Below, piece by piece: positions 1-64,000 of a DNA stretch of 64,000 bases. The stretch comes from a virus (Duplodnaviria > Caudoviricetes), in the IMG/VR virus record IMGVR_UViG_3300028887_000067, positions 1-64,000 of that record, one strand, 5' to 3'. Every line of letters begins with the position of its first letter. The first letter of the stretch is position 1. Both the position numbers and the translations under genes were made by a program. Below the pieces are notes generated by a model. That model saw only the letters and a list, made by a program, of their open reading frames with translations, was not told where the DNA came from and ran no database searches.

Positions 1-10
1 CTAATGGCCC
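1..10 (-). tRNA. 5' fragment of a further tRNA gene, truncated by the window edge
   Basis: Minus strand reads GGGCCATTAG, identical to the first 10 nt of the tRNA at 25..98, with the same upstream TAT. Confidence 0.6.
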
Positions 11-24
11 ATACATAAAAACAC

Positions 25-98
25 TGGACCGATGTCGGGCTCGAACCGACGACCCCCTGATTGCAAATCAGGCGCTCTACCAACTGAGCTAATGGCCC
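25..98 (-). tRNA. tRNA-Ala(UGC)
   Basis: GGGCCAT-TA-GCTC-AGTTGGTA-GAGC-G-CCTGA-TT[TGC]AA-TCAGG-GGGTC-GTCGG-TTCGAGC-CCGAC-ATCGGTCC-A. G3:U70 and A73 present; one extra C in the 3' acceptor strand; no encoded CCA. Confidence 0.93.
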
Positions 99-194
99 AT
101 ATCCGAGGAGCCGCAACTACGTGCAGCGCCCGGAACAAGAAATATGGTTATCCGAACTGTCAATCTGCCGACGAGCTTCACGAGCTCGTCTTAG

Positions 195-268
195 TGGACA
201 CAGACGGGATTCGAACCCGTAAATCCGCTCCGTGCTAGGGAGGGGCATTACCATTCTGCCACTGGCCC
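195..268 (-). tRNA. tRNA-Ala(AGC), unusual A34 anticodon
   Basis: GGGCCAG-TG-GCA-GAATGGTAA-TGC-C-CCTCC-CT[AGC]AC-GGAGC-GGATTT-ACGGG-TTCGAAT-CCCGT-CTGTGTCC-A. G3:U70, A73; extra T in the 3' acceptor strand; C27-C43 mismatch. Confidence 0.85.
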
Positions 269-285
269 ATATGATCGGTGTATGT

Positions 286-321
286 AAAAAGCCCCGGTTG
301 CTCTTGTTGCAACCGGTGCTT
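286..321 (-). terminator. Intrinsic terminator just upstream of the tRNA cluster
   Basis: Minus strand AGCACCGGTTGC-AACAAGA-GCAACCGGGGC-TTTTT. Confidence 0.75.
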
Positions 322-347
322 CCTATCAAACATCAACCTTCAGGAAA

Positions 348-461
348 TCATCGGTGCAACCCTTGCATGCAATCGTCCAGCGTATAGCCTGCGAACCAGC
401 AATTGGACTTTGCCAACTGTTCGCTTCCGCGTGCGCTAATGTTGAGTTTTGATTGCATCAT
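348..461 (-). CDS. 37-aa putative leader peptide MMQSKLNISARGSEQLAKSNCWFAGYTLDDCMQGLHR (below the ORF-track cutoff)
   Basis: ATG at 461 preceded by GAGGTG Shine-Dalgarno; TGA at 348-350; GCTAAACT motif at 490-497. Confidence 0.55.
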   Translation of the reverse strand: MMQSKLNISARGSEQLAKSNCWFAGYTLDDCMQGLHR

Positions 462-583
462 AGTAGGATTCACCTCTGTTACGAAAACAAGTTTAGCAAT
501 CCTCGATAAGAAAAACAAGGGTTTTTTGGCAATTTTTCGAAAAATATTAAAAAAGTGTGATTTTTGTCACACTTTCGTAATAA

Positions 584-1399
584 CTAGGCCTGCGGCGAGT
601 TGTTCGACGGGGCCGGCCCGGACATGAACTGGCCGGAAATAACCAATCTATATCGATGCGGAGTTGGTGGTGTATTTTCAACGTATTTAACCGGTATCAC
701 TCTAATCCACAACGAATCCTGACTATTACCGAAGGTTATCGTAATCTCATATCTTTCATGATTAACTCGACCAAATGACTGATGGTCAATTGGAATTTGA
801 ATATCCGGGCGAGTTTGACCAGATGGTGTTGGATTTGCACGAGTATCATAGGTGACATTATTGTACGACGGAATCAATACATTTTGATATTCATAAAAGA
901 CACCAAATCGCATAACGGTCACTATACTGAAAATTTCATTTGGATCCAAGTTTGCGCTGGGCTCTTCATCCGGTACCGAAACAATGATTGAATCGGCGTT
1001 TCCGTCTTGACTACGATTCCATTTAACCTTAATTTGATGACCATTCGGCGACGCAATAATAACGTCATCACCAACTTGATACCTATCATTATTTACATCG
1101 ATGGAAACATCTTGACTGAATGCGAACGTATTTCTCATCGCATCGAGCACACCCAATGCGTTAATGGGCCTATGACTATCAGCGAGACCACTATCCGGAA
1201 CAAATGTCGACTGAATACTTTCCTGATTAACGTGAATATTTCCGTTAGTATCTCTATGAGTCCACGATACGTATTTATCCGAGGGTGCGCCCGTAATCAT
1301 CGTACTGCCGACACCCATATTGTTCTGCGCCGTCGCCTTTTCAGTGGGGTCTAACGACTGATCCACGCTCCAGAGTATACTCGGGTTCTCCTTGCTCAT
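584..1399 (-). CDS. Putative fibre-associated structural protein (271 aa)
   Basis: N-terminal QSLDPTEKATAQNNMG resembles the QxLTxxQKxQARxNIG motif of phage fibres; GAGGAG RBS; AT-richer 3' part. Confidence 0.5.
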   Translation of the reverse strand: MSKENPSILWSVDQSLDPTEKATAQNNMGVGSTMITGAPSDKYVSWTHRDTNGNIHVNQESIQSTFVPDSGLADSHRPINALGVLDAMRNTFAFSQDVSIDVNNDRYQVGDDVIIASPNGHQIKVKWNRSQDGNADSIIVSVPDEEPSANLDPNEIFSIVTVMRFGVFYEYQNVLIPSYNNVTYDTRANPTPSGQTRPDIQIPIDHQSFGRVNHERYEITITFGNSQDSLWIRVIPVKYVENTPPTPHRYRLVISGQFMSGPAPSNNSPQA

Positions 1400-1474
1400 C
1401 TATTCGCTCCTCGTTGATTTCTGTACAAAGCGGGCCGGCCCGGAAAACGCGGGCCGGCGTCGCGACACGCGGGA

Positions 1475-2428
1475 CTACGCCCTCACCCCGCCGTGGCTGG
1501 CCCTGTATTTGGCGAGCGCGGCCTGCTTGAGCATCTTCATGCGGTCGCTGGACTTGGCGCTGGTGCCCAGCAGCTTGGAAATGGCGTCCTCGGTGTTCCT
1601 GTTGACGACGAACCCGCTGTTGCTGGACAGGAACTGGCTGACGCCCTGCGACCCGCCCTTGCGGTACGCGTCGATGGCGCCGGTGACGACCTCGATGCCC
1701 TCGATCGTCGCGGGGGAGGTGTCCTTCTCCTTGGAGATGTACTCCCTGTAGAGACGCAGGTCGCGGGCGAGCTTGTCGAGACCCGCCATGATCTCGGTCT
1801 TCGCCGACTGGTCGGCGGCGATGTCCTGGTCGCCAGTGAGCCACACGGCGAAGTTGGGGTCCGACCCACGGCGGAGGTTGCCGGCCATGTTGGAGATGTA
1901 GGCGTCGATATACTCGCGTGCCTTGGCTTCGTCGGACATGTAGGAGCCGATGTCGATGAGCTGGTACTGGTTGAAAGTCTTGGCTATGTCGACGACGAGC
2001 TCGCCCACCACGCGGGCGGTTGGGACAGTGTCGTAGGCCTTGGCTTCCTTCTCCCCCGCCTCGTTGGCATAGGCGTCGTCGTCCTTGAGGACGTTGTCGT
2101 TGTCGCCGGCGTCGTAGTCCTCGTCCGACTGGAAGGACCGGGCGTGGTTCTCGCGGTTGATGATGTCGTCCACGGGGCGCACTTCGGGATCGGCGTCGTC
2201 CTGCGGGGCCGTGCCCATCACCGGTTCGGGCTCGGGCTCGGGTTCGGCAAGTTTCTTCTCGGCGTCGGCCTGCTTCTTCGTCTTGCCGCCGACCACAGCG
2301 CCGGCGTTTCCGAACAGGCCCTCGAACATCGGGTTGATCCCGCATATGTCGGCGAGCTTCGACACGCACTCGACCTGCGCCTTCGTAAGGCCGAGTTCGT
2401 CCCTCGTGATAAATTCAGTAGCGTTCAT
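1475..2428 (-). CDS. Late acidic protein with PEPEPEP linker; putative internal head protein
   Basis: Phage-typical GC3 bias; ATAAACT at 2459-2465; N-terminal leader ending MFEG. Confidence 0.7.
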   Translation of the reverse strand: MNATEFITRDELGLTKAQVECVSKLADICGINPMFEGLFGNAGAVVGGKTKKQADAEKKLAEPEPEPEPVMGTAPQDDADPEVRPVDDIINRENHARSFQSDEDYDAGDNDNVLKDDDAYANEAGEKEAKAYDTVPTARVVGELVVDIAKTFNQYQLIDIGSYMSDEAKAREYIDAYISNMAGNLRRGSDPNFAVWLTGDQDIAADQSAKTEIMAGLDKLARDLRLYREYISKEKDTSPATIEGIEVVTGAIDAYRKGGSQGVSQFLSSNSGFVVNRNTEDAISKLLGTSAKSSDRMKMLKQAALAKYRASHGGVRA

Positions 2429-2458
2429 AAAAAATAAACCCGTGGTATGTTTCCCACA

Positions 2459-2465
2459 AGTTTAT
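2459..2465 (-). promoter_or_regulatory. Late promoter box ATAAACT
   Basis: Recurrent motif, about 30 nt upstream of ATG 2428. Confidence 0.7.
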
Positions 2466-2489
2466 CAGTTTGCCGGATGTACCGAGCGG

Positions 2490-3023
2490 TCACGCGGTGG
2501 TCGCGGAGGCGGACGAGTCGGAACCCGTACCGTACCCGGCGTCCACGCCGTTGATGGTGGCGGCTCCCGGACCCGCGAAAGTGGCCTTGGTGCTGAAGCC
2601 GGAAACGGGTTCGCTCCGGAGCGAGGCGACGGACATCTCGGGCGGGTTGGGGAGGTGTTCCTTGGCCTTCTTGATGAGACCCGTGACGCTCGCGTCGGAC
2701 TTCATGTGGATCCGTTGGGGCCGGTACTCCTCACGGAAGGCCTCCTGCGTTTCCTCGTGCGCGTCCCTCGTGCACCGTCCGCCGCACGGCTCGTAAGTGT
2801 AGGGGGTCTGGACGTCGGGCTGGGACGTGGAGCTCGCCGTGGGGACCTGCTTCATGATGTTCTTGTAGTTCGGGAACGGCGTGACCGCGCTCATCGAGGA
2901 AGGCACGGTGAGGTGCCTCGAGTAGTCGGCCTCGCAGAGCGACTCGTACAGGTCGGTCGCCGCCTTGACCCACGGCTTGCCCCGGTCGAGGCAGGCAAGC
3001 ATCTTTCCGAACGGGGAACCCAT
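2490..3023 (-). CDS. Hypothetical protein (177 aa, start MGSPFGKM); putative internal head protein
   Basis: ATG lies 2 nt past the stop of the upstream gene; leader ends LYESLCEA. Confidence 0.65.
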   Translation of the reverse strand: MGSPFGKMLACLDRGKPWVKAATDLYESLCEADYSRHLTVPSSMSAVTPFPNYKNIMKQVPTASSTSQPDVQTPYTYEPCGGRCTRDAHEETQEAFREEYRPQRIHMKSDASVTGLIKKAKEHLPNPPEMSVASLRSEPVSGFSTKATFAGPGAATINGVDAGYGTGSDSSASATTA

Positions 3024-3024
3024 G

Positions 3025-3369
3025 CTAGGCCTCCGGCGGCTGTTCCGTGCCGTCCTGCTGTTCGGCCTGCTCGGCCTGCTCGGACGCGGCGTTGGCCTTG
3101 GCGGCAACCTCGGCGTTGACCTCGGTCAGGTTCTCGTTCGCCTCGTCGGCGGACTTCTTGGCCTCGGCGACCTTCGCCATGTCGCCCTGCAGTTCGTTGA
3201 TAGACTCGTCGGGGAGCTTGTTGAGATCGACCTGGTTGATGGTGGTCTCGTTGGGCTCCAGCGTGCTCTCGTACAGCTTCTTGGCGGTCTCGGCAAGTCC
3301 TTCGAGGTGCTTGGCGGAACACATCTTGTCCACCGACTCGAAGAACAACTTCTTCCTCTGTTCGTCCAT
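3025..3369 (-). CDS. Acidic helical late protein (114 aa, start MDEQRKK); putative prohead/internal protein
   Basis: ATAAACT at 3396-3402 places the start at ATG 3369; FFES and LYES motifs. Confidence 0.7.
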   Translation of the reverse strand: MDEQRKKLFFESVDKMCSAKHLEGLAETAKKLYESTLEPNETTINQVDLNKLPDESINELQGDMAKVAEAKKSADEANENLTEVNAEVAAKANAASEQAEQAEQQDGTEQPPEA

Positions 3370-3395
3370 TTGGAAAACCCGTTGTAGTTTCCCGT

Positions 3396-3402
3396 AGTTT
3401 AT
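3396..3402 (-). promoter_or_regulatory. Late promoter box ATAAACT
   Basis: Recurrent motif upstream of ATG 3369. Confidence 0.65.
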
Positions 3403-3404
3403 CA

Positions 3405-3998
3405 TTACGACACAAGCAGGAGGCGGACTTCCGTGCAGTCCGAATCGACCATTTCCCGCACGGCCTCCAGCAGTCCCTTGTTCTTCAGGGCCCTGGCATA
3501 CATCTCGTCTTCGGCAACGAGGTCATATATGAGTTCCTTGGACACGGGGAAGGTGAGCTGCGAGGCGAGCTTGGCTTGCGCCGTCTTCTTGCTGTCCGAC
3601 TCATCTACCCGCCATTCGTCGCCCACGGAGAGTTCGCCGTCGTACTCGCGGCTCGCCGTCATACCCAGCGCCGTCAGTGTCGTGACGAATCGGTCGCGGT
3701 GCCTGTCGATAGCGTCGTCGACGCGTTTCTCGTAGTCGGCAAGCCCGATAGCACGGAACGACGGGACAATCTGCCTGTCGCCTTCCATGGACTTACTGTA
3801 TATGCAGCGGACGCGTTCCGACAGGGAGTCGATCTCGACGGGGTCGAACGAGTTGAACCTGTCCATGTCAGTCCAGTCACCCTTCTCCCCGACCATGTAG
3901 TCACGGAAATACCCCGTGACGGAATCTTCTCCGGCGAGCTTCCATTCAGTCGCGCCCTTCGGGCGGTACTCGACATACAGGGACACGAAAAAACTCAT
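3405..3998 (-). CDS. Hypothetical protein (197 aa)
   Basis: Tightly packed operon ORF with GGAGG RBS. Confidence 0.8.
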   Translation of the reverse strand: MSFFVSLYVEYRPKGATEWKLAGEDSVTGYFRDYMVGEKGDWTDMDRFNSFDPVEIDSLSERVRCIYSKSMEGDRQIVPSFRAIGLADYEKRVDDAIDRHRDRFVTTLTALGMTASREYDGELSVGDEWRVDESDSKKTAQAKLASQLTFPVSKELIYDLVAEDEMYARALKNKGLLEAVREMVDSDCTEVRLLLVS

Positions 3999-3999
3999 A

Positions 4000-5031
4000 C
4001 TATCCTCCAGCGAAAACTGACACGCCGAGCGCGGTGCCCAGCATCAATACAAGCACGGCAAGCGCTATGACCATTACGCGCAGGATGCGCACCGACTTGC
4101 CCATCTTGTCGAACGCGGTCTGTGTCTCGTCCATCAGCGAGGAGAACTGCGTCGTGATATTGTTGACCGAGGACTCGAGCTGCGTCACCCTGACGGGAAT
4201 CATGTCCCGGTAGGCGGGGGGCTTGGACGCCTCCACGGCAATTTCCATCGCCTTGGCCACGTCGGCCTTGGTCTTCTCGAGGTCGGCGGCCACCTTTCCG
4301 GCCGAGTGCATAGCGTTGATTCCGTATGACTGGGCGAGCTCGGCGCTCTTCCAGAGGAGTTCCATCTCCTGCCCCAGCTCGTCATCCTCGACGTCGGAAT
4401 CGTTACCATCATCGTAGGAGTCGACCTCGCTTCGTTTCATCTCCTGCTTGTAGAACCGTGCGAAGTCTTTGGCGAAATGGTCGACGGTCTCCTGTTCCGC
4501 CTCGGACAGCTCGAAACCGGTCGCTGCGCCGTCGATGAGGTTCGCCATCTTGACGTCGGAGGTCGCCGTCAGGCTGGGCTTGAAGTAGTGCACCGTGTAC
4601 CGCTCGTCACCGCTCGACCCGTCCCGCTCGAATCCGTCGAACAGCTTTTCCGGGATCTGCACGTTGAGCGGGGCGACAATGGCAAGGCGGTAGTCGATCC
4701 CCATCCCGTCCAGCAAGCCCGTGACTGCATCGGAGCCCACGATGGTGATATCGCCCATGTCGACGTCCGTCTTCATCGAAAGGCCCACGGCGAGCCTCAC
4801 GGCCGGCTCCTCGCCATCGGCGACGAACAGGCGCGACGTGTATATGCCGAACTCCATCGGGGGGAGCCCGTTGTAAATCCTTGGGATAATCGACTTCGGG
4901 AGGACGACGAGCCTATGAGACAGAACGGGTTCCAGCCCGTCACACTGGAACACCTTGTTGGGGAGGGCGAGAATGTTTCTCCGAATCAGGTTTCCGTCCC
5001 CGTTAACCGCTAGAAGAACGTCAATATTCAT
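4000..5031 (-). CDS. Hypothetical protein with coiled coil and C-terminal transmembrane helix (343 aa)
   Basis: C-terminal ILRVMVIALAVLVLMLGTALGVSVF; helical region before it. Confidence 0.8.
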   Translation of the reverse strand: MNIDVLLAVNGDGNLIRRNILALPNKVFQCDGLEPVLSHRLVVLPKSIIPRIYNGLPPMEFGIYTSRLFVADGEEPAVRLAVGLSMKTDVDMGDITIVGSDAVTGLLDGMGIDYRLAIVAPLNVQIPEKLFDGFERDGSSGDERYTVHYFKPSLTATSDVKMANLIDGAATGFELSEAEQETVDHFAKDFARFYKQEMKRSEVDSYDDGNDSDVEDDELGQEMELLWKSAELAQSYGINAMHSAGKVAADLEKTKADVAKAMEIAVEASKPPAYRDMIPVRVTQLESSVNNITTQFSSLMDETQTAFDKMGKSVRILRVMVIALAVLVLMLGTALGVSVFAGG

Positions 5032-5474
5032 CCTTTTTTAACCTCGAATGAAATATAGCTGAGTTCGTACTTCGTGACCACGCCGTCCTTGTCCTCGCCG
5101 ATACCGACCGGGAAGAAGTACAGCTTGTCGAGACCATGTGTCGCTATTGCGTCGGACAGCAGCTTCCCGTACTTGTTCTTCCGGATGCGGAACGACATGA
5201 CGAGTACGTCCCCGTCGATACGTGCGCCGACGGATTCCGCCATCGCGTGCTCCGGCCACGACTGGAACGGCGGTATTCGCTTGAAGTTGCGCTCGACCGG
5301 CGAGACTTCCTCGATACTGAACTTCTTGCCGCCCGCTATGTCGAGAATGATTTTCTCGCCGATGGAGCGGGGGTAGACGCACTTCGACCCGTTCTCGTAG
5401 ACCGAGTCGAACTTCATCACCCTGACGTCCACCACCTGTGGCTCACTTCTTTGCTTCGTTCTTTGCTTCGACAT
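5028..5474 (-). CDS. Hypothetical protein (148 aa)
   Basis: ATGA overlap with the downstream gene. Confidence 0.75.
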   Translation of the reverse strand: MSKQRTKQRSEPQVVDVRVMKFDSVYENGSKCVYPRSIGEKIILDIAGGKKFSIEEVSPVERNFKRIPPFQSWPEHAMAESVGARIDGDVLVMSFRIRKNKYGKLLSDAIATHGLDKLYFFPVGIGEDKDGVVTKYELSYISFEVKKG

Positions 5475-5760
5475 CCTTCATCCACCTCTCGACAAGGTCG
5501 GGGCGACCGAGCGACCTGACCAGATCCTCCATAAGGCGACGCCGTCCGGACCAGTACTTCCCTATGGCCATCAGGAACCCGCGAACCTGCGGGCCGATGT
5601 CCCTGTCGTTGATGACGGACATGTACTTGGAGTGCATGTCCCTGCACCCGTTCCAGTCGGCGAACAGCTTCTTCTCGTCAGCCATCATGGAATCGTACAG
5701 CTCGCGCTGCTTGTCCGTGAACGACCTGATTATATCCTCTATCTTCGGCGCCTTGCTCAT
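5443..5760 (-). CDS. Hypothetical protein (105 aa, start MSKAPK)
   Basis: ATG 5760 overlaps the stop of the upstream small ORF. Confidence 0.7.
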   Translation of the reverse strand: MSKAPKIEDIIRSFTDKQRELYDSMMADEKKLFADWNGCRDMHSKYMSVINDRDIGPQVRGFLMAIGKYWSGRRRLMEDLVRSLGRPDLVERWMKDVEAKNEAKK

Positions 5761-5864
5761 ACTCGGGATTTCCTTACAGTACGCACAATGGCTATGATGT
5801 CGGCCACTATTTCGACGCACAGGGCAATTATGTAGATTTTATTCTTCACAGTCATATTATTCAT
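5757..5864 (-). CDS. 35-aa hydrophobic peptide MNNMTVKNKIYIIALCVEIVADIIAIVRTVRKSRV
   Basis: AAGGAG RBS; ATGA coupling to the next gene; fills an intergenic gap. Confidence 0.55.
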   Translation of the reverse strand: MNNMTVKNKIYIIALCVEIVADIIAIVRTVRKSRV

Positions 5865-5883
5865 TTCTGTAGTATCTCCTTAG

Positions 5884-6804
5884 TTAATCGTCGTGCAAGG
5901 CAGCATCAAGATGAGCGACCGCCTTCAAAAAGTTAACGATCTTGTATTCAGAATCCGGATTGCAATGGAAATCGCACGAGAATTTCGGATAATGTATACT
6001 GACTTGGCTGTCTGGCGACAAACACGGCATGATATTGAATGTTATATCAAGCCGTTTGTCAAAAAATCTGAGCGATGCCGTCGGTTCTCTGTACACTATC
6101 CAGCCGGTCATATTTTCAAGGTCGATCTGCTTGCCGTACTCAGCTTGGTGGTTATAGGTGCGTATCTGCTGCTCGACCACAACCTTGATAGCCTCGGCTA
6201 CCTTGAGCTGGGCTTCTAACTTATTCTTGGCCCGTACCTCCGACTTGAGAGCACGGTCTAGGATATCGGCGACGGCTTGAACCGAGTCGGCTTCATCGTT
6301 GAACCGGCCGTTTTTAAGCTTGCGCTTTATAGCGCCGAGAGAGACCAAGTCGATCTGCTTGTCCTGTCCATTGCTAGTGTCCGAACCGTCCAAGTGGATG
6401 TGGACTCTCTGGGTGAACCGATCCTTGAGAAAGTCGTCCGTCTTATTACATCCGTGGACCAGCCCTAAATAGAAACGGTGAAGCAGCTCGTTACTAGAGC
6501 GGGTGAGAAAGAACGGAACCAATTCTTGAGACGTGATGTAACAGTTGTCCGCGTTCTTGACCACCGGGAGTGTCTTGGTCACATAGAAAATCGACGACCG
6601 CAAGTCGTTAAGGAACTTGCCGTTGATCTGCATCCCATAAATGTCACGGAAAAGCGTGGCACGGAAAATCGAGTAACCAGACTCGGTTACCATAAGACGA
6701 TCAATTACAAGCTTGTAATATACATCGAATTTCTTGTTACCGAAGTAACTGACATAGCAAACCGAAGTAAGCGGATATTCGCGTTCTGGAATCATACAAA
6801 CCAC
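5884..6804 (-). CDS. Hypothetical protein (about 306 aa)
   Basis: Long ORF in operon, no motif recognised. Confidence 0.8.
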   Translation of the reverse strand: MVCMIPEREYPLTSVCYVSYFGNKKFDVYYKLVIDRLMVTESGYSIFRATLFRDIYGMQINGKFLNDLRSSIFYVTKTLPVVKNADNCYITSQELVPFFLTRSSNELLHRFYLGLVHGCNKTDDFLKDRFTQRVHIHLDGSDTSNGQDKQIDLVSLGAIKRKLKNGRFNDEADSVQAVADILDRALKSEVRAKNKLEAQLKVAEAIKVVVEQQIRTYNHQAEYGKQIDLENMTGWIVYREPTASLRFFDKRLDITFNIMPCLSPDSQVSIHYPKFSCDFHCNPDSEYKIVNFLKAVAHLDAALHDD

Positions 6805-6817
6805 TCCGGTCTTCTTA

Positions 6818-6937
6818 TTAATCCCAGAAAAGGAGTATGGCCATAATCACTTCGAGCACACCCTCGATGATGTCGGCGAGGACTCCCAAACAACCAACGC
6901 GTTCCGTCGAGCTATTATCTTTCTTCTTAAACAGCAT
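6818..6937 (-). CDS. 39-aa putative membrane peptide MLFKKKDNSSTERVGCLGVLADIIEGVLEVIMAILLFWD
   Basis: ATG overlaps the end of the nuclease gene; hydrophobic C-terminus. Confidence 0.45.
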   Translation of the reverse strand: MLFKKKDNSSTERVGCLGVLADIIEGVLEVIMAILLFWD

Positions 6938-7817
6938 TCTTCCCCCCGAACTGGTTGAGGATGGTGACCACCTCGTTTTGCAAGTCCTTGCACTTGAAAA
7001 CCTTGTAGGTAGGCTGGTCCTCGCTAAACCAACACAGATAGCAGTTACCGATTTCAATACCGGTCATTTCCTGGAACATCAGCTTGTAGCACCCGAGCTG
7101 GAGAGAATACTCGTCGAGCTTGCTCTGGGAGAGATGTGCGCACGGCGCCATCAGCGGATACTTGGATTCGGTATCGAACTTCGTGTTTGTCTTCCAATCC
7201 CATATCTCGAATTGTCCGGACTTGAGGTTGTAGAAAAGCTGGTCGACCATACCGCAGACCATATATTTCGGACTGCCTATGACGAGTTCGGACTTGATGG
7301 GAATCATCTTGCCGCGTATGTCGGCGAGGAACTTGTCCACGTGGGCAACGCAGACGTTGTACTTGGGGAGGACCGGGTCGACCCCGTCGAAAAGCTTGGC
7401 GAATATGTCAGGATCAGCCCCGGCGACGAACCGGACGTTCGGGTCGACGGCGCCCAGCAATTTCTTCTTGTAGGCCTCACGAGTGAGCGAGAGCATCACG
7501 TCGAACAGCGGATACTTCATGAACTTGTTGGCGAGCGCGTTCTCCACGTAGTTGTGGACGGCCGTTCCCTTGGCGGTCGAGATAATGTTTCCCTTCCCCC
7601 ACATAATTCGGACGTCCTCTGCGGTCACGTCCTTGCCCTCGGCACGCATCTTCGCAGCCGTGGACTCGGTTTTTTCGGCCTCGTTGAACGGCGGCTTCAA
7701 GGATCCAGTGACTCGGGTGACAGAAACGGTCCGCACCCCGTTGAAAGTATAGCTGTGGAACTCCGGGTCGAACCGGATTGCGTTGAATATGTCAAGTTTT
7801 TGGGCTAAATCGTGCAT
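6927..7817 (-). CDS. PD-(D/E)XK (Cas4/RecB-like) phage exonuclease
   Basis: FDPEFHSY, SVTRV, GTAVH, SELVI, GMVDQL...IWDWKT and YSLQL..Y motifs. Confidence 0.88.
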   Translation of the reverse strand: MHDLAQKLDIFNAIRFDPEFHSYTFNGVRTVSVTRVTGSLKPPFNEAEKTESTAAKMRAEGKDVTAEDVRIMWGKGNIISTAKGTAVHNYVENALANKFMKYPLFDVMLSLTREAYKKKLLGAVDPNVRFVAGADPDIFAKLFDGVDPVLPKYNVCVAHVDKFLADIRGKMIPIKSELVIGSPKYMVCGMVDQLFYNLKSGQFEIWDWKTNTKFDTESKYPLMAPCAHLSQSKLDEYSLQLGCYKLMFQEMTGIEIGNCYLCWFSEDQPTYKVFKCKDLQNEVVTILNQFGGKNAV

Positions 7818-7885
7818 TTTGAGTTTCAACTTTCTTTTTACTAAAATTAGTTCAAATAAGTTACAATTACAAACAGAGGACTATC

Positions 7886-8326
7886 ATGAAGGAAATCGAG
7901 AAATTATCCAACCGCTCCATCACGCTCGTCGAGTTCATGGCTGAAAAGCTTGGCGCCGTCCCCGGACAGCCGTGCTACCAGGCCCGAGTGGGCAGGATCC
8001 ACAACATGCTCCGCATAAGCAACAAAATCGTCGACGCCATCATCAGGAAGGACATCGGCGAGCAGTGGAAGCCAATCCCCGGCTACGAAAACTACAAGGT
8101 CAGCAACTTCGGCCGCATCATGGGCCTCTCGGGCGACCTCGTGACGCCATATCTCAGCAAGGCAGGCGTCGAGATCTTCGACCCGTACATGCCCGACGGC
8201 CGGCGACGCCACCTGGCCATCAAGACGGCTATCGCCAGGGCGTTCTTTAACACGCAAAAGGGTCAGTCCATGGGTTACAGGGAGAAGGCCGGCCTCAACT
8301 CGGTCTACAACCTCAAGTTCGTCTAA
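7886..8326 (+). CDS. NUMOD4 DNA-binding domain protein with degenerate HNH region
   Basis: EQWKPIPGYENYKVSNFGRI is NUMOD4; IARAFF and NSVYNL remnants lack the HNH histidines. Confidence 0.75.
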   Translation: MKEIEKLSNRSITLVEFMAEKLGAVPGQPCYQARVGRIHNMLRISNKIVDAIIRKDIGEQWKPIPGYENYKVSNFGRIMGLSGDLVTPYLSKAGVEIFDPYMPDGRRRHLAIKTAIARAFFNTQKGQSMGYREKAGLNSVYNLKFV

Positions 8327-8343
8327 TCATCCGGCAAAAACGA

Positions 8344-8369
8344 GAAGCCCGCCAGGAGGCGGGCTTTTT
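8344..8369. terminator. Terminator hairpin between convergent genes
   Basis: AAGCCCGCC-AGGA-GGCGGGCTTTTT. Confidence 0.85.
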
Positions 8370-8384
8370 CGTCGTGCGTCCCGG

Positions 8385-9113
8385 TTAGCGGTCGGAGTCG
8401 ATGACGTTCGTCACCTTGGGCTGGAGTTCCGGGATGAAGTTGTAGACTTCCCAGTGGCCCGGGGAGAAGTGGCGCTTCGCCCAGTCGGCGGCCTGCGTAG
8501 GGTTGTCGAACGGGATGGACGGGTTCACCGGTTCCCAGTGACCCTTGGCGTAGGTTTCGTCCTTACCGGTGAACTCGTTCTTCCGGTGTCCGATAAACTC
8601 GCGCACCCAGCGCTGTCCGGACACCTTGCAGACGGCGCTAGGGAACATCTTCTTGACCTCGTCGAACGGTAGCCGGCGGAGCTCGTTGGCCTTCTCGTAG
8701 GCGAGCTGCGTGTTGTAGTCGTCCTGGGTCTGCAGGTTCTCCTCACGGTAGCGATTCTGGGTGTCGTTGATCAGGCCCTGGCGACGCTGGAAATCGTCGA
8801 GGCTCAGACGTTTGCGGTCGAACTCGGGGTGGGCGCTGTCGATTTCCTCGGCGGCGGACTTGACCGACTTGAACTCGGGCAGCTTGCGCTGTACCTGCTC
8901 CGGCTCCGGCTCGGGTTCCGGCTCTGGGGTGAACACCTTGCCGTCCTTGGATGTAAGCTTGATGCCGGGCTTCAGCTTGGCCAGCACATACGGGTCGATT
9001 GCCTCGCAATACAGGGAGAAACCGGCCTTCAGGTAGGGAACCGCCTCGGGACAACCGCACTTTGCGCAGGCGCTCTCGATGAACGTGTTGAATTGCTTCT
9101 GTTCTTCGGTCAT
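8385..9113 (-). CDS. Late protein with conserved N-terminal leader and PEPEPEP linker; putative internal head protein
   Basis: Leader FIESACAKCGCPEAVPYLKAGFSLYCEA is homologous to that of 43098..44099; ATAAACT at 9141-9147. Confidence 0.75.
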   Translation of the reverse strand: MTEEQKQFNTFIESACAKCGCPEAVPYLKAGFSLYCEAIDPYVLAKLKPGIKLTSKDGKVFTPEPEPEPEPEQVQRKLPEFKSVKSAAEEIDSAHPEFDRKRLSLDDFQRRQGLINDTQNRYREENLQTQDDYNTQLAYEKANELRRLPFDEVKKMFPSAVCKVSGQRWVREFIGHRKNEFTGKDETYAKGHWEPVNPSIPFDNPTQAADWAKRHFSPGHWEVYNFIPELQPKVTNVIDSDR

Positions 9114-9140
9114 TTCAAGAAACCATTGAGATTTCCTATC

Positions 9141-9147
9141 AGTTTAT
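9141..9147 (-). promoter_or_regulatory. Late promoter box ATAAACT
   Basis: Upstream of ATG 9113. Confidence 0.7.
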
Positions 9148-9247
9148 ACCTCAGAGCCAGATTTTTCCGGCCATACCGCAAGAAAAACTCTTATCGGCGA
9201 GCATCAATTTTAATATATTTTTGGCGGACACCAACAAAGAAGGCAAT

Positions 9248-9931
9248 ATGGCTTTTATCAAAACTCACTTCCGTATGCTGTACATGACAGCGTTCATCCT
9301 GTTCACAATCGCGTTCACAGTCGCCATGCCCGACGGCCACACCTCGATGTGGTTCGCCCTATTGACTGCCCTGCTGGGCAACGTGGCGACCGTCATGTTC
9401 GCACAGAAGAACATCTGGGCATACCTACCCAGTTTCGCGTTCAACTTCATGTACATGTACATCTGCTGGGAGAGCCGTCTATGGCTCGAGTTCGGCGAAT
9501 ACATCTTCTATAACGTGACGATGGTCTACGGCTTGTACAAGTGGTACAAGTGTCTCGAACCCGACAGGACCCACGTCGTCCCGAAAAGGCTTTCCCCCAA
9601 GGCATGGGTCATTTCGATTATCGCCACCATCGTCCTTACGGCGGGGTTCGGCACGTTCGACAAGTTCGTGCTTGACGGCGCTGTCCCGTATATGGACGCG
9701 TTCAGCATCAGCTTTACAGTAATCGCCCAGATTCTCATCATCACCTGCTACCGCGAACAGTGGTTCTTCTGGTTCGTGCTCGACGCGGTCTCCATCGTCA
9801 CCTTCGCGATGATCGGCGAATGGGCAATGGTGGCCATGTACGTCTGCTGGTTCCTCAACACGATCTACGGCTGGTACGAATGGTCCTATACCGAGAAGAA
9901 GGCCGTAGTCGCCGGTACTGCGGAGGCTTAG
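9248..9931 (+). CDS. pnuC: Nicotinamide riboside transporter PnuC
   Basis: Multi-TM protein with YGLYKW, PYMDAF, AQIL...REQWFFW...D and N.IYGWYEW PnuC motifs; adjacent to nadR. Confidence 0.9.
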   Translation: MAFIKTHFRMLYMTAFILFTIAFTVAMPDGHTSMWFALLTALLGNVATVMFAQKNIWAYLPSFAFNFMYMYICWESRLWLEFGEYIFYNVTMVYGLYKWYKCLEPDRTHVVPKRLSPKAWVISIIATIVLTAGFGTFDKFVLDGAVPYMDAFSISFTVIAQILIITCYREQWFFWFVLDAVSIVTFAMIGEWAMVAMYVCWFLNTIYGWYEWSYTEKKAVVAGTAEA

Positions 9932-11056
9932 ATGGGACCGATTGTTATAAAGGATTATGGCCTTGTGCTCGGCTCCTTCAGTCCGATGCACACCGGCCAT
10001 CTTGACCTAATCATGCTGGCCAAGAAGATGTGCCGCCGTGGCGCAATCATCGCCGTCTGCGGGCTCGACGGCGACCGCGGCACTAAGGTAGGCCTCCCCA
10101 TAGAGCGCAGGTACTCCATTATCAAGTCAATGTTCAAGAATGACCCCCTTGTCAAAGTCATCTACATGAAGGACAACGACATCGGCATCGCCGGCTACAA
10201 CGACAAGTGGGGGGAATGGCTGGAAGCGCTCAGCAAGGAAATGGTAGCCTGTGTTCATGGGGCGGACAAGGTATCGAAGAGCATGTGCAAGAAGATGCTC
10301 TGCCAGACGACCCTCTTTACCGGCGAACCAGCCTACAAGAAGGCCATCGACGAACTCAACCTCGGCATTAACGCATTTGTTCTGAGTCGCGACTTGAACA
10401 AGATTTCTGCAACCAGTATTCGCAAGCACCCGATGACGCACTGGAATGAAATCATTGGCCCCGCGTACAGGTCGGCATTTGCCAAACGTGTCCTGATTAT
10501 CGGGACCGCTTCCGAAAGAAAGTCTACGCTCACCATGGACCTCGCCCGTTATTTCGACGCCGACTACAGCGAGGAGTACGGCCACGAAGTCATCGCCGAG
10601 AAGACCAGCAAGTGCGCGAAACCCGACGACACGCAGCTTACCTACAATGATTTTATCAATTTTCTTGACGTGCAACTCGAGAAGAACTCCACCTGCGACA
10701 AGAAGTTGAAGATTTGCGACAGCGACGCAATGACGACACTCATGTACGCGAAGTACTATTCGACGGACGACAGGTATCTCATCACCGAGGCCGACTACGC
10801 GGAGCTTGAAAAGCACGCGTCTTTCCTGAAATACGACCTCATATTCGTGCTACCCCCTAAGAAGGACAGCTGGGTACAGGACGGGTGCAGGGATTGTCTC
10901 ACGAACAGCTTCGAGGACAGGCAGAAAATGTACCAGATATTGATGAAACTTATTGGCCAGCATTACTGCACTGAAGATATCGTGTACCTTAATGGTACTT
11001 ACCTCGACAATTTCATCCAGGCCCGAGACACACTCAAGCAGTTGCTGTCGGATTAA
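9932..11056 (+). CDS. nadR: NadR-like NMN adenylyltransferase / ribosylnicotinamide kinase (no HTH)
   Basis: GSFSPMHTGH (HxGH), ISATSIR, P-loop GTASERKST, EEYG, CDSDAMTT, WVQDGCR. Confidence 0.9.
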   Translation: MGPIVIKDYGLVLGSFSPMHTGHLDLIMLAKKMCRRGAIIAVCGLDGDRGTKVGLPIERRYSIIKSMFKNDPLVKVIYMKDNDIGIAGYNDKWGEWLEALSKEMVACVHGADKVSKSMCKKMLCQTTLFTGEPAYKKAIDELNLGINAFVLSRDLNKISATSIRKHPMTHWNEIIGPAYRSAFAKRVLIIGTASERKSTLTMDLARYFDADYSEEYGHEVIAEKTSKCAKPDDTQLTYNDFINFLDVQLEKNSTCDKKLKICDSDAMTTLMYAKYYSTDDRYLITEADYAELEKHASFLKYDLIFVLPPKKDSWVQDGCRDCLTNSFEDRQKMYQILMKLIGQHYCTEDIVYLNGTYLDNFIQARDTLKQLLSD

Positions 11057-11083
11057 ACAAATCTAATGTCGCGACCATCAGTC

Positions 11084-11284
11084 TCAACTCTTGCGTCGCC
11101 TACATTCACACATAACGTCGTTCAGGTTGCGCAGGGCACACTTGGCGCATACAACGGCAACGGCCAGTACGGCAATGAACTGCCATCCCGAAGTCATCCA
11201 TACGTCATAAGCGACCAGCAGGACGCAGCAAAGCGCCCAGCAAAATAGCGATATGGACATACATAGGACGGGAATCCAGATCAT
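11084..11284 (-). CDS. Small two-TM membrane protein
   Basis: Two hydrophobic stretches and a basic tail. Confidence 0.6.
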   Translation of the reverse strand: MIWIPVLCMSISLFCWALCCVLLVAYDVWMTSGWQFIAVLAVAVVCAKCALRNLNDVMCECRRRKS

Positions 11285-11291
11285 GGCATTC

Positions 11292-11522
11292 CTAATGGAA
11301 ATTGATTCCGCCTACACCGAGGCCGAACGAAAAATTGTGCTTACTCGGCGAATAGCCCCATCCATAGCGCAGGCCCCCTGTCTTCTTCGTCAAGGCGGTC
11401 GTCCCTGTGTCCTTCCTGTCCGTACAACAGCAAGACCCGCTGAACCCAAAGAACAGCAAGGACAGCACTATCATAATAATCGCACCGATGGTGATCCAGT
11501 TAGTAAAATTGTCAGAGTTCAC
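11292..11522 (-). CDS. Small membrane-anchored protein
   Basis: N-terminal TM helix; operon position. Confidence 0.6.
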   Translation of the reverse strand: MNSDNFTNWITIGAIIMIVLSLLFFGFSGSCCCTDRKDTGTTALTKKTGGLRYGWGYSPSKHNFSFGLGVGGINFH

Positions 11523-11904
11523 GATGCCCCCATGTTATGATGAAATAAAGTTTTCCTGGTTCGGCGCCCCAACTTGGGTTTCCCTCGCCCATCCGAATCA
11601 TCGGGTCGCTGAACACCATACGGCGACGCTTGTCGTCCTTACCCGGATAGCCTAGGGTAAACACCAGCTTGTCGAACCTTTTCGACGTTACCACAAGTTC
11701 GTCGTTCGCGCCGGCAACCTCGCCTTCATCAAACCCCGTGTCATAGTCCCGTTTCAGGTCGTTCTTCAACGGTTCAAACTTGATGAACCTGTCAATATAG
11801 AACGGCTTAGCCTCTCGGTATTCCTCGAGCTTCTCGCCCGATTTAATCATGTCGAACCACTTCCGCTTCAGCGGAAGGGTCAGTACCTTACTTGTCCCCG
11901 CCAT
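11512..11904 (-). CDS. ASCH (PUA-like) domain protein
   Basis: LTLPLKRKWFDMIKSGEKLEEYRE and FTLGY motifs. Confidence 0.85.
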   Translation of the reverse strand: MAGTSKVLTLPLKRKWFDMIKSGEKLEEYREAKPFYIDRFIKFEPLKNDLKRDYDTGFDEGEVAGANDELVVTSKRFDKLVFTLGYPGKDDKRRRMVFSDPMIRMGEGNPSWGAEPGKLYFIITWGHREL

Positions 11905-12388
11905 CCTCGGCCTCCTTATCCGCCACGATGTTCCATGAATCCAGCTTCACGAACTTGGAGGCAAGGTAGTGGGTCGGCGTCTCTTCGGGGATAGGAACCT
12001 TCAATCGCTCAACAATCAGGTCGGCGTTAGACTCGATGAACTTGTTGATCTTGTCCTCGATGTTCATACACATGGCGGCGTCGATGATGGAGTCGTCGGG
12101 CACGACGAACTTCACCGGCTTACCATCCTGGTCAATGATTTTGAACATTTCCGGATATGCGTTACGGACTTTCTTACGCCACATCTTGGCGACGACCTTC
12201 GGCGCGTCATACTTCGCGGTATCGCCTTCTGAAGCAGCCTTGGCGTATATGGCGGAGAACGGCTCCAGTTCCGGCGGCAACTCCACTTCGAAGGGATAGT
12301 CGTACTTCGAACGGGGGAGCATCGTCGGCATGTCGCGCTCCCTGTCCTTGAGCATGAACTGGATCGACAGGACAAGGTTCAGCTTCAT
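11888..12388 (-). CDS. Hypothetical protein (166 aa)
   Basis: Overlapping operon ORF. Confidence 0.75.
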   Translation of the reverse strand: MKLNLVLSIQFMLKDRERDMPTMLPRSKYDYPFEVELPPELEPFSAIYAKAASEGDTAKYDAPKVVAKMWRKKVRNAYPEMFKIIDQDGKPVKFVVPDDSIIDAAMCMNIEDKINKFIESNADLIVERLKVPIPEETPTHYLASKFVKLDSWNIVADKEAEDGGDK

Positions 12389-13197
12389 TTCTTCTTACCT
12401 TCGATCTTGATGATCGCCTCGGCAATGGCGACGAGCTGCTTCACGCTGAACGAGTCAAACGGGAACAGGCCATCGAACGACTTAATCATATATTCAATAC
12501 GCTCCTTGGATGCTGGGTGCGTATACTGGCCTCCACCGTTGCCGAAGCACAGGAGAGAAATCTCGGTGAGTATGGTCGCCACGGCACCCATAGTCACGTT
12601 GGTGCCCGTCTGGAGCACGGAACAGGCGAACAGGTCGGCCTGGCGCTCAATGTTCCGGTTGGTGGACATGATGGTGCCGTCGTAACCGCTGTCGTCGACG
12701 TGGCCGAGACAGACGTGACCGAGCTCGTGCGCGATAACGGAACGGACGATTTCGAGCGTGCAGGAACGCCACTGCTCGCAACGGGCCGTGGTAATGGTCT
12801 GAGCAATCTTTTCGGCGCCCTTGACCCCACAACCGTCGAGCATCTGCTCAACGATATCGTCTGGAAGATTTCCCTCGTAGCTGTTACGGAGGTATCGGGC
12901 GCACCACGTGAACATCTTCAACGTGTCTCCGAACTTCTGCCCGTTGAGCGCAAGCATCCAGATGAAGCCGAACACGGACTCCCACATCAGTATTCCCCTG
13001 AAGATCCTTATCATGTACAGGTCGCGGTTGCGACTAGCACACGCGTTAATCTCGTTGATACGTCTGTCGTAGACGAACTCGGTGTTATCGCCGCACTCGC
13101 GGTAACGCTTGTTAGACTGCACCACCTTGGACATCAGGCACATCCTGAAGATGGTATACAGGTCGTCTTGGTCTACAATCCTCTCTAATTTAAGCAT
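12385..13197 (-). CDS. M48-like zinc metallopeptidase
   Basis: IAHELGH (HExxH), ERQAD and THPASKERI. Confidence 0.85.
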   Translation of the reverse strand: MLKLERIVDQDDLYTIFRMCLMSKVVQSNKRYRECGDNTEFVYDRRINEINACASRNRDLYMIRIFRGILMWESVFGFIWMLALNGQKFGDTLKMFTWCARYLRNSYEGNLPDDIVEQMLDGCGVKGAEKIAQTITTARCEQWRSCTLEIVRSVIAHELGHVCLGHVDDSGYDGTIMSTNRNIERQADLFACSVLQTGTNVTMGAVATILTEISLLCFGNGGGQYTHPASKERIEYMIKSFDGLFPFDSFSVKQLVAIAEAIIKIEGKKK

Positions 13198-13450
13198 ATA
13201 TGGCCTCTATGTTGTTCTCGTTTAAAAACTTGAAAACGGCCTCCCTCAACCCCTTGATACCATTGTCACGGCGGTACTGGGACATAAACCGCTTCATCTC
13301 GGTAACCTTGGTCAGCTGGATCCACCTGGCCCACTCCTCGTCGGTCATCGACTTCCGCAAAGTGCGGTCCATGCCGAAGTCGCCTGGGGCAAAATCGGGC
13401 AGGACGACCGGTTGGTCTGAAAAATCGGCTAGTTTTGTTCTCTTTGGCAT
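13190..13450 (-). CDS. Hypothetical protein (86 aa)
   Basis: First gene of the operon; GCTATATTT box at 13471-13479. Confidence 0.7.
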   Translation of the reverse strand: MPKRTKLADFSDQPVVLPDFAPGDFGMDRTLRKSMTDEEWARWIQLTKVTEMKRFMSQYRRDNGIKGLREAVFKFLNENNIEAIYA

Positions 13451-13508
13451 AGCAAATCGTTGTTTTTCGGAAATATAGCTAAACGCGGTTGAAAAGGCAA
13501 CCTATGTT

Positions 13509-13515
13509 ATAAACT
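13509..13515 (+). promoter_or_regulatory. Late promoter box ATAAACT
   Basis: Upstream of ATG 13542. Confidence 0.7.
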
Positions 13516-13541
13516 GCGAAAAGAAGCCAAGAGGTTCCCGC

Positions 13542-13916
13542 ATGAACGCCGAATTTTACAATTGCCTCAACAAGTCCAAGACGCTCGAAAACGCGTCACA
13601 CGTCGAGAAGATCAAGGACATCTATCTGATGAGCGAGAAGGTCGCCCAGCTGGAAAGCGCAGGGAAAACCGACGACCGAGCCGAGGCGTTCTTCCCCAAC
13701 GGTTCCGTGCGTTGCACCCGGTTCTCCGACGGGATCTTCGTCGAGGCGTCCGCCACCGGCACCCGCAACATGTACGGGACGGTCGGCATCATCAGCTCCG
13801 GAAACCTCAAGGAGGCGCTGGCCGCCGGAAAGTCCGCGCTGGACAACGACGCCGTGATGGAAAGCATGTTCGGCCAGTTCACCCGCAACGCCGAAAAGAC
13901 CCCGGAGGCCGTGTAA
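13542..13916 (+). CDS. Late protein (124 aa); putative processed head protein
   Basis: GAGGT RBS, late box; QLES, FVEA and VMES motifs. Confidence 0.7.
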   Translation: MNAEFYNCLNKSKTLENASHVEKIKDIYLMSEKVAQLESAGKTDDRAEAFFPNGSVRCTRFSDGIFVEASATGTRNMYGTVGIISSGNLKEALAAGKSALDNDAVMESMFGQFTRNAEKTPEAV

Positions 13917-14518
13917 TGGAATACATCGAGGACATCAAGGACAGCTTCGACTCGGTGGACCCCACGCAGGCCCCAAGCGAACCCCCGAAACTCGACCCCG
14001 AACGCTACTCGGCGTTCGTGAAGAACCCTAGCGATATATCCGAGGACGTGCTGTACCAGCTGTCCGACATCATCACCGGCCATATGAACCTCCGGATGAA
14101 GAAGAACGAGACCGGCCTAGTGACCACTCCCAACGTGGTCGACAGGCTCCTGAACGCGGTGACCATCGTGTACATCGAGGAGGAAGGCGTGCCGGTCGGC
14201 GTCGCCTCCCTGACCGACCCCACGCAAAAGAACTACATGGGCTTCAAGCCGGTAGAACTATATTCCCTGCAGTCGGGAGTCAACCTCGAAGGCCGCGTGC
14301 TTCTTGACCTGTTCGCCATCCCCGACGAATACGCCGACAAGGGCATCGCCGAGGAAATACTGGCCCAGATCGACGCGCTGGACGTGAAGGTGTTCGCCGT
14401 GACCGACCTGGACGACGAGACCACGCCGATGCTGCTAGAACGATTCGAGTTCCAGCCGATGGCTAACATCGAGATCGACAGCAACGAAGTCCCGGTGACC
14501 CTGTGGCTCCGCAAATGA
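13916..14518 (+). CDS. Acidic GNAT-fold protein (200 aa, start MEYIED)
   Basis: TAATG coupling; EEGVPVGVASL...LFAIPDEYADKGIA...LLERFEF follows the GNAT pattern with a degenerate motif A. Confidence 0.6.
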   Translation: MEYIEDIKDSFDSVDPTQAPSEPPKLDPERYSAFVKNPSDISEDVLYQLSDIITGHMNLRMKKNETGLVTTPNVVDRLLNAVTIVYIEEEGVPVGVASLTDPTQKNYMGFKPVELYSLQSGVNLEGRVLLDLFAIPDEYADKGIAEEILAQIDALDVKVFAVTDLDDETTPMLLERFEFQPMANIEIDSNEVPVTLWLRK

Positions 14519-14533
14519 TATAATTTCCCCTGT

Positions 14534-14773
14534 ATGCTAAGGATTATCGAAACAAAGAAACTTGACGAGCCCTACGTCAACATAATCGAGCTCGTCTATA
14601 TGTTCCTCGTCGTCGAATGGCACGTGGCGCTATCCGCGATCGGCCTGTATGACCTGGAAAACCGCAAATGGCGGATACGTCGCCTCTTTTGGTATTCCGT
14701 AATAGGAATGCCGAGCATCGCTGTGCTCGGCATATTCATCGCGGCGGCGGTCAAGTACCTGTTCGGACTATGA
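14534..14773 (+). CDS. Small membrane protein (79 aa)
   Basis: Two hydrophobic segments; TATAATTT upstream. Confidence 0.55.
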   Translation: MLRIIETKKLDEPYVNIIELVYMFLVVEWHVALSAIGLYDLENRKWRIRRLFWYSVIGMPSIAVLGIFIAAAVKYLFGL

Positions 14774-15676
14774 CAGCTTTACCAGCGAGAAGCTGGTCGC
14801 CTTGGCATACACCGCCCGCTCAGCGTCACCCCGCAGGAAGAACATCACGTAATTGTAGTCAAATGGATTAGGCGACCTTTCCATATGGGTTTCCTGCCGG
14901 TACAAAAAGTCGAAGTGAAGATGCGTCCACGACGCAGAAGAACCGGACCCCGCATCAGGGCCGGCCATACTCATTTCCCGAGTGGCAGACCCCATTGTCT
15001 TTTTCAGCATAGCTTTCTGCTCATAACTATTGGAACCATTTAATACATACTCAGTAACCGCTGTCCATCCCTGAGAATTTCCTTCACTAGCTGGGCGATG
15101 ATATTCACACGACAGAGTAAGATCTATAATTTTCGATGAGCAGGCTTTAGGCGCCACGTCGAACTCTGCCGAAACATGGTAGACACCAGCCGCCTCGCGG
15201 AGATAAATCAGCACTGGTGGGTCGTTTGGATCTGAACCATGGTCCGAACCAGTCTTCGCCTCATAGAAAAACGGGGCCGGGTCTTCAATCGTGGATATCG
15301 TGCCAACATTGAATTTTTGTGCATTAGTAACTTCTATGGCAGATATATCAACACACGACCCAACTAAAAAATCGGTTCCTTTTTCCCAGTTGGAAATCAC
15401 ACCGTTGGGAGACCTCATCGCTATACGGCTCATAGGTATTCCATACGAACCTTTATCAACATCAGCTGGATCCGTAGCGGTCTTGTCAAAGCAATAATCA
15501 ACCGGCATCACCCAGTTTTCAGGCTTATTGAACTTGTCGGCTTCCCCCGATTGAGTGCCCGTCTTCTCGAGTTTGTCAATAACGCCAGGTATAGGACTAC
15601 CCGATCTAGCGCTCTCGCTTTCCATGTTGCTGAGCTCGTAAACCCGCTTCGGAATCATATTGTTATTGCTGGCCAT
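14768..15676 (-). CDS. Putative virion structural protein (302 aa)
   Basis: AGGAGG RBS; follows a giant structural gene; AT-richer than its flanks. Confidence 0.6.
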   Translation of the reverse strand: MASNNNMIPKRVYELSNMESESARSGSPIPGVIDKLEKTGTQSGEADKFNKPENWVMPVDYCFDKTATDPADVDKGSYGIPMSRIAMRSPNGVISNWEKGTDFLVGSCVDISAIEVTNAQKFNVGTISTIEDPAPFFYEAKTGSDHGSDPNDPPVLIYLREAAGVYHVSAEFDVAPKACSSKIIDLTLSCEYHRPASEGNSQGWTAVTEYVLNGSNSYEQKAMLKKTMGSATREMSMAGPDAGSGSSASWTHLHFDFLYRQETHMERSPNPFDYNYVMFFLRGDAERAVYAKATSFSLVKLS

Positions 15677-15691
15677 GTCGCCTCCTACAAA

Positions 15692-18600
15692 TTAGTTTGA
15701 CCCATACCCGAACACAAACTGGTTACCGGATATCGGACCGACTTGATCCCGGTCTTCAGGGACTCCCCGATACAGGATGTAGTTTATTGTCTCAACCGAG
15801 GATGGGATGATGTACTCCGGGTGAGCCTTCTTCGGGAAATCGAACATCGAATACAACGTCGGGTCGGACTCGTCACCGCCGGAACGATACGAATCGTTTT
15901 CATCATAATGATCAATGTCGATATACTTCGGTATATCGGTTCCTTCCAATATGCTGGTCGCCGGACGGATGAACTGCCTTACCGACCAGAAGTTGGCCTG
16001 TACGCCGCCGTCGGTAGCATCCTTGTGCCCGCCAAGACAATCAGCAGGCGGGTAGAGGCCGATGCCTCCATCGCTGTACTCCTTCCAGGGGCGGGCGTAC
16101 AGACGTGACATTTCCGGCCTGGCGCCTCCGGTGTCACGCTCGAGCACGAGCGACGAGTCGAGCTTTCCGTTAGCGTCATAAGGCCAGGTCTCGAACATGT
16201 AGGGCACGCATCCCAAAGTGATGTCCATCGGGGGATACGAACTGTACGGAGCGTACATCACCGCCCTATAGTTGTCGAGTCCCGTACAGGCCGAGTTGCG
16301 CCACAGGTAGCGCGTTGCCGTCGTCTCGCCGGAACCCAGCCTATTCTCGACGACACACATCTTGCCGTCCTCGTCGTAGATGGACGGGGCCCTGGCGGTA
16401 AGCGCGTCGTTGCCGTACAGCGGCGAGAGGTAGTTGCAAGGGTACTGGCGATATTCCGTCGTGTACCAGCGTCCTGCACGCTGGGAGAAGGTGAACTGCA
16501 TCCTGACCCTAGTGTAGGTCTTTCCGGCGCAAAGGTCAACTTCGTTCGGAGTCTCGTACGGGGCGCAAGTGGCAGCTATCGAAACACCCGGAATGTCAAC
16601 GTAGTCGACGTTCGGGTCTGCCGTCACATTTTCCGTCTTAACGAAAAGGTCGTCGATATAGTGGGTGAGGAAGTTCTCGTCAACCTCGCCGCAGGCACCC
16701 TGTACCCTCGTTATGTTCTTCTTGTAGATAGGATCGGTATCGGCGGGAAGCTCGCCATTGGCAAGGGCAATTCTCCGTCCCTTGTAGAACCGAATAGGCA
16801 TGTCGGCACCACGTGCGGGCACGTACTTTGCCACGAAATCGGCAAGCGCTTTCGACGAGCTGTACGGCATACGGGACGAGACCATATCAAGCCCCATCGA
16901 GTAAAACTGTACGGCGTCGAACGCCAAGAATTGTTTCTGTGCGCCGGTCAAAGTCAATTCACCGACATCGGGAATCGGGAACCCGTCCCTATACTCGATC
17001 TTCGTGAACGGAGAGAAACATTCATCCGGCATATTGCCGATGTCGGTATAACCAGTCAGGTCAACCTTCAGGGACACGTCGGCATAACGGCGCAGGTCGC
17101 CGAGTAGCTGTTTCTGCTCGAGCGAGCGGATGTGTCCCTTGGCAATAAGCGACTTCACGACACTATTGTCGGAGAATACCATACCGGCGGCCGGATTACC
17201 GATCAAGTCGCAGTCATTCTCGGACACCGCAGCTGACGAGGCGAGCCTGTCGCCATAGTTCAGGTACGGTGCGGTCTCCGCATAGGCGTAGAATCCGTCG
17301 TTGTAACGGAAAAGGTTGGAATCGGCCCCGTCGGTCGGTTTCAGCAAGTCGCCGGGGGCGTATCGGTCGGCATACACGACGTACTCGGGAAGCGACCTCA
17401 AGGTAGACCGCATAATGTCGGCCTCGATGGAATCATTGCCGATAGTGTGATTAGGGGCCCAGACTCCCGAATCGCCGATAATCGTGGCGCCGCCACTCGG
17501 CCAAGACGAGCGAGTCTCGACGGAATACGCCGTCGGCGTATAGTCGGCACCCGACAGTACCGCCCGCATCCTGTACAGGTCGCTAGTGAAGTTTCGAACA
17601 GCTTCGCAGGCCTGACGGACGGGGTTTCCGTAGGGAGCCGTGACCGGGGCGTCGAACAGGCTTTCCGGCAAGGACACCTGCAGGATGGACGCTAGATTGT
17701 TCCACGACACCGTCTTTGCATAGCTCACCGGAGACACGTCCGGAGTGGTGAGCAGGTCGCCTTCGTCTCTCGCGATGCCATCGAACAAGACGTTCGTGAC
17801 CATCGCCTTGTCAGAATTATACACTTTCTGCAGAATGTCAGATGAACGGGTAAAGTCGGTTGCCACCCTGTCGAGGCGCTGGATTTTCTTGCGCCCGTTC
17901 ATACGCCAAGGGAAGGTACCAGTGGCGGTCTGGTACACCGTGGCGAGTAGGTAGCGCCGGTCGACATGCGGGAACGCCGTGTGGCCTTCCTTCTCGTCGA
18001 TCGAGAAAAACTTGTTGTATTGGTCAAAGGCGTTTGGCGTCCCACTACCTGTTACCTCACCGAGCAATTTGTCATCACGGACAAGGCCCATGCGCTCGTC
18101 ACTCGGGTTGTCTTCGGCGTCGGCAAGATAGGCGATACCGCAAACGTACATGGAAACGCCTTCGCGGTAGTATTGCCTGTCAACGGGCAGCTTGCCCGTA
18201 CATTGGATAGTCATGTCCGTGCCGTCATAGCTGATATCTCCGAACGCGGTAATGCTCGGTAATGACTTTCCATCCAGGGAAACCGCTATGTTGGCCCTGA
18301 CCTGGGTACCGTCGGGCAACGCCTCGCCGGCAACATCAAGCGCCGGCTTCGAAAGAACTACGTCATACCGAAGGTCGGTTCCGTAGCTGGACATTTTCTC
18401 GACCGTACACGGAATCTTCCTGTTACTGAACTGCTGGCGACCGCCGAGAACATATACCCTCGGTTGCGACATCGCCGCATAGTAGGCGCTCAAGTCGGCA
18501 TTGTCCGCCGAAGAGCTGGCAGCTTCTTCCGGTATATTCTGTATCGATACGGTTATTTCGTAAGTCTCGCCGTCCTCGGTATCTATCGGGGCCGGCAGGT

Positions 18601-19942
18601 GAATGAACAGCGGTTTAAGCGAATACGAACCCTCAACCTTGTCGATACTCTGGTTGATTACGAAATGGTGGCGGTTGTAGAACTTCCTTACTAGGCGGTC
18701 GTCCTCCACCTCATCCCTCATCAGGTTGCCTACGGGGGTCGATACGCCCGGCACATTGACGCCGTTCTTGACCAGCGTGACGTTGTTGGCACAATTTGCA
18801 TTGCTGAACACGTGAGTAGTGTCCGTACTGTCGGTAAACGGCCAGTCGCGAGGCAGATTGTCCGGCGTGTCTTCGGTAGTCGCCATAGACCAAGTCATCC
18901 AAGGATGGCACACTGCGTCCTCTTCCTCGTCCTCCTTGACGGCTACGCGACGCTCGAACGCGGACGACATCCCCACCATGAACGCCCCGAGGCCGAAGCC
19001 GTTGACATAGACGGGAAAACCCTTCCTGTTTCCGATATCGACTATACCGCTGGACAGGAACCAATCGATGAAGGAACCCCTGCAGGAGCCCATATCGGAA
19101 AACACGCCGAACCCAGTGACCGGCCCGACCTTCCCCTGCACGTAGTCGTGAATCTCGTCGTGAGCGTAAGTCTTCCTGAAATGCGGGCCGCAACAGGTGC
19201 CGACGTTGTCGAGCGCCGTCGGATCCGACAGAACCTCGTCCAGGTCGGCGGGAGTCGCTTCACCCATGCTTGCGCGAATATAGGCGAACACCCCGTTTCC
19301 GGCCCTGTATACGCCGTTGCCCACCGCAGACCCCGGCTCCTGTCCGGTAAGCTCAACAACGACAGGCGTGTCCGGAAGCTTGACCTTCACGGCGAACACA
19401 CGCGCCGATACATCCGACGGCATGTCGAAGCTGTTGTCGACCGAACTCAAGGTCGCTTTAAGCACATTGCCGTCATTGTCGTCGACATCCAATGTCTCAT
19501 TGGTAATCAGTTGCGTCTCGGTGAGCGGGTCGTCAGTACCGACACCGCGCACAAGCGTCATTACGCACCCATCAAGGCCGCTGAAATCGTCGGCCATCGT
19601 AAGGGTAAGATTGTCGGAAGCGAAATCCAACTTGCCAACCGGAATCGTCAGCTCCGTCCCGTCGTCGTTAGAGACGATGACATTGACCGTGGAACGGAAT
19701 AGCGCCTGAATATCTCCGGACCCGTGAACCGAGTCGAAATCGACCGACACGTCCAAGGGAGGCTCGCACCCGTCGGAGCCGTCGGCACACTCGCACGTTC
19801 CGTCGTTGCGGACGCCGCTCTCATTAGCGACAGGAAAACCCAACGCGCTCAGGGTAACATCGCCGTTCGGGAGGACCTCGGTCTCGCGCTCGGGCCAGGT
19901 CACGTAGTTGTGTATCTTCTCGATATCGGCAGTCTCTGACAT
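15692..19942 (-). CDS. Large virion structural protein (about 1416 aa; baseplate/fibre region)
   Basis: Late box at 19966-19972; acidic, beta-rich; shares motifs with 20444..22318. Confidence 0.7.
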   Translation of the reverse strand: MSETADIEKIHNYVTWPERETEVLPNGDVTLSALGFPVANESGVRNDGTCECADGSDGCEPPLDVSVDFDSVHGSGDIQALFRSTVNVIVSNDDGTELTIPVGKLDFASDNLTLTMADDFSGLDGCVMTLVRGVGTDDPLTETQLITNETLDVDDNDGNVLKATLSSVDNSFDMPSDVSARVFAVKVKLPDTPVVVELTGQEPGSAVGNGVYRAGNGVFAYIRASMGEATPADLDEVLSDPTALDNVGTCCGPHFRKTYAHDEIHDYVQGKVGPVTGFGVFSDMGSCRGSFIDWFLSSGIVDIGNRKGFPVYVNGFGLGAFMVGMSSAFERRVAVKEDEEEDAVCHPWMTWSMATTEDTPDNLPRDWPFTDSTDTTHVFSNANCANNVTLVKNGVNVPGVSTPVGNLMRDEVEDDRLVRKFYNRHHFVINQSIDKVEGSYSLKPLFIHLPAPIDTEDGETYEITVSIQNIPEEAASSSADNADLSAYYAAMSQPRVYVLGGRQQFSNRKIPCTVEKMSSYGTDLRYDVVLSKPALDVAGEALPDGTQVRANIAVSLDGKSLPSITAFGDISYDGTDMTIQCTGKLPVDRQYYREGVSMYVCGIAYLADAEDNPSDERMGLVRDDKLLGEVTGSGTPNAFDQYNKFFSIDEKEGHTAFPHVDRRYLLATVYQTATGTFPWRMNGRKKIQRLDRVATDFTRSSDILQKVYNSDKAMVTNVLFDGIARDEGDLLTTPDVSPVSYAKTVSWNNLASILQVSLPESLFDAPVTAPYGNPVRQACEAVRNFTSDLYRMRAVLSGADYTPTAYSVETRSSWPSGGATIIGDSGVWAPNHTIGNDSIEADIMRSTLRSLPEYVVYADRYAPGDLLKPTDGADSNLFRYNDGFYAYAETAPYLNYGDRLASSAAVSENDCDLIGNPAAGMVFSDNSVVKSLIAKGHIRSLEQKQLLGDLRRYADVSLKVDLTGYTDIGNMPDECFSPFTKIEYRDGFPIPDVGELTLTGAQKQFLAFDAVQFYSMGLDMVSSRMPYSSSKALADFVAKYVPARGADMPIRFYKGRRIALANGELPADTDPIYKKNITRVQGACGEVDENFLTHYIDDLFVKTENVTADPNVDYVDIPGVSIAATCAPYETPNEVDLCAGKTYTRVRMQFTFSQRAGRWYTTEYRQYPCNYLSPLYGNDALTARAPSIYDEDGKMCVVENRLGSGETTATRYLWRNSACTGLDNYRAVMYAPYSSYPPMDITLGCVPYMFETWPYDANGKLDSSLVLERDTGGARPEMSRLYARPWKEYSDGGIGLYPPADCLGGHKDATDGGVQANFWSVRQFIRPATSILEGTDIPKYIDIDHYDENDSYRSGGDESDPTLYSMFDFPKKAHPEYIIPSSVETINYILYRGVPEDRDQVGPISGNQFVFGYGSN

Positions 19943-19965
19943 GTTCGGTTCCAATAGCTATTCGG

Positions 19966-19972
19966 AGTTTAT
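19966..19972 (-). promoter_or_regulatory. Late promoter box ATAAACT
   Basis: Upstream of ATG 19942. Confidence 0.7.
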
Positions 19973-20051
19973 ACGATTTTCCGGGCACATTCCCTAGCCA
20001 CGGCAAAGCCTTTTGCTATATTGAACAGGAAAAAACAAGCGAGGACACACC

Positions 20052-20447
20052 ATGATAAGCCAATTTTTCTATTTGCCGGCCACGCAGAAGGCCACAGAGG
20101 AAGAAAGAATCAAGTTCACCCAAGAACGCCTTGCCGAAACCAAGGAATGGCTCGCGCACGACTTCGTCCGTACACAACAGGGGTCGTACAGCATCGCCAA
20201 CATGAACGGCGAGATAGTCGGATGGAAGCTCTTGATCACACGCCGCAACTGGGTCTACATCAACCGAAACTGGTGGAACTGGGCCGTTGAGTGGTTCTGC
20301 ACCGAGCACAAGTGCAAGCTGGCTGAAACAGACCTCCTATACCTCGTCATGCAACTATACAGAGAACGCGGCTTCGACGTGAAGCCGCTAGACGGATCTC
20401 TCTGCGTGACTTTGTTCGTTCCATTGAACTGCGACCAAGCAGCCTAG
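20052..20447 (+). CDS. Hypothetical protein (131 aa)
   Basis: GAGGA RBS; GCTATATT box at 20015-20022. Confidence 0.75.
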   Translation: MISQFFYLPATQKATEEERIKFTQERLAETKEWLAHDFVRTQQGSYSIANMNGEIVGWKLLITRRNWVYINRNWWNWAVEWFCTEHKCKLAETDLLYLVMQLYRERGFDVKPLDGSLCVTLFVPLNCDQAA

Positions 20448-22318
20448 GTCGGCGAAGTCCTCGGATCTTCCTGCAACTGGTTCCTGTAGTTCTCGCTGAC
20501 GTGAATTGGCGACAAGTCGTAGTTAGAGAAAGGATTCTGGAACAGCGGGAAGCCGGCGGACTGCACGTCGTAGGCCTTCTTGTCCATCGGGTCAACGAAC
20601 CCGAATGGCGAAAGAAGTATGTGGTCCGGAAGCTGGTAATAGTCGTAGGTTTTCCAACGGTTCTCCTCGGACGAATAGATGAACGAAGCCTTGTACACCA
20701 CCGGACGATCGGGAACACCGACGTTCTCGTCGTGGACATAGAAGTTGAGCAACCGAGCCATGCTGAACTTCGCTATCGGAGTGACCGTATCTACGCTCAT
20801 ACCGCTATCCTTATAGTAGGACCAATCCCTGACGCTATACACGTAAACCTGCGACTTATTGATGATAAGGTCGTTGAACTCACGTCCATCGTAGGCATGG
20901 TTCGGCCAAATGTTAATAACGAAGTCGAAGGTCATTCCGTCCGAAGGCTTCTTGACAACCTCCACCCCGTTTTCCTCCACGGTCACCTCGCAAGGCAACA
21001 TTATGCAGAGGCCCTGGTCAAGGTCGGGGCCGTCGTAGTTGATGATGTTGCGCTGCTTGACCGACGGGTCAGCGTGGCTGAATACCATGACTGCCGAGTA
21101 CGGCTGGAGCGAATAGGCATTGAGGTTCTCGTTGACATTGTTGCACACGCCAACCCACTTCGGGGCGTCACCCGGCCATTCCACGTAGTTGGAGGTGGTG
21201 AACACGTCAACCCCAGAGTGCTCCCTGGTACGGCCTCCGTCGATCTTGACGGAACCAATTGCGACAATCTCGGTACGTTCGCCGGATTCGGCGGACGAAA
21301 TGTTCTTCAGTACGAACCCGTTGATGTCGGTATCGACACGGAAACGCAGGACACCATCGCCGTTCACAGTGTAACGGGTCGGCTTCAGGTAGACCGGCTT
21401 CCAGAAGTCGGTATTGTATCGGCGCACATAGTCATTTCCGTCATCGGCGTCGTTGAACGGCGCCATCGTGCTCGGGTGCTCGTTAATATAGACGAAGAAC
21501 TCACCATGGAAATAGTAACACTCGCCATAGCTCGCGGCGGGTTGCTCGTCGTCACCTTCAGTCGCGTCTGGGTAAACATCGCAATAGACCTCGTAACCGC
21601 TCGCCGGGTTGTTCACGGGCTTGTTCGGGTCACCCTGCACGGTCTCCTGCTTGATATAAACCTTGCCGTCATACAGGACCAGCTCGGGACTGCTTCCGGA
21701 CGGGACGACTCCCGCAGTTGTCGTCACGTCCAACACCACGTCGACCAAATTAGTCTGATCTATCGGCGTCCCCGCCGTCACATCCTCGTCGACACGGCAT
21801 AGCTTTACTGTCTTTACTGCTGGATCGTCGTCGTAATACCTGACATACACCCCTTTCGCGTAATCCGAGGAGAAAGTCGTATGCGAAATATATTCATTGT
21901 AGCCGGCATCCCCGTACACCGGGTTAGGAACGGTATCAAACTCGTCATAGAGGGAGGCGTCCTCGTACAATTTCCACTGCACACCACCCAAATCGCGTGC
22001 GCTCACCCGAAACACGATTCCCTCGTTAATGGCGGCAACGATACGGTAACGGCTGTTGTAGGCAAAAGACATTCCGCCGAGCAGCTTCTCCGAGAACACC
22101 GAACCGGATGCCTTCGTGTAGTAATACCGGGTGAATAACTCGATATCGCGGAAGAACGGCGCCGAATTGGTCATCAGGCGGATGGTAATCTTGTCATCCT
22201 TGCTATTGTTCCAGTTGACAAGGCCATTAAGTATCGACTCGTAGTTATGCTGGGACTGGGCGATGTCGCCCGTCAGGTGTTCCAGCGGATTTATGTCAAG
22301 GATGCTATCGTTTTCCAT
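20444..22318 (-). CDS. Putative virion structural protein (624 aa)
   Basis: Immediately downstream of a fibre gene; D/Y/V-rich. Confidence 0.7.
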   Translation of the reverse strand: MENDSILDINPLEHLTGDIAQSQHNYESILNGLVNWNNSKDDKITIRLMTNSAPFFRDIELFTRYYYTKASGSVFSEKLLGGMSFAYNSRYRIVAAINEGIVFRVSARDLGGVQWKLYEDASLYDEFDTVPNPVYGDAGYNEYISHTTFSSDYAKGVYVRYYDDDPAVKTVKLCRVDEDVTAGTPIDQTNLVDVVLDVTTTAGVVPSGSSPELVLYDGKVYIKQETVQGDPNKPVNNPASGYEVYCDVYPDATEGDDEQPAASYGECYYFHGEFFVYINEHPSTMAPFNDADDGNDYVRRYNTDFWKPVYLKPTRYTVNGDGVLRFRVDTDINGFVLKNISSAESGERTEIVAIGSVKIDGGRTREHSGVDVFTTSNYVEWPGDAPKWVGVCNNVNENLNAYSLQPYSAVMVFSHADPSVKQRNIINYDGPDLDQGLCIMLPCEVTVEENGVEVVKKPSDGMTFDFVINIWPNHAYDGREFNDLIINKSQVYVYSVRDWSYYKDSGMSVDTVTPIAKFSMARLLNFYVHDENVGVPDRPVVYKASFIYSSEENRWKTYDYYQLPDHILLSPFGFVDPMDKKAYDVQSAGFPLFQNPFSNYDLSPIHVSENYRNQLQEDPRTSPT

Positions 22319-22334
22319 TTCTTACCAGCCTTGC

Positions 22335-25300
22335 TTACGAAACCAAATTGTACGCGGTGCTTTGAAGAATCTGCCACGGAAGTCGCGTCTTGGAATCCGG
22401 GCCAGCAAAGAACTGTGCCGAATCGCCATAGGTAATACTGGACACATTTCCACCTATCAGCTTCAGGGAACTGACGATGCTATCCGCATCGGCCGACTCG
22501 CTCCATATAGCGCAGCTGAACATACTCAGTTTTTCTACATAAAGTTTCAGGTGATTCCATTCCGACGTGTCCGGCGCAGAAGACTCGCGCCTGCTCATCA
22601 CGGAGATCCGGCCAACAATCGAATCAGAACCTTCGGACGACAGAGAGAACGCCAAGACGCCCTGCCCGTTGCAACCGGACACGGAATTTTTCCAAGTGAC
22701 AGAAAACTCCGCGCCTGCGTATACAGCGTCAAGGTCGGAGAACTGCAGTATGCAGAGACGCTGGAACTTCTTGGTAGCGTCAAGCGTCTCAGGGGACTTA
22801 CCACGATACTGCCCGTCGACCTTCTGAACGTCAGTAAGGTAGGCAAGCTCCTCGGCGATGTAGTTAGTGTCCGCACGCTGGGGATTCTTGTGAATATCCT
22901 TGTAGAAGTTGACAAGGCGAGTCTGTACCATAACACGGGGCACCTTTCCGCCCTTGTGCTGGTTCTCGCCGCAAGTGACCATAGCCGGAATAACGAGCTC
23001 AGCGGTCGACCACACGAACGCCTCGTCCTCGATGGAATAGCGGATGTACTGCGAACTGTTGAGCACGTGGTAAGCGTTGACGTAGCTCGAGTTCTCCCCG
23101 CGCACCATGTGCGTAGAGCTGTCCTTGCGCATAAAGTAATGGCCAGGATGTTTGATATACGAAGAGTTCTGCGGGAAGTCCCTGCTTCCCATCGGATAGT
23201 CCATAATACCCATATTGCTGTGGGTACTGGCAGTCAACGCGCCAAACGAATTGCCCAAAAGGGTCAGCCTACCATAATTCGCGTTGAGATAGTTGGTGGT
23301 ATGGAGACGGATTCCGCCGGTTCCGTGAATACCAACGCGATCCTTGGCCCACAGTGTCACGGAGTAGTCGTTCTTGGCGCCGGTCGATATCCATTCGCTC
23401 TGGAATACCTTCCAGCTATTCTCCATCGTAATCTCCTCGGATACGTCGGAACGGCCGGAACCAGCGTGCATTGCGACACCGCCTTCCTTGGAATACAACT
23501 CGGCAAGAATACGATGGCTGTTCGGATGGCGCTCCGTCGAAATCGGGTGAGCCAGCAGACCGCTATCGCCGATACCGAGGAACGTGTAGCCCGTATGGAC
23601 ACGGAGCACGGCGCGAGTCTTGTTGTCGCGGTCGCTGTCCAGCGAGTAAGCGTAGACGCCACGATACTTCTCTATGCCACGGTTGATATAGTCCTCGTCG
23701 TATTTATTGTATGTCGAGCTGGACGACTCTCCGTGGACATACTGGGACGCCGTGGAAAAATTCGAGATTCCGAAGAAAACATAATTTGTATTTGTCGCCA
23801 TGTAGGAATAGCTGTCGGCCACGACCATGGCGTTATTCCTAGTCGTATCGTAATTGACATAACTGCTTCCGTTACCGACGATGAACAACGGACGCATAAG
23901 CTCGTAGTTCGAGTTACCGACCACGGTCTGGTGGCTTCCACCGGCAACCGTGTTGTAGCCAAGTGCGACCGACGCGGACGAGTCGACCCTGTGCATATCG
24001 ACAAATACGCCCAGCGGTCCAACACGCGGAACCTCCACGGCGGAAGAACGAGCCATGTAACCGGCGCTCACCTCGCCGCTAAATCCTGGAATACGATTCA
24101 CGGCGGAATCAAACGACACCACGAGACCGTAACTCCTCATCTCGAGGTCCGTCACCGTCCTCGTAATTGCACGACCGATGTTGGCCGTCCCCTTCTGACC
24201 CACGACCGTAGTCCTGAAGATCTTCACCCGGTCACCGACCTTGAAGTCGGCATATCCCCTAGGAGCCCCGTCATAGCCAGACGTTATACGATTACGCGTG
24301 CGACCATAGCCAGAAGTGGCAAGCTCGAGATTAGTGATGAGCACCTGGTTCGGGGCGATAACACCCTCGGGGTCGGCGCCGTTGGCCGAGGAACCCGTCT
24401 GCTGGAGCACGTACACGCACCCGGCGTCGCCCGGAATAGACGGGGCGCACTCGGTCTCCGCGCCAGCACTCGGTTCCTTCACGTAGCGACGGAAATAGAA
24501 CGGGAAACCGCCGACCGAGTTACCCTCGTTGGCGGCAAAGCCGTTGTCGCCGACCACGGCATTGGACCGGCCTCCACCGACCATTCCGCCGGTGCCAACC
24601 TCGTTGTTCGTATATCCGCCGACAATACCGCCGGTATAGCCATACACGAAATTCTGAAACCCGCCAACGGCCGCGCCGGCACTACTGGAAACCTGGTTGC
24701 CGTAGCCATACGCAAACGAGCCTTGATCAAACGCATAAGAATCCACACCGCCGGCCAGCGACCAGAGGCGACCCGAACTGTAGTTCTCCTCACGACGTTC
24801 GGCCACTTCCCTGTCCTGCAACCCGACGACGGCGCGGCCCGCATTGACGACGAACTTATCGTCGACATCGAAGAACCAGTCGCGACCTCCGCCGATATGG
24901 GAGGCATTGTCTCCGCTATAGCCGAGCACATCCATGCTGTAATAACCACGGGGAAACAGGTAAGTCTCGAACTGGTCGAAATGCTTCGTCGACAGGTTCT
25001 CGTCGTAAATCGGAGTCCGGATATTGATAGGGATCGGTGCCGTATTGGTGAACAGCTTCGGGTTCACCTGATTCTTTACCTTGTCGACCCAGTAAGATGA
25101 ATCAGTGACGGAAACATCCTCCGAAGTCATCGACATGATCTTGGAATGCTTCACCACCGCGTCGGTCACCGGCGTGTCGCTGGACATTCCGGACTTGCCG
25201 TAATACTGGGCGTCAAGCTTAGCCAGGATGGTGTCAAACTGCTCGACATCGAAACGGGTGTATTCCCACTCGGTGTAGAACGAGCTCAGCATGAAGATGT

Positions 25301-25460
25301 CGGAACGGGTCATCTCGACGGTCTGTCCCGCACGGTCAACCTTCCAGCCGGTACTCGAACCGGCGGCCATCACCGACCTGATAAGAGCATTCAGCACGCT
25401 CCTCGAGTTGTAAGTCAGCGCATCCAGCTGCTTCGTAAGCTCATGTAGATTAGTCGACAT
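22335..25460 (-). CDS. Tail fibre/spike with YadA-head-like beta-roll repeats (about 1041 aa)
   Basis: Repeats SFAYGYGNQV / AAVGGFQNFV / GIVGGYTNNE / GMVGGGRSNAV, and ALGYNTVAGGSHQTVVG...LFIVGNG...RNNAMVV. Confidence 0.72.
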   Translation of the reverse strand: MSTNLHELTKQLDALTYNSRSVLNALIRSVMAAGSSTGWKVDRAGQTVEMTRSDIFMLSSFYTEWEYTRFDVEQFDTILAKLDAQYYGKSGMSSDTPVTDAVVKHSKIMSMTSEDVSVTDSSYWVDKVKNQVNPKLFTNTAPIPINIRTPIYDENLSTKHFDQFETYLFPRGYYSMDVLGYSGDNASHIGGGRDWFFDVDDKFVVNAGRAVVGLQDREVAERREENYSSGRLWSLAGGVDSYAFDQGSFAYGYGNQVSSSAGAAVGGFQNFVYGYTGGIVGGYTNNEVGTGGMVGGGRSNAVVGDNGFAANEGNSVGGFPFYFRRYVKEPSAGAETECAPSIPGDAGCVYVLQQTGSSANGADPEGVIAPNQVLITNLELATSGYGRTRNRITSGYDGAPRGYADFKVGDRVKIFRTTVVGQKGTANIGRAITRTVTDLEMRSYGLVVSFDSAVNRIPGFSGEVSAGYMARSSAVEVPRVGPLGVFVDMHRVDSSASVALGYNTVAGGSHQTVVGNSNYELMRPLFIVGNGSSYVNYDTTRNNAMVVADSYSYMATNTNYVFFGISNFSTASQYVHGESSSSTYNKYDEDYINRGIEKYRGVYAYSLDSDRDNKTRAVLRVHTGYTFLGIGDSGLLAHPISTERHPNSHRILAELYSKEGGVAMHAGSGRSDVSEEITMENSWKVFQSEWISTGAKNDYSVTLWAKDRVGIHGTGGIRLHTTNYLNANYGRLTLLGNSFGALTASTHSNMGIMDYPMGSRDFPQNSSYIKHPGHYFMRKDSSTHMVRGENSSYVNAYHVLNSSQYIRYSIEDEAFVWSTAELVIPAMVTCGENQHKGGKVPRVMVQTRLVNFYKDIHKNPQRADTNYIAEELAYLTDVQKVDGQYRGKSPETLDATKKFQRLCILQFSDLDAVYAGAEFSVTWKNSVSGCNGQGVLAFSLSSEGSDSIVGRISVMSRRESSAPDTSEWNHLKLYVEKLSMFSCAIWSESADADSIVSSLKLIGGNVSSITYGDSAQFFAGPDSKTRLPWQILQSTAYNLVS

Positions 25461-25483
25461 ATTCAATCCTAGCGTTTGCTCGT

Positions 25484-25490
25484 AGTTTAT
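25484..25490 (-). promoter_or_regulatory. Late promoter box ATAAACT
   Basis: Upstream of ATG 25460. Confidence 0.7.
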
Positions 25491-25505
25491 AAGGTTGAGA
25501 AGGCG

Positions 25506-25528
25506 AAAAACCGGCCCGATCAGGCCGG
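25506..25528 (-). terminator. Terminator after the GT2-TPR gene
   Basis: Minus strand CCGGCC-TGATCG-GGCCGG-TTTTT. Confidence 0.7.
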
Positions 25529-25535
25529 CAAATAT

Positions 25536-26666
25536 CTAGTTGCTGTACTCGTGCATCTTGGTACCGAAATCGCCCAGGCCGGCAAACCCGCCGACACGGG
25601 CCGAATAGTCGACCCCTCCGTAGTAGTTTTCCACGCGTTCGGGAAGCATCGGCGTCATATTCGAATACTCGGCACGCTTCATCGCCTCGTTATACATCTC
25701 GATATGGCGATGCCTGTCGTAAATTTCCGGGTTGATCCACATATGGGACGGCCTGATGACGGCGTTGACGGCGAGCAGCTTCTCCAAGCACTTAGCCGCC
25801 ATAGCGTAGTCGCCCACCGCGTACTGGTACTTCGCCCTGTAGTAGTACCCCTCTGGCCTTCCGGGCAGCTCCTCGATCATCTGTATCGAACGGGCGCCCA
25901 TCGTCGCGAGGTCATCCTGACGGAGAGCGATGTCGCACAGGGCCTCCAGCGACTTGGCGCGTTCCTCGTTGAGCATGTCGGGGAACTCGTCCACGGTGAC
26001 GGAATACCATTCCTTCGCAGTTTCGAAGTCGTTGATGTCCCGTGCGGAGTTCCCGAGGTAGAAGGCCGACCTCTGCGTATGCTGAAGGTTCCAGTCCTTC
26101 ATAAGCGCCTTGACGTTACGGGACAGGTCACGGTACTTCTTGAAGTTGTCCACCATGAACCTGGTCGTCACCACCTGCCCGTCGCGAGCCGTATTGACCA
26201 TATACTCGTGGATACGTCCCTCGAACCGGGCAAAATCCTTCGGCGCGATCCTCACCCTCGGGAAGGCGAACGACCTGTCGACCCTGGTGAGCATCGTTAT
26301 ACTTGCGTGCGGTATGCGACGGACTATCTTGTCAAACGCGTCGCGCACCTTGGGGGCATTCACGACAACGTCGTTCACGTCGACCCACATCACGTAGGGA
26401 CAGGTGGCCATATGGATGGCGTAGTTCTTGGCGCCGCCGAAATCGAATATACCGTCATCGTCGTGGAAGAGGGTGCCGACCTTGTCGAACACCACCCGCG
26501 CCTGCGGGTGCGTCTCGACCCAGTTCTCGATTATTTCGACCGTGCCGTCCTTGGAACCGGTGTCGATGATCACGTACTCGTCCACAAGCGGAAGAAGAGC
26601 GTCGAGACAACGCACGACGCTCGCTTTACCATTGCGGACAACGATACATCCGCTCAAACCGGCCAT
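25536..26666 (-). CDS. GT2 glycosyltransferase with C-terminal TPR-like repeats
   Basis: CIVVRNG, DEYVIIDTGSKDGT, DFGGAKNYA, MWVDVND, FEGRIHE; helical repeats FYLGNS and EGYYYRAK. Confidence 0.88.
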   Translation of the reverse strand: MAGLSGCIVVRNGKASVVRCLDALLPLVDEYVIIDTGSKDGTVEIIENWVETHPQARVVFDKVGTLFHDDDGIFDFGGAKNYAIHMATCPYVMWVDVNDVVVNAPKVRDAFDKIVRRIPHASITMLTRVDRSFAFPRVRIAPKDFARFEGRIHEYMVNTARDGQVVTTRFMVDNFKKYRDLSRNVKALMKDWNLQHTQRSAFYLGNSARDINDFETAKEWYSVTVDEFPDMLNEERAKSLEALCDIALRQDDLATMGARSIQMIEELPGRPEGYYYRAKYQYAVGDYAMAAKCLEKLLAVNAVIRPSHMWINPEIYDRHRHIEMYNEAMKRAEYSNMTPMLPERVENYYGGVDYSARVGGFAGLGDFGTKMHEYSN

Positions 26667-26668
26667 GG

Positions 26669-27196
26669 CTATTCCTTTGTCTCCGCCTTGACGGGAGTTT
26701 CCTCGGGCAAGACGACCATCGGCTCGATCGAATCATAGATACGGCACTCGTTGACGCTGCCGTCGGATTTGATTTCAGGGACCTCGTCGAGAGAGACCAT
26801 GTAAATCTTCACGTCGATGACTTCCTTCAAGAAGGTATCGCGCTCGACCGACATCTTGTTCTCCGCCTCGATAGCATCCTTGTACTCCTCTGCGAGCTTG
26901 CGCAGACGTTCCTGGAGCGCGTTGAAGGCCTCCTCGTTATCCTTGGCCAGCTTACGAAGGCCCAAATCGTTGAACACGCCGGCCTCTCGATACGCGGTTG
27001 TGCGCTTTTTCTCGTACTCGAAGAACTTCGGGTCGACTGGATATGCCTCGAACGTCAACTTCCGCTCGTCCTCGGCCACCTGCTGGTTACGCTTTGCGGC
27101 GTAGTAAAACTTTCCCTTAATCGGACCTTTGAAAATGTACTCCATATCCCTGAGGCACATGCCGAGGTTGATCAGTTTTTCGCGTTCGATTTCCAT
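26669..27196 (-). CDS. Helical hypothetical protein (175 aa), possibly a fibre-assembly chaperone
   Basis: KGKFYYAAKRN pattern typical of small proteins next to phage fibre genes; ACTAATTT box at 27228-27235. Confidence 0.6.
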   Translation of the reverse strand: MEIEREKLINLGMCLRDMEYIFKGPIKGKFYYAAKRNQQVAEDERKLTFEAYPVDPKFFEYEKKRTTAYREAGVFNDLGLRKLAKDNEEAFNALQERLRKLAEEYKDAIEAENKMSVERDTFLKEVIDVKIYMVSLDEVPEIKSDGSVNECRIYDSIEPMVVLPEETPVKAETKE

Positions 27197-27235
27197 CTTT
27201 TCTCGCTTTTTGAATGTTCTATGGTTTAAATTAGT

Positions 27236-27922
27236 TCACTTTCTTACAAACGGGAACAAACCAGCAGATATCGCCCTATTGACGTAGTGTTGTAGCGAAT
27301 CCTTATAGTTCCGATGAGATATCTCGTCACCGCCGACGGCACCCGCCAATACCACCCTATCCGAAAGCCTGACCGAAAGGTTCAATTTAGCGCACTGAAG
27401 ACCCAAAAACTGGTCCTCGCAACCCCAACCAGCAAACGAATCGTCAAAAAGGTTACCATTATTGACCATTTCCACCTTGCGGATAGCCGAAACCTTCATT
27501 GAAAATCCACAGGAATAGAACGGATTGCATAATGTCCCAGTCGACACGGGCCCGATAGCCAACTTTTCCAATCTTTTATCTATCTCGCAAGTGAACAGAT
27601 CTACATCGTGCGACCAGTCTGCATTCCAATCCATAACCGAAACCGGGATACGATCTCCATCATAAAACTCAACGACATCGCCGTCTGCCAATTCATACTT
27701 CGTTTCAAGAAATTTCAAACCCGCATTACGATTAGCAGCCCGATTTCCAGCAGTGGGAACCGTTACGAAAGAGACACTATGTTTGTTGACGGTCGCAATA
27801 TCAGATTCGTCCATTGCGTCAAATACGAATACCATACGAGAAAGCTCGATTGACAGTGTGTCAACGAACTTCCCGATATAATCGCTCTGTTTATGTGAAA
27901 TTATAACAGCGAACCGCATCAA
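27236..27922 (-). CDS. GT2/GT-A family glycosyltransferase (228 aa)
   Basis: RAANRNAG, FYDGD (DxD), SCGFS, FDDSFAGWGCED; ATGA overlap with the fibre gene stop. Confidence 0.85.
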   Translation of the reverse strand: MMRFAVIISHKQSDYIGKFVDTLSIELSRMVFVFDAMDESDIATVNKHSVSFVTVPTAGNRAANRNAGLKFLETKYELADGDVVEFYDGDRIPVSVMDWNADWSHDVDLFTCEIDKRLEKLAIGPVSTGTLCNPFYSCGFSMKVSAIRKVEMVNNGNLFDDSFAGWGCEDQFLGLQCAKLNLSVRLSDRVVLAGAVGGDEISHRNYKDSLQHYVNRAISAGLFPFVRK

Positions 27923-30900
27923 TATCCCATAACGTAGATCTTACCATCCACCTTAACAAAATAGACTACCGCGCTTGCCATAACAGGGGGCTGGACGTAA
28001 CTGCCAACCGATTGTTTGAATATCAACTGGCCAGTCGCATCATCGTGTACCGGGACAAAAGTCGGCTTAATAAAGGACATGCTACCGCCATGGGTTGAAT
28101 CGGCCCAAGAGTATACATAATCCGGTACAACACCATTGCCAGATGTCAAATGTTCAAACTGTATCTTAAAGTTATGATTATGAGGCCCCGGAGCCAGCAT
28201 ACCGCCAAACGCACCCTCGCCATTATTAAATGTTCCATCTGAATCATTGGATACATTACCAATACTGCGTATGTTAATACGTATTTCATAAACGACACCA
28301 TCAAGCAAATGGTCGGTTTCTACATACATAATACGGTTACCAGCATTGGTCGAATTATCTGTATTATAAAACGTTTTCACGATATCAACGGCAGAGTCAA
28401 ACTTGCCGGACGCAGTAACTCCATACCAAGTATTCCACACCATCCGCGTAGTAGCGCCAAAACGAACACCACCCTTATCATTAGTTCCAGCAACAGAACG
28501 GTACGGGTCTACATTTGCAGTCAGACCAGTTATACCATCGTTAAGATTAGGCTCGTAAATGGTAAACTTTCCATCCTGGAACAACGAATAATATGTATAT
28601 GGATGAGCGGAATCATCCGTCGGGAATGCGATAAACTTTTCAGCCCCAGGATACGGCACATAAGCGCCATCATCCTGAAATACAATAATATCGTTAGTAA
28701 CATGTCCGAGACCGACATGCAGAGTACCATCAAGCTCTTGCTTGTCCTGAACCATCAAGACCATTCCATGATAAGGCGACTTGACCGTAAGATGATGCAC
28801 ACCATCCATACGGTATTCATCATACAAATCGTATAGTCCATTTGCATTAATTTCAACGCTATCTTCGGTCGGGTCACCATAAGTAGTGCGGATTAGGTTT
28901 CTGATTTTGCATGCGTTGGTAGATTCGTTTGGATCAGCGGGACCCATATCAGGAACCCAGATATTGGCGCCCGCATTAGCACGGCCTTCCATCGAGATAT
29001 CAGGCACGTCACTCGGCAAACAACCAGCCGAACCAACTTTAAGCAACATAAAGTTACAACCCAATTCGCCATAACCACCCAATGCAAGACCGCCCGTATA
29101 CATCATAGGAGACTTGCACGGCTGATAGAACTGGCTATCTTCAAGACCCTCAGCGGCTAATCGACTATGCGCATATCCGGGCACGGTACCATACCAAGGC
29201 GGGAAGCTAAACTGTCGATTGTTACGGCCTATAAAGGCAAATACATCGCTGAACTGCGGATGACTATTGATATTGTTGATCTGGGTGAAAATAAAGTTAC
29301 CGACATTGCTGTATTCACATCTGTAGCCCGATGCGCCCGAATTATCAAAATCTTCGGCAGGAACCGCTTCACTATAGTTGTGGCCAATCCACCATACGTT
29401 GTCGAACACGCCCTTCGGCAAAGCCGGCTCGTAGGTTTTCGCGTCTTGGTTCCGGTGACTGCCTGCATTATGAATGAAGGAGTTCTGATAAATAATTCGA
29501 CTCGACGCAGCCGAATCGCCAATAATAACCGAGTCGTGGCTGCTATAGCCGACACTATTATTGTCACCAACGACCACCAAATTCTTAGTGTTATGACCGG
29601 CGTGCTGGTAAGCGTCTATGCCAGATATGGTCGGTTCATCGATACTCCAGCCCTCCGTCGTATCATAAGATATGTAGAACGTGACACCCTTGACATTTTT
29701 AGTATATCGGCCAAGCCCATTACCTTGGGCAACGTCTATTTCACCCTCGCCTACAATAATTGGGGCCCGCGTATTCGAGTACGCAAACGGATTATTGTTT
29801 TCATCGGGCAAGTCGGCGACCGAACTATACCGAGCATTAAATTCATCGACGGTCAAATATTCAAGCGGTGTCCGTTTCGGGGCTTCAGCATTAATATTAC
29901 AGCCAATGAATATTGAATTATCCGTGTTAGACGCAACATGAGACCTAGTCTGGTTTAATCCGGTTCCAAGCGCAAGAACACTGTTAACATTGCGACCAAT
30001 ATTGGTATTTGAGGCCAACAGCAAGGACTTGGTTATACCGGAACTCAATATCGGCGAATAAATATCATCAAACGTCGATTGGCCATCCGTCAACATCTCA
30101 AGCAAATCATCGCTCGGTACGCATTCCATTAAATCGATCTTACCAATGAATCCCAACTGCCCCATATCAAAACTATCGGCAATCACCGAATTGGCAATAG
30201 AAGCATAGGAGCCCAATGTGCCGAACAATCCGCTGTTCTCCACGACACCTTGTTGCGGCGTGGTGGTAAAATACTTATTAGATGGGTCATTTGCATAGGT
30301 ATCAATACGGCCCAAACCTATCGAATTTTTGACCGGCGTATTGACATAAAGAGGACGCCCGCCAGAAGTCATCCACAACGAGCCCTGCATACTTGAAATT
30401 TCGGTCTCGCCGCAGACGTTGATAATGCTGTTAGACGCGGAATCTACCGCAACCTGAGAGGGTTCCAACGAACCAACCGAGCCGCCCATCAAAATGGTAG
30501 ACGACGAACCTGAACCGAGCAATCCATTGACACTCATATTGAAGCTATACGGGCTTGCCGTCAAGCTATCCTTGCCCAAGTTCATGGAATCCTGACCGAC
30601 CATATAGTCCGACACGGTAAACATCGGAGCAGCCGCGTCGTAATCAGGGTTGTTCGTACTGTGAGCTACCGCATAGGTCTTCTTTTCTTCCTTCGTGTAT
30701 ATTCCACGGACACCGCCGTGGTCGACGTTGGAAGTATCGACGATGTTCCGCATGTACGGGTGCGTGTGGTTCTTGAACGCCCACAGGTCACCGTCGTCGC
30801 CGATTCCGCAATCCGCGCTACGCGCATTCAGCGATTCAATCATATTGCGGACATAGTTGAGCTGCACGCCGAGAGTAGTGACTGCCTCGGAAATGCTCGC

Positions 30901-32160
30901 GTTCGCTATCAGCTGGTTCTTGTACCACGTGATAGCGTCATTCTCGTAAAGGTTGTAGTAAATGACCGGGTTGTTGACCAACGCGGTGTCCTTGGCGAAT
31001 TTAACGCTAAAGTCAATATCGAACTTACCCAGACCGGTCTCGCTCATCTCAACCGTCTCGATGTCAATTACCGCAAACAGAACCGGCTCCTCGTCGCCCT
31101 GAATCTCAATCTGGACCTTGTTGCCGCCACACTTGGTGTTGTCGGCGTTCTCGACATTGAATGCGTGCAGGGTAACCGGGACTGCATAAATACCGATTCT
31201 GTTGAACTTGAAGCTTATCGGGTATTGCTCGCGCACGGACGGCGAAAGGCTGGTACGAGCGGACGCCTTCTTGCGATAATCCGTAAGATTAACGCTCAAC
31301 TTGTACGTGACCGTACCGACCTTCGAGTCGGTCATATCGCCGACGGCGGTACTGCTCCTTCCCATCTCGAGGTTCTTGATCAACCCGTCGCTTCGGACAA
31401 TCGAGTTAAGGTCATAGTGCTCAATCGGGAAAAGCTTCGTGGCAATGGACATGTTCCGACAGGCCGGCTGGTAGTCCACGGCGAACCCCTCGCTAGAAGA
31501 CGGGGCGTGGTACCTGTTGAAATTGGAAATAGACGGAATGGTCCCACCCTCGGCATAAGGATCGATTCGGGTACTTTCGTTGCTCGCATTCCAATAATCA
31601 ACCTTGCCTTCGTAGTTTCTCATATCTGCGGAAACCCACAGATTGTCTCTGGAGCCGGAGGAAGGATCGTAGAACAGCGGGGCGGGAACCGGCAGCGGGC
31701 CCTGCACGACACTGGCATCGCGAGTTTGCGGTGTATTATTCGTCAAGTTGACATAGCGAAACTTCGGGGTATAAACCGACGGATTGTCCGCGCTCTGTTC
31801 CAAGGCGACAAGCGAGTTCATCTTGTTGCCATCGGTGTCAGACACGAGTGAATAGCGGAAAGTGTTCTCGATATTCTCGGCATACAAACACTGCCGATAC
31901 AGCTTTCCAGCAGCTGAATCGACATCACCCTCGTCGAAGCCGGCGACCGTATCGGCCATCGAACCCTGGAAGATGTTGTAGATTTCATCACCAGCACTGT
32001 TACTCGGCACCAGCGAGGTCATTTCCGAATCGAGCTCACGGGCTTCATCCGGTACGTATGCAAGGCCGTAATAACCAATCCAGTACTGGACGGTATCGCC
32101 CCCAGCAATGCTCTTGTTCAAAATGCCGAGTCCGGCGTTAGTAATGATGCTGCTGTTCAT
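27919..32160 (-). CDS. Tail fibre protein (about 1413 aa)
   Basis: N-terminal IITNAG...FNRIGIYA...VLFAV resembles baseplate-attachment domains of myophage fibres; downstream of baseplate genes; S/N/G-rich repeats; AT-richer distal half. Confidence 0.72.
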   Translation of the reverse strand: MNSSIITNAGLGILNKSIAGGDTVQYWIGYYGLAYVPDEARELDSEMTSLVPSNSAGDEIYNIFQGSMADTVAGFDEGDVDSAAGKLYRQCLYAENIENTFRYSLVSDTDGNKMNSLVALEQSADNPSVYTPKFRYVNLTNNTPQTRDASVVQGPLPVPAPLFYDPSSGSRDNLWVSADMRNYEGKVDYWNASNESTRIDPYAEGGTIPSISNFNRYHAPSSSEGFAVDYQPACRNMSIATKLFPIEHYDLNSIVRSDGLIKNLEMGRSSTAVGDMTDSKVGTVTYKLSVNLTDYRKKASARTSLSPSVREQYPISFKFNRIGIYAVPVTLHAFNVENADNTKCGGNKVQIEIQGDEEPVLFAVIDIETVEMSETGLGKFDIDFSVKFAKDTALVNNPVIYYNLYENDAITWYKNQLIANASISEAVTTLGVQLNYVRNMIESLNARSADCGIGDDGDLWAFKNHTHPYMRNIVDTSNVDHGGVRGIYTKEEKKTYAVAHSTNNPDYDAAAPMFTVSDYMVGQDSMNLGKDSLTASPYSFNMSVNGLLGSGSSSTILMGGSVGSLEPSQVAVDSASNSIINVCGETEISSMQGSLWMTSGGRPLYVNTPVKNSIGLGRIDTYANDPSNKYFTTTPQQGVVENSGLFGTLGSYASIANSVIADSFDMGQLGFIGKIDLMECVPSDDLLEMLTDGQSTFDDIYSPILSSGITKSLLLASNTNIGRNVNSVLALGTGLNQTRSHVASNTDNSIFIGCNINAEAPKRTPLEYLTVDEFNARYSSVADLPDENNNPFAYSNTRAPIIVGEGEIDVAQGNGLGRYTKNVKGVTFYISYDTTEGWSIDEPTISGIDAYQHAGHNTKNLVVVGDNNSVGYSSHDSVIIGDSAASSRIIYQNSFIHNAGSHRNQDAKTYEPALPKGVFDNVWWIGHNYSEAVPAEDFDNSGASGYRCEYSNVGNFIFTQINNINSHPQFSDVFAFIGRNNRQFSFPPWYGTVPGYAHSRLAAEGLEDSQFYQPCKSPMMYTGGLALGGYGELGCNFMLLKVGSAGCLPSDVPDISMEGRANAGANIWVPDMGPADPNESTNACKIRNLIRTTYGDPTEDSVEINANGLYDLYDEYRMDGVHHLTVKSPYHGMVLMVQDKQELDGTLHVGLGHVTNDIIVFQDDGAYVPYPGAEKFIAFPTDDSAHPYTYYSLFQDGKFTIYEPNLNDGITGLTANVDPYRSVAGTNDKGGVRFGATTRMVWNTWYGVTASGKFDSAVDIVKTFYNTDNSTNAGNRIMYVETDHLLDGVVYEIRINIRSIGNVSNDSDGTFNNGEGAFGGMLAPGPHNHNFKIQFEHLTSGNGVVPDYVYSWADSTHGGSMSFIKPTFVPVHDDATGQLIFKQSVGSYVQPPVMASAVVYFVKVDGKIYVMGY

Positions 32161-32191
32161 GCCGTTTATAACCAATTTCTTTCAAGAAACT

Positions 32192-32198
32192 AGTTTAT
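32192..32198 (-). promoter_or_regulatory. Late promoter box ATAAACT
   Basis: Upstream of ATG 32160. Confidence 0.7.
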
Positions 32199-32222
32199 AA
32201 CATCCGGCAACGGACTTTCCGG

Positions 32223-35200
32223 CTAAAAACTGCAGTCATCGTCCATACATACGTCGGACTCAATCACCTCGGTAGCGCCAAAAACGGGCTTAATTGCATA
32301 TTTTCCGGACTCTCCGTGGCCAATAATGCTGATGTTACCGGTCGCCTCGGCCTTCATTATGACCCTGATTCCGTCGAACACCACGTTAATGGGCTTGCAC
32401 ACGCGGACTTGTTCCGTAATCCGGCCCACGTCCTCGGTAGTCACCGACACACTAGGGAATCTCGGGTCGTCCACTACGTCCAGAACCACGTGCGGAGTGG
32501 GAACCCACCGAGTCGAGTCCTCTATGGACTTGTTCATTACCTCGTCTTGGCGCACAAGCCTCTCATAAGGCCTGTCGGCGTCCGTCCATAGCGTCACGAG
32601 CTCGCCCACAAGGCCGAACGTGGCCATGAGCATGTTGATACCCGCCTTGGTGCCGCTGAGAGCGTAATACTGCGGAAGATGGGAAATGGTCTCCCTCAAG
32701 GCCTCCTCGCGCTCCTCGTCCGTCCGGTACACCCCGCTTTCGCTAACGTCGTCGGCGAGCGACGTGATATCGTACCCCATGAACCTCGCAAGGTACCCGA
32801 TGAGCTTCCTGTCAATGACCGAGGCGTCCTTCAGATATGCAAGGCGCTCAATGCGCTCGGCGAGCGGGTAGTCCATGTCAGGAACACCACGGAAATCGGA
32901 CGACATGTCGTCACGCGGGGCAACGGTGCCATAGTCGTACTTAGACGAATACTGAAGCGCGACGTCCCTCGTCGTGTCAAGACTGTCAAGATGAGGCTGT
33001 CCGAAATGATAGTTCCTAGAAAGGCCCACCCGCTGCATATAGGCACCGTTCTCGACATCGGCGAGCACCTCGCCTTCCCCGTACCTGCGGTACATCCATT
33101 CGCTCGCCTCGCCGACTGGATCGGTCTCGTCGAACATCGGGTTAGGCACCATGTCCACCTCGACCCTATCGATCTTGAAGGTACGCTTGCGCCTCATCGG
33201 AACCCACGCCGTATTGGCTGAAACCCTCCAAGCCATCAGCTCGTCCTCGCACACCTGTCTCGCGGTAACGACGATTTCCCCTTCACGGAACCGGTGCCCG
33301 CGCCATACGTATTCGCCTGACAGCCGACCCACGTTGCCGTCGGCAACGAACCCCCTGTACAGGGTAGCGGCCGAATTGTCCAGCTCAACCGGGGAATCCA
33401 GCACCACCGTGCTGTCGTTCGGAACGGACACTACGCGTCGTTGCAGGAAATCGTCCGTAGATTCGCCACAATAGGTATAAGCAGCCTCGCCCGTCCGGTC
33501 GACGATAACCTGGTCGCCTGCGGAAAGGCCGTGGGCGTATTCCGTACGAACAACAGCGCCGGTACACTCGACCACCCGGTTGGACGTAACATACGTTGCG
33601 CGGTTGCTGAGCTTGCTCCAGTCGTAGGCGTAGACCCTGTACTTGTACCACATACCAACGGACAACGTCATCTCCTTGCCGACAAGAGCAAGACCGTCGG
33701 GCAAACTTTCGGGTCCCTCTATGCGGATATTGAAGATTCCGCCTCCATTCACGTTGCTAGTCACCGTGTGCCAGCCGTTGTATACGCTGTTGTTCGCGTA
33801 ACGGATGAACACCCTCGTTCCCTTGACCAGGTCGGTTTCGGGAATGCGCCCGACAAGGTTCACCTGCGCGGTCTCGCTGTCAACGAACACTATGCGGCTC
33901 ACCTTGAACTCCGGGCCCATGGCGATTTCCGGGTTGGTCACTCCCACGTCGAACAAGTTCTGTTGCGCATAGAGCGTAAACGGGGTTAGAACCGAGTCAC
34001 GCTCCACGTGTTCCCAGGCGCCGATCGCAGCTCGGAAGAACCGGTGAACCGTTACGCCGTTCTCCACGCGGTATACGTCGACGACGTCACCCTCGGACAA
34101 AGGGTCGCCGTTCAGGCGTGTCGGCCTATGATAGACGGCCATCGCTTTCTCGGCGCCGGTATCGACCTCGCCGGTAAAGCACACGCCTTCCACGTCAGCG
34201 TCGGATTCATACGACACTACGTCGGGAGATACCACGGTAACAGGCACGTCAGTAACGTTGAATATCGCTTCCTTCTGCGGATTGCCTGAAACCTGTACGT
34301 TGCTGACTGAAATCCGAGCCCCGTCAGGCAGGCCGTGACCAGCTGACACAAGCGTCACCACCCACTTGCCATCGGCGTTCTTCACCGCGATAAGGTTGCT
34401 GTCGATATCAATCACGTAGCTCGGTAGTATGCCGCTCTTCATTACCGTGCCGTCCGTGTCCTCGTCGACCTTCGACACGGCAATCTTCTCCAGGTCGACA
34501 TCAACCACATTGTGGTCACCGAGATCGTCATAGAACTCGACAAATCCCGACCTGGACATCTCGTCGATGCCAATGTCGTTGCCGTAGTACAGATACTCGC
34601 GTTCCTTCCATCCATATCGCAGACGGGTGTCGTTCGTCCGCTTCACGTACAAGGGAAGCCGTAGGACGGACATCGAGTCGCTCTCGTAGTCAACGGTCTC
34701 GCCGTAGTCAAGCTTGGCCACGGGACCAACGTACGGCATAAAGGCATTATAGACCTTCTTGTAGCCGACGGAGTAATGCGCCATGGTGTCCTCGACCAAG
34801 TCGGTCTGAACGACCGCCACGCCGTCCTTGTAAATCGTGGACTTTGCCACGCGATACACCTTCCCGTCGGAAACCTTGTACACGTACGCCCCGTCCGGAT
34901 GAGTCCGACGAGGATCATAGAATACGACATCCGTGTCCATCTCGAGAAGGACAAAATCGGACACGCCGCTCATACGGGCGACCATGTATTCCGGCGTAAA
35001 GACCGAACCGCTATAACGACGTACCACGGCGACCGTATCGTCGCCGAGCACTCTCACGTGGTCAATGGCCGTCACGACACCCTCTTCGCTTTCGGTCACC
35101 ATCTCGACCGGCGTATTTGCCGATATGACAAGGGACGCGTCGTGCGAAATCGCGATTACGGACGTATTCTTGTCAGGATGTTCCTTGACATCCTCAACAC

Positions 35201-36971
35201 GGAACAGACGGCGCTCGATGTTTCCGGCAATCGAGCACGGGACCAGCAACACGTCACCCTTCTCGAACGTGCGGTAGCCATAAACGACGTAATAGTCGGG
35301 ACCCGTGGAATCCGGTTCCTTCGCTAGATGGTCGGTAATGTAGCCTACCGTCGGGGAAGTGACCGAAACCGGAACATGGCCTACTAAGGCAAACAGCTTA
35401 TCTATTCCGATAATGTATTTGCCACTAGACCGGTCGTACTTGCACGAAACTACTTCCGCCAATCCATCCCACGCGTCGATTGCGTAGTACTTGCCGCCGA
35501 TATCCAACGGGCTCATCGAGTAAAACGCGTCAAGGCCATAGACGCTTTCCGCAAAATCCTCGATATAGGAATTGACATAATTCTTCACCAGAAATGCCGA
35601 ACGCAGCTTCACATCGTTAGACAGTCCGAACGACACGTCGCTCGGGAACCTGTACTCGCGACGCCACTTCAGCATAGGCATCCTATCGTCCGTGTTGACC
35701 ACGTACTTGCTCTGCGACAGGGGAATCAGAACAAGGACGAGCGCACTGGACCTGTCATCTACCCAGCCAATAATTTCATCGACGCCATAATTGACCGACA
35801 TGGGGAACAAGGTGGAATAGAGTTCCCCGTCCTCCTTCCTCTCGCCAGAGGCTATGTCGCTATTCATCTTCAGCAACGCGACCTGCTCGTTCCCGTGCAT
35901 CAGGTATAAAATCGCGTCGCTGTACAGACTGGGAGAGGCGCTTCCCGTGTAAACCTTCCACTGGCCGTTCGAATCAACCTCGATACGGCTTACCCTGTAG
36001 CGTTCAACGCTCGGGCTGAGCGCAACGTCGGGCTGGGGGATATAGTTCGTCGACGAGACAGCCGACATCTTGGAACCGCTCGTATCGCGCAGGTAGAAAA
36101 TTCCGGACGGATAATCACCCACCCAGTCGAATCCGTTGCCGGACGCGAACTTGACAAACGTGTTGAAATTTCCCGAAACCGGAGAAAGCTGGTTATAGTA
36201 GTCGACGGTGACCTGGTCGACCTTCTTGTCCACCCCGTCAATGTCGAAATACACCGTATCCGTAGCAGGAACCCTCTTCACGTCGGTAATCTTCAGCGAA
36301 AAGAACACCTCATAATAGGTAATGGAGCGTCCCTGCGGATGACCACCGTGCCTACGGAGCACGTGCCCGACGTCGGAAACGCTGAACTCTATCGCGGTAG
36401 CCGGACTGTTGTCCGTATCGGTAAACGGGTCCTGCGAAGTGCCGGCCGTGTCTACCACGAGCGCGTCGTCCGCGTAAGAATAGTAGTACGGAATCGTGCG
36501 AACCGGTTCGGCGTTCCGGTACTTCACGTACACGACCGAACCATCCTTCAGGTTCCTGTCGACAAGATGATGGCCCGAGGCGGACTCTATCGTGTCCTGC
36601 ACGACATCGAAATCGACCTCGACCTCCCTAGGATATTCGGCACCCTCGTTACCAACGATGACGTTGGACTTCACGTTGTTGCGCGGGACGGATAGATAAC
36701 GGACCCTGTCGCCACGCTCGGAGGCGAGTTGCAACATCGAACAGAGCCGCTCCATAGAAGCCATCACCGAACCCTGGTCGGTAGACGTACACACACGGAC
36801 CAACTCGAACTCCTCGGTAGTCTCGATGTTTCGGTAAGCGTTGTTGATGTAGTCAGACATGACCTGCATCAACGTCACGACATCCGGCTCTGTCTTCAGA
36901 AACTCAGGAAGATAACCGACAAAGTCGTTAAACCTAAACTGGCCATTCTTGTTGTAAACTATCGGATTCAT
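32223..36971 (-). CDS. Baseplate wedge protein, gp7 / P2 gpI-like (1582 aa)
   Basis: N-terminal YLPEFL; C-terminal IDRKLIGYLARFMG...LPQYYALSGTKAGINMLMATFG...VCKPINV; follows gp6. Confidence 0.7.
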   Translation of the reverse strand: MNPIVYNKNGQFRFNDFVGYLPEFLKTEPDVVTLMQVMSDYINNAYRNIETTEEFELVRVCTSTDQGSVMASMERLCSMLQLASERGDRVRYLSVPRNNVKSNVIVGNEGAEYPREVEVDFDVVQDTIESASGHHLVDRNLKDGSVVYVKYRNAEPVRTIPYYYSYADDALVVDTAGTSQDPFTDTDNSPATAIEFSVSDVGHVLRRHGGHPQGRSITYYEVFFSLKITDVKRVPATDTVYFDIDGVDKKVDQVTVDYYNQLSPVSGNFNTFVKFASGNGFDWVGDYPSGIFYLRDTSGSKMSAVSSTNYIPQPDVALSPSVERYRVSRIEVDSNGQWKVYTGSASPSLYSDAILYLMHGNEQVALLKMNSDIASGERKEDGELYSTLFPMSVNYGVDEIIGWVDDRSSALVLVLIPLSQSKYVVNTDDRMPMLKWRREYRFPSDVSFGLSNDVKLRSAFLVKNYVNSYIEDFAESVYGLDAFYSMSPLDIGGKYYAIDAWDGLAEVVSCKYDRSSGKYIIGIDKLFALVGHVPVSVTSPTVGYITDHLAKEPDSTGPDYYVVYGYRTFEKGDVLLVPCSIAGNIERRLFRVEDVKEHPDKNTSVIAISHDASLVISANTPVEMVTESEEGVVTAIDHVRVLGDDTVAVVRRYSGSVFTPEYMVARMSGVSDFVLLEMDTDVVFYDPRRTHPDGAYVYKVSDGKVYRVAKSTIYKDGVAVVQTDLVEDTMAHYSVGYKKVYNAFMPYVGPVAKLDYGETVDYESDSMSVLRLPLYVKRTNDTRLRYGWKEREYLYYGNDIGIDEMSRSGFVEFYDDLGDHNVVDVDLEKIAVSKVDEDTDGTVMKSGILPSYVIDIDSNLIAVKNADGKWVVTLVSAGHGLPDGARISVSNVQVSGNPQKEAIFNVTDVPVTVVSPDVVSYESDADVEGVCFTGEVDTGAEKAMAVYHRPTRLNGDPLSEGDVVDVYRVENGVTVHRFFRAAIGAWEHVERDSVLTPFTLYAQQNLFDVGVTNPEIAMGPEFKVSRIVFVDSETAQVNLVGRIPETDLVKGTRVFIRYANNSVYNGWHTVTSNVNGGGIFNIRIEGPESLPDGLALVGKEMTLSVGMWYKYRVYAYDWSKLSNRATYVTSNRVVECTGAVVRTEYAHGLSAGDQVIVDRTGEAAYTYCGESTDDFLQRRVVSVPNDSTVVLDSPVELDNSAATLYRGFVADGNVGRLSGEYVWRGHRFREGEIVVTARQVCEDELMAWRVSANTAWVPMRRKRTFKIDRVEVDMVPNPMFDETDPVGEASEWMYRRYGEGEVLADVENGAYMQRVGLSRNYHFGQPHLDSLDTTRDVALQYSSKYDYGTVAPRDDMSSDFRGVPDMDYPLAERIERLAYLKDASVIDRKLIGYLARFMGYDITSLADDVSESGVYRTDEEREEALRETISHLPQYYALSGTKAGINMLMATFGLVGELVTLWTDADRPYERLVRQDEVMNKSIEDSTRWVPTPHVVLDVVDDPRFPSVSVTTEDVGRITEQVRVCKPINVVFDGIRVIMKAEATGNISIIGHGESGKYAIKPVFGATEVIESDVCMDDDCSF

Positions 36972-36973
36972 TT

Positions 36974-39532
36974 CTACTCCGTAAGAAGGACGCTATCGAC
37001 GGAAACCATGAGCTCTATCTGATCGGTCGGGATGGTTATCTGCACGATCTCGTTATCGTTGGAATATTTCGTGATGTTGCCGTTCTCGTCGATCAGATTC
37101 CGGGCCACGTAATACTTCAGCGCGTTGCGCACCAGCTTGATGTATTCCAGCGCGTACTCAATGTAGTCGTGCAACGAATTTCCGCCTACCTCGGCCATAT
37201 CCTTGATGAAGTCCGTATCCTTGAAAGTGAGCGAGTCGAATCCCTTGTCCCATCCCTTCACAGCCTGTATCACGCGGTACAGCGTATCGGCCATCGTAGA
37301 ACCGTTCGACTGCTGGGCGATAAGTTCCGAATTGATCGCTTGGTACACAACGGTCATTACCTGTTCCCATATGTAGGCGACGAACTTGTCGATGTCCCTG
37401 TCGGAAATCGGCTCGGTTGCGCCCACGGAAAGCTTCGGACGAACTACGAACTGGTAGTAGTCAGATATGCGAGACTGCAGGCCAGCAAGCGAACCCACGG
37501 TAAACGTAGACTCCCTGACGTGGTTCTCATTCGACGCGTAGAATCTCAACGTAAAGTCAAACCCATCAAGAGCGATATTGCCGGGAACAATGTATTCGTA
37601 TGTCATCGGGCCGAGCAGCTTGAGCTCAGTAAGATCAAGTTCGGCATACCGGTCGTTGACCGGAGAGAACGTCACGTCGACACCGGCCACCTCGGTAAGC
37701 CCATGCACTATGGACTCAATTCTCGAGCGGTATACAGGTGTTGCGAAATCGGTGTTCTCCAGCAAATACTTGTAAACGGCGTTCTTGATGCGTTCCTTTA
37801 CGTCGGTGAAGTTGTTTCCGCGATACAAAGTGACCTTCATATGGGCCTCCATATCGTGAACAGATGGGTATACATAGTTGTGGAAACCACCCCCGACAGT
37901 AATCATACCGCGCTGGTTGAGCGCCGACATCACGGAATAAAGCTCGGAGCCGTCCTCGACGAAGTCCATCGGGGAAAGCATCGCGGAAAACACCTTGTAA
38001 TCGAGCGGATAAGTCGGCTGTACCTGTGAAAGGACTTGCTGCTTCTGCTCCTCGGTAAGGCCCGCAGAGTCAAGAGCCGACCGAACACGTTCGTAAATTG
38101 CGACATGCCCCTCGTCGAGCCCGTTCTTTTCGAGATCGCTGTAGTCGTACTGCCAAGTATACATGAGCCCGTTAACCTTGTACCCATCGAGGAAGTACTC
38201 ATCAGCAGTAGTCGGATAGAAAGTATTATCCTTCTGTCTGTAAAGGCTCTTCAGTGCGCTGAAGCGCACCTGGTTCATATACTTCACGTCAATTCCACCG
38301 TTATCCAGCTTCGTATTGAGAATGTCCTCGCCGTATGCGGTGGCATACTTCACGTCGGCATACCTGCGGAGGAATACCTTGTAGCTCATCCGGTTGACGA
38401 GCCGGTCGAGAGAGCTAAACAGGGCAGGAGCATTCGCCTTTATCGACTCGATACTCTCGATGTCGAGCCCGTTACGGACGTCCGTCGTAATGGCTATGTT
38501 GAGGTCGTTCACCGTGATGTCGCTCTCGGTGCCGTCGTCCTGGCAGATAACAATGCGGCTCGCGTTCGTGGAGAGCGTGGTACCGGCAACATTGAGCAGA
38601 TTTCCCGTCTCTCCCGTGGTGGAGAAGTAAGTAACATTGATGACGCCGTACGGGATCGCTGCCTTCAATCCGTCACCGAACCGAAGCTGAACATTTCCGT
38701 CGTTGGCAGTGGAAAGCTCCACCGTATAGTTGTCGCTGTAGTTGTCCTGACCAGACACAAACTGGTCAATATCGTTCAGTATGTTCTCCTTGGACGGGTC
38801 GATAAGCCCGCGTCTGGATATGCGCCAGTAAAGCTTGTCGTCGACCACGACGCTGGGGTCGATGTTGTCCATCAGGGTCGCGTCGGACGTGACCCTCGTG
38901 AACGCGGCCGAACGATGAGCCACGTTACCATCGTCATCGAAGTTGGGGTCGTTGTCACCGTAGTAGTCGCTAAAGGAAAGGTCGTGTATGATGAATGTCT
39001 GGTTCTGCGTACCGGTGGAAATCAACGACTCGGTCTTGAAACGTCCCTCAGCAAGGACCGCCTTGCCCGACACGAGCTTCATCAAGCCGGTCTGTTCGGT
39101 GTCCGCGTTGCGGTCGTAACGGAACTCCATGTTGTCCATCGCAGTCAGCGTGGTGCTGCCCATAGTGAACTCGGTGCCCATCGGGATACGGACGCGAATA
39201 GTGTTGAACTTTCCCGTCTTCGTCGTCTGGATGCCGATTCCCGCCTTGGCCGGGACTGGACGTCTCACGCTGTAACCAAGCATCCTCGCGTTCGCGTATA
39301 CGGACGGGAGCGAGTTCGCCGATTCCATGAAGGCGTTCTTGAACGAGGATTCCGCGTAATACGCCATGAGGTCGGCCGTACCTGCGAACAGGTCGGACAT
39401 GAGCCGCCCATAGGAGCTTTCCGAGAAGTCCGCAAGATTTCCCCCCTTGGCCTTCATGATGGTGGCCAGGTGCTCGCGTATCGCCTCGAACGAGATGTTC
39501 GTATACTTCCTCGATATGGATGTATTCGCCAT
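36974..39532 (-). CDS. gp6: Baseplate wedge subunit, T4 gp6-like
   Basis: YTNISFEAIRE, DFSESSYG, ARMLGYSV, LRFGDG, GLDIESIESIKANAP, DRLVNRMSY. Confidence 0.88.
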   Translation of the reverse strand: MANTSISRKYTNISFEAIREHLATIMKAKGGNLADFSESSYGRLMSDLFAGTADLMAYYAESSFKNAFMESANSLPSVYANARMLGYSVRRPVPAKAGIGIQTTKTGKFNTIRVRIPMGTEFTMGSTTLTAMDNMEFRYDRNADTEQTGLMKLVSGKAVLAEGRFKTESLISTGTQNQTFIIHDLSFSDYYGDNDPNFDDDGNVAHRSAAFTRVTSDATLMDNIDPSVVVDDKLYWRISRRGLIDPSKENILNDIDQFVSGQDNYSDNYTVELSTANDGNVQLRFGDGLKAAIPYGVINVTYFSTTGETGNLLNVAGTTLSTNASRIVICQDDGTESDITVNDLNIAITTDVRNGLDIESIESIKANAPALFSSLDRLVNRMSYKVFLRRYADVKYATAYGEDILNTKLDNGGIDVKYMNQVRFSALKSLYRQKDNTFYPTTADEYFLDGYKVNGLMYTWQYDYSDLEKNGLDEGHVAIYERVRSALDSAGLTEEQKQQVLSQVQPTYPLDYKVFSAMLSPMDFVEDGSELYSVMSALNQRGMITVGGGFHNYVYPSVHDMEAHMKVTLYRGNNFTDVKERIKNAVYKYLLENTDFATPVYRSRIESIVHGLTEVAGVDVTFSPVNDRYAELDLTELKLLGPMTYEYIVPGNIALDGFDFTLRFYASNENHVRESTFTVGSLAGLQSRISDYYQFVVRPKLSVGATEPISDRDIDKFVAYIWEQVMTVVYQAINSELIAQQSNGSTMADTLYRVIQAVKGWDKGFDSLTFKDTDFIKDMAEVGGNSLHDYIEYALEYIKLVRNALKYYVARNLIDENGNITKYSNDNEIVQITIPTDQIELMVSVDSVLLTE

Positions 39533-39559
39533 GTTTCAACCTTCAATCAATCATTCCGC

Positions 39560-39566
39560 AGTTTAT
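39560..39566 (-). promoter_or_regulatory. Late promoter box ATAAACT (divergent pair)
   Basis: Upstream of gp6. Confidence 0.7.
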
Positions 39567-39592
39567 ACGATTTTGGCCCCCCGCCCCGGCTT

Positions 39593-39599
39593 ATAAACT
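39593..39599 (+). promoter_or_regulatory. Late promoter box ATAAACT (divergent pair)
   Basis: Upstream of ATG 39617. Confidence 0.7.
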
Positions 39600-39616
39600 A
39601 CATCAGAGGTCAAACA

Positions 39617-40630
39617 ATGCCAGAGTTCGTATTACATCTTTCCGGAAACTGCCGAGCCACGACGGCCATCGTGCCGAATTTCAGCGTACTCGCGTCGGTC
39701 TCCCCCCACATGTGGAACGACCGGACGGGCGGACAGGTGGAACGCTCCGAAAAGATGCAGATCAACAACCCCGACTTCCAGCACGACTCTCGCCTCGGCC
39801 TCGTCTTCTACAACAGGCGCCACAACGCTTTCCGCGACCAGGAAAGATACAACGTCATGAGCAGGGCCTTCGTCAGCCGGCAGGGCACCTTCTACAAGTA
39901 TTACACCACCTCGTTGAACGTAGCAGGAAATTCCCTCTTCCACGAAGATTCCAATAGGCAGGTGGAACGCGTATTCGACTTGCCCGTGATAATGGGATTC
40001 AACCCGCAGAACGAACTGTATTCCCGTTTCGGCATCCAGTACACGACCAAGCAGGAAATCTACGTCCACATGAGCCTGTTCCTTGAACTCAACTACAGGA
40101 ATCTCCGCGAACAGGGCGTAAAGCCGGCCTGCGACCCGTCGGAACACAATCCGGTGTGGTACCAGCGCGGCTACGAGGACTTCAGGTACTACGGCTACAC
40201 CGCCGCACAAATCTTCCCGAAGGCGGGGGACCTGCTGAAGCTCGAGTTCAACAATGTCCTGTACCAGGTGGACACCGTCGTCGACGAGCTGCCCGAATTC
40301 CAGTACAAGTGGCGCAAATACTGGTGGAAACTCTATCTAGACACGGCAATGGACAACGGAAAGAAAGTCAGCGATGAAGTGCTCAACGCACCAGACCAGG
40401 AAAACTTCATCAACAAGCTGTTCGGACGCAACGTACTCGGCAAGTCAACCGACCCCGAGGCCCCAAACTCGAACAAGGCACAGGGAAGCAACATATTCAA
40501 CGTGGCCTCGACAGTGGACGAACTGAAAAAGGACGTCCTGTTCAGACCTCCCGAAGTGGACAAGTGCGTAAAGGATATGACAAACGACCCCGCCTACTAC
40601 GCCTGCGGTTCCCTACTTGGACAATGGTAA
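39617..40630 (+). CDS. gp14: Neck / head-closure protein, T4 gp14-like (337 aa, start MPEFVL)
   Basis: LFHED, YSRFGIQ and PKAGDLL...LYQV motifs; GAGGT RBS. Confidence 0.78.
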   Translation: MPEFVLHLSGNCRATTAIVPNFSVLASVSPHMWNDRTGGQVERSEKMQINNPDFQHDSRLGLVFYNRRHNAFRDQERYNVMSRAFVSRQGTFYKYYTTSLNVAGNSLFHEDSNRQVERVFDLPVIMGFNPQNELYSRFGIQYTTKQEIYVHMSLFLELNYRNLREQGVKPACDPSEHNPVWYQRGYEDFRYYGYTAAQIFPKAGDLLKLEFNNVLYQVDTVVDELPEFQYKWRKYWWKLYLDTAMDNGKKVSDEVLNAPDQENFINKLFGRNVLGKSTDPEAPNSNKAQGSNIFNVASTVDELKKDVLFRPPEVDKCVKDMTNDPAYYACGSLLGQW

Positions 40631-40632
40631 AC

Positions 40633-40661
40633 AAAAAAGGTTGCCTTTGGGCAACCTTTTT
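40633..40661. terminator. Bidirectional terminator
   Basis: AAAAAAGGTTGCC-TTTG-GGCAACCTTTTT between convergent genes. Confidence 0.88.
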
Positions 40662-40678
40662 CGCAGCGTCGGGATCCG

Positions 40679-42592
40679 CTATTCTTCTTCCATAAAATTG
40701 GTAAGCTTGTTTTTCGACACGTAGCAATTGTTGGACATGCTGTTACGCTCATTAACGCGCTGGATAGCGGCACGAAGCTTTTCCGGAGTGCATACTTCGA
40801 CCGGCGATGCCTCCTTATCCAATGGTATTTCGTTAACGTCGGCGTCAGTTTCGTCGGCCTCCGTGTCTTCATCGGCACCGCTGTAAATCACGATATCGGT
40901 GAAGATGTTCGTGATGTCGGCGGCCGTGATATGCGACTCGATGGCAAACTTGATCACGTCGTCGTACTTCGGGTCATCGAAATTGGTCGGATTTTCCTTG
41001 TTTACGATGGCGTCGTTGTACTTGAAGAGGTAACGCATCGTGTTCTCGGTCGGAAGGCCAATCTCGAACATCTCGTCGATACGTCCGCTACGACGCATAA
41101 TTCTCTGGTTGACCTTGGTCGGGTCGTTAATCGTGGCGAAGAAAATGTAGGACACCTGGTCATTCTTCGCGGCCTGATTGAGCTTGTCAAAGAAATTCAG
41201 GTAGGAGATCACATTGTCGTTCTTCTCGTTCAGGTTGTAAGAATCCATGTCGTCAAGAATGATGATGCACTTCTTGATTGCCTTGATGTAGCGAAGCATC
41301 GACTCAGTCTCGTCCTTGTCGCAGATGACGTCCGCAGTAATCTTGAATGTACACACGTCGGGGAACGCATTAGAAATTTGCTGTGCGCCGATGGTCTTAC
41401 CGGTACCCGGCTGGCCGACCAGCGCGTAGCTTCGTGACAGGCCACGGTTGAACGCGACACGGATGGCCTTGATAATCTTCGGGATTGTCTCAGTAACCGA
41501 TTCCTGCGGGATGGCGACGGGGCGAAGCATTTCCTTTAGATTGCCGTCATCAAACGTGTAAAGGTACATAGACGGGTCGATACTCAACGCGAACATCATC
41601 TCCACAAAAAGCTCGATGTTCTTGTGGAACACGGCGTACTCGTTCTTGGAAATCACCTGACGGCGGTTGACAGGAGACCAGAACAGCTTGATAGTGGAGG
41701 TCGGGACATAGATGGTCCCCTCGCCGGTTTCGCCTTCGCGGACGCGGACAAGCTGGGTAGCGTATACTTCCACGTCGTCGAAACGGAACACGAACACGGC
41801 ATTGATGACGGGACTGCGCTTGTTGACGTCGGCCTCGCCCTCGACATGGCGATACTGATCGCTTCGTTCGTCGAACACGTACTGCACCGTGGTATCGGTA
41901 GCCTCGTCCTTCTTATCGGTCTGGGCGGTGACCATACGCTTGCACTCGATTACATTGGTCTTGACCGGCGTAATCACGTGTTCGGTCTGGTCAATCGGGG
42001 AGAACCACTTCATCGGTTCCTTGGAGTTCATCATTCTAATGAACGCGAGGTTGCTGGACGGAGTAATATTGATGGATCGAGAGTTTTCGCCGTTATGATT
42101 CTTGCTGACCTCGCGGAACTCGTCAAGGCTCATATGGAGGAAGGAAGGTTCCGACGTGGACACCATAACATAGAGCTGGTCGAGAGTATTCCATTTGAAA
42201 TTTATTCGTGCGCACACCGTGTCGCCGATGGCGTACAATGCCATACAGTTCTGAAGAAAACCGGCAATCTTGGAAACCGACTTGGCGCCGCTATGCTTGG
42301 CGATAAGGTTCGTCATTGAGCAGGCCAACATAGCGACCTTGGTATTGTCGGTATTCTTGTAGGCCTTCACGACTTCCTTCAGCGCGGCGAACTTGCTCTT
42401 GCCGATGACGCTGCTCGGAATGTCTATGGTCGGCAAGGAGCCAATCATATCCTCAATCGTCTTGGTAAGCTCCTTGAAAGTGTCAATCGAGTCAAGGTCG
42501 TCGCCCTTGATTCCGGAAATCTTCTTGACCCAGTCGGAAACACGGCCCAAATCGAAATTGTTCATGATAATGGATGGAAGTTTATTGTTCAT
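40679..42592 (-). CDS. AAA+ ATPase (637 aa, start MNNKLPS)
   Basis: Walker A GQPGTGKT, Walker B IIILDDMD, ATIN, arginine finger RRSGRID. Confidence 0.88.
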   Translation of the reverse strand: MNNKLPSIIMNNFDLGRVSDWVKKISGIKGDDLDSIDTFKELTKTIEDMIGSLPTIDIPSSVIGKSKFAALKEVVKAYKNTDNTKVAMLACSMTNLIAKHSGAKSVSKIAGFLQNCMALYAIGDTVCARINFKWNTLDQLYVMVSTSEPSFLHMSLDEFREVSKNHNGENSRSINITPSSNLAFIRMMNSKEPMKWFSPIDQTEHVITPVKTNVIECKRMVTAQTDKKDEATDTTVQYVFDERSDQYRHVEGEADVNKRSPVINAVFVFRFDDVEVYATQLVRVREGETGEGTIYVPTSTIKLFWSPVNRRQVISKNEYAVFHKNIELFVEMMFALSIDPSMYLYTFDDGNLKEMLRPVAIPQESVTETIPKIIKAIRVAFNRGLSRSYALVGQPGTGKTIGAQQISNAFPDVCTFKITADVICDKDETESMLRYIKAIKKCIIILDDMDSYNLNEKNDNVISYLNFFDKLNQAAKNDQVSYIFFATINDPTKVNQRIMRRSGRIDEMFEIGLPTENTMRYLFKYNDAIVNKENPTNFDDPKYDDVIKFAIESHITAADITNIFTDIVIYSGADEDTEADETDADVNEIPLDKEASPVEVCTPEKLRAAIQRVNERNSMSNNCYVSKNKLTNFMEEE

Positions 42593-42828
42593 TTTTGATC
42601 CCTTTTGTTTGCTGCAGTTATTGTAACATTTGCCGAATCTACGCATTGACGCAACTTCCGTTTGAACACGACCGAGCTGAAGTAATGGCACATTCGCCTA
42701 ACAATATCATCCGTTAGCATCTTGTAACGGATGTCGCAAATCGCCTGTCGCTCAACGACGGAGGCCATCTTCTCGGCCATCCGTATAGTCGCGTGTATAG
42801 CGCAAACTAGGTAAATTAAAGACTTCAT
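42589..42828 (-). CDS. Small protein (79 aa) coupled to the AAA ATPase
   Basis: TAATG and ATGA overlaps on either side. Confidence 0.6.
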   Translation of the reverse strand: MKSLIYLVCAIHATIRMAEKMASVVERQAICDIRYKMLTDDIVRRMCHYFSSVVFKRKLRQCVDSANVTITAANKRDQK

Positions 42829-43007
42829 TAGCCAGCGCTATCCACGGACATCATTGCCGAATGATCACGGGTAGCCATACGGCCAATCCGCTGGTCCTTG
42901 CCGGAGCCGAACGTCTTCTTCATCGAGTTCACGAGCTTGTAGACCATCTGGACAATAATTCCCACATAGACCACGTACTGAAGTTTTTCCAAAATCTTGA
43001 TAAACAT
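42828..43007 (-). CDS. 59-aa protein with hydrophobic N-terminus (MFIKILEKLQYVVYVGIIVQMVYKL...)
   Basis: GGCGGAG RBS; stop overlaps the next ATG. Confidence 0.6.
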   Translation of the reverse strand: MFIKILEKLQYVVYVGIIVQMVYKLVNSMKKTFGSGKDQRIGRMATRDHSAMMSVDSAG

Positions 43008-43097
43008 AAAATCTCCGCCTTGGTTAAGACGGAGAAAAAATAGATGAGGTAAATTTGAAGCTCAAGCCGATTAGGCCTAAGTTATGTAAAAAGATAT

Positions 43098-44099
43098 TTA
43101 CAGGAACCAGCCAAACGAATTAGAGCGCTCTTCAGAGCGTTTGTCGTTGTATCTATCAAAATTCTGCAAATTCGGGTCACCCGGATGCGCACGGCGCTCA
43201 TTGTAGAAATCATCTGCTATCTCGTGGTCGCCCAGCCGCATACGGGTAGGTACGTACGCATAACCAATCGTACGCGTTTCCGTTTGGTCTATGCCATGCG
43301 GATCGCTTCTGTGATCAAGCACTTTAGTGAAGTTCAGCTTAGTCATCAAACTATCAATCATATCGACATCGGTATCATCTGGCCCGGTTGCGTTCGACGC
43401 CACAACTGTCGTAAACACAAATCCTTCATCGCCATCACGGACATCCATGCTATGATATGCGTTCCAGCCCATATTCTGAGCAAAAGTCTCAATCTTCTTG
43501 ACGAGTTCCTCCGGAATTAGCTTACGGTTCTTTTCGGCGGCGTATGAAGTTCGGTTATAACGTTCGGTACGATTTTCCGCACGCTCAGCCGGTTTCATAT
43601 TCCACTCGGGGTCATTTTCCACGGACGCGCCGGCAACCCTTGTTTTATCCAGCTTGAACGCGTGAACGTCGTAATACTTTCGCCGTGCATCATCGACATA
43701 GAACGCAACCACGTACATCGTTGGCGTATCGGCAAGCACTATCTTATCGGTCTCGTCTTTATAATAATCTTTTTTAGACTTTAGCCAAGCCACGGATTCT
43801 CTGCGGTCACCATCGCCGTCCTTGCTCCATAGCTTGATATCACCACTTTCCAGCCTTTGTGCGATATCAGACAACGTGATTTCGTTCGGATTTTTAAGCT
43901 GGTCCACCGGAACATTAAACAGTTTGTATTTCATCTCATATGAATCGGCCTCGTTGCGCAGCAAGTCGCCGGTATTGCTAAATGCGGCTTCCAAGTACAG
44001 GCTAAATCCCTCCTTGAGCGAGGGAAGCACCTCCTTGCAGCCGAGCTTTTCGCAAACGCCTTCCATGAAGGCAACATATTCCTGTGCATTCTTTTCCAT
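43098..44099 (-). CDS. Late protein with conserved N-terminal leader; putative internal head protein (333 aa)
   Basis: Leader FMEGVCEKLGCKEVLPSLKEGFSLYLEA is homologous to that of 8385..9113. Confidence 0.75.
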   Translation of the reverse strand: MEKNAQEYVAFMEGVCEKLGCKEVLPSLKEGFSLYLEAAFSNTGDLLRNEADSYEMKYKLFNVPVDQLKNPNEITLSDIAQRLESGDIKLWSKDGDGDRRESVAWLKSKKDYYKDETDKIVLADTPTMYVVAFYVDDARRKYYDVHAFKLDKTRVAGASVENDPEWNMKPAERAENRTERYNRTSYAAEKNRKLIPEELVKKIETFAQNMGWNAYHSMDVRDGDEGFVFTTVVASNATGPDDTDVDMIDSLMTKLNFTKVLDHRSDPHGIDQTETRTIGYAYVPTRMRLGDHEIADDFYNERRAHPGDPNLQNFDRYNDKRSEERSNSFGWFL

Positions 44100-44109
44100 A
44101 GGAAACTCC

Positions 44110-44859
44110 TTAACTTAAATCTGTCATCATCATCGGCTGAGCGGACTGGGCCTTCAGTTCTTCCATCAATCGCTTCCACTCTTCGAGGCCGTCGTTGTAA
44201 ATCTGTTGCCCGTTCACCTTGCCGCCGCCCGGAAGAGGCATATCGTCCTTCTTCAAGATCCTACCGAGCTGAATTTCGGCACGGGCGAGCGCCATATCCT
44301 GGAATAGCGGGTTGGCGAACACCTCGTACTTCTTCGCCTTGACATAGACCGTGGCAATCGCCACGCGGTCGGACTTCGGCGTCGGATATACGCGGAGAAT
44401 GTGCTGTTGCGGGTGCAGCTTGATGTTGTACTGCGTACCCACCAGCTTCTTGACGTCCTGCAGGTAACGCAAGGCGCCGGAATAGGTAATAAGATCGAAC
44501 TGCCCGAGTCCGCCGAGTCCGGCTCCGCCCACGCCCATCAGGGACTCGCCCGGACCAACGTCCCATGCCATCATCGGGCTAAACGTGTTTCCGTATGACG
44601 GGGACACGTCTACCACCTCCATAACCTCGTCGGGCACCCTGTACTGGATGACGCCTTCCTTCAATCGCAAAACCATAGCGTCCTGGTAGGACGCCTCGTC
44701 CTGATTGATACGATAGAACCAGTTGAGGGTGTCGTTCACGGCCATGTGCAGGTGACCGAGGCCGTTACGTTCCTCGACGACCATCTCGATCTCGGTACAC
44801 GGGTAACCGAGCATCGCCTTGATCTTCTCAACCATGTCATCAGTCGTGATTATCTGCAT
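44110..44859 (-). CDS. gp13: Neck protein, T4 gp13-like
   Basis: IKAMLGYPCTEIEM N-terminus; LGRILKK..MPLPGGGKVNGQQIY C-terminus. Confidence 0.88.
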   Translation of the reverse strand: MQIITTDDMVEKIKAMLGYPCTEIEMVVEERNGLGHLHMAVNDTLNWFYRINQDEASYQDAMVLRLKEGVIQYRVPDEVMEVVDVSPSYGNTFSPMMAWDVGPGESLMGVGGAGLGGLGQFDLITYSGALRYLQDVKKLVGTQYNIKLHPQQHILRVYPTPKSDRVAIATVYVKAKKYEVFANPLFQDMALARAEIQLGRILKKDDMPLPGGGKVNGQQIYNDGLEEWKRLMEELKAQSAQPMMMTDLS

Positions 44860-44869
44860 ATTGCCTTAC

Positions 44870-45367
44870 CTACGCATTGAACTGCTGATACTTGTACAGT
44901 ATCGTCGTCATGGTCTCGTCGAAGTCAGCAAAAATGTTCTTGACCCCTTCCGAGAATTTCGGGTTCTTTTCGACCGCATTCTTCATATTGTCGTTGATGG
45001 ACTTCAGCAGGCCCACAACAGCCTTGTCGTCAAACTTGACCGACCTCGGCGTGTCGGGAAACTCCTTGTCACACGGCTTGCCTGTCAGGGACATGTACGT
45101 CTCGGCAAGCTTGTCGCCGGTGTCCCTGCAAAGGTCGTACGCCTCGTTGAGAAGGGTGTGCTTGTTCATCGTGTCGACATTCCAGTGAATCTTGTTGAGC
45201 ACGTTGGCCTCGACAAGAAGCCACAGGGCAAGTTCCTTCAGAGTCTCGTAGCCGTTGCCCTTGCCGTCGGCGGCCTCCAATTTCGGTGAAAACGCGGCTA
45301 TGACGCCGAGCGCCTTTTCCCCGCATACACGGAACACCGCTTCACAAAAAACCTTAAAAAACGACAT
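44870..45367 (-). CDS. Dps/ferritin-like protein with N-terminal leader
   Basis: IHWNV...H.LLNEAY...DKLAETY four-helix ferritin-like pattern; late box at 45393. Confidence 0.75.
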   Translation of the reverse strand: MSFFKVFCEAVFRVCGEKALGVIAAFSPKLEAADGKGNGYETLKELALWLLVEANVLNKIHWNVDTMNKHTLLNEAYDLCRDTGDKLAETYMSLTGKPCDKEFPDTPRSVKFDDKAVVGLLKSINDNMKNAVEKNPKFSEGVKNIFADFDETMTTILYKYQQFNA

Positions 45368-45392
45368 TCTGCCATCCGATCACTTTACAGGG

Positions 45393-45399
45393 AGTTTAT
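45393..45399 (-). promoter_or_regulatory. Late promoter box ATAAACT
   Basis: Upstream of ATG 45367. Confidence 0.7.
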
Positions 45400-45436
45400 A
45401 TCGTGCTATATTTAATGCAGAACAACGAGGTACCCA

Positions 45437-45835
45437 ATGGCCGAAGAACTCAATACCGAACCATCCACGCCAGTCCAGCAACCGACGCCCGACGCGCGAA
45501 CGCCTAACGAAGCCGACATCCAAGCCAAACGACACAGCGTCAGCAACTTCATCAAGAAGCTGGAAAAGCAGACCAACTCCAAGGAATATCAGGAATATAT
45601 CAAGAAGATGAACCGCGCAAAGCGCGACTTCAAAGAATTCATGGACCTCCCGAAGGATATCCGCTCCAAGATCCTATTCAAGATCCAGACGCAAATCATC
45701 TCCCACGAAGTCGAGGTAAATCCCGACTCGCCGTACAACTGGCGGCGCATCGAAACAGAGGAAAGGATGCGCGAGAACGAGGACCGGATGCGCAAGGTCG
45801 CGGGAGAGCTAGGCCTCGGAGTGCGCTCCGAATGA
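45437..45835 (+). CDS. Hypothetical protein (132 aa)
   Basis: GAGGT RBS; GCTATATTT at 45405-45413. Confidence 0.75.
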   Translation: MAEELNTEPSTPVQQPTPDARTPNEADIQAKRHSVSNFIKKLEKQTNSKEYQEYIKKMNRAKRDFKEFMDLPKDIRSKILFKIQTQIISHEVEVNPDSPYNWRRIETEERMRENEDRMRKVAGELGLGVRSE

Positions 45836-45867
45836 AATTCCACATAATAAGGTGATCTCCAATATTC

Positions 45868-45895
45868 AAAAGGCCCGCCGAACGGCGGGCCTTTT
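45868..45895. terminator. Bidirectional terminator
   Basis: AAAAGGCCCGCCG-AA-CGGCGGGCCTTTT. Confidence 0.88.
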
Positions 45896-45901
45896 CAGTA
45901 C

Positions 45902-46495
45902 CTAGTGTGGCCACTTGAAATGGCTGGGGTACGAGTCGACAACTCCCCTCAGCGCGGTATGGAAGTGGAACGGCGTCCACTGCGTGATGAAGTTGGACTT
46001 CACCGGCTTGCCGTCAGGCGGCGTAGCTATCGTAATATGCGGCACCGCGTTCGTGGTCTTAAAGTTTCCCGTCACGCCGACCGCTATGGCATCACCCGAC
46101 ACGCCGACCGACACGACCTCTATCGAGGCAGTCTTGCCCAAGTTGTTCACGATGTAGTCCTCGACCTCAGGATATGTCCGCCTCGGGTCACCGAAGGCAA
46201 GCGTGACGTGATGCGTGTAAATCTTCCAGTCGTCGGGAATCCCGCCCCTGAGCACGTCCAGCAGCGCGTTTCGGGAGGCCTCGTCAAGAAAGATGCCGAA
46301 GTACACCGGCTTGGTGCCGTCGCCGAGGTCCATCAAGTTGCGTCTGTAATACTCGCGCCTGAACTCCTCGCCCCATTCCTTAGACCACTCAACCATCCGG
46401 CGCTCGCCAAGATCGTAACCGGCCTTCATGGACTGAATATACTTGTCGCGAAGCATCTCTTCCATCTGCTCCGCCATCATAGCCTTCATGTCCAT
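45902..46495 (-). CDS. 2H phosphoesterase (cyclic phosphodiesterase-like) with N-terminal helical domain
   Basis: Two HxT motifs, HHVTL and PHITI, plus KPVKSN; AGGAGG RBS. Confidence 0.8.
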   Translation of the reverse strand: MDMKAMMAEQMEEMLRDKYIQSMKAGYDLGERRMVEWSKEWGEEFRREYYRRNLMDLGDGTKPVYFGIFLDEASRNALLDVLRGGIPDDWKIYTHHVTLAFGDPRRTYPEVEDYIVNNLGKTASIEVVSVGVSGDAIAVGVTGNFKTTNAVPHITIATPPDGKPVKSNFITQWTPFHFHTALRGVVDSYPSHFKWPH

Positions 46496-46515
46496 AGGTT
46501 ACCTCCTAGCTCGAT

Positions 46516-46528
46516 AAATATAGTTTAT
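46516..46528 (-). promoter_or_regulatory. Overlapping ATAAACT and ACTATATTT boxes
   Basis: Minus strand ATAAACTATATTT. Confidence 0.6.
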
Positions 46529-46550
46529 GGATTTTTGTACGACCATAAAC

Positions 46551-46577
46551 AAAAAACCTACTGGTTTTCCAGTAGGT
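46551..46577 (-). terminator. Terminator
   Basis: Minus strand ACCTACTGG-AAAA-CCAGTAGGT-TTTTT. Confidence 0.85.
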
Positions 46578-46597
46578 AATAAGTTGTATTAAATAGA

Positions 46598-47044
46598 TTA
46601 AGCTTCTTCGGAAGCCGTATCCTCGACCTGAACCGCCTTCTTCTTACGGCTCTTCTTCACCGTCAGGACCAGCGATTCGCCAGCTTCCTCGCCAACGGAA
46701 ATGCCGTTCACGGGAGACTCGTCAGCCTTTACGAACGCATTGTACGCCTCGTCGGCCACCGCCTCGTCAAGAGCCGGGTCGGCCTTCGTTTCCGATTCCT
46801 CGACCTTCGGCGCGTTAGGGGTGAAGAACATAGGCGTTTCACCCAGATCATTGGTGAGACCCTTGATGTACGCCTCGTACTCGGACCTCAGCGAATCGAT
46901 AACGGTCTGGTCAACCGAACCGACCTGGAAAGCCTGCGTGGAGGCGGCCTTCTTCGCGTTAAGGCGGTTCATCACATCCTGGGCACCCGTCTCGCCGCGA
47001 GGCATCGTCTTGATAGTGGTAACTTTGAAATTGAGCATTGTCAT
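46598..47044 (-). CDS. Hypothetical acidic protein (148 aa)
   Basis: Variant box ATAAACA at 47082-47088. Confidence 0.75.
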   Translation of the reverse strand: MTMLNFKVTTIKTMPRGETGAQDVMNRLNAKKAASTQAFQVGSVDQTVIDSLRSEYEAYIKGLTNDLGETPMFFTPNAPKVEESETKADPALDEAVADEAYNAFVKADESPVNGISVGEEAGESLVLTVKKSRKKKAVQVEDTASEEA

Positions 47045-47073
47045 TTCCCATTTTATGGGGCGGATGCCCCTTG

Positions 47074-47295
47074 CTACTCTTTGTTTATACGGTGGGCCAT
47101 GCCAATACTCACAAGCACAGGCGTGTCGGGCCCGCCTGTAAGCTGCTTTTCGTACGTAACGTCCTCCAGATAGGCCTCCATCGGGCTCCTCTTCGGGATT
47201 TTAAGCTCCGTCTTCGGCAACTCGGGCATCGACTTGCGTAGCGCCTCATCGGCTTCCCTTCGCTTCTTCCCCAACAGGAACTCGATATCGCCCAT
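47074..47295 (-). CDS. Hypothetical protein (73 aa)
   Basis: TGATG coupling with gp15; AGGAG RBS. Confidence 0.65.
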   Translation of the reverse strand: MGDIEFLLGKKRREADEALRKSMPELPKTELKIPKRSPMEAYLEDVTYEKQLTGGPDTPVLVSIGMAHRINKE

Positions 47296-48902
47296 CAGCT
47301 CTCCTCCTTGGTCACCAAGGCCATCATCGTGTCAGAAAAGTTCGTCTTGACTCCGAACGCGCCCTTGTTTCCCTCGTCGTAGAGAACGAAGTAGAACGAA
47401 TAGATCGTGTCATTATCGCAAATGATCGGCTCGCTGACGAAACGGCGGAATTGCGTCGTCGTGTGGTATGCGAAATAAAGGCGCCCGTCCATGATTCCCC
47501 AGTCAAACCATACCTCGCCTGCCGGAATCACCGTGCCGTCAGACAACGTGACGTCGGCCGGGTTGTACAGATATTGGAAAACGGTGTCGTTCTGGTGCCT
47601 GAACTGCAGTACCGCCTTGAACGTGTAAGACTCGAGAATCTTCCCGTCCTTGTTGTCTCCGAACCAGTTAAGAATATTCGACCAGTCGGTCGCCGTAGCA
47701 TATCCGCCCGGCGCGAAAGAGCCGTTGCCCGGAGCCATGTCCGGAACAAATTCGCGAGCTTCGGCGTTCACGGCTACAAAATCGCGACCGAGACCGCTGT
47801 AATCCTTCTCCCGGTCGGAATCCTCGTCGAAATTAAGGTGAATCAGGTCGAACGACGGCACCTCGACAGGACGGGCGACATCGCCCACGACGACATCCTC
47901 CCATTTGTATACCGGAATAGGGTCGCCATCCACATCGGTAATATCTTCACCCAGCGAGTTCTTCAAGTTTCCCTTGTAGACAGGATTATAGCCGGCCCTC
48001 GCCTTGCCGTTGGCGCGACGCTTAGTAATGTCTTCGTCGGTATGCGGGGTCAGGTCAAGCGTCCGCATAGTCTCGTCCTTCCAGAACTCCTCGCCGTGCT
48101 CGTCGACACGACGTACAAGCGTCCTGGTAAATGTCTTGAGGAGGGACCACCCCTCGCGGATAGACGGCTCAACCGTCTCCCAGAGATGCTTCTTCTGCTG
48201 GGCGATTTCATCGGGATAGACAAACACCTGTATGGAATCCTGTATCTGGTCGCGCACGTTGAAATTCATCTGGGCATACTTGATTATTGCCGGAATCTCG
48301 TAAGGACGATGATACACTCCTCCGTGCGTCTCGATAGTATAGACACACTTGTAAAGCTGATACTCGTTGCTGGTATCGCTTTTTTCGTCATCGACGCTGC
48401 TAGACCAGTGCAAAGTAAAAGCAATCGGACGCTCGATTTCGGGCGCAAAATCCCATTCCTTAATCCTAACCGTGCGATACGTGTTGAAATACGGCTGAAT
48501 CTGCTCCTTCAAGTGGAAGAAGTCTGTTATGTTGTCTGCAAGAAGAGTCAATTCGAATGTGACGGACATCGGAGTCGGCTGAATGTCACGGATATACTTC
48601 TGCAACGGCGCGGACAGGATTTCCCGGGCGTAGGTAGGCTGGACCATATGCGACTCGTCGTGGCGGTCTTCAATGAACCTGAACCCCAGACAAGGTATAG
48701 CCATCGGTTCCTGCGCAGTTGCCGTAGACGCGACAAAGTTGGCAAAGTCGTCACTGTTGTGCGTATACAACGGCACGGCAACAGTCTGTGACTCGACTGA
48801 ACGATTCTGGTCCTCATAGCGGTTCACACGCAAGTTGTTGAACACGTCCATGATCGCAATCATAATCTTCTCAATTTCGCGAACGTAGTAATGCGGTGTC
48901 AT
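47295..48902 (-). CDS. gp15: Tail terminator / sheath stabiliser, T4 gp15-like, with long C-terminal extension
   Basis: YYVREIEK...VFNNLRV, VAVPL, PTPMSVTFEL...EQIQPYF. Confidence 0.8.
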   Translation of the reverse strand: MTPHYYVREIEKIMIAIMDVFNNLRVNRYEDQNRSVESQTVAVPLYTHNSDDFANFVASTATAQEPMAIPCLGFRFIEDRHDESHMVQPTYAREILSAPLQKYIRDIQPTPMSVTFELTLLADNITDFFHLKEQIQPYFNTYRTVRIKEWDFAPEIERPIAFTLHWSSSVDDEKSDTSNEYQLYKCVYTIETHGGVYHRPYEIPAIIKYAQMNFNVRDQIQDSIQVFVYPDEIAQQKKHLWETVEPSIREGWSLLKTFTRTLVRRVDEHGEEFWKDETMRTLDLTPHTDEDITKRRANGKARAGYNPVYKGNLKNSLGEDITDVDGDPIPVYKWEDVVVGDVARPVEVPSFDLIHLNFDEDSDREKDYSGLGRDFVAVNAEAREFVPDMAPGNGSFAPGGYATATDWSNILNWFGDNKDGKILESYTFKAVLQFRHQNDTVFQYLYNPADVTLSDGTVIPAGEVWFDWGIMDGRLYFAYHTTTQFRRFVSEPIICDNDTIYSFYFVLYDEGNKGAFGVKTNFSDTMMALVTKEES

Positions 48903-48919
48903 CGGCCAACCTCAAGTGC

Positions 48920-48926
48920 AGTTTAT
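48920..48926 (-). promoter_or_regulatory. Late promoter box ATAAACT (divergent pair)
   Basis: Upstream of gp15. Confidence 0.7.
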
Positions 48927-48936
48927 CACGAACATT

Positions 48937-48943
48937 ATAAACT
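48937..48943 (+). promoter_or_regulatory. Late promoter box ATAAACT (divergent pair)
   Basis: Upstream of ATG 48968. Confidence 0.7.
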
Positions 48944-48967
48944 GAACAAAAAGCGACCGGAGAAACC

Positions 48968-49279
48968 ATGGAACCCGCCACTGACGCACAGAAACTCTAC
49001 ATCTATCGACTCGGCAAACATAAGGACGATACCAACTCCGCCGTCGTCGAGGGAATCACCAAGGCCTTCGGCCTGGTAAACGGCATCGACACCACCCTGA
49101 CTGAGTCCGACCAGAGCAAGATGGACGCGTTCGACTTCCTCGAGACCGACCGCAACGGGCAAGACCCGAGCGCTTACCTCGAGGCGCTGACCGAAAACGT
49201 CCTGAAACAGACAAAACCCGAAGACTTCGGAACCATCAGGAAGGCCCTGAACGAATACAGGTCGTTCCTCGGAAAATAG
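48968..49279 (+). CDS. Late protein (103 aa); putative processed head protein
   Basis: GGAG RBS, late box; VVEG, LTES and YLEA motifs. Confidence 0.7.
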   Translation: MEPATDAQKLYIYRLGKHKDDTNSAVVEGITKAFGLVNGIDTTLTESDQSKMDAFDFLETDRNGQDPSAYLEALTENVLKQTKPEDFGTIRKALNEYRSFLGK

Positions 49280-49304
49280 AAAAAGGCCGCACACGCGGCC
49301 TTTT
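49280..49304. terminator. Bidirectional terminator
   Basis: AAAAGGCCGC-ACAC-GCGGCCTTTT. Confidence 0.85.
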
Positions 49305-49325
49305 CCTTTTTCTGCAGGTAACCTC

Positions 49326-49748
49326 CTATTCCACACTAAGTTTCTTCGCCTCGGGCTTATCCTTCGGTAACGGGCGGACACGGATGGTCATCATGCCGTC
49401 CTCGTACTTGCACTTGGCGTTCGCAACGTCCAGAGCGCTATTCACGTTGACGGCATACTTGTATTCCTTTCCGTCAATCATGCGGACACCCTCTACACGG
49501 ATTCCCTTGCCCACTTCGAAGGAAGCGGACACGTTCTCGCGCTTGCAACCCGGAAGGTCGACGTAAATGACGTCTTCCTCGCCTTCGGTGAAGCGGTACA
49601 CGGACGGGAGATACGTGCCCTTCTCGCCGCCAGTCACCGCCGGCTTGAAGCCGAGCCCGTCGACAAGCTGACCAAATTCAGACACGATATCGTTGAACGA
49701 ACGATCGAAAGCATTGGTGAAGATAGTGGGGAAAATTCCGTTAATCAT
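49326..49748 (-). CDS. Small heat shock protein HSP20 / alpha-crystallin (140 aa, start MINGIF)
   Basis: VDLPGCKRENV, IRVEG.R, AKCKYEDGMMTI, C-terminal KLSVE (IxI-like); GAGGT RBS. Confidence 0.88.
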   Translation of the reverse strand: MINGIFPTIFTNAFDRSFNDIVSEFGQLVDGLGFKPAVTGGEKGTYLPSVYRFTEGEEDVIYVDLPGCKRENVSASFEVGKGIRVEGVRMIDGKEYKYAVNVNSALDVANAKCKYEDGMMTIRVRPLPKDKPEAKKLSVE

Positions 49749-49789
49749 ATTTACCTCTTGGTTAATTGTTTTTTTTTCGAACCCAGTAA

Positions 49790-49805
49790 AGCAAAAAGCG
49801 TGCCA
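49790..49805 (-). promoter_or_regulatory. Sigma-54 (RpoN) -24/-12 promoter
   Basis: TGGCACGCTTTTTGCT matches TGGCACG-N4-TTGCW exactly, 41 nt upstream of the hsp20 ATG. Confidence 0.78.
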
Positions 49806-49811
49806 AAACAG

Positions 49812-49837
49812 AAAAGGCCACGGATTCCCGTGGCCTT
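49812..49837 (-). terminator. Terminator insulating the hsp20 promoter
   Basis: Minus strand AAGGCCACGG-GAAT-CCGTGGCCTTTT. Confidence 0.8.
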
Positions 49838-49857
49838 GATGCAAATTCTTAGAACAG

Positions 49858-50334
49858 TTAACGGAGCTTGATTTGGTCCTTGTAGTCGTTCTGGGTAATC
49901 GGCTCGTTGCCCCAAGCGCTCGCCGTGCTGCAGATGCTATAGCGATTATTCAGCAGGTTCAGCACCTCGTCCTTGTCCAGAACCTCGCGCTCCTCGGCCT
50001 CTGCGCGGTCTTCCTCCGCACCCTTGCCGTTGGGCTTCTTCTGGATAGGGTACTCCATCCGGCGATAATTGAGCTCACCAAGCCCAGGAGTATTGTTAAT
50101 CGGGTCGTCCTCGACGAAATTCTCCTGTTCCTGAGCCAACCGGTCCTCGGTATGCCAATAATTCTGCTCGTAGGCACGATGCACGAACTTCTCGGCCTTG
50201 CCGCTCTTGATGTCACCGACGTCCGGAATCAGGCTCTGGGCCTGCACGAAGATGTCGTGACGCCAGTCCGGATGGGTGTCGAAGTTGTCGCCAACCATAC
50301 CCAGTACATTACCGCTGTTAATTTTCTGTGCCAT
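49858..50334 (-). CDS. Late hypothetical protein (158 aa)
   Basis: ATAAACT at 50363-50369. Confidence 0.75.
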   Translation of the reverse strand: MAQKINSGNVLGMVGDNFDTHPDWRHDIFVQAQSLIPDVGDIKSGKAEKFVHRAYEQNYWHTEDRLAQEQENFVEDDPINNTPGLGELNYRRMEYPIQKKPNGKGAEEDRAEAEEREVLDKDEVLNLLNNRYSICSTASAWGNEPITQNDYKDQIKLR

Positions 50335-50362
50335 CGTATAAGCCCCTAATCATTCCATAGCA

Positions 50363-50369
50363 AGTTTAT
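50363..50369 (-). promoter_or_regulatory. Late promoter box ATAAACT
   Basis: Upstream of ATG 50334. Confidence 0.7.
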
Positions 50370-50422
50370 CAAGATGTACGAAAATTAACCACGAAAGTGT
50401 CGCAAACAGCGACACGGTTCGT

Positions 50423-51157
50423 TCATTTTTTAACCGCCTTTTCCTTTTTCTTCTTGTTGATCTTGAGCTGAGCCATACGGAGGCTCGGGTCGCTCGCGAC
50501 CGTAGATGCGTCAACGCCGGCCTCGCCGACCTCGATATCGGGGTCGATCTTGTTGAGCGTGTCCACGGCCTTGTCGAGGTCGTTTCCAGTCATCTCGAGG
50601 CTGATATTGCCACTGATAGCCTCCTTCTCGCGCTCCGCCTCCTTCTGGACGACACCGGCATACTCGTCGATGTTGAGGCACTCGTGATAAATGTTCTCGT
50701 TAAGGGAGGTGAACTTTATGTACTTGGAACGTACCGAGTGCGCCTTCTGTACCTGCATAAACGCACGAGACACGATCTGTCCGAGGTAATAGTAGGGGTC
50801 GTTGTTCTTGGACTTCTTGGCCATCTTGACCGGGTCGAAAGATCCGCAATACTTGAGGGCGCAGAACTGGGCGCGGGCGAACATGTCCTCCTTCCAGTCG
50901 TCGGTGTACTTACGCCACGACTTCATTCCCAGCGTCTTGAGGATGACAACACGAATGATGGTGGCAAGCTCGTCGCCAACCGGATAACCCTTTCCGTACA
51001 GTTCCACGTTGCGCTTATGTTCCAGCAAAAGTCTAGTGAGATAGGCGGGATCGACCCTGTCCTTTTTCATCGAAGCTAGGGTCTGGTTGCCGTTAATGTC
51101 AAAAACGGCCGGGTCGACCGGGCGAGTCTTCGGCCCGTTGATATTATGATTTTTCAT
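50423..51157 (-). CDS. gp55: Late-transcription sigma factor, T4 gp55-like
   Basis: SWRKYTDDWKEDM...ALKYCGSFDP...NDPYYYLGQIVSRAF matches the gp55 pattern EDM...NFDP...NP.AY.TQI...AF; start uncertain (ATG 51157 or GTG 51184). Confidence 0.8.
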   Translation of the reverse strand: MKNHNINGPKTRPVDPAVFDINGNQTLASMKKDRVDPAYLTRLLLEHKRNVELYGKGYPVGDELATIIRVVILKTLGMKSWRKYTDDWKEDMFARAQFCALKYCGSFDPVKMAKKSKNNDPYYYLGQIVSRAFMQVQKAHSVRSKYIKFTSLNENIYHECLNIDEYAGVVQKEAEREKEAISGNISLEMTGNDLDKAVDTLNKIDPDIEVGEAGVDASTVASDPSLRMAQLKINKKKKEKAVKK

Positions 51158-51199
51158 CGAAACAATCCTAAGTTCGTTAGACACTAAATTAGTGCATTC

Positions 51200-54100
51200 C
51201 TACACAGAATGCGCGGCCAAATCGAAACTGACCTGCCCGATATGTTCAGCATCCTCCAAATATCTAAGATGGAATCGTGACTTGCTGTTGAATACATAGT
51301 CAATATCGAACGTTTCGTACGGCTTGGTCGTATCGGCGATCATCGTCCAAGACTTCACTGTAGAACCACTCAAGGAGACGACGCTGATCTCGAACGGAAC
51401 TAGCCAAATGTTCGATAAATATTTCGCGTGTCCCGAATTATCCTCGGCAGTATTATCGATCGAGACAACCAGCGACACGTCGGCTCCCTTGAACTGTCCG
51501 AGATTGATAAATCCATTGTTGCCGATAGAAAGATTCTCACCAGTAGAGCTGTCCGGAACCAGGTAATAGCTGTTCGGAACCAGGTCATCATTGGAAAGCT
51601 TCATAGTTGCCTTGACATATCCGGACTCGCCATGCGCCTCGAGACCATTCGGGCCCATGGTAATCGTCGTCCCGTCAACCTTCACGGCAAGTGCGCCGTT
51701 ATCGTCAACAACGACACTCTTGTTGTCGGTATGAACGGAAATCACACCATTATCAGATACAGAAACGGCTCCGCCACCAGCTCCATGACACACCGGGCAT
51801 TCATAACCCTTGTGGCCGTCACATCTGGTGCAAACCTCGTCGTCGGTACCCGGCTCAAGACCGGTACCACCACACCGCTCGCACGTGGCATAGCCAGTCC
51901 CGCCACAGAAACCACAATCGACATCGTGATCGCCCGCCGGATAGGGCAGTCGAACGGTTTCCCTCCCATTTGGATTATTCGGGTCAGGCCTGGTCGCAGG
52001 GATCCACGGACGACCGGGATCATCCGCAGTTCCGGCAGGAAGGTCGATGATAGGCTTCGTTGCAATACCCTGACCGCCGGAACCGCTTCCGGACGTGCCG
52101 CTGCCGGCAACGGACGGATCAGTCTGGATGGCGGTCGAGCCGTCCGTCGTAATCGCCTCCGGCTGACCGGTAACCGGATCAACAGAGTCGGTACCTACAA
52201 CCTCGACGGCATCATTCTCCACACCAGGCTTGTACTTGTTGAACTCGTCGCAGAACTCCGCCTTGGACATCACGGTCTTGTAGTAGCCGAAGCCCCACAC
52301 GTGACGCATACCGGCGATGTAACCCGGCTGTTCAGGAGTACCCTCGGCAAGCTCGTTCCGAACATCGTCATCCATGTCTTCACAAGTCAGACGCTCGTCA
52401 TTAGCACCTTCGGTGCCAGACGGATCCCACATACGGACAGCAAGTATAGACGTGGTGCATTTGATGCGCCACTGCGAGAAAAGCTTCTCGTCGGAATCAA
52501 GGTTATGCGAATAGTAAATCCGGTCGACGCCCGGACTATCGGGATCGATGTCGTAATACGAAAATTCCCACGTGTCATCGGTCAGCGCAAAAGAATTGAT
52601 AAATGTCCGAGAGTCAACAACTTCCTCATAAGGCGACTCGCAATGCACCTCGTTGCCGTCATCGTCGCACACAGGGGAAATTACGTCGACCTCGCCGGAG
52701 GCAATCACGCCTCCGTTGCGGGTAAACCAGGAATGCTCATTCACATCGACAAGGTTCTCCGTCGCAGCTCCCTTGACGTGCAAGTGATATACGTAGTAGT
52801 CCATCCCGCTCATAGCGGTGCCGGAACCGATGTACGCATAAAGGTGCCATCCGTTCGACTCGTGCCTCCAGAACTTAATCGTGAAGCCGTTAGCGTCGTT
52901 GCTGTTACCGTAGCTCTTGTCGGGCCGAATGCTGTAGAACTTCGGCAAGTCGCACATGGGGACGCCTTCGGGAGACTTCAGGCACTCTATGGCGCAACAA
53001 GGCATGTCCTGCACGAACTCCCTTATACCGACTCCGTTCTTCAACGAGAAATCCTCGTCAGACCTTACGCAGTCATCCTTGACCGGATCACCGGGCGTAC
53101 GGCCACGATTGCCAACCAGCGAATCCTCGATGCCTACGGTAACCCTGTACTCCGAAATACGCACCTGGTGGTCCTCGTTGTTCGGGACTACGGACGCGTC
53201 CGTACACATCAAGCGGACATTGCGCCGAAGATGCGTCATATAGCAGGACGGATTCAGGTAGTAATAGTCGATGTGGTATGTCTCGCCGCAGTTGCAGAAG
53301 TTGATGTTGTTCTGCGTGATAATCCGTCGCGACATGCCCACCTTGGTTCCATCGTTGGCATCCGGCGGGCCCATGAAAATCCAATCACCGCACGTAACCT
53401 TCCATATGCCGTTGTAGCCGTCCTTCTGATTGGACAGCAACAACGTGTCGCCGGGATGGACGCTGTACGTACATACAGTGCGAGACCCGCACTTGTACGG
53501 GACGTCGTCAGAACATACATAATCGACCTGGTCAGTAACCTTAGCGCCGAGGTCAATTACCACCGTGCCGTCAACGGCGCCCGGATGGGGCTTCGAATAG
53601 CAGTTGCTCGGGCACGAACTGGCATGGACGTCGTCAAGGCCACGCCATGCGCCGACCTCAACCACCCACAGGCCGTTCTCGTCAGGGTTGAACTGGTTAG
53701 AAAGCCACACTATGTCGCCCGCTTCGAGCTGCACCCCGTTGATATAACTCTCGCCGAAACGATACGAAAGATTCTTGTTAAGCTTCAGGCGAACCGGCAC
53801 GTAGCGATAGCCCGAACAGTCACCAAAAACCTTGATATACATCGTCTTGCCGAGCGTACCGGCGGCGGGATTCGGCACGCCATTCCCGTTCCTGTCGGTG
53901 GTGTCGTACACTAGCGACATATCACTCACGTCGAAACAATCACCGACACCGGTAAACTTCGCCGGCGTGCGCTCCCTCGCCTCAAGGTTATCGGCGTCGT
54001 ACTTATACCTTATGATGGCAAGGTCGCCGTAATCCTTGTTCAGAGCATCAAACCCGATGTGAATGTCGTACACGCCACATGCGTCGTTGCCATCCCCGTC

Positions 54101-54844
54101 GACGGAAAGCATCTTCGGATAAAGCGTAAATTTAGCCGTAGTCCCGTCGTCACCGAACACGATATCTGACGACGGAACGACATACTCGTCCTTCCCGTCC
54201 GTCAGGTAAACATTCATGCCGGAAACGAAATTCCTTCCGTGCAACACTATTTCGGCAGGCTCACCTATCCGGCTGGCGAGATTATCAACGTAGCCGATAT
54301 AAGGATAACTATCACGATAGTCACCCGACATAGCCGAACTGGCCGTTATGGACATCCTGACGTCGTTGTAGAACGGAACGTCGTCATCGTCGAAACCGGT
54401 CACGTAGAATGACACAGGAATCTTCCTAACCGTGTCGCCGTTCGCCTGAATCGGCGGGATTACAAGGGAAAGATTGGCGATATTGCCCGAGCCGACCGAA
54501 ACCGAGTCTACATCCACGTCGAACTCAATCTCGTACAGGCCTTCAGCAACCCGCTTAATCGAAACCCAGCCGGAATCCGTATCCTCGTGTTCGTAGAAAT
54601 CACCACGCTGTTCCTCGAGATCGGCATAAAAGTTGCGCATCCCAATACCGGCGACATCGAGCTGCAAAACAACGGCCCGGTCAGCACACTCGATATTTAC
54701 TGACGAAATATGACAGCTACGACGGGTAAAACCAGTCGCCGAAACGCTAGTCAGGCGATAACCCCCAGTAGGCAACACCACGATATCGGACGCGGTGTCT
54801 GAGAAGGGTATTGCGTAGTTGCTGAGCGTTATCGGACTTGACAT
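51200..54844 (-). CDS. Large Cys-rich virion structural/fibre protein with DnaJ-type zinc finger (1214 aa)
   Basis: Two GD.vLLsNQ....NG.W.V modules typical of phage head/tail fibres; CxxCxGxG repeats; VKVDGTTIT fibre repeat. Confidence 0.65.
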   Translation of the reverse strand: MSSPITLSNYAIPFSDTASDIVVLPTGGYRLTSVSATGFTRRSCHISSVNIECADRAVVLQLDVAGIGMRNFYADLEEQRGDFYEHEDTDSGWVSIKRVAEGLYEIEFDVDVDSVSVGSGNIANLSLVIPPIQANGDTVRKIPVSFYVTGFDDDDVPFYNDVRMSITASSAMSGDYRDSYPYIGYVDNLASRIGEPAEIVLHGRNFVSGMNVYLTDGKDEYVVPSSDIVFGDDGTTAKFTLYPKMLSVDGDGNDACGVYDIHIGFDALNKDYGDLAIIRYKYDADNLEARERTPAKFTGVGDCFDVSDMSLVYDTTDRNGNGVPNPAAGTLGKTMYIKVFGDCSGYRYVPVRLKLNKNLSYRFGESYINGVQLEAGDIVWLSNQFNPDENGLWVVEVGAWRGLDDVHASSCPSNCYSKPHPGAVDGTVVIDLGAKVTDQVDYVCSDDVPYKCGSRTVCTYSVHPGDTLLLSNQKDGYNGIWKVTCGDWIFMGPPDANDGTKVGMSRRIITQNNINFCNCGETYHIDYYYLNPSCYMTHLRRNVRLMCTDASVVPNNEDHQVRISEYRVTVGIEDSLVGNRGRTPGDPVKDDCVRSDEDFSLKNGVGIREFVQDMPCCAIECLKSPEGVPMCDLPKFYSIRPDKSYGNSNDANGFTIKFWRHESNGWHLYAYIGSGTAMSGMDYYVYHLHVKGAATENLVDVNEHSWFTRNGGVIASGEVDVISPVCDDDGNEVHCESPYEEVVDSRTFINSFALTDDTWEFSYYDIDPDSPGVDRIYYSHNLDSDEKLFSQWRIKCTTSILAVRMWDPSGTEGANDERLTCEDMDDDVRNELAEGTPEQPGYIAGMRHVWGFGYYKTVMSKAEFCDEFNKYKPGVENDAVEVVGTDSVDPVTGQPEAITTDGSTAIQTDPSVAGSGTSGSGSGGQGIATKPIIDLPAGTADDPGRPWIPATRPDPNNPNGRETVRLPYPAGDHDVDCGFCGGTGYATCERCGGTGLEPGTDDEVCTRCDGHKGYECPVCHGAGGGAVSVSDNGVISVHTDNKSVVVDDNGALAVKVDGTTITMGPNGLEAHGESGYVKATMKLSNDDLVPNSYYLVPDSSTGENLSIGNNGFINLGQFKGADVSLVVSIDNTAEDNSGHAKYLSNIWLVPFEISVVSLSGSTVKSWTMIADTTKPYETFDIDYVFNSKSRFHLRYLEDAEHIGQVSFDLAAHSV

Positions 54845-54848
54845 ATTT

Positions 54849-55385
54849 CTATCCTAGTGTTTTGATTACATCTTTGTACAAATTCAGGTACTTGGACAGC
54901 GACCGTGCGAGCTTGGAATTCTTGACGCTCTGCGCTTCTTTCGCACGCTCAACGGGAATCCAGTCCTCCGGATTGTCGATAGCGTCAATCACCTTCGTCA
55001 GGAGGAACATGAACTCGTTCAGGTTCTCCGTCTTGGACGCCTGCGTCTGTTCAGATGTGCCGTTGATGTTCTCAACAATCTGCGACATCTTCTCCAAGTT
55101 AGACTCGGCGTCCACGCTGGTCGGGCCAGCCTTTACCTTGTTGTTAGCCTCGACCCACGCCTTCAAGTTCTTGTTGTAAGCGGAACGGAACTCGGCGGAT
55201 CCATCCTGTGGCTGTGCCACCTGCATCTGCGGGTAGAACCCGTTCTGCGTATACACCTGTTGCGGAGGAGGCTGCTGGTACGCCGGCTGTTGCGGCGCCA
55301 TGTTTGGGTACTGCTGGTACGCCGGCTGTTGCTGAGGGGGCGGTTGCTGTCCCCTCGGCGCAAATGTGTAGTTCTGCTGTGCCAT
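54849..55385 (-). CDS. Late protein with Q/P/Y-rich low-complexity N-terminus (178 aa)
   Basis: GAGGA RBS; late box at 55400. Confidence 0.8.
   Translation of the reverse strand: MAQQNYTFAPRGQQPPPQQQPAYQQYPNMAPQQPAYQQPPPQQVYTQNGFYPQMQVAQPQDGSAEFRSAYNKNLKAWVEANNKVKAGPTSVDAESNLEKMSQIVENINGTSEQTQASKTENLNEFMFLLTKVIDAIDNPEDWIPVERAKEAQSVKNSKLARSLSKYLNLYKDVIKTLG
55272..55332. repeat. 22-nt direct repeat encoding QQPAYQQ twice
   Basis: CTGCTGGTACGCCGGCTGTTGC at 55272-55293 and 55311-55332. Confidence 0.85.
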
Positions 55386-55399
55386 AAATCCTCTTTCCT

Positions 55400-55406
55400 A
55401 GTTTAT
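55400..55406 (-). promoter_or_regulatory. Late promoter box ATAAACT
   Basis: Upstream of ATG 55385. Confidence 0.7.
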
Positions 55407-55439
55407 CAACTGGATACGTGCTCCCCGCTAAATTACATC

Positions 55440-55469
55440 AAAAAGGCGGGACGCCGTCGCGCCCCGCCC
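55440..55469 (-). terminator. Terminator after the scaffold gene
   Basis: GC-rich hairpin followed by TTTTT on the minus strand. Confidence 0.7.
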
Positions 55470-55488
55470 GTTTGGCTTTGGGGTTGAT

Positions 55489-56328
55489 TTAGGAGAACTT
55501 CGTGAAGTTTTTGAGCTGGGCAAGCGCCTCGGCGACGTCTTTTTCGTCCGAACCGGCTACGCCGTCAAGCGACTCGAAACTGACGTTACCCGTCGGAATC
55601 GTACTGCGCTGCGGGGAAAGACCCTTGCCGAGACTCTCAAAACGGCTCTCGACCTTGGCCGGCTTGCTCGGCTTGGTCTCCATATCGAGCTCGTGCGTGA
55701 TTTCCTTCAGGGCGTTCTCCACGCTGTTCATGTTCAGGTCGCCGTCGGCCTCCGGGTCGATGTCGAGCATGAACACGTCGTTGGAATCACCGGATATGAA
55801 CTTAGCGATGGACTCCTTCGTGATATCGCGCACGTCTACGGTCGGTTGCATAAAATGCTTCAGGACCCGCTGTACCTCGTCGGGCTTCATGCCCTGAACC
55901 TGGCACATGATGAAATTCTTCTTCTCCAGCTCGTTAAGACGCTGATGGCTCTTGTTGAGCTCCTGGTAAGCCTGATGCAGCTTTTCCTCCGCGTCCTTGT
56001 TAGCCCGCTGGGCGTCGCCGAGCTCCTCGCTGTAGGAAATGCCGGCACTCTCCAGACAGGCGTGTATCGCCTTCACCACCCGGTAAAGCTTTCCGTCAAT
56101 CGCATTGCTCTTGTACTTCTCGACGGTCTGGGCGACCGCCTCGCCGATCATCTTGTCGGCCCGGTCAGTCACGCAGGCCAACATCTTCTCGACTTGCTTG
56201 CGCTGTTTCGCGCTGTCGGACTCGACCGCCGAAGCAAGTTCCGCACGATAGGCGGATTCGAGCTTGCTTACTATCTCCGGGGAAAGCTGCGAAAGCTCCG
56301 ACTCGGTCAATACCTTCGAAAGATCCAT
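55489..56328 (-). CDS. gp22: Prohead core scaffold protein, T4 gp22-like
   Basis: Acidic coiled coil directly after the protease; many xES motifs. Confidence 0.7.
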   Translation of the reverse strand: MDLSKVLTESELSQLSPEIVSKLESAYRAELASAVESDSAKQRKQVEKMLACVTDRADKMIGEAVAQTVEKYKSNAIDGKLYRVVKAIHACLESAGISYSEELGDAQRANKDAEEKLHQAYQELNKSHQRLNELEKKNFIMCQVQGMKPDEVQRVLKHFMQPTVDVRDITKESIAKFISGDSNDVFMLDIDPEADGDLNMNSVENALKEITHELDMETKPSKPAKVESRFESLGKGLSPQRSTIPTGNVSFESLDGVAGSDEKDVAEALAQLKNFTKFS

Positions 56329-56329
56329 C

Positions 56330-57085
56330 TTACACTCCTTGGCGCAACACAGAAATTAGCGCATTCTTGTTGTACAAACCATAGGCGATTTCCAGTTTGC
56401 CATAATCACGGGCGATAGCACGTCCGTAACTGCCCATAACGCGCTCGATGGACTCAAGCAAAGGCTTGCGGCTGGAGCCGACGGACTCGGTAAGTCCCTT
56501 GCGCTTGGTCGGGGCGACACTTTCCGTACGGCTATTGAATATGGCGGCCTGCCCGTAGGACGGGTTACCAACCACGTCAATCGTAATCATAGTGTAATCG
56601 TCGCCGATTTCCTCGTGGTCGCCGACCGTAACGGTCGAACCTGCACCGCGAAGCGAGAAACCAGGATGGTAACCGCCACGGATGAGCCCGGCAAGCGTCT
56701 TTCCGGCAGGAGTCTCCTCCAGAACGACCATGCGGACCATAAGCTTGTTGCCCTCCATGTGCATCTCCTCGATGAGGGCGCACACCTTCTCAAGGTTCAT
56801 CTCGAAAATCGGATAGTCCTTGGCATCGCCGTTGGAATCAAGACGAGGATGGTTGAGCTCGGCCGCAAGACGGCCACGAGACACCATCTCTTTCATAAGA
56901 CGATTCATCTCACGCTCGATAATGGGTTGCGAATAGGAACGATTGTTGATACCCGGAACATCACAGATAATGCCGATACCCTCAATGATCAGTCGCTTAA
57001 CGCCGACCCCGAACTCGTCAGTCCGGTCCACCAGCCTCGCGGTGGAACTCTCCACGAATATGTCACCTACAAGATGCTGCATCAT
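56330..57085 (-). CDS. gp21: Prohead protease, T4 gp21-like
   Basis: IEGI, NNRSY, ELNHP, TPAGK, GFSLRGAG (catalytic Ser), DVVGNPS. Confidence 0.92.
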   Translation of the reverse strand: MMQHLVGDIFVESSTARLVDRTDEFGVGVKRLIIEGIGIICDVPGINNRSYSQPIIEREMNRLMKEMVSRGRLAAELNHPRLDSNGDAKDYPIFEMNLEKVCALIEEMHMEGNKLMVRMVVLEETPAGKTLAGLIRGGYHPGFSLRGAGSTVTVGDHEEIGDDYTMITIDVVGNPSYGQAAIFNSRTESVAPTKRKGLTESVGSSRKPLLESIERVMGSYGRAIARDYGKLEIAYGLYNKNALISVLRQGV

Positions 57086-57261
57086 ACCGACTTCCCCCCA
57101 TTGCCGATGGATTCCATTATGGCCGTAGACGCCCGATCGAGCTCCCGGCCCATGGCCGACTCGATATACGACGTGACAATCCGCTTGACAGCGCCCTTGT
57201 CATCATTCAAAATCCCAGACAATAGCGTCTTTGCGTCCTTCTGGTCCATTTCCCTGTCCAT
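57082..57261 (-). CDS. Small prohead core protein, gp67-like
   Basis: Short helical protein directly before the protease; late box at 57276; start 57261 or 57249. Confidence 0.55.
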   Translation of the reverse strand: MDREMDQKDAKTLLSGILNDDKGAVKRIVTSYIESAMGRELDRASTAIMESIGNGGKSV

Positions 57262-57275
57262 CTCGGTTACTCTGC

Positions 57276-57282
57276 AGTTTAT
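57276..57282 (-). promoter_or_regulatory. Late promoter box ATAAACT
   Basis: Upstream of the core-protease-scaffold operon. Confidence 0.7.
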
Positions 57283-57330
57283 ATAGGGGCACAAATCCTG
57301 AAAAACGGCACCCCGACCTGCCATAGACAT

Positions 57331-57361
57331 AAAAAAGGTGGTAGATCACTCTACCACCTTT
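57331..57361 (-). terminator. Terminator after the endonuclease gene
   Basis: Minus strand AAAGGTGGTAGA-GTGA-TCTACCACCTTTTTT. Confidence 0.88.
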
Positions 57362-57387
57362 CGAGCCCGTGTTCAATAGGCCTAAGT

Positions 57388-58974
57388 TCAATCCGGACGC
57401 TTATAGACGTATTTATAGTTGCCACAATCATAAATACGGTAGATATGACGCTCAAACATAATTTCGTGTTCGGTCTTGGTTGCATCAAACCCAGCTTCAA
57501 CCAGCTTGTGCTTCTGATATTGCATTCTGTTAGCCAAAGAGTCGCCTACGACATAGTAATACGACGGCTCGGTAACACCTTCAAGCGTAAATCCAATTTT
57601 TTCATAGAACGCACCGTTACCGGACCAGCGACGGTCAGCAAAACTGACAACACTCTCCGGATTATGATCTATCAGATAATGAGTAAATAACTTACTGGCA
57701 CCGCCTACGACAGAAACATCGGGGACGGTACAATACCGTAACAATTCCATCACGTCCTTGGAATATCTTCCTGGGCCAAACGTCATCAACGCAACCAAAT
57801 CGGTTCCATTGTACAGGCCATAACGGTGCGTCGAACCGACACACGCTCCCTGAATATGATACTTATCCAAAAATGCGTTGGACGTATCGAAATCGACAAG
57901 CTTAACCTCACAAGTTCTTGCATAAATTTTGCGACGTACTGCACCCAATATAATAGCTAGACGCGCCTTAACGATGTCTTGCTTGTACTCCCATTCATTA
58001 GAAAATATATGGATCAGATGATAACCAGCTTTTTCGGCTAATTCGGTCTTCATCAAATGATAATCATTAGGACGGTACAATTCGTTATGCCAATGAATTC
58101 CGTCGTACTCTATAATCAATTTCTTAGACTCAACCACGATGTCGGCTCCATAGACACCCATGAAAGCTCGATCATAGTGTTCCGTGGTAAAGCCCAAGCT
58201 CTCAACATATTTACGTAGGTTATCCTCCGCGATAGAAGACCAAGCATCCTTCGGCTTACAATGCGAGCACGGCGTACAACCGAGATTATCCCGGTTCTTG
58301 ATATACAAATCTTGCTCCGTCATCGTCTCGCCACAAACATTGCACTTAAACGTGATTTCCTTCTTGTTACCGAACTCAATCAGTTCGCAGTTGTATTTTG
58401 AAAGAAGTTCGGTATACCCATTTATAGCAGCTTCACGATTTTTGCAGAAGTAATAAGGTACACCGATTCGTTTCATATTAGCGGCTTGCAACTTCTGCTG
58501 GAACTCCGGCAATTCTATATAAGATTTGACTCCATACCGCTCCATATTGGATGTATGGTACTTATTAACAAAATCCTTGTGCTGCGAATAGAACTCGACT
58601 CCATGACGCTCGACCATCGTAGCCTTTCGCGTTTCCAGTATCTTTTGATTATACTCGCCGTTGGATTCTTCATTCAGCTTTGTAACAGTTTCTTGGCGAG
58701 CCGCTGTCTTATGAGCGTTACGTTCTGAATCCTTTGCGATATGTTGAGCAGCACACCTCTTAGAGCAAAATTCTTTATAGCCTTGGCCAATCGACCGAAA
58801 ACTGGTAGGTTTACCACATTCGGCGCACTTACCCTCACCCGGCTTAGCGAGATACTGGTCATAGTATTGCTGGGGGTTTAAGCCGTGAGTTTTCCAAAGG
58901 TGTGTTCCCAAAGAACACGCCTTCTCGTATTCGACTATTTTTCCAGACCGTTCACAAATAAGACATCTATGCAT
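57388..58974 (-). mobile_element. Free-standing Hef-like homing endonuclease gene (528 aa)
   Basis: C2H2 and C4 zinc fingers, ERYGV-type repeats, DIVV...IIEYDGIHWH nuclease motif, C-terminal KIYAR...HIQG...GGASKLF...SFADRRWS...IYDCG domain; visibly AT-richer than flanks. Confidence 0.8.
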
Positions 58975-59088
58975 GATTTAAAATATAATAAACCCCATTC
59001 TAAAAAGCAACCCAAAAATGATGATTTTAGAGTTTTTATAACAAGTAAACATTTACTGCAAGAATACGGGTCAGAACTTAAAATTTAC

Positions 59089-59118
59089 AAAAACGGCGGT
59101 GAATCGCTCCACCGCCGT
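59089..59118 (-). terminator. Terminator after the major capsid gene
   Basis: Minus strand ACGGCGGTGGA-GCGA-TTCACCGCCGT-TTTT. Confidence 0.88.
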
Positions 59119-59149
59119 CACCTAACTAAGGAGCTAAGCTAGATCAACC

Positions 59150-60652
59150 TTACCAGTTGTTGTTCTCGAAGGAGAGACCGCCGGCAACGTTGACATTGCC
59201 ATCCAGAGAGCCCGGAACAGTCTCGTAAGAGAGACCAGGCTGCAGAGAGGCACCGCCAACAGAACCATTGGACTGCCACGGGTTGTTCTCAAGGTCGATA
59301 CCAGTGATCACGCTCGACACGTTCTTGAAGTGAATCAAGCGGTAGAACTGACCGGCACCGAGCAAGTTAGCCACGATGGCATAACGGCTCTTGACAATGA
59401 GACGCGGAGAACCATCTTCCTGACCAGCGGTCTTGCAGAAGATGTAAGGGATGTAAGGCATCATGATGATACCAGATTCACCCTGGCGCGGACCCTTATA
59501 ACCAATCAAGGCATAAGAGGCATTGGCGTAGATGTCCTGATAGAGCTTGATGTTGCCATTCAAGAGGCTACCAGCATCAGCCACACCGCCAGCGGGCTGG
59601 ACAGCGGCATCGGTCTGGAGGTAGGTCGGAGTGTAGATACCGTTGTTAAGGGTAGCCACAGCAGCGGCGATGTCCGGAGACACGATAGCGAAGTTACCGC
59701 AACCCATACGAGTCGTGAGAGCAATCTTGCGGGAGACTGCGATCATGGTGTTCACGATACCACCAGCGATGCGTTCAGCAGCCCAGCGACCCATACCGGC
59801 ATTGAGGCGGTTCGGATCAGCGAGGTCCATGTCGATCGGCTTTTCACCACCGAGGGACGGAGTCTGAGCAACAATCACCATGGCCATGAGGATTTCACGG
59901 TCGATGTTCTGCTGAATCTCAAACTGGAGACCTTCGAGGAGAAGAGCTTCAACGTCCTGGCCGTGAGCGGAGGCCATGTCCTGCTGAAGTTCGATAGTGT
60001 AGTGAGACTTGATGGCACGAGTACCAACCTTGATGGCACCAGAGATCACCTTGATCGAGGCTTTCTTGATGTTGAAGGAGTAAGCACCATACTGGTCGTC
60101 ACCGGCGACATAAGAGCCACCGAAGTTGTTGTAGAGCTGACCCGGTTCGCTAGGATCGAACTTGTTGCCCGTAGCGGAAGCACCAGTTACACCGGTACCT
60201 TCGGAGTAGTTGGACAGCATTTCGCCAGCGCCAGTGGACCACGGGTTGAACGTGCCAGCGAAGCCGGTATGGTCAGCGACGAGGTCGTAGCCAATTTCCT
60301 GCTTCTGACCGAAACGGAATTCCGTAGTCTTGGTCGGTTCGTTATCGTACAGATAACGGAGGGCAAAATAGATACCCATTGGAGTCGTAGTCGGGATAAC
60401 GGCCACGGTCTTCATCGCGAGCAGTTCAGGGAACTGACGGCGAATCATCGGGAGGGCGTACTGCTGATACTGTGCAACATCAGCAGAGATGTTGGCGGCT
60501 TCCGCGAGGACGCCACGGTTGACCTTGTTCTGGTTTTCGAGCAAGGTAGCAATAGTGCTGGCTTCTGCGCGGGTACGCATGGCCGGACCGAGGTCGGACT
60601 CAAGCACGGACTGCCACTTGCGGGTGAGATTCTTCTTCTGAAGTGTCTGCAT
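59150..60652 (-). CDS. gp23: Major capsid protein, T4 gp23-like
   Basis: KWQSVLE, ATLLENQ, PMIRRQFPELLA, YFALRY, YTIELQQDM...HG.D.E, IDREI, GNFAIVSP, PYIP, KSRY. Confidence 0.96.
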   Translation of the reverse strand: MQTLQKKNLTRKWQSVLESDLGPAMRTRAEASTIATLLENQNKVNRGVLAEAANISADVAQYQQYALPMIRRQFPELLAMKTVAVIPTTTPMGIYFALRYLYDNEPTKTTEFRFGQKQEIGYDLVADHTGFAGTFNPWSTGAGEMLSNYSEGTGVTGASATGNKFDPSEPGQLYNNFGGSYVAGDDQYGAYSFNIKKASIKVISGAIKVGTRAIKSHYTIELQQDMASAHGQDVEALLLEGLQFEIQQNIDREILMAMVIVAQTPSLGGEKPIDMDLADPNRLNAGMGRWAAERIAGGIVNTMIAVSRKIALTTRMGCGNFAIVSPDIAAAVATLNNGIYTPTYLQTDAAVQPAGGVADAGSLLNGNIKLYQDIYANASYALIGYKGPRQGESGIIMMPYIPYIFCKTAGQEDGSPRLIVKSRYAIVANLLGAGQFYRLIHFKNVSSVITGIDLENNPWQSNGSVGGASLQPGLSYETVPGSLDGNVNVAGGLSFENNNW

Positions 60653-60861
60653 AGTGTTACCTGCTGGTTAGGCCTTTTCGGCAGCACTATGCTGCGTGAA
60701 GGCACATTGACTTTACCTCTCCACAGCGGTCAGCTGCTTGAAGGCTTCATGTCAGAATGTTTAGCAGGCACGAAAAAACACCCCAAAAAGGGTGCCAAAA
60801 CCTACATTGAAATGAAAAAAGCGGTCATTCGACCGCCCTGAGACTATTTTCGGCGCCAAAA

Positions 60862-61320
60862 CTAGAAACGCTGCCCGACGGGCACGAAGTTGATATTGAA
60901 CCACGGATCGGACTTCCCGTTGTCCTCCAGACGGACCTCGATGCAGGGTTCGAATATGGTAATAAGGGACGGGTTGGTGCTCCGCAGCTTGTAAACGGCG
61001 GTTTCCATCCATTCGTCCCGATAAGCTTCGCACCCCTCGAAGACCGTGAACTGCGTCAAAGTCTTCCCGCACCAGTCCACGACGTGCAGTTTCGCAAGGG
61101 TCTCCATGATGCGGGAAAGGTTAATGGAAAGAGAACCACCCTTGACTGGTGTGTCATCGTCGTCAACTAAGCCAAGTATGGCGCACATATCGGCGACGTC
61201 GTCGGTATTGAATGCTATGAGGGACTCTTCAATTATCTCGTGCCACTTGTTCCAATCGAGATGGGTATCGAGCACGAGTTCCCTTTTGTCGGTATCGGGC
61301 AGTGTATCTTTTTTGGCCAT
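60862..61320 (-). CDS. Hypothetical protein (152 aa) between portal and capsid genes
   Basis: Own ACTAATTT box at 61328-61335. Confidence 0.75.
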   Translation of the reverse strand: MAKKDTLPDTDKRELVLDTHLDWNKWHEIIEESLIAFNTDDVADMCAILGLVDDDDTPVKGGSLSINLSRIMETLAKLHVVDWCGKTLTQFTVFEGCEAYRDEWMETAVYKLRSTNPSLITIFEPCIEVRLEDNGKSDPWFNINFVPVGQRF

Positions 61321-61351
61321 ATCCAAGAAATTAGTTCATTTTCGGAACAAG

Positions 61352-61372
61352 AAAGGCGGCCGATAGGCCGCC
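61352..61372 (-). terminator. Terminator after the portal gene
   Basis: Minus strand GGCGGCC-TATC-GGCCGCC-TTT. Confidence 0.7.
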
Positions 61373-61379
61373 GTTTCCG

Positions 61380-63083
61380 CTATGCCGGTGGAATGGGAGG
61401 CATCGGGGGAGCGCCTGGGCCACCCATACCGCCCTGTTCCTCGGTATCGGATTCATCCCCTTCGCCGGAGGCCTCCTTTTCCTCCTGCTTGCACCATTTC
61501 TTGTTGAGCAGGTATACTTCGTCGGTAAGGCGGAGTCCGTAACGGAGAGCGAACTGCTTCGAAAGTGCGCCGTTCGGGTTCTCCTTGCTAGACACGTGCT
61601 TCATCATAGAATCGAAGACCGCGAGCTTGGTAGTCCATTCCTCGGAGTCTATGAAGTTCTTGAAGCCGTTGGACTTCTTGAAGCGCACGGTGTAGAGTTC
61701 CTGGATCTTGATGTTGTCATCGATAGTATTATCGGTATTCATCACCATGATGAGGAGCCTAATGAGGATTTCCTCGAATGGGGTCTGGTACCGTTCAACG
61801 AGACGAGCGAACGATACTTCCGCCTGGGTGACTTCACCGATCTTACCCTGCGAATAGTTCTGGGAATCGCCCGCGAGCGCGGTTATACGTCCGGGAGGCA
61901 CCATCAAGGCGTTTACCAAGTTTCTCTTGAAGAATTTCAAGTCGTCAATGTTGCCGAGCTGGTCGCCGCCGGCCATTCGCTCAATGCCGGAACCGGTTCG
62001 GCCGTTTCCGACGCCGATGACAAAGTGTTCAGTCAATCCGATTGCCTTGCCAAAATTGGTAATCTCGCCGGACATCGGGTTGTAATCAAGCTTGCGGGAG
62101 AACATCTTGGCCTGGTCCTTCATGTACTTTTCTGCGGTAGACTTGGTCATACCGGAGACGTCGCACTTGAGGACGAGCTTTTCAGAACCCCAGAGAACGC
62201 GGTACATAACCACCGAGTCCTCGATCGTGTTCAATTGGTTGTACGGCTTCATAGCCGGTTCAAGAATGGAGCGCGGGTCGTTAATACCACCCGGACCGGC
62301 CATGCCTAGCGATGCGTAAAGGATCTGTTGCGGGGAGAAGTCGATATAGTTCTTGCCATTGGTCTGCTGTGACACGGGGCCGGTAAGCATCTGGCGGAAA
62401 CCGATTATCAGGTTGTCCTGCACCACGATGATCATGTTTTCCTCGGGCAACATGTTCAAGCCGACGATTTTCTTGGATTCTGTGTCGTAGATGACCTCGA
62501 AGAAAATCCTTCCGCGTCGGAGAAGATATTTCATATATTCCCAGCCTCTCGAATGGAGCTGGAAAATGCGTCGCAACACCTGCTGGCGGAAAATCTTACC
62601 GATCTTTATCTTGACGGCGTCGCCGATTTCGGCATCGGGGTCAATCTTCAGCGAGCAGATCTCGTCGAGGTCGTCCTTGTACATACCCTCGTTACAGAGC
62701 TGAATCAACGACTCGTTGACCTCGGAGCGACAGGCGACCGTATCGTATTTCAAAGCCCGTTCAACGTTCTTTCTCCAATATAGTTCGGCCTGATTTTCCG
62801 CGATCGCGTTCTGTACCTTGTCGGGATCTATCTTGGCGGTCGAGATACCGAGGGCGGGCATGTAGCTGCTGAACCCGTCCGGCGTATTGCCGTTGGGGTA
62901 CATCATCTGGCTTATGCCCTGGCCGACTATATTCCGCGACGCCCTAATCTGCCGGACAACGTCGCCCCGGTTAAAAATCCTATCAAAGAGCTGGCCTTTC
63001 TCGTTGGCAGCCCCATAATCGCGGACGTGCGAAAGCACCCTTGACGCGACAGTATCGATATGTGGCGGTTTCTTTCCTAGCAT
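61380..63083 (-). CDS. gp20: Portal vertex protein, T4 gp20-like
   Basis: GRIFF, SILEPAMKPYNQLNTIEDSVVMYR, DVSGM...AEKY, LGNIDDLKFF...ALMVP..R, EVSFAR. Confidence 0.95.
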   Translation of the reverse strand: MLGKKPPHIDTVASRVLSHVRDYGAANEKGQLFDRIFNRGDVVRQIRASRNIVGQGISQMMYPNGNTPDGFSSYMPALGISTAKIDPDKVQNAIAENQAELYWRKNVERALKYDTVACRSEVNESLIQLCNEGMYKDDLDEICSLKIDPDAEIGDAVKIKIGKIFRQQVLRRIFQLHSRGWEYMKYLLRRGRIFFEVIYDTESKKIVGLNMLPEENMIIVVQDNLIIGFRQMLTGPVSQQTNGKNYIDFSPQQILYASLGMAGPGGINDPRSILEPAMKPYNQLNTIEDSVVMYRVLWGSEKLVLKCDVSGMTKSTAEKYMKDQAKMFSRKLDYNPMSGEITNFGKAIGLTEHFVIGVGNGRTGSGIERMAGGDQLGNIDDLKFFKRNLVNALMVPPGRITALAGDSQNYSQGKIGEVTQAEVSFARLVERYQTPFEEILIRLLIMVMNTDNTIDDNIKIQELYTVRFKKSNGFKNFIDSEEWTTKLAVFDSMMKHVSSKENPNGALSKQFALRYGLRLTDEVYLLNKKWCKQEEKEASGEGDESDTEEQGGMGGPGAPPMPPIPPA

Positions 63084-63084
63084 G

Positions 63085-63282
63085 TTATCCCCACGTTACG
63101 ACCAATCCGTTATACTCAATAACGAACTTGGGTTTACGTTCCTTGACGTAGTATTCGTAAAATTCCTTGTTGTTTATGTTTTTTGACAGGAGTCGCTTGT
63201 TCAACAGAAGGCAATTAGTGACGAGCAGGAAGTCGTCAGCGCCGACATGGAACATAGGCAACCCGTTATAGTTATCGACCAT
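63085..63282 (-). CDS. Small hypothetical protein (65 aa, start MVDNYNG)
   Basis: GGAGG upstream; overlaps the upstream stop and ends 1 nt before the portal ATG. Confidence 0.6.
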   Translation of the reverse strand: MVDNYNGLPMFHVGADDFLLVTNCLLLNKRLLSKNINNKEFYEYYVKERKPKFVIEYNGLVVTWG

Positions 63283-64000
63283 AGGACGCCAACTGCCTCC
63301 ATAACCGACCGTAGTCGTCCTCGTCGCCGTCGCCGTGGCAAAGCTCAGACTTAGCGATATGCTTGGCGAGCCGCACCGCAAGAAGGTGCCCTTCGGGCAA
63401 CAACTGCCTGTAGTCGCACAACCCACCCTTCTTCATATAGTCAATAAGTTCTCCACGCGACCCAACCGACCTTACGTTGAACGTAGCCTCTACGGACGGG
63501 AGGACATAGTTATTGAACGATTCCTCCGAGACGAGCTCGCCGTTATTCTTGATCGAGGCAATTATAAAGTTCGCAATGGTCAATGCACGTTCGAGTCGCT
63601 GTTCCTTTGTCAGGCCTTCCTCGCTATCGCCCTCGGCGTACTCGCCACGGCCACGCTGTTCCGGCGGGAGGTACGCGGTTTCCTCGACCAGGGAGATGAC
63701 CGGGTCGAACCTGTCCCAGTACCCTTCGACCTTGCCGCCGTTCATCAAGTACATAGGGTCAATGTCGTCGTAGTCGGCGGTCAGCGACTGTACGCCGCGT
63801 TCGCCAAGCATGGACTTAATGCGGGCGACGAACTTGTCAAGGTTAGTATAAGCCCATTCAGCCGGGTGCTCCCCGATGGGATTCCCCATGTCGTCCACGG
63901 CGCCCGTAAAATACGAGTCGCTTCGGTCGGTAGGACAACGAAGGCGTTTAACCAAGTAAGCGTAGACGATATCGTCAAATTCTTTCTTTCGATTACGGTA
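63272..64000 (-). CDS. Hypothetical protein, 5'-truncated by the window edge
   Basis: Frame is open to position 64000 (YRNRKKEFDDIVYAYLVKRLRCP...). Confidence 0.75.
   Translation of the reverse strand, partial: YRNRKKEFDDIVYAYLVKRLRCPTDRSDSYFTGAVDDMGNPIGEHPAEWAYTNLDKFVARIKSMLGERGVQSLTADYDDIDPMYLMNGGKVEGYWDRFDPVISLVEETAYLPPEQRGRGEYAEGDSEEGLTKEQRLERALTIANFIIASIKNNGELVSEESFNNYVLPSVEATFNVRSVGSRGELIDYMKKGGLCDYRQLLPEGHLLAVRLAKHIAKSELCHGDGDEDDYGRLWRQLASYGR

Follow-up and report, generated by a model that had tools for sequence, protein, structure and literature searches.

Why would a phage carry alanine tRNA genes in which one extra nucleotide interrupts the acceptor stem, a helix whose uninterrupted seven base pairs are, to our knowledge, treated as near-universal in cytosolic tRNA? 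This question is raised by the window analysed here, a 64,000-nucleotide stretch of DNA at the start of a 308-kb linear IMG/VR record (IMGVR_UViG_3300028887_000067, termed G000), which is estimated to be 81% complete. G000 represents a T4-like myovirus, as indicated by its matches to a major head protein, a portal protein, a baseplate wedge protein and a late sigma factor. The features at the beginning of the window are the following:

1..10, minus strand: first 10 nt of a third tRNA gene, cut at the contig end
25..98, minus strand: tRNA-Ala(UGC), with 5' strand GGGCCAT (7 nt), 3' strand AT[C]GGTCC (8 nt) and A73
31, minus strand: bulged C of tRNA-Ala(UGC), between pairs 5:68 and 6:67
99..194, minus strand: 96-nt spacer between the two Ala genes, with two predicted hairpins, partly conserved in sister phages
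195..268, minus strand: tRNA-Ala(AGC), first gene of the array, with GGGCCAG (7 nt) / CTG[T]GTCC (8 nt) and A73
200, minus strand: bulged U of tRNA-Ala(AGC), between pairs 4:69 and 5:68; bulges of this form are the most frequent in the family
234..236, minus strand: the rare AGC anticodon, identical in the independent assembly L370; genes of sister phages with a similar body have UGC or GGC
294..316, minus strand: terminator-like hairpin, approximately 25 nt upstream of the first tRNA
570-541, minus strand: sigma-70-like (promoter-like) matches, as consensus matches only; the promoter-like site lies within an inverted repeat at 551-576

Both complete genes are tRNA-Ala genes according to their identity elements, anticodon and Rfam score. 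Each possesses G3:U70 together with G1-C72, G2-C71 and A73, and a UGC or AGC (i.e. NGC) anticodon in a 7-nt loop, and the two score 56.3 and 38.5 bits against the Rfam cloverleaf (RF00005; gathering threshold 29); single-sequence minimum free energy folds did not yield the full cloverleaf. The uninterrupted 7-bp acceptor stem is the only feature of tRNA-Ala that they lack, their acceptor branch being 7/5 plus the bulge with perfect T-stems. The bulged strands that an earlier note on this DNA had described were recovered; the bulge restores seven pairs including G3:U70, and G3:U70, A73 and both 5-bp T-stems were found intact in both genes, as was the shared upstream motif, TATGGGCCA, before all three tRNA starts (271, 101 and 13). 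Removal of exactly C31 or T200 generates a perfect 12-pair acceptor plus T helix, with the lowest energy among five deletions tried, and the bulge is predicted to cost approximately 4 kcal/mol in helix stability. The unbulged register leaves two mismatched pairs in the window genes (cmscan alignment), and registers that dispense with the bulge or place CCA earlier are ruled out by these mismatches and by the encoded CCA of homologues, which fixes A73. Neither complete window gene encodes CCA, and tRNA-Ala(AGC) has a C27.C43 mismatch in its anticodon stem that is also seen in its homologue L366. The spacer at 99..194 has no Rfam match. These two genes are the only complete tRNAs of G000, whose array is cut at the contig end, and a low-stringency ARAGORN search with introns on this record returned mostly noise.

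The bulges are real in the DNA. A metagenome scan identified three independent assemblies, including L370 (JAEEGK010000010.1), which is 99.15% identical over window positions 1-1064 and carries both bulges; conservation in relatives had been set beforehand as the check, and by its outcome the extra bases are not an assembly error. In L369 and L371 the UGC gene is unchanged. In L370 and L369 the third tRNA, of which the window retains positions 1..10, is a tRNA-Ala(GGC) that has the same bulged C, and in L371 it is a GGC gene with a bulged U. The array of L370 reads Ala-AGC, Ala-UGC, Ala-GGC, a 160-nt Ala-ended RNA and Ala-CGC, followed by approximately 27 tRNAs of other types, and all four of its Ala tRNAs (AGC, UGC, GGC and CGC) are bulged, the extra base being U, C, C and G, respectively. 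A search with the neighbouring ORF (584-1399) detected no relatives; a search with the capsid protein found them instead, and these sister phages (87-96% capsid identity) possess the same array layout. In the sister phage L097 the GGC gene is canonical while the UGC and CGC genes are bulged, such that the bulge state differs from that of L370 at equivalent slots, as would be expected in a conflict. One sister array lies on a contig assigned by binning to a ruminal Prevotella MAG.

The 160-nt RNA gene is located at L370:1140-1300, and also in L369 and L371, between Ala-GGC and Ala-CGC and past the contig end of the window. It keeps G1-G2-G3, G3:U70, A73 and the T-arm, with a long insert replacing the normal D and anticodon arms, and it has no match in Rfam. 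Separately, A34 anticodons, which are unusual for bacteria, occur in Ala-AGC of the window and in Thr-AGU of L370 and L097; a cytidine/adenosine deaminase (PF00383) was not found in G000 (81% complete).

The earlier suggestion of two independent insertions in the window phage was not upheld, since each stem type occurs in other phages: AT[C]GGTCC in L018, L027 and L035, and CTG[T]GTCC in L010, L041 and many more. Both types were thus inherited from a family of wide distribution. When mapped onto a tree built from the tRNA bodies (a weak tree of approximately 63 columns), the bulge state requires at least 31 changes, compared to 58-82 for shuffled labels, a result equally compatible with repeated gains, repeated losses and the swapping of stems.

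To delimit this family, viral sequences in IMG/VR were searched with a pattern that required G1-G2-G3, an NGC anticodon and, from the T-loop to the acceptor end, one nucleotide more than usual. The 116 viral stretches that matched yielded 86 distinct internal-bulge genes with 30 acceptor-stem types; G3:U70 in these homologues is imposed by the search pattern, and the register is backed by an encoded CCA in 32 of the 86. A few further bulged genes, which have an 11-bp branch, were hidden among genes of normal length. Within a slice of viral tRNA-Ala loci defined only by a single T-arm motif class, 3 of 106 (approximately 3%) are bulged and approximately 97% are canonical. In GTDB, at least 47 distinct internal-bulge genes were detected, at least 40 of them in tRNA arrays; among the matches listed, these belong mostly to cyanobacteria, and also to haloarchaea, Borrarchaeum, Planctomycetota, Myxococcota and Pseudomonadota. 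The housekeeping Ala genes were canonical in all five genomes examined (hosts other than that of the window phage), the array copy alone being bulged. At least 45 GTDB matches whose extra base falls at the helix junction or within the T-arm were set aside; nearly all are solitary, many derive from one MAG series, and they (e.g. L247, L256, L260 and L283) are probably sequencing errors, which can mimic unusual tRNAs. Canonical and bulged Ala genes stand side by side at 13 viral and 16 genome loci, and 85 of 98 viral loci have no canonical Ala gene on the stretch examined.

Cultured phages also carry the bulged gene. It is present in phiEa21-4 and, at 100% identity, in 34 further records (35 Kolesnikvirus-like records), and in phiEa21-4 it is the only annotated Ala gene of the array. 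Other cultured carriers are Acinetobacter phage AM24, Bacillus phage vB_BcoS-136 and the crAss-like phages DAC15 and PhiCrAssBcn4, the latter two (L658 and L660) combining the same U bulge with an acceptor stem of 8 bp and a T-stem of 4 bp; the PhiCrAssBcn4 gene is unannotated. Additionally, KVP40 and 25 related Vibrio phage records carry a bulged gene, labelled as a pseudogene or unannotated, that is 98.7-100% conserved across these 26 records. In the model phage KVP40 itself the gene (L657, 175581-175655) is mis-annotated as a pseudo-tRNA, being in fact a bulged tRNA-Ala with an 11-bp branch and an encoded CCA, and GenBank also applies the pseudogene label to the phi-Grn1 copy (L364), which has the same structure. 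Stenotrophomonas phage Mendera, which was among the best blastn matches, has a canonical gene.

When compared to canonical bacterial tRNA-Ala (RF00005; PMC9976931), the bulged form shares G1-C72, G2-C71, G3:U70, A73, the cloverleaf, the 5-bp T-stem and the NGC anticodon, but differs in having 8 nt in the 3' strand, one of which bulges out after pair 4 or pair 5, in occurring only in phage or mobile arrays (in the genomes checked) and in one copy having the rare AGC anticodon. Natural tRNAs with an altered acceptor branch were described by Mukai et al., namely allo-tRNAs (8/4 and 9/3), SelC* tRNA-Cys and phage 8/4 tRNA-His and tRNA-Ser, some of which are found in phage clusters and some of which, with G3:U70, were shown to insert alanine (PMC5389517, PMC7609411). 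In those tRNAs, however, the bulge (51a) lies in the T-stem and the change represents a shift of the helix junction, whereas the bulged tRNA-Ala has a mostly 7/5 junction, a bulge inside the acceptor stem, a short variable arm and no dedicated synthetase. An allo-tRNA or SelC* identity of the window genes was ruled out by their 7/5 branch, their perfect T-stems and the lack of an AlaRS match in G000 (81% complete); within the family, an 8/4 branch occurs in the crAss-like homologues only. Phage counter-defence tRNAs (PMC10264068; T5-family tRNA-Tyr against retron Eco7, PMC11555353) provide a functional parallel, as a phage tRNA is proposed, or has been shown, to keep translation going once the host pool is cut, but the known examples employ overexpression or substitutions that fall mainly in the anticodon loop, while the candidate here would be an acceptor-stem insertion. 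Most cellular bulged genes lie in horizontally moving arrays such as the L-arrays of cyanobacteria and other organisms (PMC8421152); the Anabaena 7120 array differs in having a canonical Ala gene only, and several other cyanobacterial arrays pair a bulged with a canonical gene. The bulged acceptor stem is not mentioned in the main texts of PMC5389517 and PMC7609411, nor is the bulge in that of the L-array paper (PMC8421152), and no description was found in a search of the openly accessible literature, mostly without supplements. The bulged tRNA-Ala is therefore apparently an undescribed variant of tRNA-Ala.

Several properties of the family suggest that the bulge is under selection, as the earlier note had supposed: covariation, a fixed position, specificity for alanine and confinement to mobile arrays. 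Firstly, 32 of 36 viral acceptor types (counted before the pairing filter and somewhat inflated by related sequences) pair fully around an internal bulge, compared to a mean of 6.4 and a maximum of 16 in 5,000 shuffles of the 3' strands. The pairs themselves vary, 4:69 being C-G, U-A or G-C, 6:67 being A-U, U-A or C-G, and 7:66 being G-C, U-A or C-G. Secondly, the extra base belongs to the 3' strand, where it follows pair 4 in 63 genes and pair 5 in another 18, and none of the family genes shows an internal bulge in its acceptor strand on the 5' side. KVP40, whose 11-bp branch is one pair short, and PhiCrAssBcn4, with its 8/4 branch, both have the same U bulge after pair 4 as well. Thirdly, at most 6 of 2,577 non-Ala tRNAs from these loci fell into the bulged class, including three Met tRNAs with an ambiguous start, a contrast which, as the Ala genes were selected for the bulge, shows only that the arrays are not generally loose. 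The bulged genes have D-loop GG in 87 of 90 and, in scans without an anticodon term, an NGC anticodon in 58 of 58 real tRNAs. It is established that AlaRS does not read the anticodon (PMC9976931), and the retention of NGC regardless points to selection for the decoding of Ala codons. The bulge is an alanine-specific exception to the unbroken stem, and many phage groups and mobile arrays have conserved it.

What is kept in the family (the top pairs with G3:U70, A73, D-loop GG, the T-loop and the Ala anticodon, with a looped-out base that is mostly U) is consistent with a chargeable, decoding tRNA-Ala whose bulge would block a host acceptor-stem nuclease or toxin, an interpretation that we consider to have an even chance of being correct. 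The bulged tRNA-Ala probably remains functional in translation, and it may escape enzymes with which the host degrades ordinary alanine tRNA. Maturation would depend on RNase P, 3' trimming and CCA addition by the host, and the host AlaRS, which reads the top of the stem, would charge the RNA; we infer this reliance on host enzymes because AlaRS (PF01411) has no match in G000 (81% complete), the bulged genes are not accompanied by any particular protein family and the window genes encode no CCA. Once charged, the tRNA would decode GCN codons. Less certainly, the bulge would act as an anti-determinant by distorting the double-stranded stem that a host nuclease or modifying toxin directed at tRNA-Ala needs, so that the phage would keep its alanine supply while the host tRNA-Ala pool is attacked. 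As the identity pair could not be changed without loss of charging and an anticodon change would be of no help, reshaping of the helix beside this pair would be the available escape.

Enzymes with related activities are known. CdiA-CT of Bp1026b, a competition toxin, cleaves tRNA-Ala within the acceptor stem (PMC9086364), and retron Eco2 introduces nicks 6-7 nt upstream of CCA in acceptor stems that are double-stranded, its listed substrates not including Ala (PMC12916289); the bulge lies approximately in this nick zone. Ba1Cas12a3 tolerates stem alterations (PMC12851939), and phages are rescued from tRNA-depleting defences by phage tRNAs (PMC11555353). The literature search found no anti-phage effector that specifically attacks the acceptor stem of tRNA-Ala, and since the hosts of the carriers belong to several bacterial phyla and to archaea, any selective agent would need a very broad distribution. 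In vivo charging data could be traced for a single array tRNA-Ala, that of the Anabaena 7120 operon (PMC8421152), but were rejected as proof of charging of the bulged form because that Ala gene is canonical. The broader proposition, that the bulge is the footprint of a widespread host defence attacking the G3:U70 stem of tRNA-Ala, repeatedly escaped by insertion of one nucleotide beside the identity pair, is plausible but tentative, and we lean slightly against it. If true, tRNA escape in phages and in mobile arrays of bacteria and archaea would be structural rather than at the level of sequence. The bulged tRNA could be employed as bait for tRNA-Ala-directed defences not yet known, and the bulge, a difference of one nucleotide, offers an isogenic test of why tRNAs are carried by phages, as well as a natural probe of the distortion accepted by AlaRS, RNase P, the CCA enzyme and EF-Tu.

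Among the alternatives, a tolerated, near-neutral variant fares best, although we consider it unlikely: as AlaRS reads the stem top only, an old insertion would survive in dispensable array tRNAs and spread by array transfer and recombination of Ala genes. Such a history would fit the low prevalence (approximately 3% in one T-arm class), the sharing of bulge state by kin (the 31 changes on the weak tree), the lack of the bulge in essential housekeeping copies of the five genomes and the somewhat variable bulged base and position. Yet loss of the base would gain approximately 4 kcal/mol, and the bulge nevertheless persists in bodies as diverse as the canonical ones (mean identity outside the acceptor stem of 0.67 among bulged and 0.67 among canonical genes), in three helix architectures and with tightly restricted position and strand. 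Ser and Leu synthetases also depend little on the anticodon, yet Ser and Leu tRNAs at the same loci show none of these bulges. The four Ala genes of L370, all bulged with three different bases, also count against this variant.

The earlier note had also raised the idea of a decoy. A decoy or inhibitor RNA would bind a tRNA-Ala-directed effector, be poorly cut or modified and so protect the host pool without much decoding. The up to four copies heading the array are compatible with this idea, as is the 160-nt Ala-ended RNA that lies among them in L369-L371 and lacks a normal anticodon arm, and the side-by-side canonical and bulged genes (13 viral and 16 genome loci) suggest separate roles. Its pure version is weakened, however, by the retention of Ala-box anticodons that AlaRS does not read (NGC in 58 of 58, with all four Ala codons covered), and in 85 of 98 viral loci there is no canonical Ala gene on the stretch examined; a decoy is thus improbable.

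Tuning to a universal host factor, without a dedicated antagonist, appears similarly improbable. Processing, turnover, EF-Tu binding or editing (by the AlaRS editing domain, DTD or ProXp) would here be adjusted under stress, in line with the spread over bacterial phyla and archaea, which fits a universal partner, with the induction of cyanobacterial L-arrays by translational stress (PMC8421152) and with the enrichment of U50-A64 in bulged genes (63 of 90 versus 27 of 121), a T-stem bias that may reflect ancestry. A general benefit would be expected in housekeeping genes too, yet none of those in the five genomes is bulged.

FemX-type transferases read the tRNA-Ala acceptor stem, and the bulge could accordingly mark a non-ribosomal alanine donor for a transferase such as FemX/MurM, alanyl-phosphatidylglycerol synthase or a DNA-modifying enzyme. 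We regard this as very improbable, since the bulged genes have no protein family that accompanies them, the recurring neighbours being either homing-endonuclease-like genes, equally found beside canonical genes, or clade-specific genes, and since both the elbow motifs (D-loop GG in 87 of 90) and the Ala anticodons are preserved. An assembly error or decay into a pseudogene, to which the pseudogene labels of the KVP40 and phi-Grn1 copies and the error-like helix-junction bases in solitary tRNAs of some MAGs would lend themselves, can be practically discounted given the same bulges in independent assemblies, in 35 Kolesnikvirus-like and in at least 23 Schizotequatrovirus records, and the compensatory changes in the acceptor stem.

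Elsewhere in the window, genes were observed for a NadR-like nicotinamide-nucleotide adenylyltransferase (9932-11056, plus strand), for a glycosyltransferase (25536-26666, minus strand) and, downstream of the capsid gene, for a homing-endonuclease-family protein with a weak Mom-like match (57388-58974, minus strand).

Follow-up and report, generated by a model that had tools for sequence, protein, structure and literature searches.

A 38-residue N-terminal leader on unrelated cargoes in an uncultured jumbo phage: a putative capsid-targeting propeptide

Leader genes, promoter box and head-maturation genes in the window

The window analysed here comprises the first 64,000 nucleotides of the IMG/VR virus record IMGVR_UViG_3300028887_000067 (Duplodnaviria; Caudoviricetes) and contains two genes, 8385-9113 and 43098-44099, whose products begin with a related leader (Table 1). 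An earlier note on this DNA had described a 38-aa leader common to both proteins, which were unrelated after it, and BLASTP bore this out: residues 1-38 aligned with 18/38 identical positions (E 3e-10), and no significant similarity was detected past residue 38. The open reading frames and peptide strings named in that note lay where it had placed them. The DNA encoding the two leaders was about 60% identical, with numerous synonymous differences and a switch of serine codon family (TCC/AGC), indicating that the conservation is at the protein level and does not reflect a recent DNA copy. The predicted cleavage sites (marked by arrows) were FIE13↓S and YCE37↓A in the 8385-9113 leader and FME13↓G and YLE37↓A in the 43098-44099 leader. 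AF2 placed helices at residues 3-19 and 22-38 of the former and at 3-19 and 22-41 of the latter, all with pLDDT 90-98. A low-confidence stretch followed in both proteins (pLDDT below 50 at residues 45-60 of 43098-44099), so that in these models the leader is a confidently predicted helical hairpin with a floppy linker behind it. The cargo of 8385-9113 had no match in Pfam, PHROG or PDB folds; an Atlas structure search matched it to a 109-aa viral hypothetical family. Compared with its orthologue in genome G001, this protein was 61% identical in the leader versus 33% in the cargo.

Table 1. Features of the window relevant to the leader analysis (arrows, predicted cleavage points)
Feature	Position	Strand	Evidence or remarks
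Leader gene 1, 38-residue strict leader	9000..9113	-	BLASTP, HMM 79-91 bits, AF2
Leader gene 1, cargo, 204 aa	8385..8999	-	Pro-Glu repeat linker, long helix, beta domain
ATAAACT box of gene 8385-9113	9141..9147	-	27 nt upstream of start
Leader gene 2, 38-residue strict leader	43986..44099	-	BLASTP, HMM, AF2
Leader gene 2, cargo, 295 aa, no assigned fold	43098..43985	-	In hypervariable slot
Head-tail adaptor (neck) gene	44110..44859	-	PHROG 211, E 1e-14; co-oriented, directly upstream of 43098 gene
Looser candidate, DUF5856/Dps-like	44870..45367	-	FCE9↓A and KLE31↓A; PHROG 858, E 1e-8
ATAAACT box of 44870/neck/43098 gene string	45393..45399	-	
Looser candidate	1475..2428	-	MFE↓G, then Pro-Glu repeat linker; box 30 nt upstream
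Looser candidate	2490..3023	-	LCE↓A
Looser candidate, acidic 114-aa protein	3025..3369	-	FFE↓S and LYE↓S
Weak candidate	13542..13916	+	QLES; QLES/QFES in two genomes, no further support
Weak candidate	48968..49279	+	LTES at residues 44-47 of 103; LTES/LTEA in two genomes, no further support
Scaffold-like acidic helical protein (putative)	55489..56328	-	Five or six hydrophobic-x-E-[SA] strings
Prohead protease, T4 gp21 type (Peptidase_S77)	56330..57085	-	PF03420, 60.8 bits (cut-off 27); PHROG 207
Small core-like protein (putative), 59 aa	57082..57261	-	YIES and IMES
Major capsid protein, Gp23 family	59150..60652	-	PF07068, 212 bits, match from residue 59

Of the 70 copies of the heptamer ATAAACT, 58 had an ORF start no more than 60 nt downstream (mode 23-33 nt), compared with 30% for permuted 7-mers, and the heptamer headed baseplate wedge, head closure, sheath stabiliser and protease-operon genes. 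Judged from this distribution, it is a promoter-like box of structural genes. The earlier note had linked each of eight genes, the two above and six with looser N-termini, to such a late box, either its own or that of a co-transcribed gene, and this held. Genes 8385, 44870, 3025, 1475, 13542 and 48968 had the box 24-30 nt ahead of their starts, and genes 43098 and 2490 lay directly downstream of box-driven genes. For 3025, we took 3369 as the true start, since the ATG at 3405 shares nucleotides with the promoter box. Among the seven leader genes, four had a box of their own and the other three directly followed a co-oriented upstream gene, which was the neck gene in two cases. The identical box, at matching spacing, also preceded leader genes of G001 (two genes) and G003.

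Head-maturation genes in the same window carried similar sites, and the xE[SA] strings pointed out earlier in the protease, scaffold-like, small core and capsid proteins were present and conserved in orthologues. The protease belonged to the S77 type, its S80 assignment reaching only 15 bits, under the Pfam cut-off; RTES, LTES and LLES lay in its C-terminal tail and were conserved in the orthologue alignment. The capsid protein, about 30% identical to those of cultured T4-like phages, had an N-terminal propeptide with predicted sites VLE18↓S and LAE51↓A. Its residues 5-43 and 52-109 aligned to residues 5-42 and 81-138 of T4 gp23, placing LAE51↓A just ahead of the conserved mature N-terminus of T4 gp23, and relatives had LIE↓A and KFE↓S at this site. 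The acidic helical protein 55489..56328 had no family match and kept its motif sites in an orthologue only 30% identical; its position and composition suggest a scaffold role. A core role may be proposed for 57082..57261, which had no PHROG match and is the first gene behind an ATAAACT box at 57276-57282.

The leader family in related metagenomic phages

A profile built from seven leaders was searched against 1.84e9 (1.84 billion) protein cluster representatives and matched 175 of them at E<=1e-3, including 102 at E<=1e-10. Among the best 150 of the 175 representatives, the match began at residue 1 in 140, and in nine the leader was internal or terminal in a longer ORF, probably owing to read-through gene calls. 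BLASTP clustering divided the 133 cargoes of >=50 aa into at least 77 unrelated clusters, with 55 singletons; the search thus recovered the further cargo diversity for which the earlier note had suggested scanning with a leader HMM. Almost no Pfam match was obtained for 149 leader proteins, and the cargoes were mostly without a recognisable fold or family. They were generally acidic (median pI 4.85; 83% below pI 6). The hydrophobic-x-E↓small motif occurred in them at 4.4 per 1000, equal to the shuffled expectation, and was absent from the two window cargoes, which makes the cargoes unlike a degraded scaffold.

The leader consensus was MNxxQKxYxAFMESVCxxFNCPEALPALKEGFKAFCE↓A. M1, C16, L28, G31 and E37 were invariant in all 115 ungapped leaders, and F11 (113), F32 (112), E13 (110) and C36 (107) were nearly so, as was C21; the three cysteines of the leader (C16, C21 and C36) are therefore all invariant or nearly invariant. 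Position 14 was S in 93 and G in 14 of these leaders, and position 38 was A in 80, S in 22, T in 7, G in 4 and E in 2. Since positions 11 and 35 were hydrophobic, E13 and E37 each have a hydrophobic P3 and a small P1', which gives two predicted hydrophobic-x-E↓small sites per leader. At the E37 site, P3 was F/L/Y/M/I and P1' was A/S/T/G in 113/115, as read from sequence only. The variant P0003 had lost E37 and carried a duplicated YLES site 11 residues further on. The family was found solely in uncultured jumbo phages, on contigs reaching 392 kb, and a tblastn search of one leader against 50,697 deposited phage genomes returned nothing at E<=1.

Cargo exchange was evident at the slot after the neck gene. 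Between the present genome (G000) and G001, the neck gene was 98% and the ATPase 68% identical, and the cargo was unrelated: G001 had a homologous leader on an unrelated 173-aa cargo. In P0002/P0003, a near-identical leader preceded a third cargo. The syntenic cargo slot of G002 had a diverged leader-like N-terminus, suggesting that leaders may drift beyond the reach of the HMM.

The six looser N-termini

The earlier note had grouped all eight genes into one leader family; this grouping did not survive. Leader HMMs built from 2, 5, 7 and 146 sequences detected two strict copies only in a six-frame search of the 308-kb genome, and the six looser N-termini stayed at noise level (2-4 bits, E 1-8 among 882 N-termini, with the 7- and 146-leader models). 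They had no profile similarity to one another, and when the leader region of 3025 was used in a word search, the 3025..3369 protein itself was the only match. Their sole common feature was a hydrophobic-x-E-[ASG] tetrapeptide, which chance alone would put in roughly 15% of N-termini, as judged from the non-late ones. The modular, Cys-containing address tag proposed in that note was accordingly supported for the strict leader, with its diverse cargoes, residue-1 position and invariant Glu, but not for the six looser leaders, which fell outside the family.

It is quite possible, if somewhat short of likely, that these six are ordinary N-termini with a common tetrapeptide, belonging to no family and unprocessed, save perhaps for one or two head-core proteins. 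The missing profile similarity, the chance frequency of the motif in non-late N-termini and the self-only word search favour this, as does an enrichment that falls short of significance when only the present genome is considered (1.6-fold, p 0.08; gene level 26% vs 16%, p 0.13). In contrast, when four related genomes were pooled, the first 45 residues of ATAAACT genes contained the motif at 62/6030 vs 4.7 per 1000 in protein bodies, a 2.2-fold enrichment (p 2.6e-7), with a gene-level frequency of 37% vs 15% (p 1e-8). Control motifs (reversed, Asp, Gln, Lys, non-small-P1' and non-hydrophobic-P3) were flat in the pooled genomes, and genes other than ATAAACT genes had no enrichment at their N-termini. 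Conservation in orthologues also argues against chance. Both strings of 44870..45367 (Pfam DUF5856, 29.4 bits, under its cut-off) were conserved in G001 and G002, the 2490..3023 site read LCEA/LCEA/LCEG across three genomes at 34-66% identity, and MFEG of 1475..2428 was kept in G001. Drift past HMM reach, as the G002 slot suggests, could further hide a relationship. Taken one by one, the looser N-termini are candidate propeptides only.

A putative capsid-targeting tag and its alternatives

The T4 capsid-targeting sequence (CTS) is an N-terminal tag of roughly 10 residues (MKTYQEFIAE) on diverse internal proteins and is removed by gp21 (PMC8442874, PMC3012670, PMC5694885). Like the CTS, the leader is N-terminal on otherwise unrelated, fast-evolving proteins and terminates in hydrophobic-x-Glu plus a small residue; its genes are late and in few copies per genome, the cargoes differ between related phages, and the phage has a protease of the S77 type and, on its Gp23-type capsid protein, a matching site. 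The first 13 residues of the leader (M-N-x-x-Q-K-x-Y-x-A-F-M-E) show a loose likeness to the CTS that goes no further than resemblance, and no sequence homology to the T4 CTS was detectable. The leader differs in its length (38 versus about 10 residues), its predicted helix-loop-helix fold, its three conserved Cys and its two predicted cleavage sites. P3 is Tyr/Phe/Leu in the leader and Leu/Ile in the T4 cleavage motif, and the leader cargoes are acidic, whereas T4 internal proteins are highly basic. On balance, the leader is probably a capsid-targeting propeptide of the T4 CTS kind, longer and folded; by analogy, it would likely work as the CTS does without being its homologue.

Under this interpretation, leader genes would be transcribed late, together with structural genes, and the hairpin would dock the fused protein on the assembling scaffold core or the procapsid inner face. 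A gp21-type S77 protease would then cut after Glu37, and probably after Glu13 too, splitting the tag into two small peptides, which would exit the head. The cargo would stay in the head alongside the DNA and possibly pass into the host cell when infection begins. All four steps, from docking and cleavage to retention and injection, are ones that we infer; packaging and ejection draw indirect support solely from the late/structural promoter context. If loading requires nothing but the tag, the cargo could be exchanged freely, which would explain why a genome has one or a few leader genes, each with its own fast-evolving cargo. Against this interpretation count the low information content of the motif and its differing P3, the missing similarity to the T4 CTS or any of the deposited phage genomes, a stronger conservation of leader (with its cysteines) than cargo that would also suit a domain kept in place, the nine non-N-terminal leaders among the best 150 of 175 and the acidity of the cargoes, which makes co-packing with DNA less obviously favoured than for the basic T4 proteins.

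Longer propeptides occur in other giant phages. In SPN3US, phiKZ and 201phi2-1, head and ejection proteins have propeptides of 80-160 residues with several internal cleavage motifs (A/S/G-x-E); these propeptides are considered prohead-targeting, and the paralogues gp53 and gp54 have an identical 15-residue N-terminus (PMC5694885, PMC10052503). The present phage resembles these in being a jumbo phage with a T4-related protease and a predicted propeptide exceeding the T4 CTS in length. However, the SPN3US and phiKZ N-terminus is common to paralogues, whereas the leader is common to unrelated cargo families, and the capsid protein here is of the T4-type Gp23 family. A head propeptide of the phiKZ/SPN3US type, for which an S80-type protease would be expected, was rejected given the 38-residue length, the hydrophobic P3 and the S77 protease.

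For docking, the scaffolding protein of phage P22 offers a mechanistic analogy only: its C-terminal helix-turn-helix binds coat and loads foreign cargo into P22 capsids. Like the leader, this domain is a short helical hairpin (about 30-40 residues), and it suffices to dock a fused protein inside the procapsid. It differs in being C-terminal, unrelated in sequence and not known to undergo proteolytic removal, and P22 is not known to have an S77 protease.

The hairpin might instead be a permanent N-terminal docking or oligomerisation domain, perhaps metal- or redox-dependent via its Cys, through which proteins with different C-terminal domains would converge on a single shared partner (a host target, a phage hub protein or the virion surface, for example), an arrangement that recalls polymorphic toxin systems with their constant trafficking domains. 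The invariant C16, L28 and G31, the near-invariant F32, C21 and C36, the confident prediction of an independently folded hairpin and the stronger conservation of leader than cargo between orthologues would all fit a functional domain that is never removed. We nevertheless regard this as distinctly improbable. Homology stops exactly at the invariant Glu plus Ala/Ser with its hydrophobic P3, the second site at E13 is conserved, and both sites match those in the phage's capsid propeptide, scaffold-like protein and protease. In addition, the predicted disordered linker directly follows the hairpin, the leader genes lie within late/structural transcription units, and P0003 offers its duplicated YLES in place of E37. 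It is extremely improbable that the common N-terminus is a functionless recombination by-product reusing one 5' cassette (promoter, ribosome-binding region, first codons): at a conserved locus the exchange of cargo begins exactly where the leader ends, and box and spacing are also common to four of the seven leader genes, but the two window copies have diverged in DNA and switched serine codons, three leader genes are without their own promoter, and the five residues still invariant in 115 diverse leaders indicate purifying selection on the peptide.

A further-reaching extension of the capsid-targeting interpretation appears rather unlikely: the hairpin would be more than a linear cleavage tag, namely an autonomous, Cys-bearing capsid-docking domain with flanking protease sites, through which small acidic proteins of more than 75 families are packed and injected, many of them counter-defence proteins, for instance DNA mimics. 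If this were true, the leader would provide a T4-type capsid with roughly double the genome size of T4 with a portable loading tag, and the HMM of the leader would be a search key to a large unexplored set of injected effectors belonging to uncultured rumen-type jumbo phages.

A shared N-terminal leader on unrelated proteins

The two leader genes of the window encode proteins of 242 and 333 aa which, as the earlier note had proposed, align only over their first 38 residues (18/38 identical, E 3e-10); the remainder of each protein is referred to here as the cargo. At the DNA level, the two leaders were only ca. 60% identical; synonymous changes were numerous, and one serine differed by a TCC/AGC switch. 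These differences excluded a recent DNA duplication of the leader; the conserved entity is the leader peptide, not its DNA. Six-frame HMM searches identified exactly two copies in the whole 308,245-bp IMG/VR-type record (G000; GC 53.7%, CheckV completeness 81%), whose initial 64 kb form the window.

Locus searches of viral contigs with both full-length leader proteins gave no match, nor did a tblastn search with one leader against 50,697 deposited phage genomes. The one approach that worked was the use of the two-leader alignment as query, which retrieved three related contigs and brought the set to seven leaders in four genomes (two in G000, three in G001 of 355 kb, and one each in G002 of 198 kb and G003 of 21 kb). 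A seven-leader profile compared with 1.84 billion representative proteins matched 175 clusters at E ≤ 1e-3 and 102 at E ≤ 1e-10, and the match began at residue 1 in 140 of 150 representatives among the matches listed. Across 115 ungapped leaders, M1, C16, L28, G31 and E37 were invariant, and F11 (113), F32 (112), E13 (110), C36 (107), A34 (98) and C21 (97) were nearly so; position 38 was Ala in 80, Ser in 22, Thr in seven, Gly in four and Glu in two. Cargoes with 50 or more residues numbered 133 and formed 77 BLASTP clusters, including 55 singletons. The proposal of a modular leader had been staked on the leader HMM finding additional cargo diversity, and with at least 77 cargo families among the matched clusters it clearly survived this test. 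Pfam searches of 149 family members found almost nothing (two zinc ribbons, two DUF6926), and PHROGs and Pfam together, applied to eight candidate proteins and the 149 members, assigned no family to leader or cargo. Sampled members came from metagenome sources only, on contigs of up to 392 kb, and were called 'hypothetical protein' where named; for one further member on a 453-kb contig (P0189), NCBI was also among the sources, with no protein name. The leader is real, widespread and unannotated.

Some family members depart from the standard arrangement. In P0002 and P0003, two proteins added by word search, a leader nearly identical to that of the 43098 gene precedes an unrelated 380-aa cargo, and the last ten leader residues are tandemly duplicated within residues 29–49 (KEGFSLYLEA, then KEGYKAYLES), cleavage motif included; in P0003, Asp replaces E37 and the second YLES is retained. 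In nine of the 150 listed representatives (P0024, P0025, P0036, P0050, P0061, P0067, P0153 and the cluster mates P0196 and P0199), the leader is internal to a longer ORF or forms its extreme C-terminal part; it invariably begins with its own Met and is often preceded by L-G-E-S-V. A viral-contig scan for P0024 gave no match. Since at least one of these clusters also holds stand-alone leader-plus-cargo forms (199–202 aa, beginning at the leader Met), read-through gene calls, perhaps across a recoded stop, are the likeliest cause; the alternative is genuine fusion proteins in which the tag is internal or C-terminal.

Comparison between relatives indicated cargo exchange at a fixed position. In both G000 and G001, a leader gene follows a neck gene (98% identical) and precedes an ATPase gene (68% identical), and the cargoes in this slot are unrelated (295 and 173 residues after the leader, respectively). 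Between the orthologues 8385 and G001-81, leader identity was 61% and cargo identity 33%. In G002, this slot, directly after the neck gene, holds a gene for 105 aa with a leader-like N-terminus (…KKFNTF…LCEAV…VCFEG) below HMM significance, a sequence suggesting that leaders may diverge beyond detection.

The cargoes were strongly acidic, with a median pI of 4.85 (83% < 6, 5% > 8), compared with 6.0 for the proteome (33% > 8). The density of cleavage motifs in the cargoes equalled the shuffled expectation (107 observed vs. 104 ± 9), with none in the two window cargoes; scaffold-like cargoes destined for degradation were rejected on this basis. Foldseek searches of the PDB with both leader-protein models gave no match at E ≤ 0.001, a wide VIA-align search with the cargo folds returned generic long-helix matches only (Z ≤ 6.3), and a word search with the 43098 cargo region returned the query protein alone. 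The sole ESM Atlas match was between the beta domain of the 242-aa protein and a 109-aa viral hypothetical family.

Head module, protease sites and leader structure

The window encodes a head module of T4 type (PHROG, Pfam), together with neck, sheath-stabiliser, baseplate-wedge and head-closure genes. The capsid protein is ca. 30% identical at most to that of any deposited phage, and a megablast search of deposited phages with 8 kb of window DNA gave no match, placing the phage on a deep, uncultured branch of the T4 superfamily.

Features of the window and of related genomes (coordinates refer to the window unless a genome is named; ↓, predicted cut)
Feature	Coordinates	Strand	Annotation or site	Conservation
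Portal	61380-63083	-	PHROG 213	
Major capsid protein	59150-60652	-	Pfam Gp23, 212 bits	
Prohead protease	56330-57085	-	Pfam Peptidase_S77, 60.8 bits vs cut-off 27	
Scaffold-like acidic helical protein	55489-56328	-		
Leader gene, 242 aa	8385-9113	-		
Leader gene, 333 aa	43098-44099	-		
Homing/HNH-endonuclease-like gene, 528 aa	57388-58974	-	PHROG 3339, E 9e-115	
PnuC NMN transporter and NadR-like cytidylyltransferase plus AAA_28 kinase	9221-11056	+	PnuC: PF04973, 128 bits	
306-aa gene	5884-6804	-		84%-identical homologue, G001 44115-45074
Looser leader	44870 (first coordinate)		FCE↓A and KLE↓A	three genomes
Looser leader	3025 (first coordinate)		FFE↓S and LYE↓S	orthologues
Looser leader	2490-3023		LCE↓A	three genomes
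Looser leader	1475-2428		MFE↓G	orthologues
Looser leader	13542 (first coordinate)		QLE↓S	orthologues
Looser leader	48968 (first coordinate)		LTE↓S	orthologues
Gene after neck gene	G002 132872-133189 (locus L040)	+		
Two-site helical N-terminus	G000 202154-202933	-	…IYLEG…CYILNEG	also G001 260990-261763 (-)
Leader-like N-terminus	G001 223261-223761	-	LIEG	
Leader-like N-terminus	G003 5218-5703	+	LFEN	
Leader-like N-terminus	G002 109632-110210 (= L005 2407-2985)	-	LLEA	
METFR paralogues	G001 280117-283059	+		
METFR paralogues	G001 48955-52780	-		

Residues 5–43 of the capsid protein align to the T4 gp23 propeptide (5–42) and residues 52–109 to T4 81–138. V-L-A-E51↓A-A immediately precedes the latter conserved block and is L-I-E↓A and K-F-E↓S in two relatives; all three genomes share the V-L-E-S at residue 18. 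The scaffold-like protein carries five or six hydrophobic-x-E strings (LTES, KLES, CLES, RFES, SFES), which are in place in a 30%-identical orthologue, and RTES and LTES in the protease tail are kept in three of three genomes. The xES/xEA strings that the earlier note had quoted for the head proteins were present and conserved in the capsid, scaffold-like and protease orthologues, and the remaining quoted strings were all located at the positions given. Taken together, these strings suggest that the protease would follow the rule known from T4, in which hydrophobic-x-Glu is followed by a small residue. The leader terminates in that same motif.

AlphaFold2 models with family alignments predicted helices at residues 3–19 and 22–38/41 (pLDDT 90–98) in both window proteins, followed by a low-confidence linker (residues 45–60 in the 333-aa protein, a Pro-Glu repeat in the 242-aa protein). 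Spacing of the conserved hydrophobic residues (F11, V15 and F19; L25, L28, F32 and F35) is i, i+4, as in a packed hairpin. Glutamates 13 and 37, both conserved and at the surface, lie in a hydrophobic-x-E-small context (F-M/I-E13-S/G and F/L/Y-C-E37-A/S). A single metal site formed by the three cysteines was also considered; in an antiparallel hairpin turning at 20–21, however, C16 and C36 would be expected near opposite ends. PEPEPEPE linkers were observed right after the putative leaders of 8385-9113 (residues ~62–72) and 1475-2428 (~59–66), and also in G000 86140-86322, outside the window.

The promoter-like box ATAAACT, which resembles the T4 late promoter TATAAATA, occurs 70 times in G000, mostly with TT before it and R-C-G after it. 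For 58 copies, an ATG ORF of ≥ 50 codons starts within the next 60 nt downstream, most often at a distance of 23–33 nt; only 30% of permuted 7-mers are so placed. The genes behind it include the baseplate wedge, head closure, sheath stabiliser, protease operon and several giant tail genes, and it is from these that the box may be regarded as late. Of the seven leader genes, four are preceded by a box of their own at 25–28 nt; the other three directly follow a co-oriented upstream gene, namely the neck gene (G000, G001) or another leader-like gene (G002).

Several neighbouring genes differ from their surroundings. The endonuclease-like gene, between the capsid gene and the protease operon, has an AT-rich stretch upstream unlike its surroundings and probably represents a mobile element inserted into the head module. 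The PnuC/NadR-like genes adjoin the 8385 leader gene and are missing at the syntenic place in G001, so that they form an NAD-salvage pair which the G000 phage has gained. The 306-aa gene breaks synteny with G001, where its homologue lies elsewhere, and is possibly mobile.

Looser leaders and further propeptide candidates

The earlier note had also assigned six looser leaders to the same family, and this assignment did not hold: they had no detectable relation to the strict leader or to each other. No link between looser and strict leaders emerged from HMMs of two, five, seven and 146 sequences, from ranking on the N-terminus alone, or from an all-against-all comparison seeking proteins alike at the N-terminus but unrelated at the C-terminus, and a word search with the 3025 leader region returned the query protein alone. 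By sequence comparison, the six are not members of the leader family. The frames chosen for 1475-2428 and 2490-3023 proved to be the coding ones, as confirmed by orthologue matches; long shadow ORFs overlap both genes in other frames (window 1341-3400).

All six looser genes keep a hydrophobic-x-E-[ASG] string in their orthologues. The K-x-E form does not disqualify 44870, since the capsid site of G002 likewise reads K-F-E↓S. With the four genomes pooled, the motif was 2.2-fold more frequent in residues 1–45 of ATAAACT genes than in protein bodies (62/6030 positions vs. 4.7 per 1000, p 2.6e-7), and at the gene level it was present in 37% of box-driven genes vs. 15% of the rest (p 1e-8); both p values are optimistic, as orthologues are non-independent. 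Six control motifs were not enriched in the pooled ATAAACT genes, and other genes showed no enrichment either. In G000 alone, the gene-level proportions were 26% and 16% (p 0.13). Some of the six, most plausibly 44870, 3025, 2490 and 1475, are probably head-protein propeptides of separate origin, comparable to T4, where gp24, gp67, gp68 and Alt each have their own; 13542 and 48968 are weak candidates.

Other N-termini also drew attention. An ATAAACT-driven gene outside the window has a two-site helical N-terminus shared with its G001 counterpart and is a propeptide candidate. Three proteins in G001, G003 and G002 have differing leader-like N-termini followed by a common block, S-S/K-D-A-V…L…VG-x-N; the G002 gene lies directly upstream of a strict leader gene and the G003 gene ca. 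2 kb from one. Eight G001 paralogues share the N-terminus METFR-x-GTFETNSSS-x-H with divergent remainders, a separate shared-N-terminus family in which this stretch is probably a catalytic motif, not a tag.

A probable capsid-targeting propeptide

In T4, a capsid-targeting sequence (CTS) of ca. 10 residues, MKTYQEFIAE, is cleaved once and the internal protein is retained in the head (PMC8442874); the internal proteins of T-even phages are highly diverse, with the CTS alone conserved (PMC3012670). In giant phages, additional sites within longer propeptides are thought to aid fragment clearance (PMC5694885). We consider it probable that the strict leader serves, like the CTS, as a capsid-targeting propeptide and that the S77 protease removes it. 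The main rival explanation, in which the leader stays on its cargo as a permanent docking domain, appears unlikely. The principle of a conserved tag on variable cargo is the same as in T4 and is not new, having been established for T-even phages; propeptides that are long have also been described from giant phages. Compared with the T4 CTS, however, the leader has four times the length, a predicted fold, cysteines and two predicted sites; it heads acidic cargo and occurs in uncultured jumbo phages.

If the propeptide reading is correct, one 38-residue profile would mark capsid-internal proteins for a clade of uncultured 300–400 kb phages, whereas lists of such proteins normally come only from virion proteomics of cultured phages. 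At least 77 families that are almost devoid of Pfam matches, strongly acidic and swapped between close relatives at a fixed locus present the pattern expected of arms-race proteins that reach the host as infection begins, and would thereby provide a concrete list for anti-defence screening. One might guess at an anti-defence role from this acidity, the turnover and the analogy with T4. The CTS principle would also be widened: beyond linear tags of 10 residues, it would cover a folded hairpin cut at two sites, with a bearing on how cargo docks to a T4-type scaffold.
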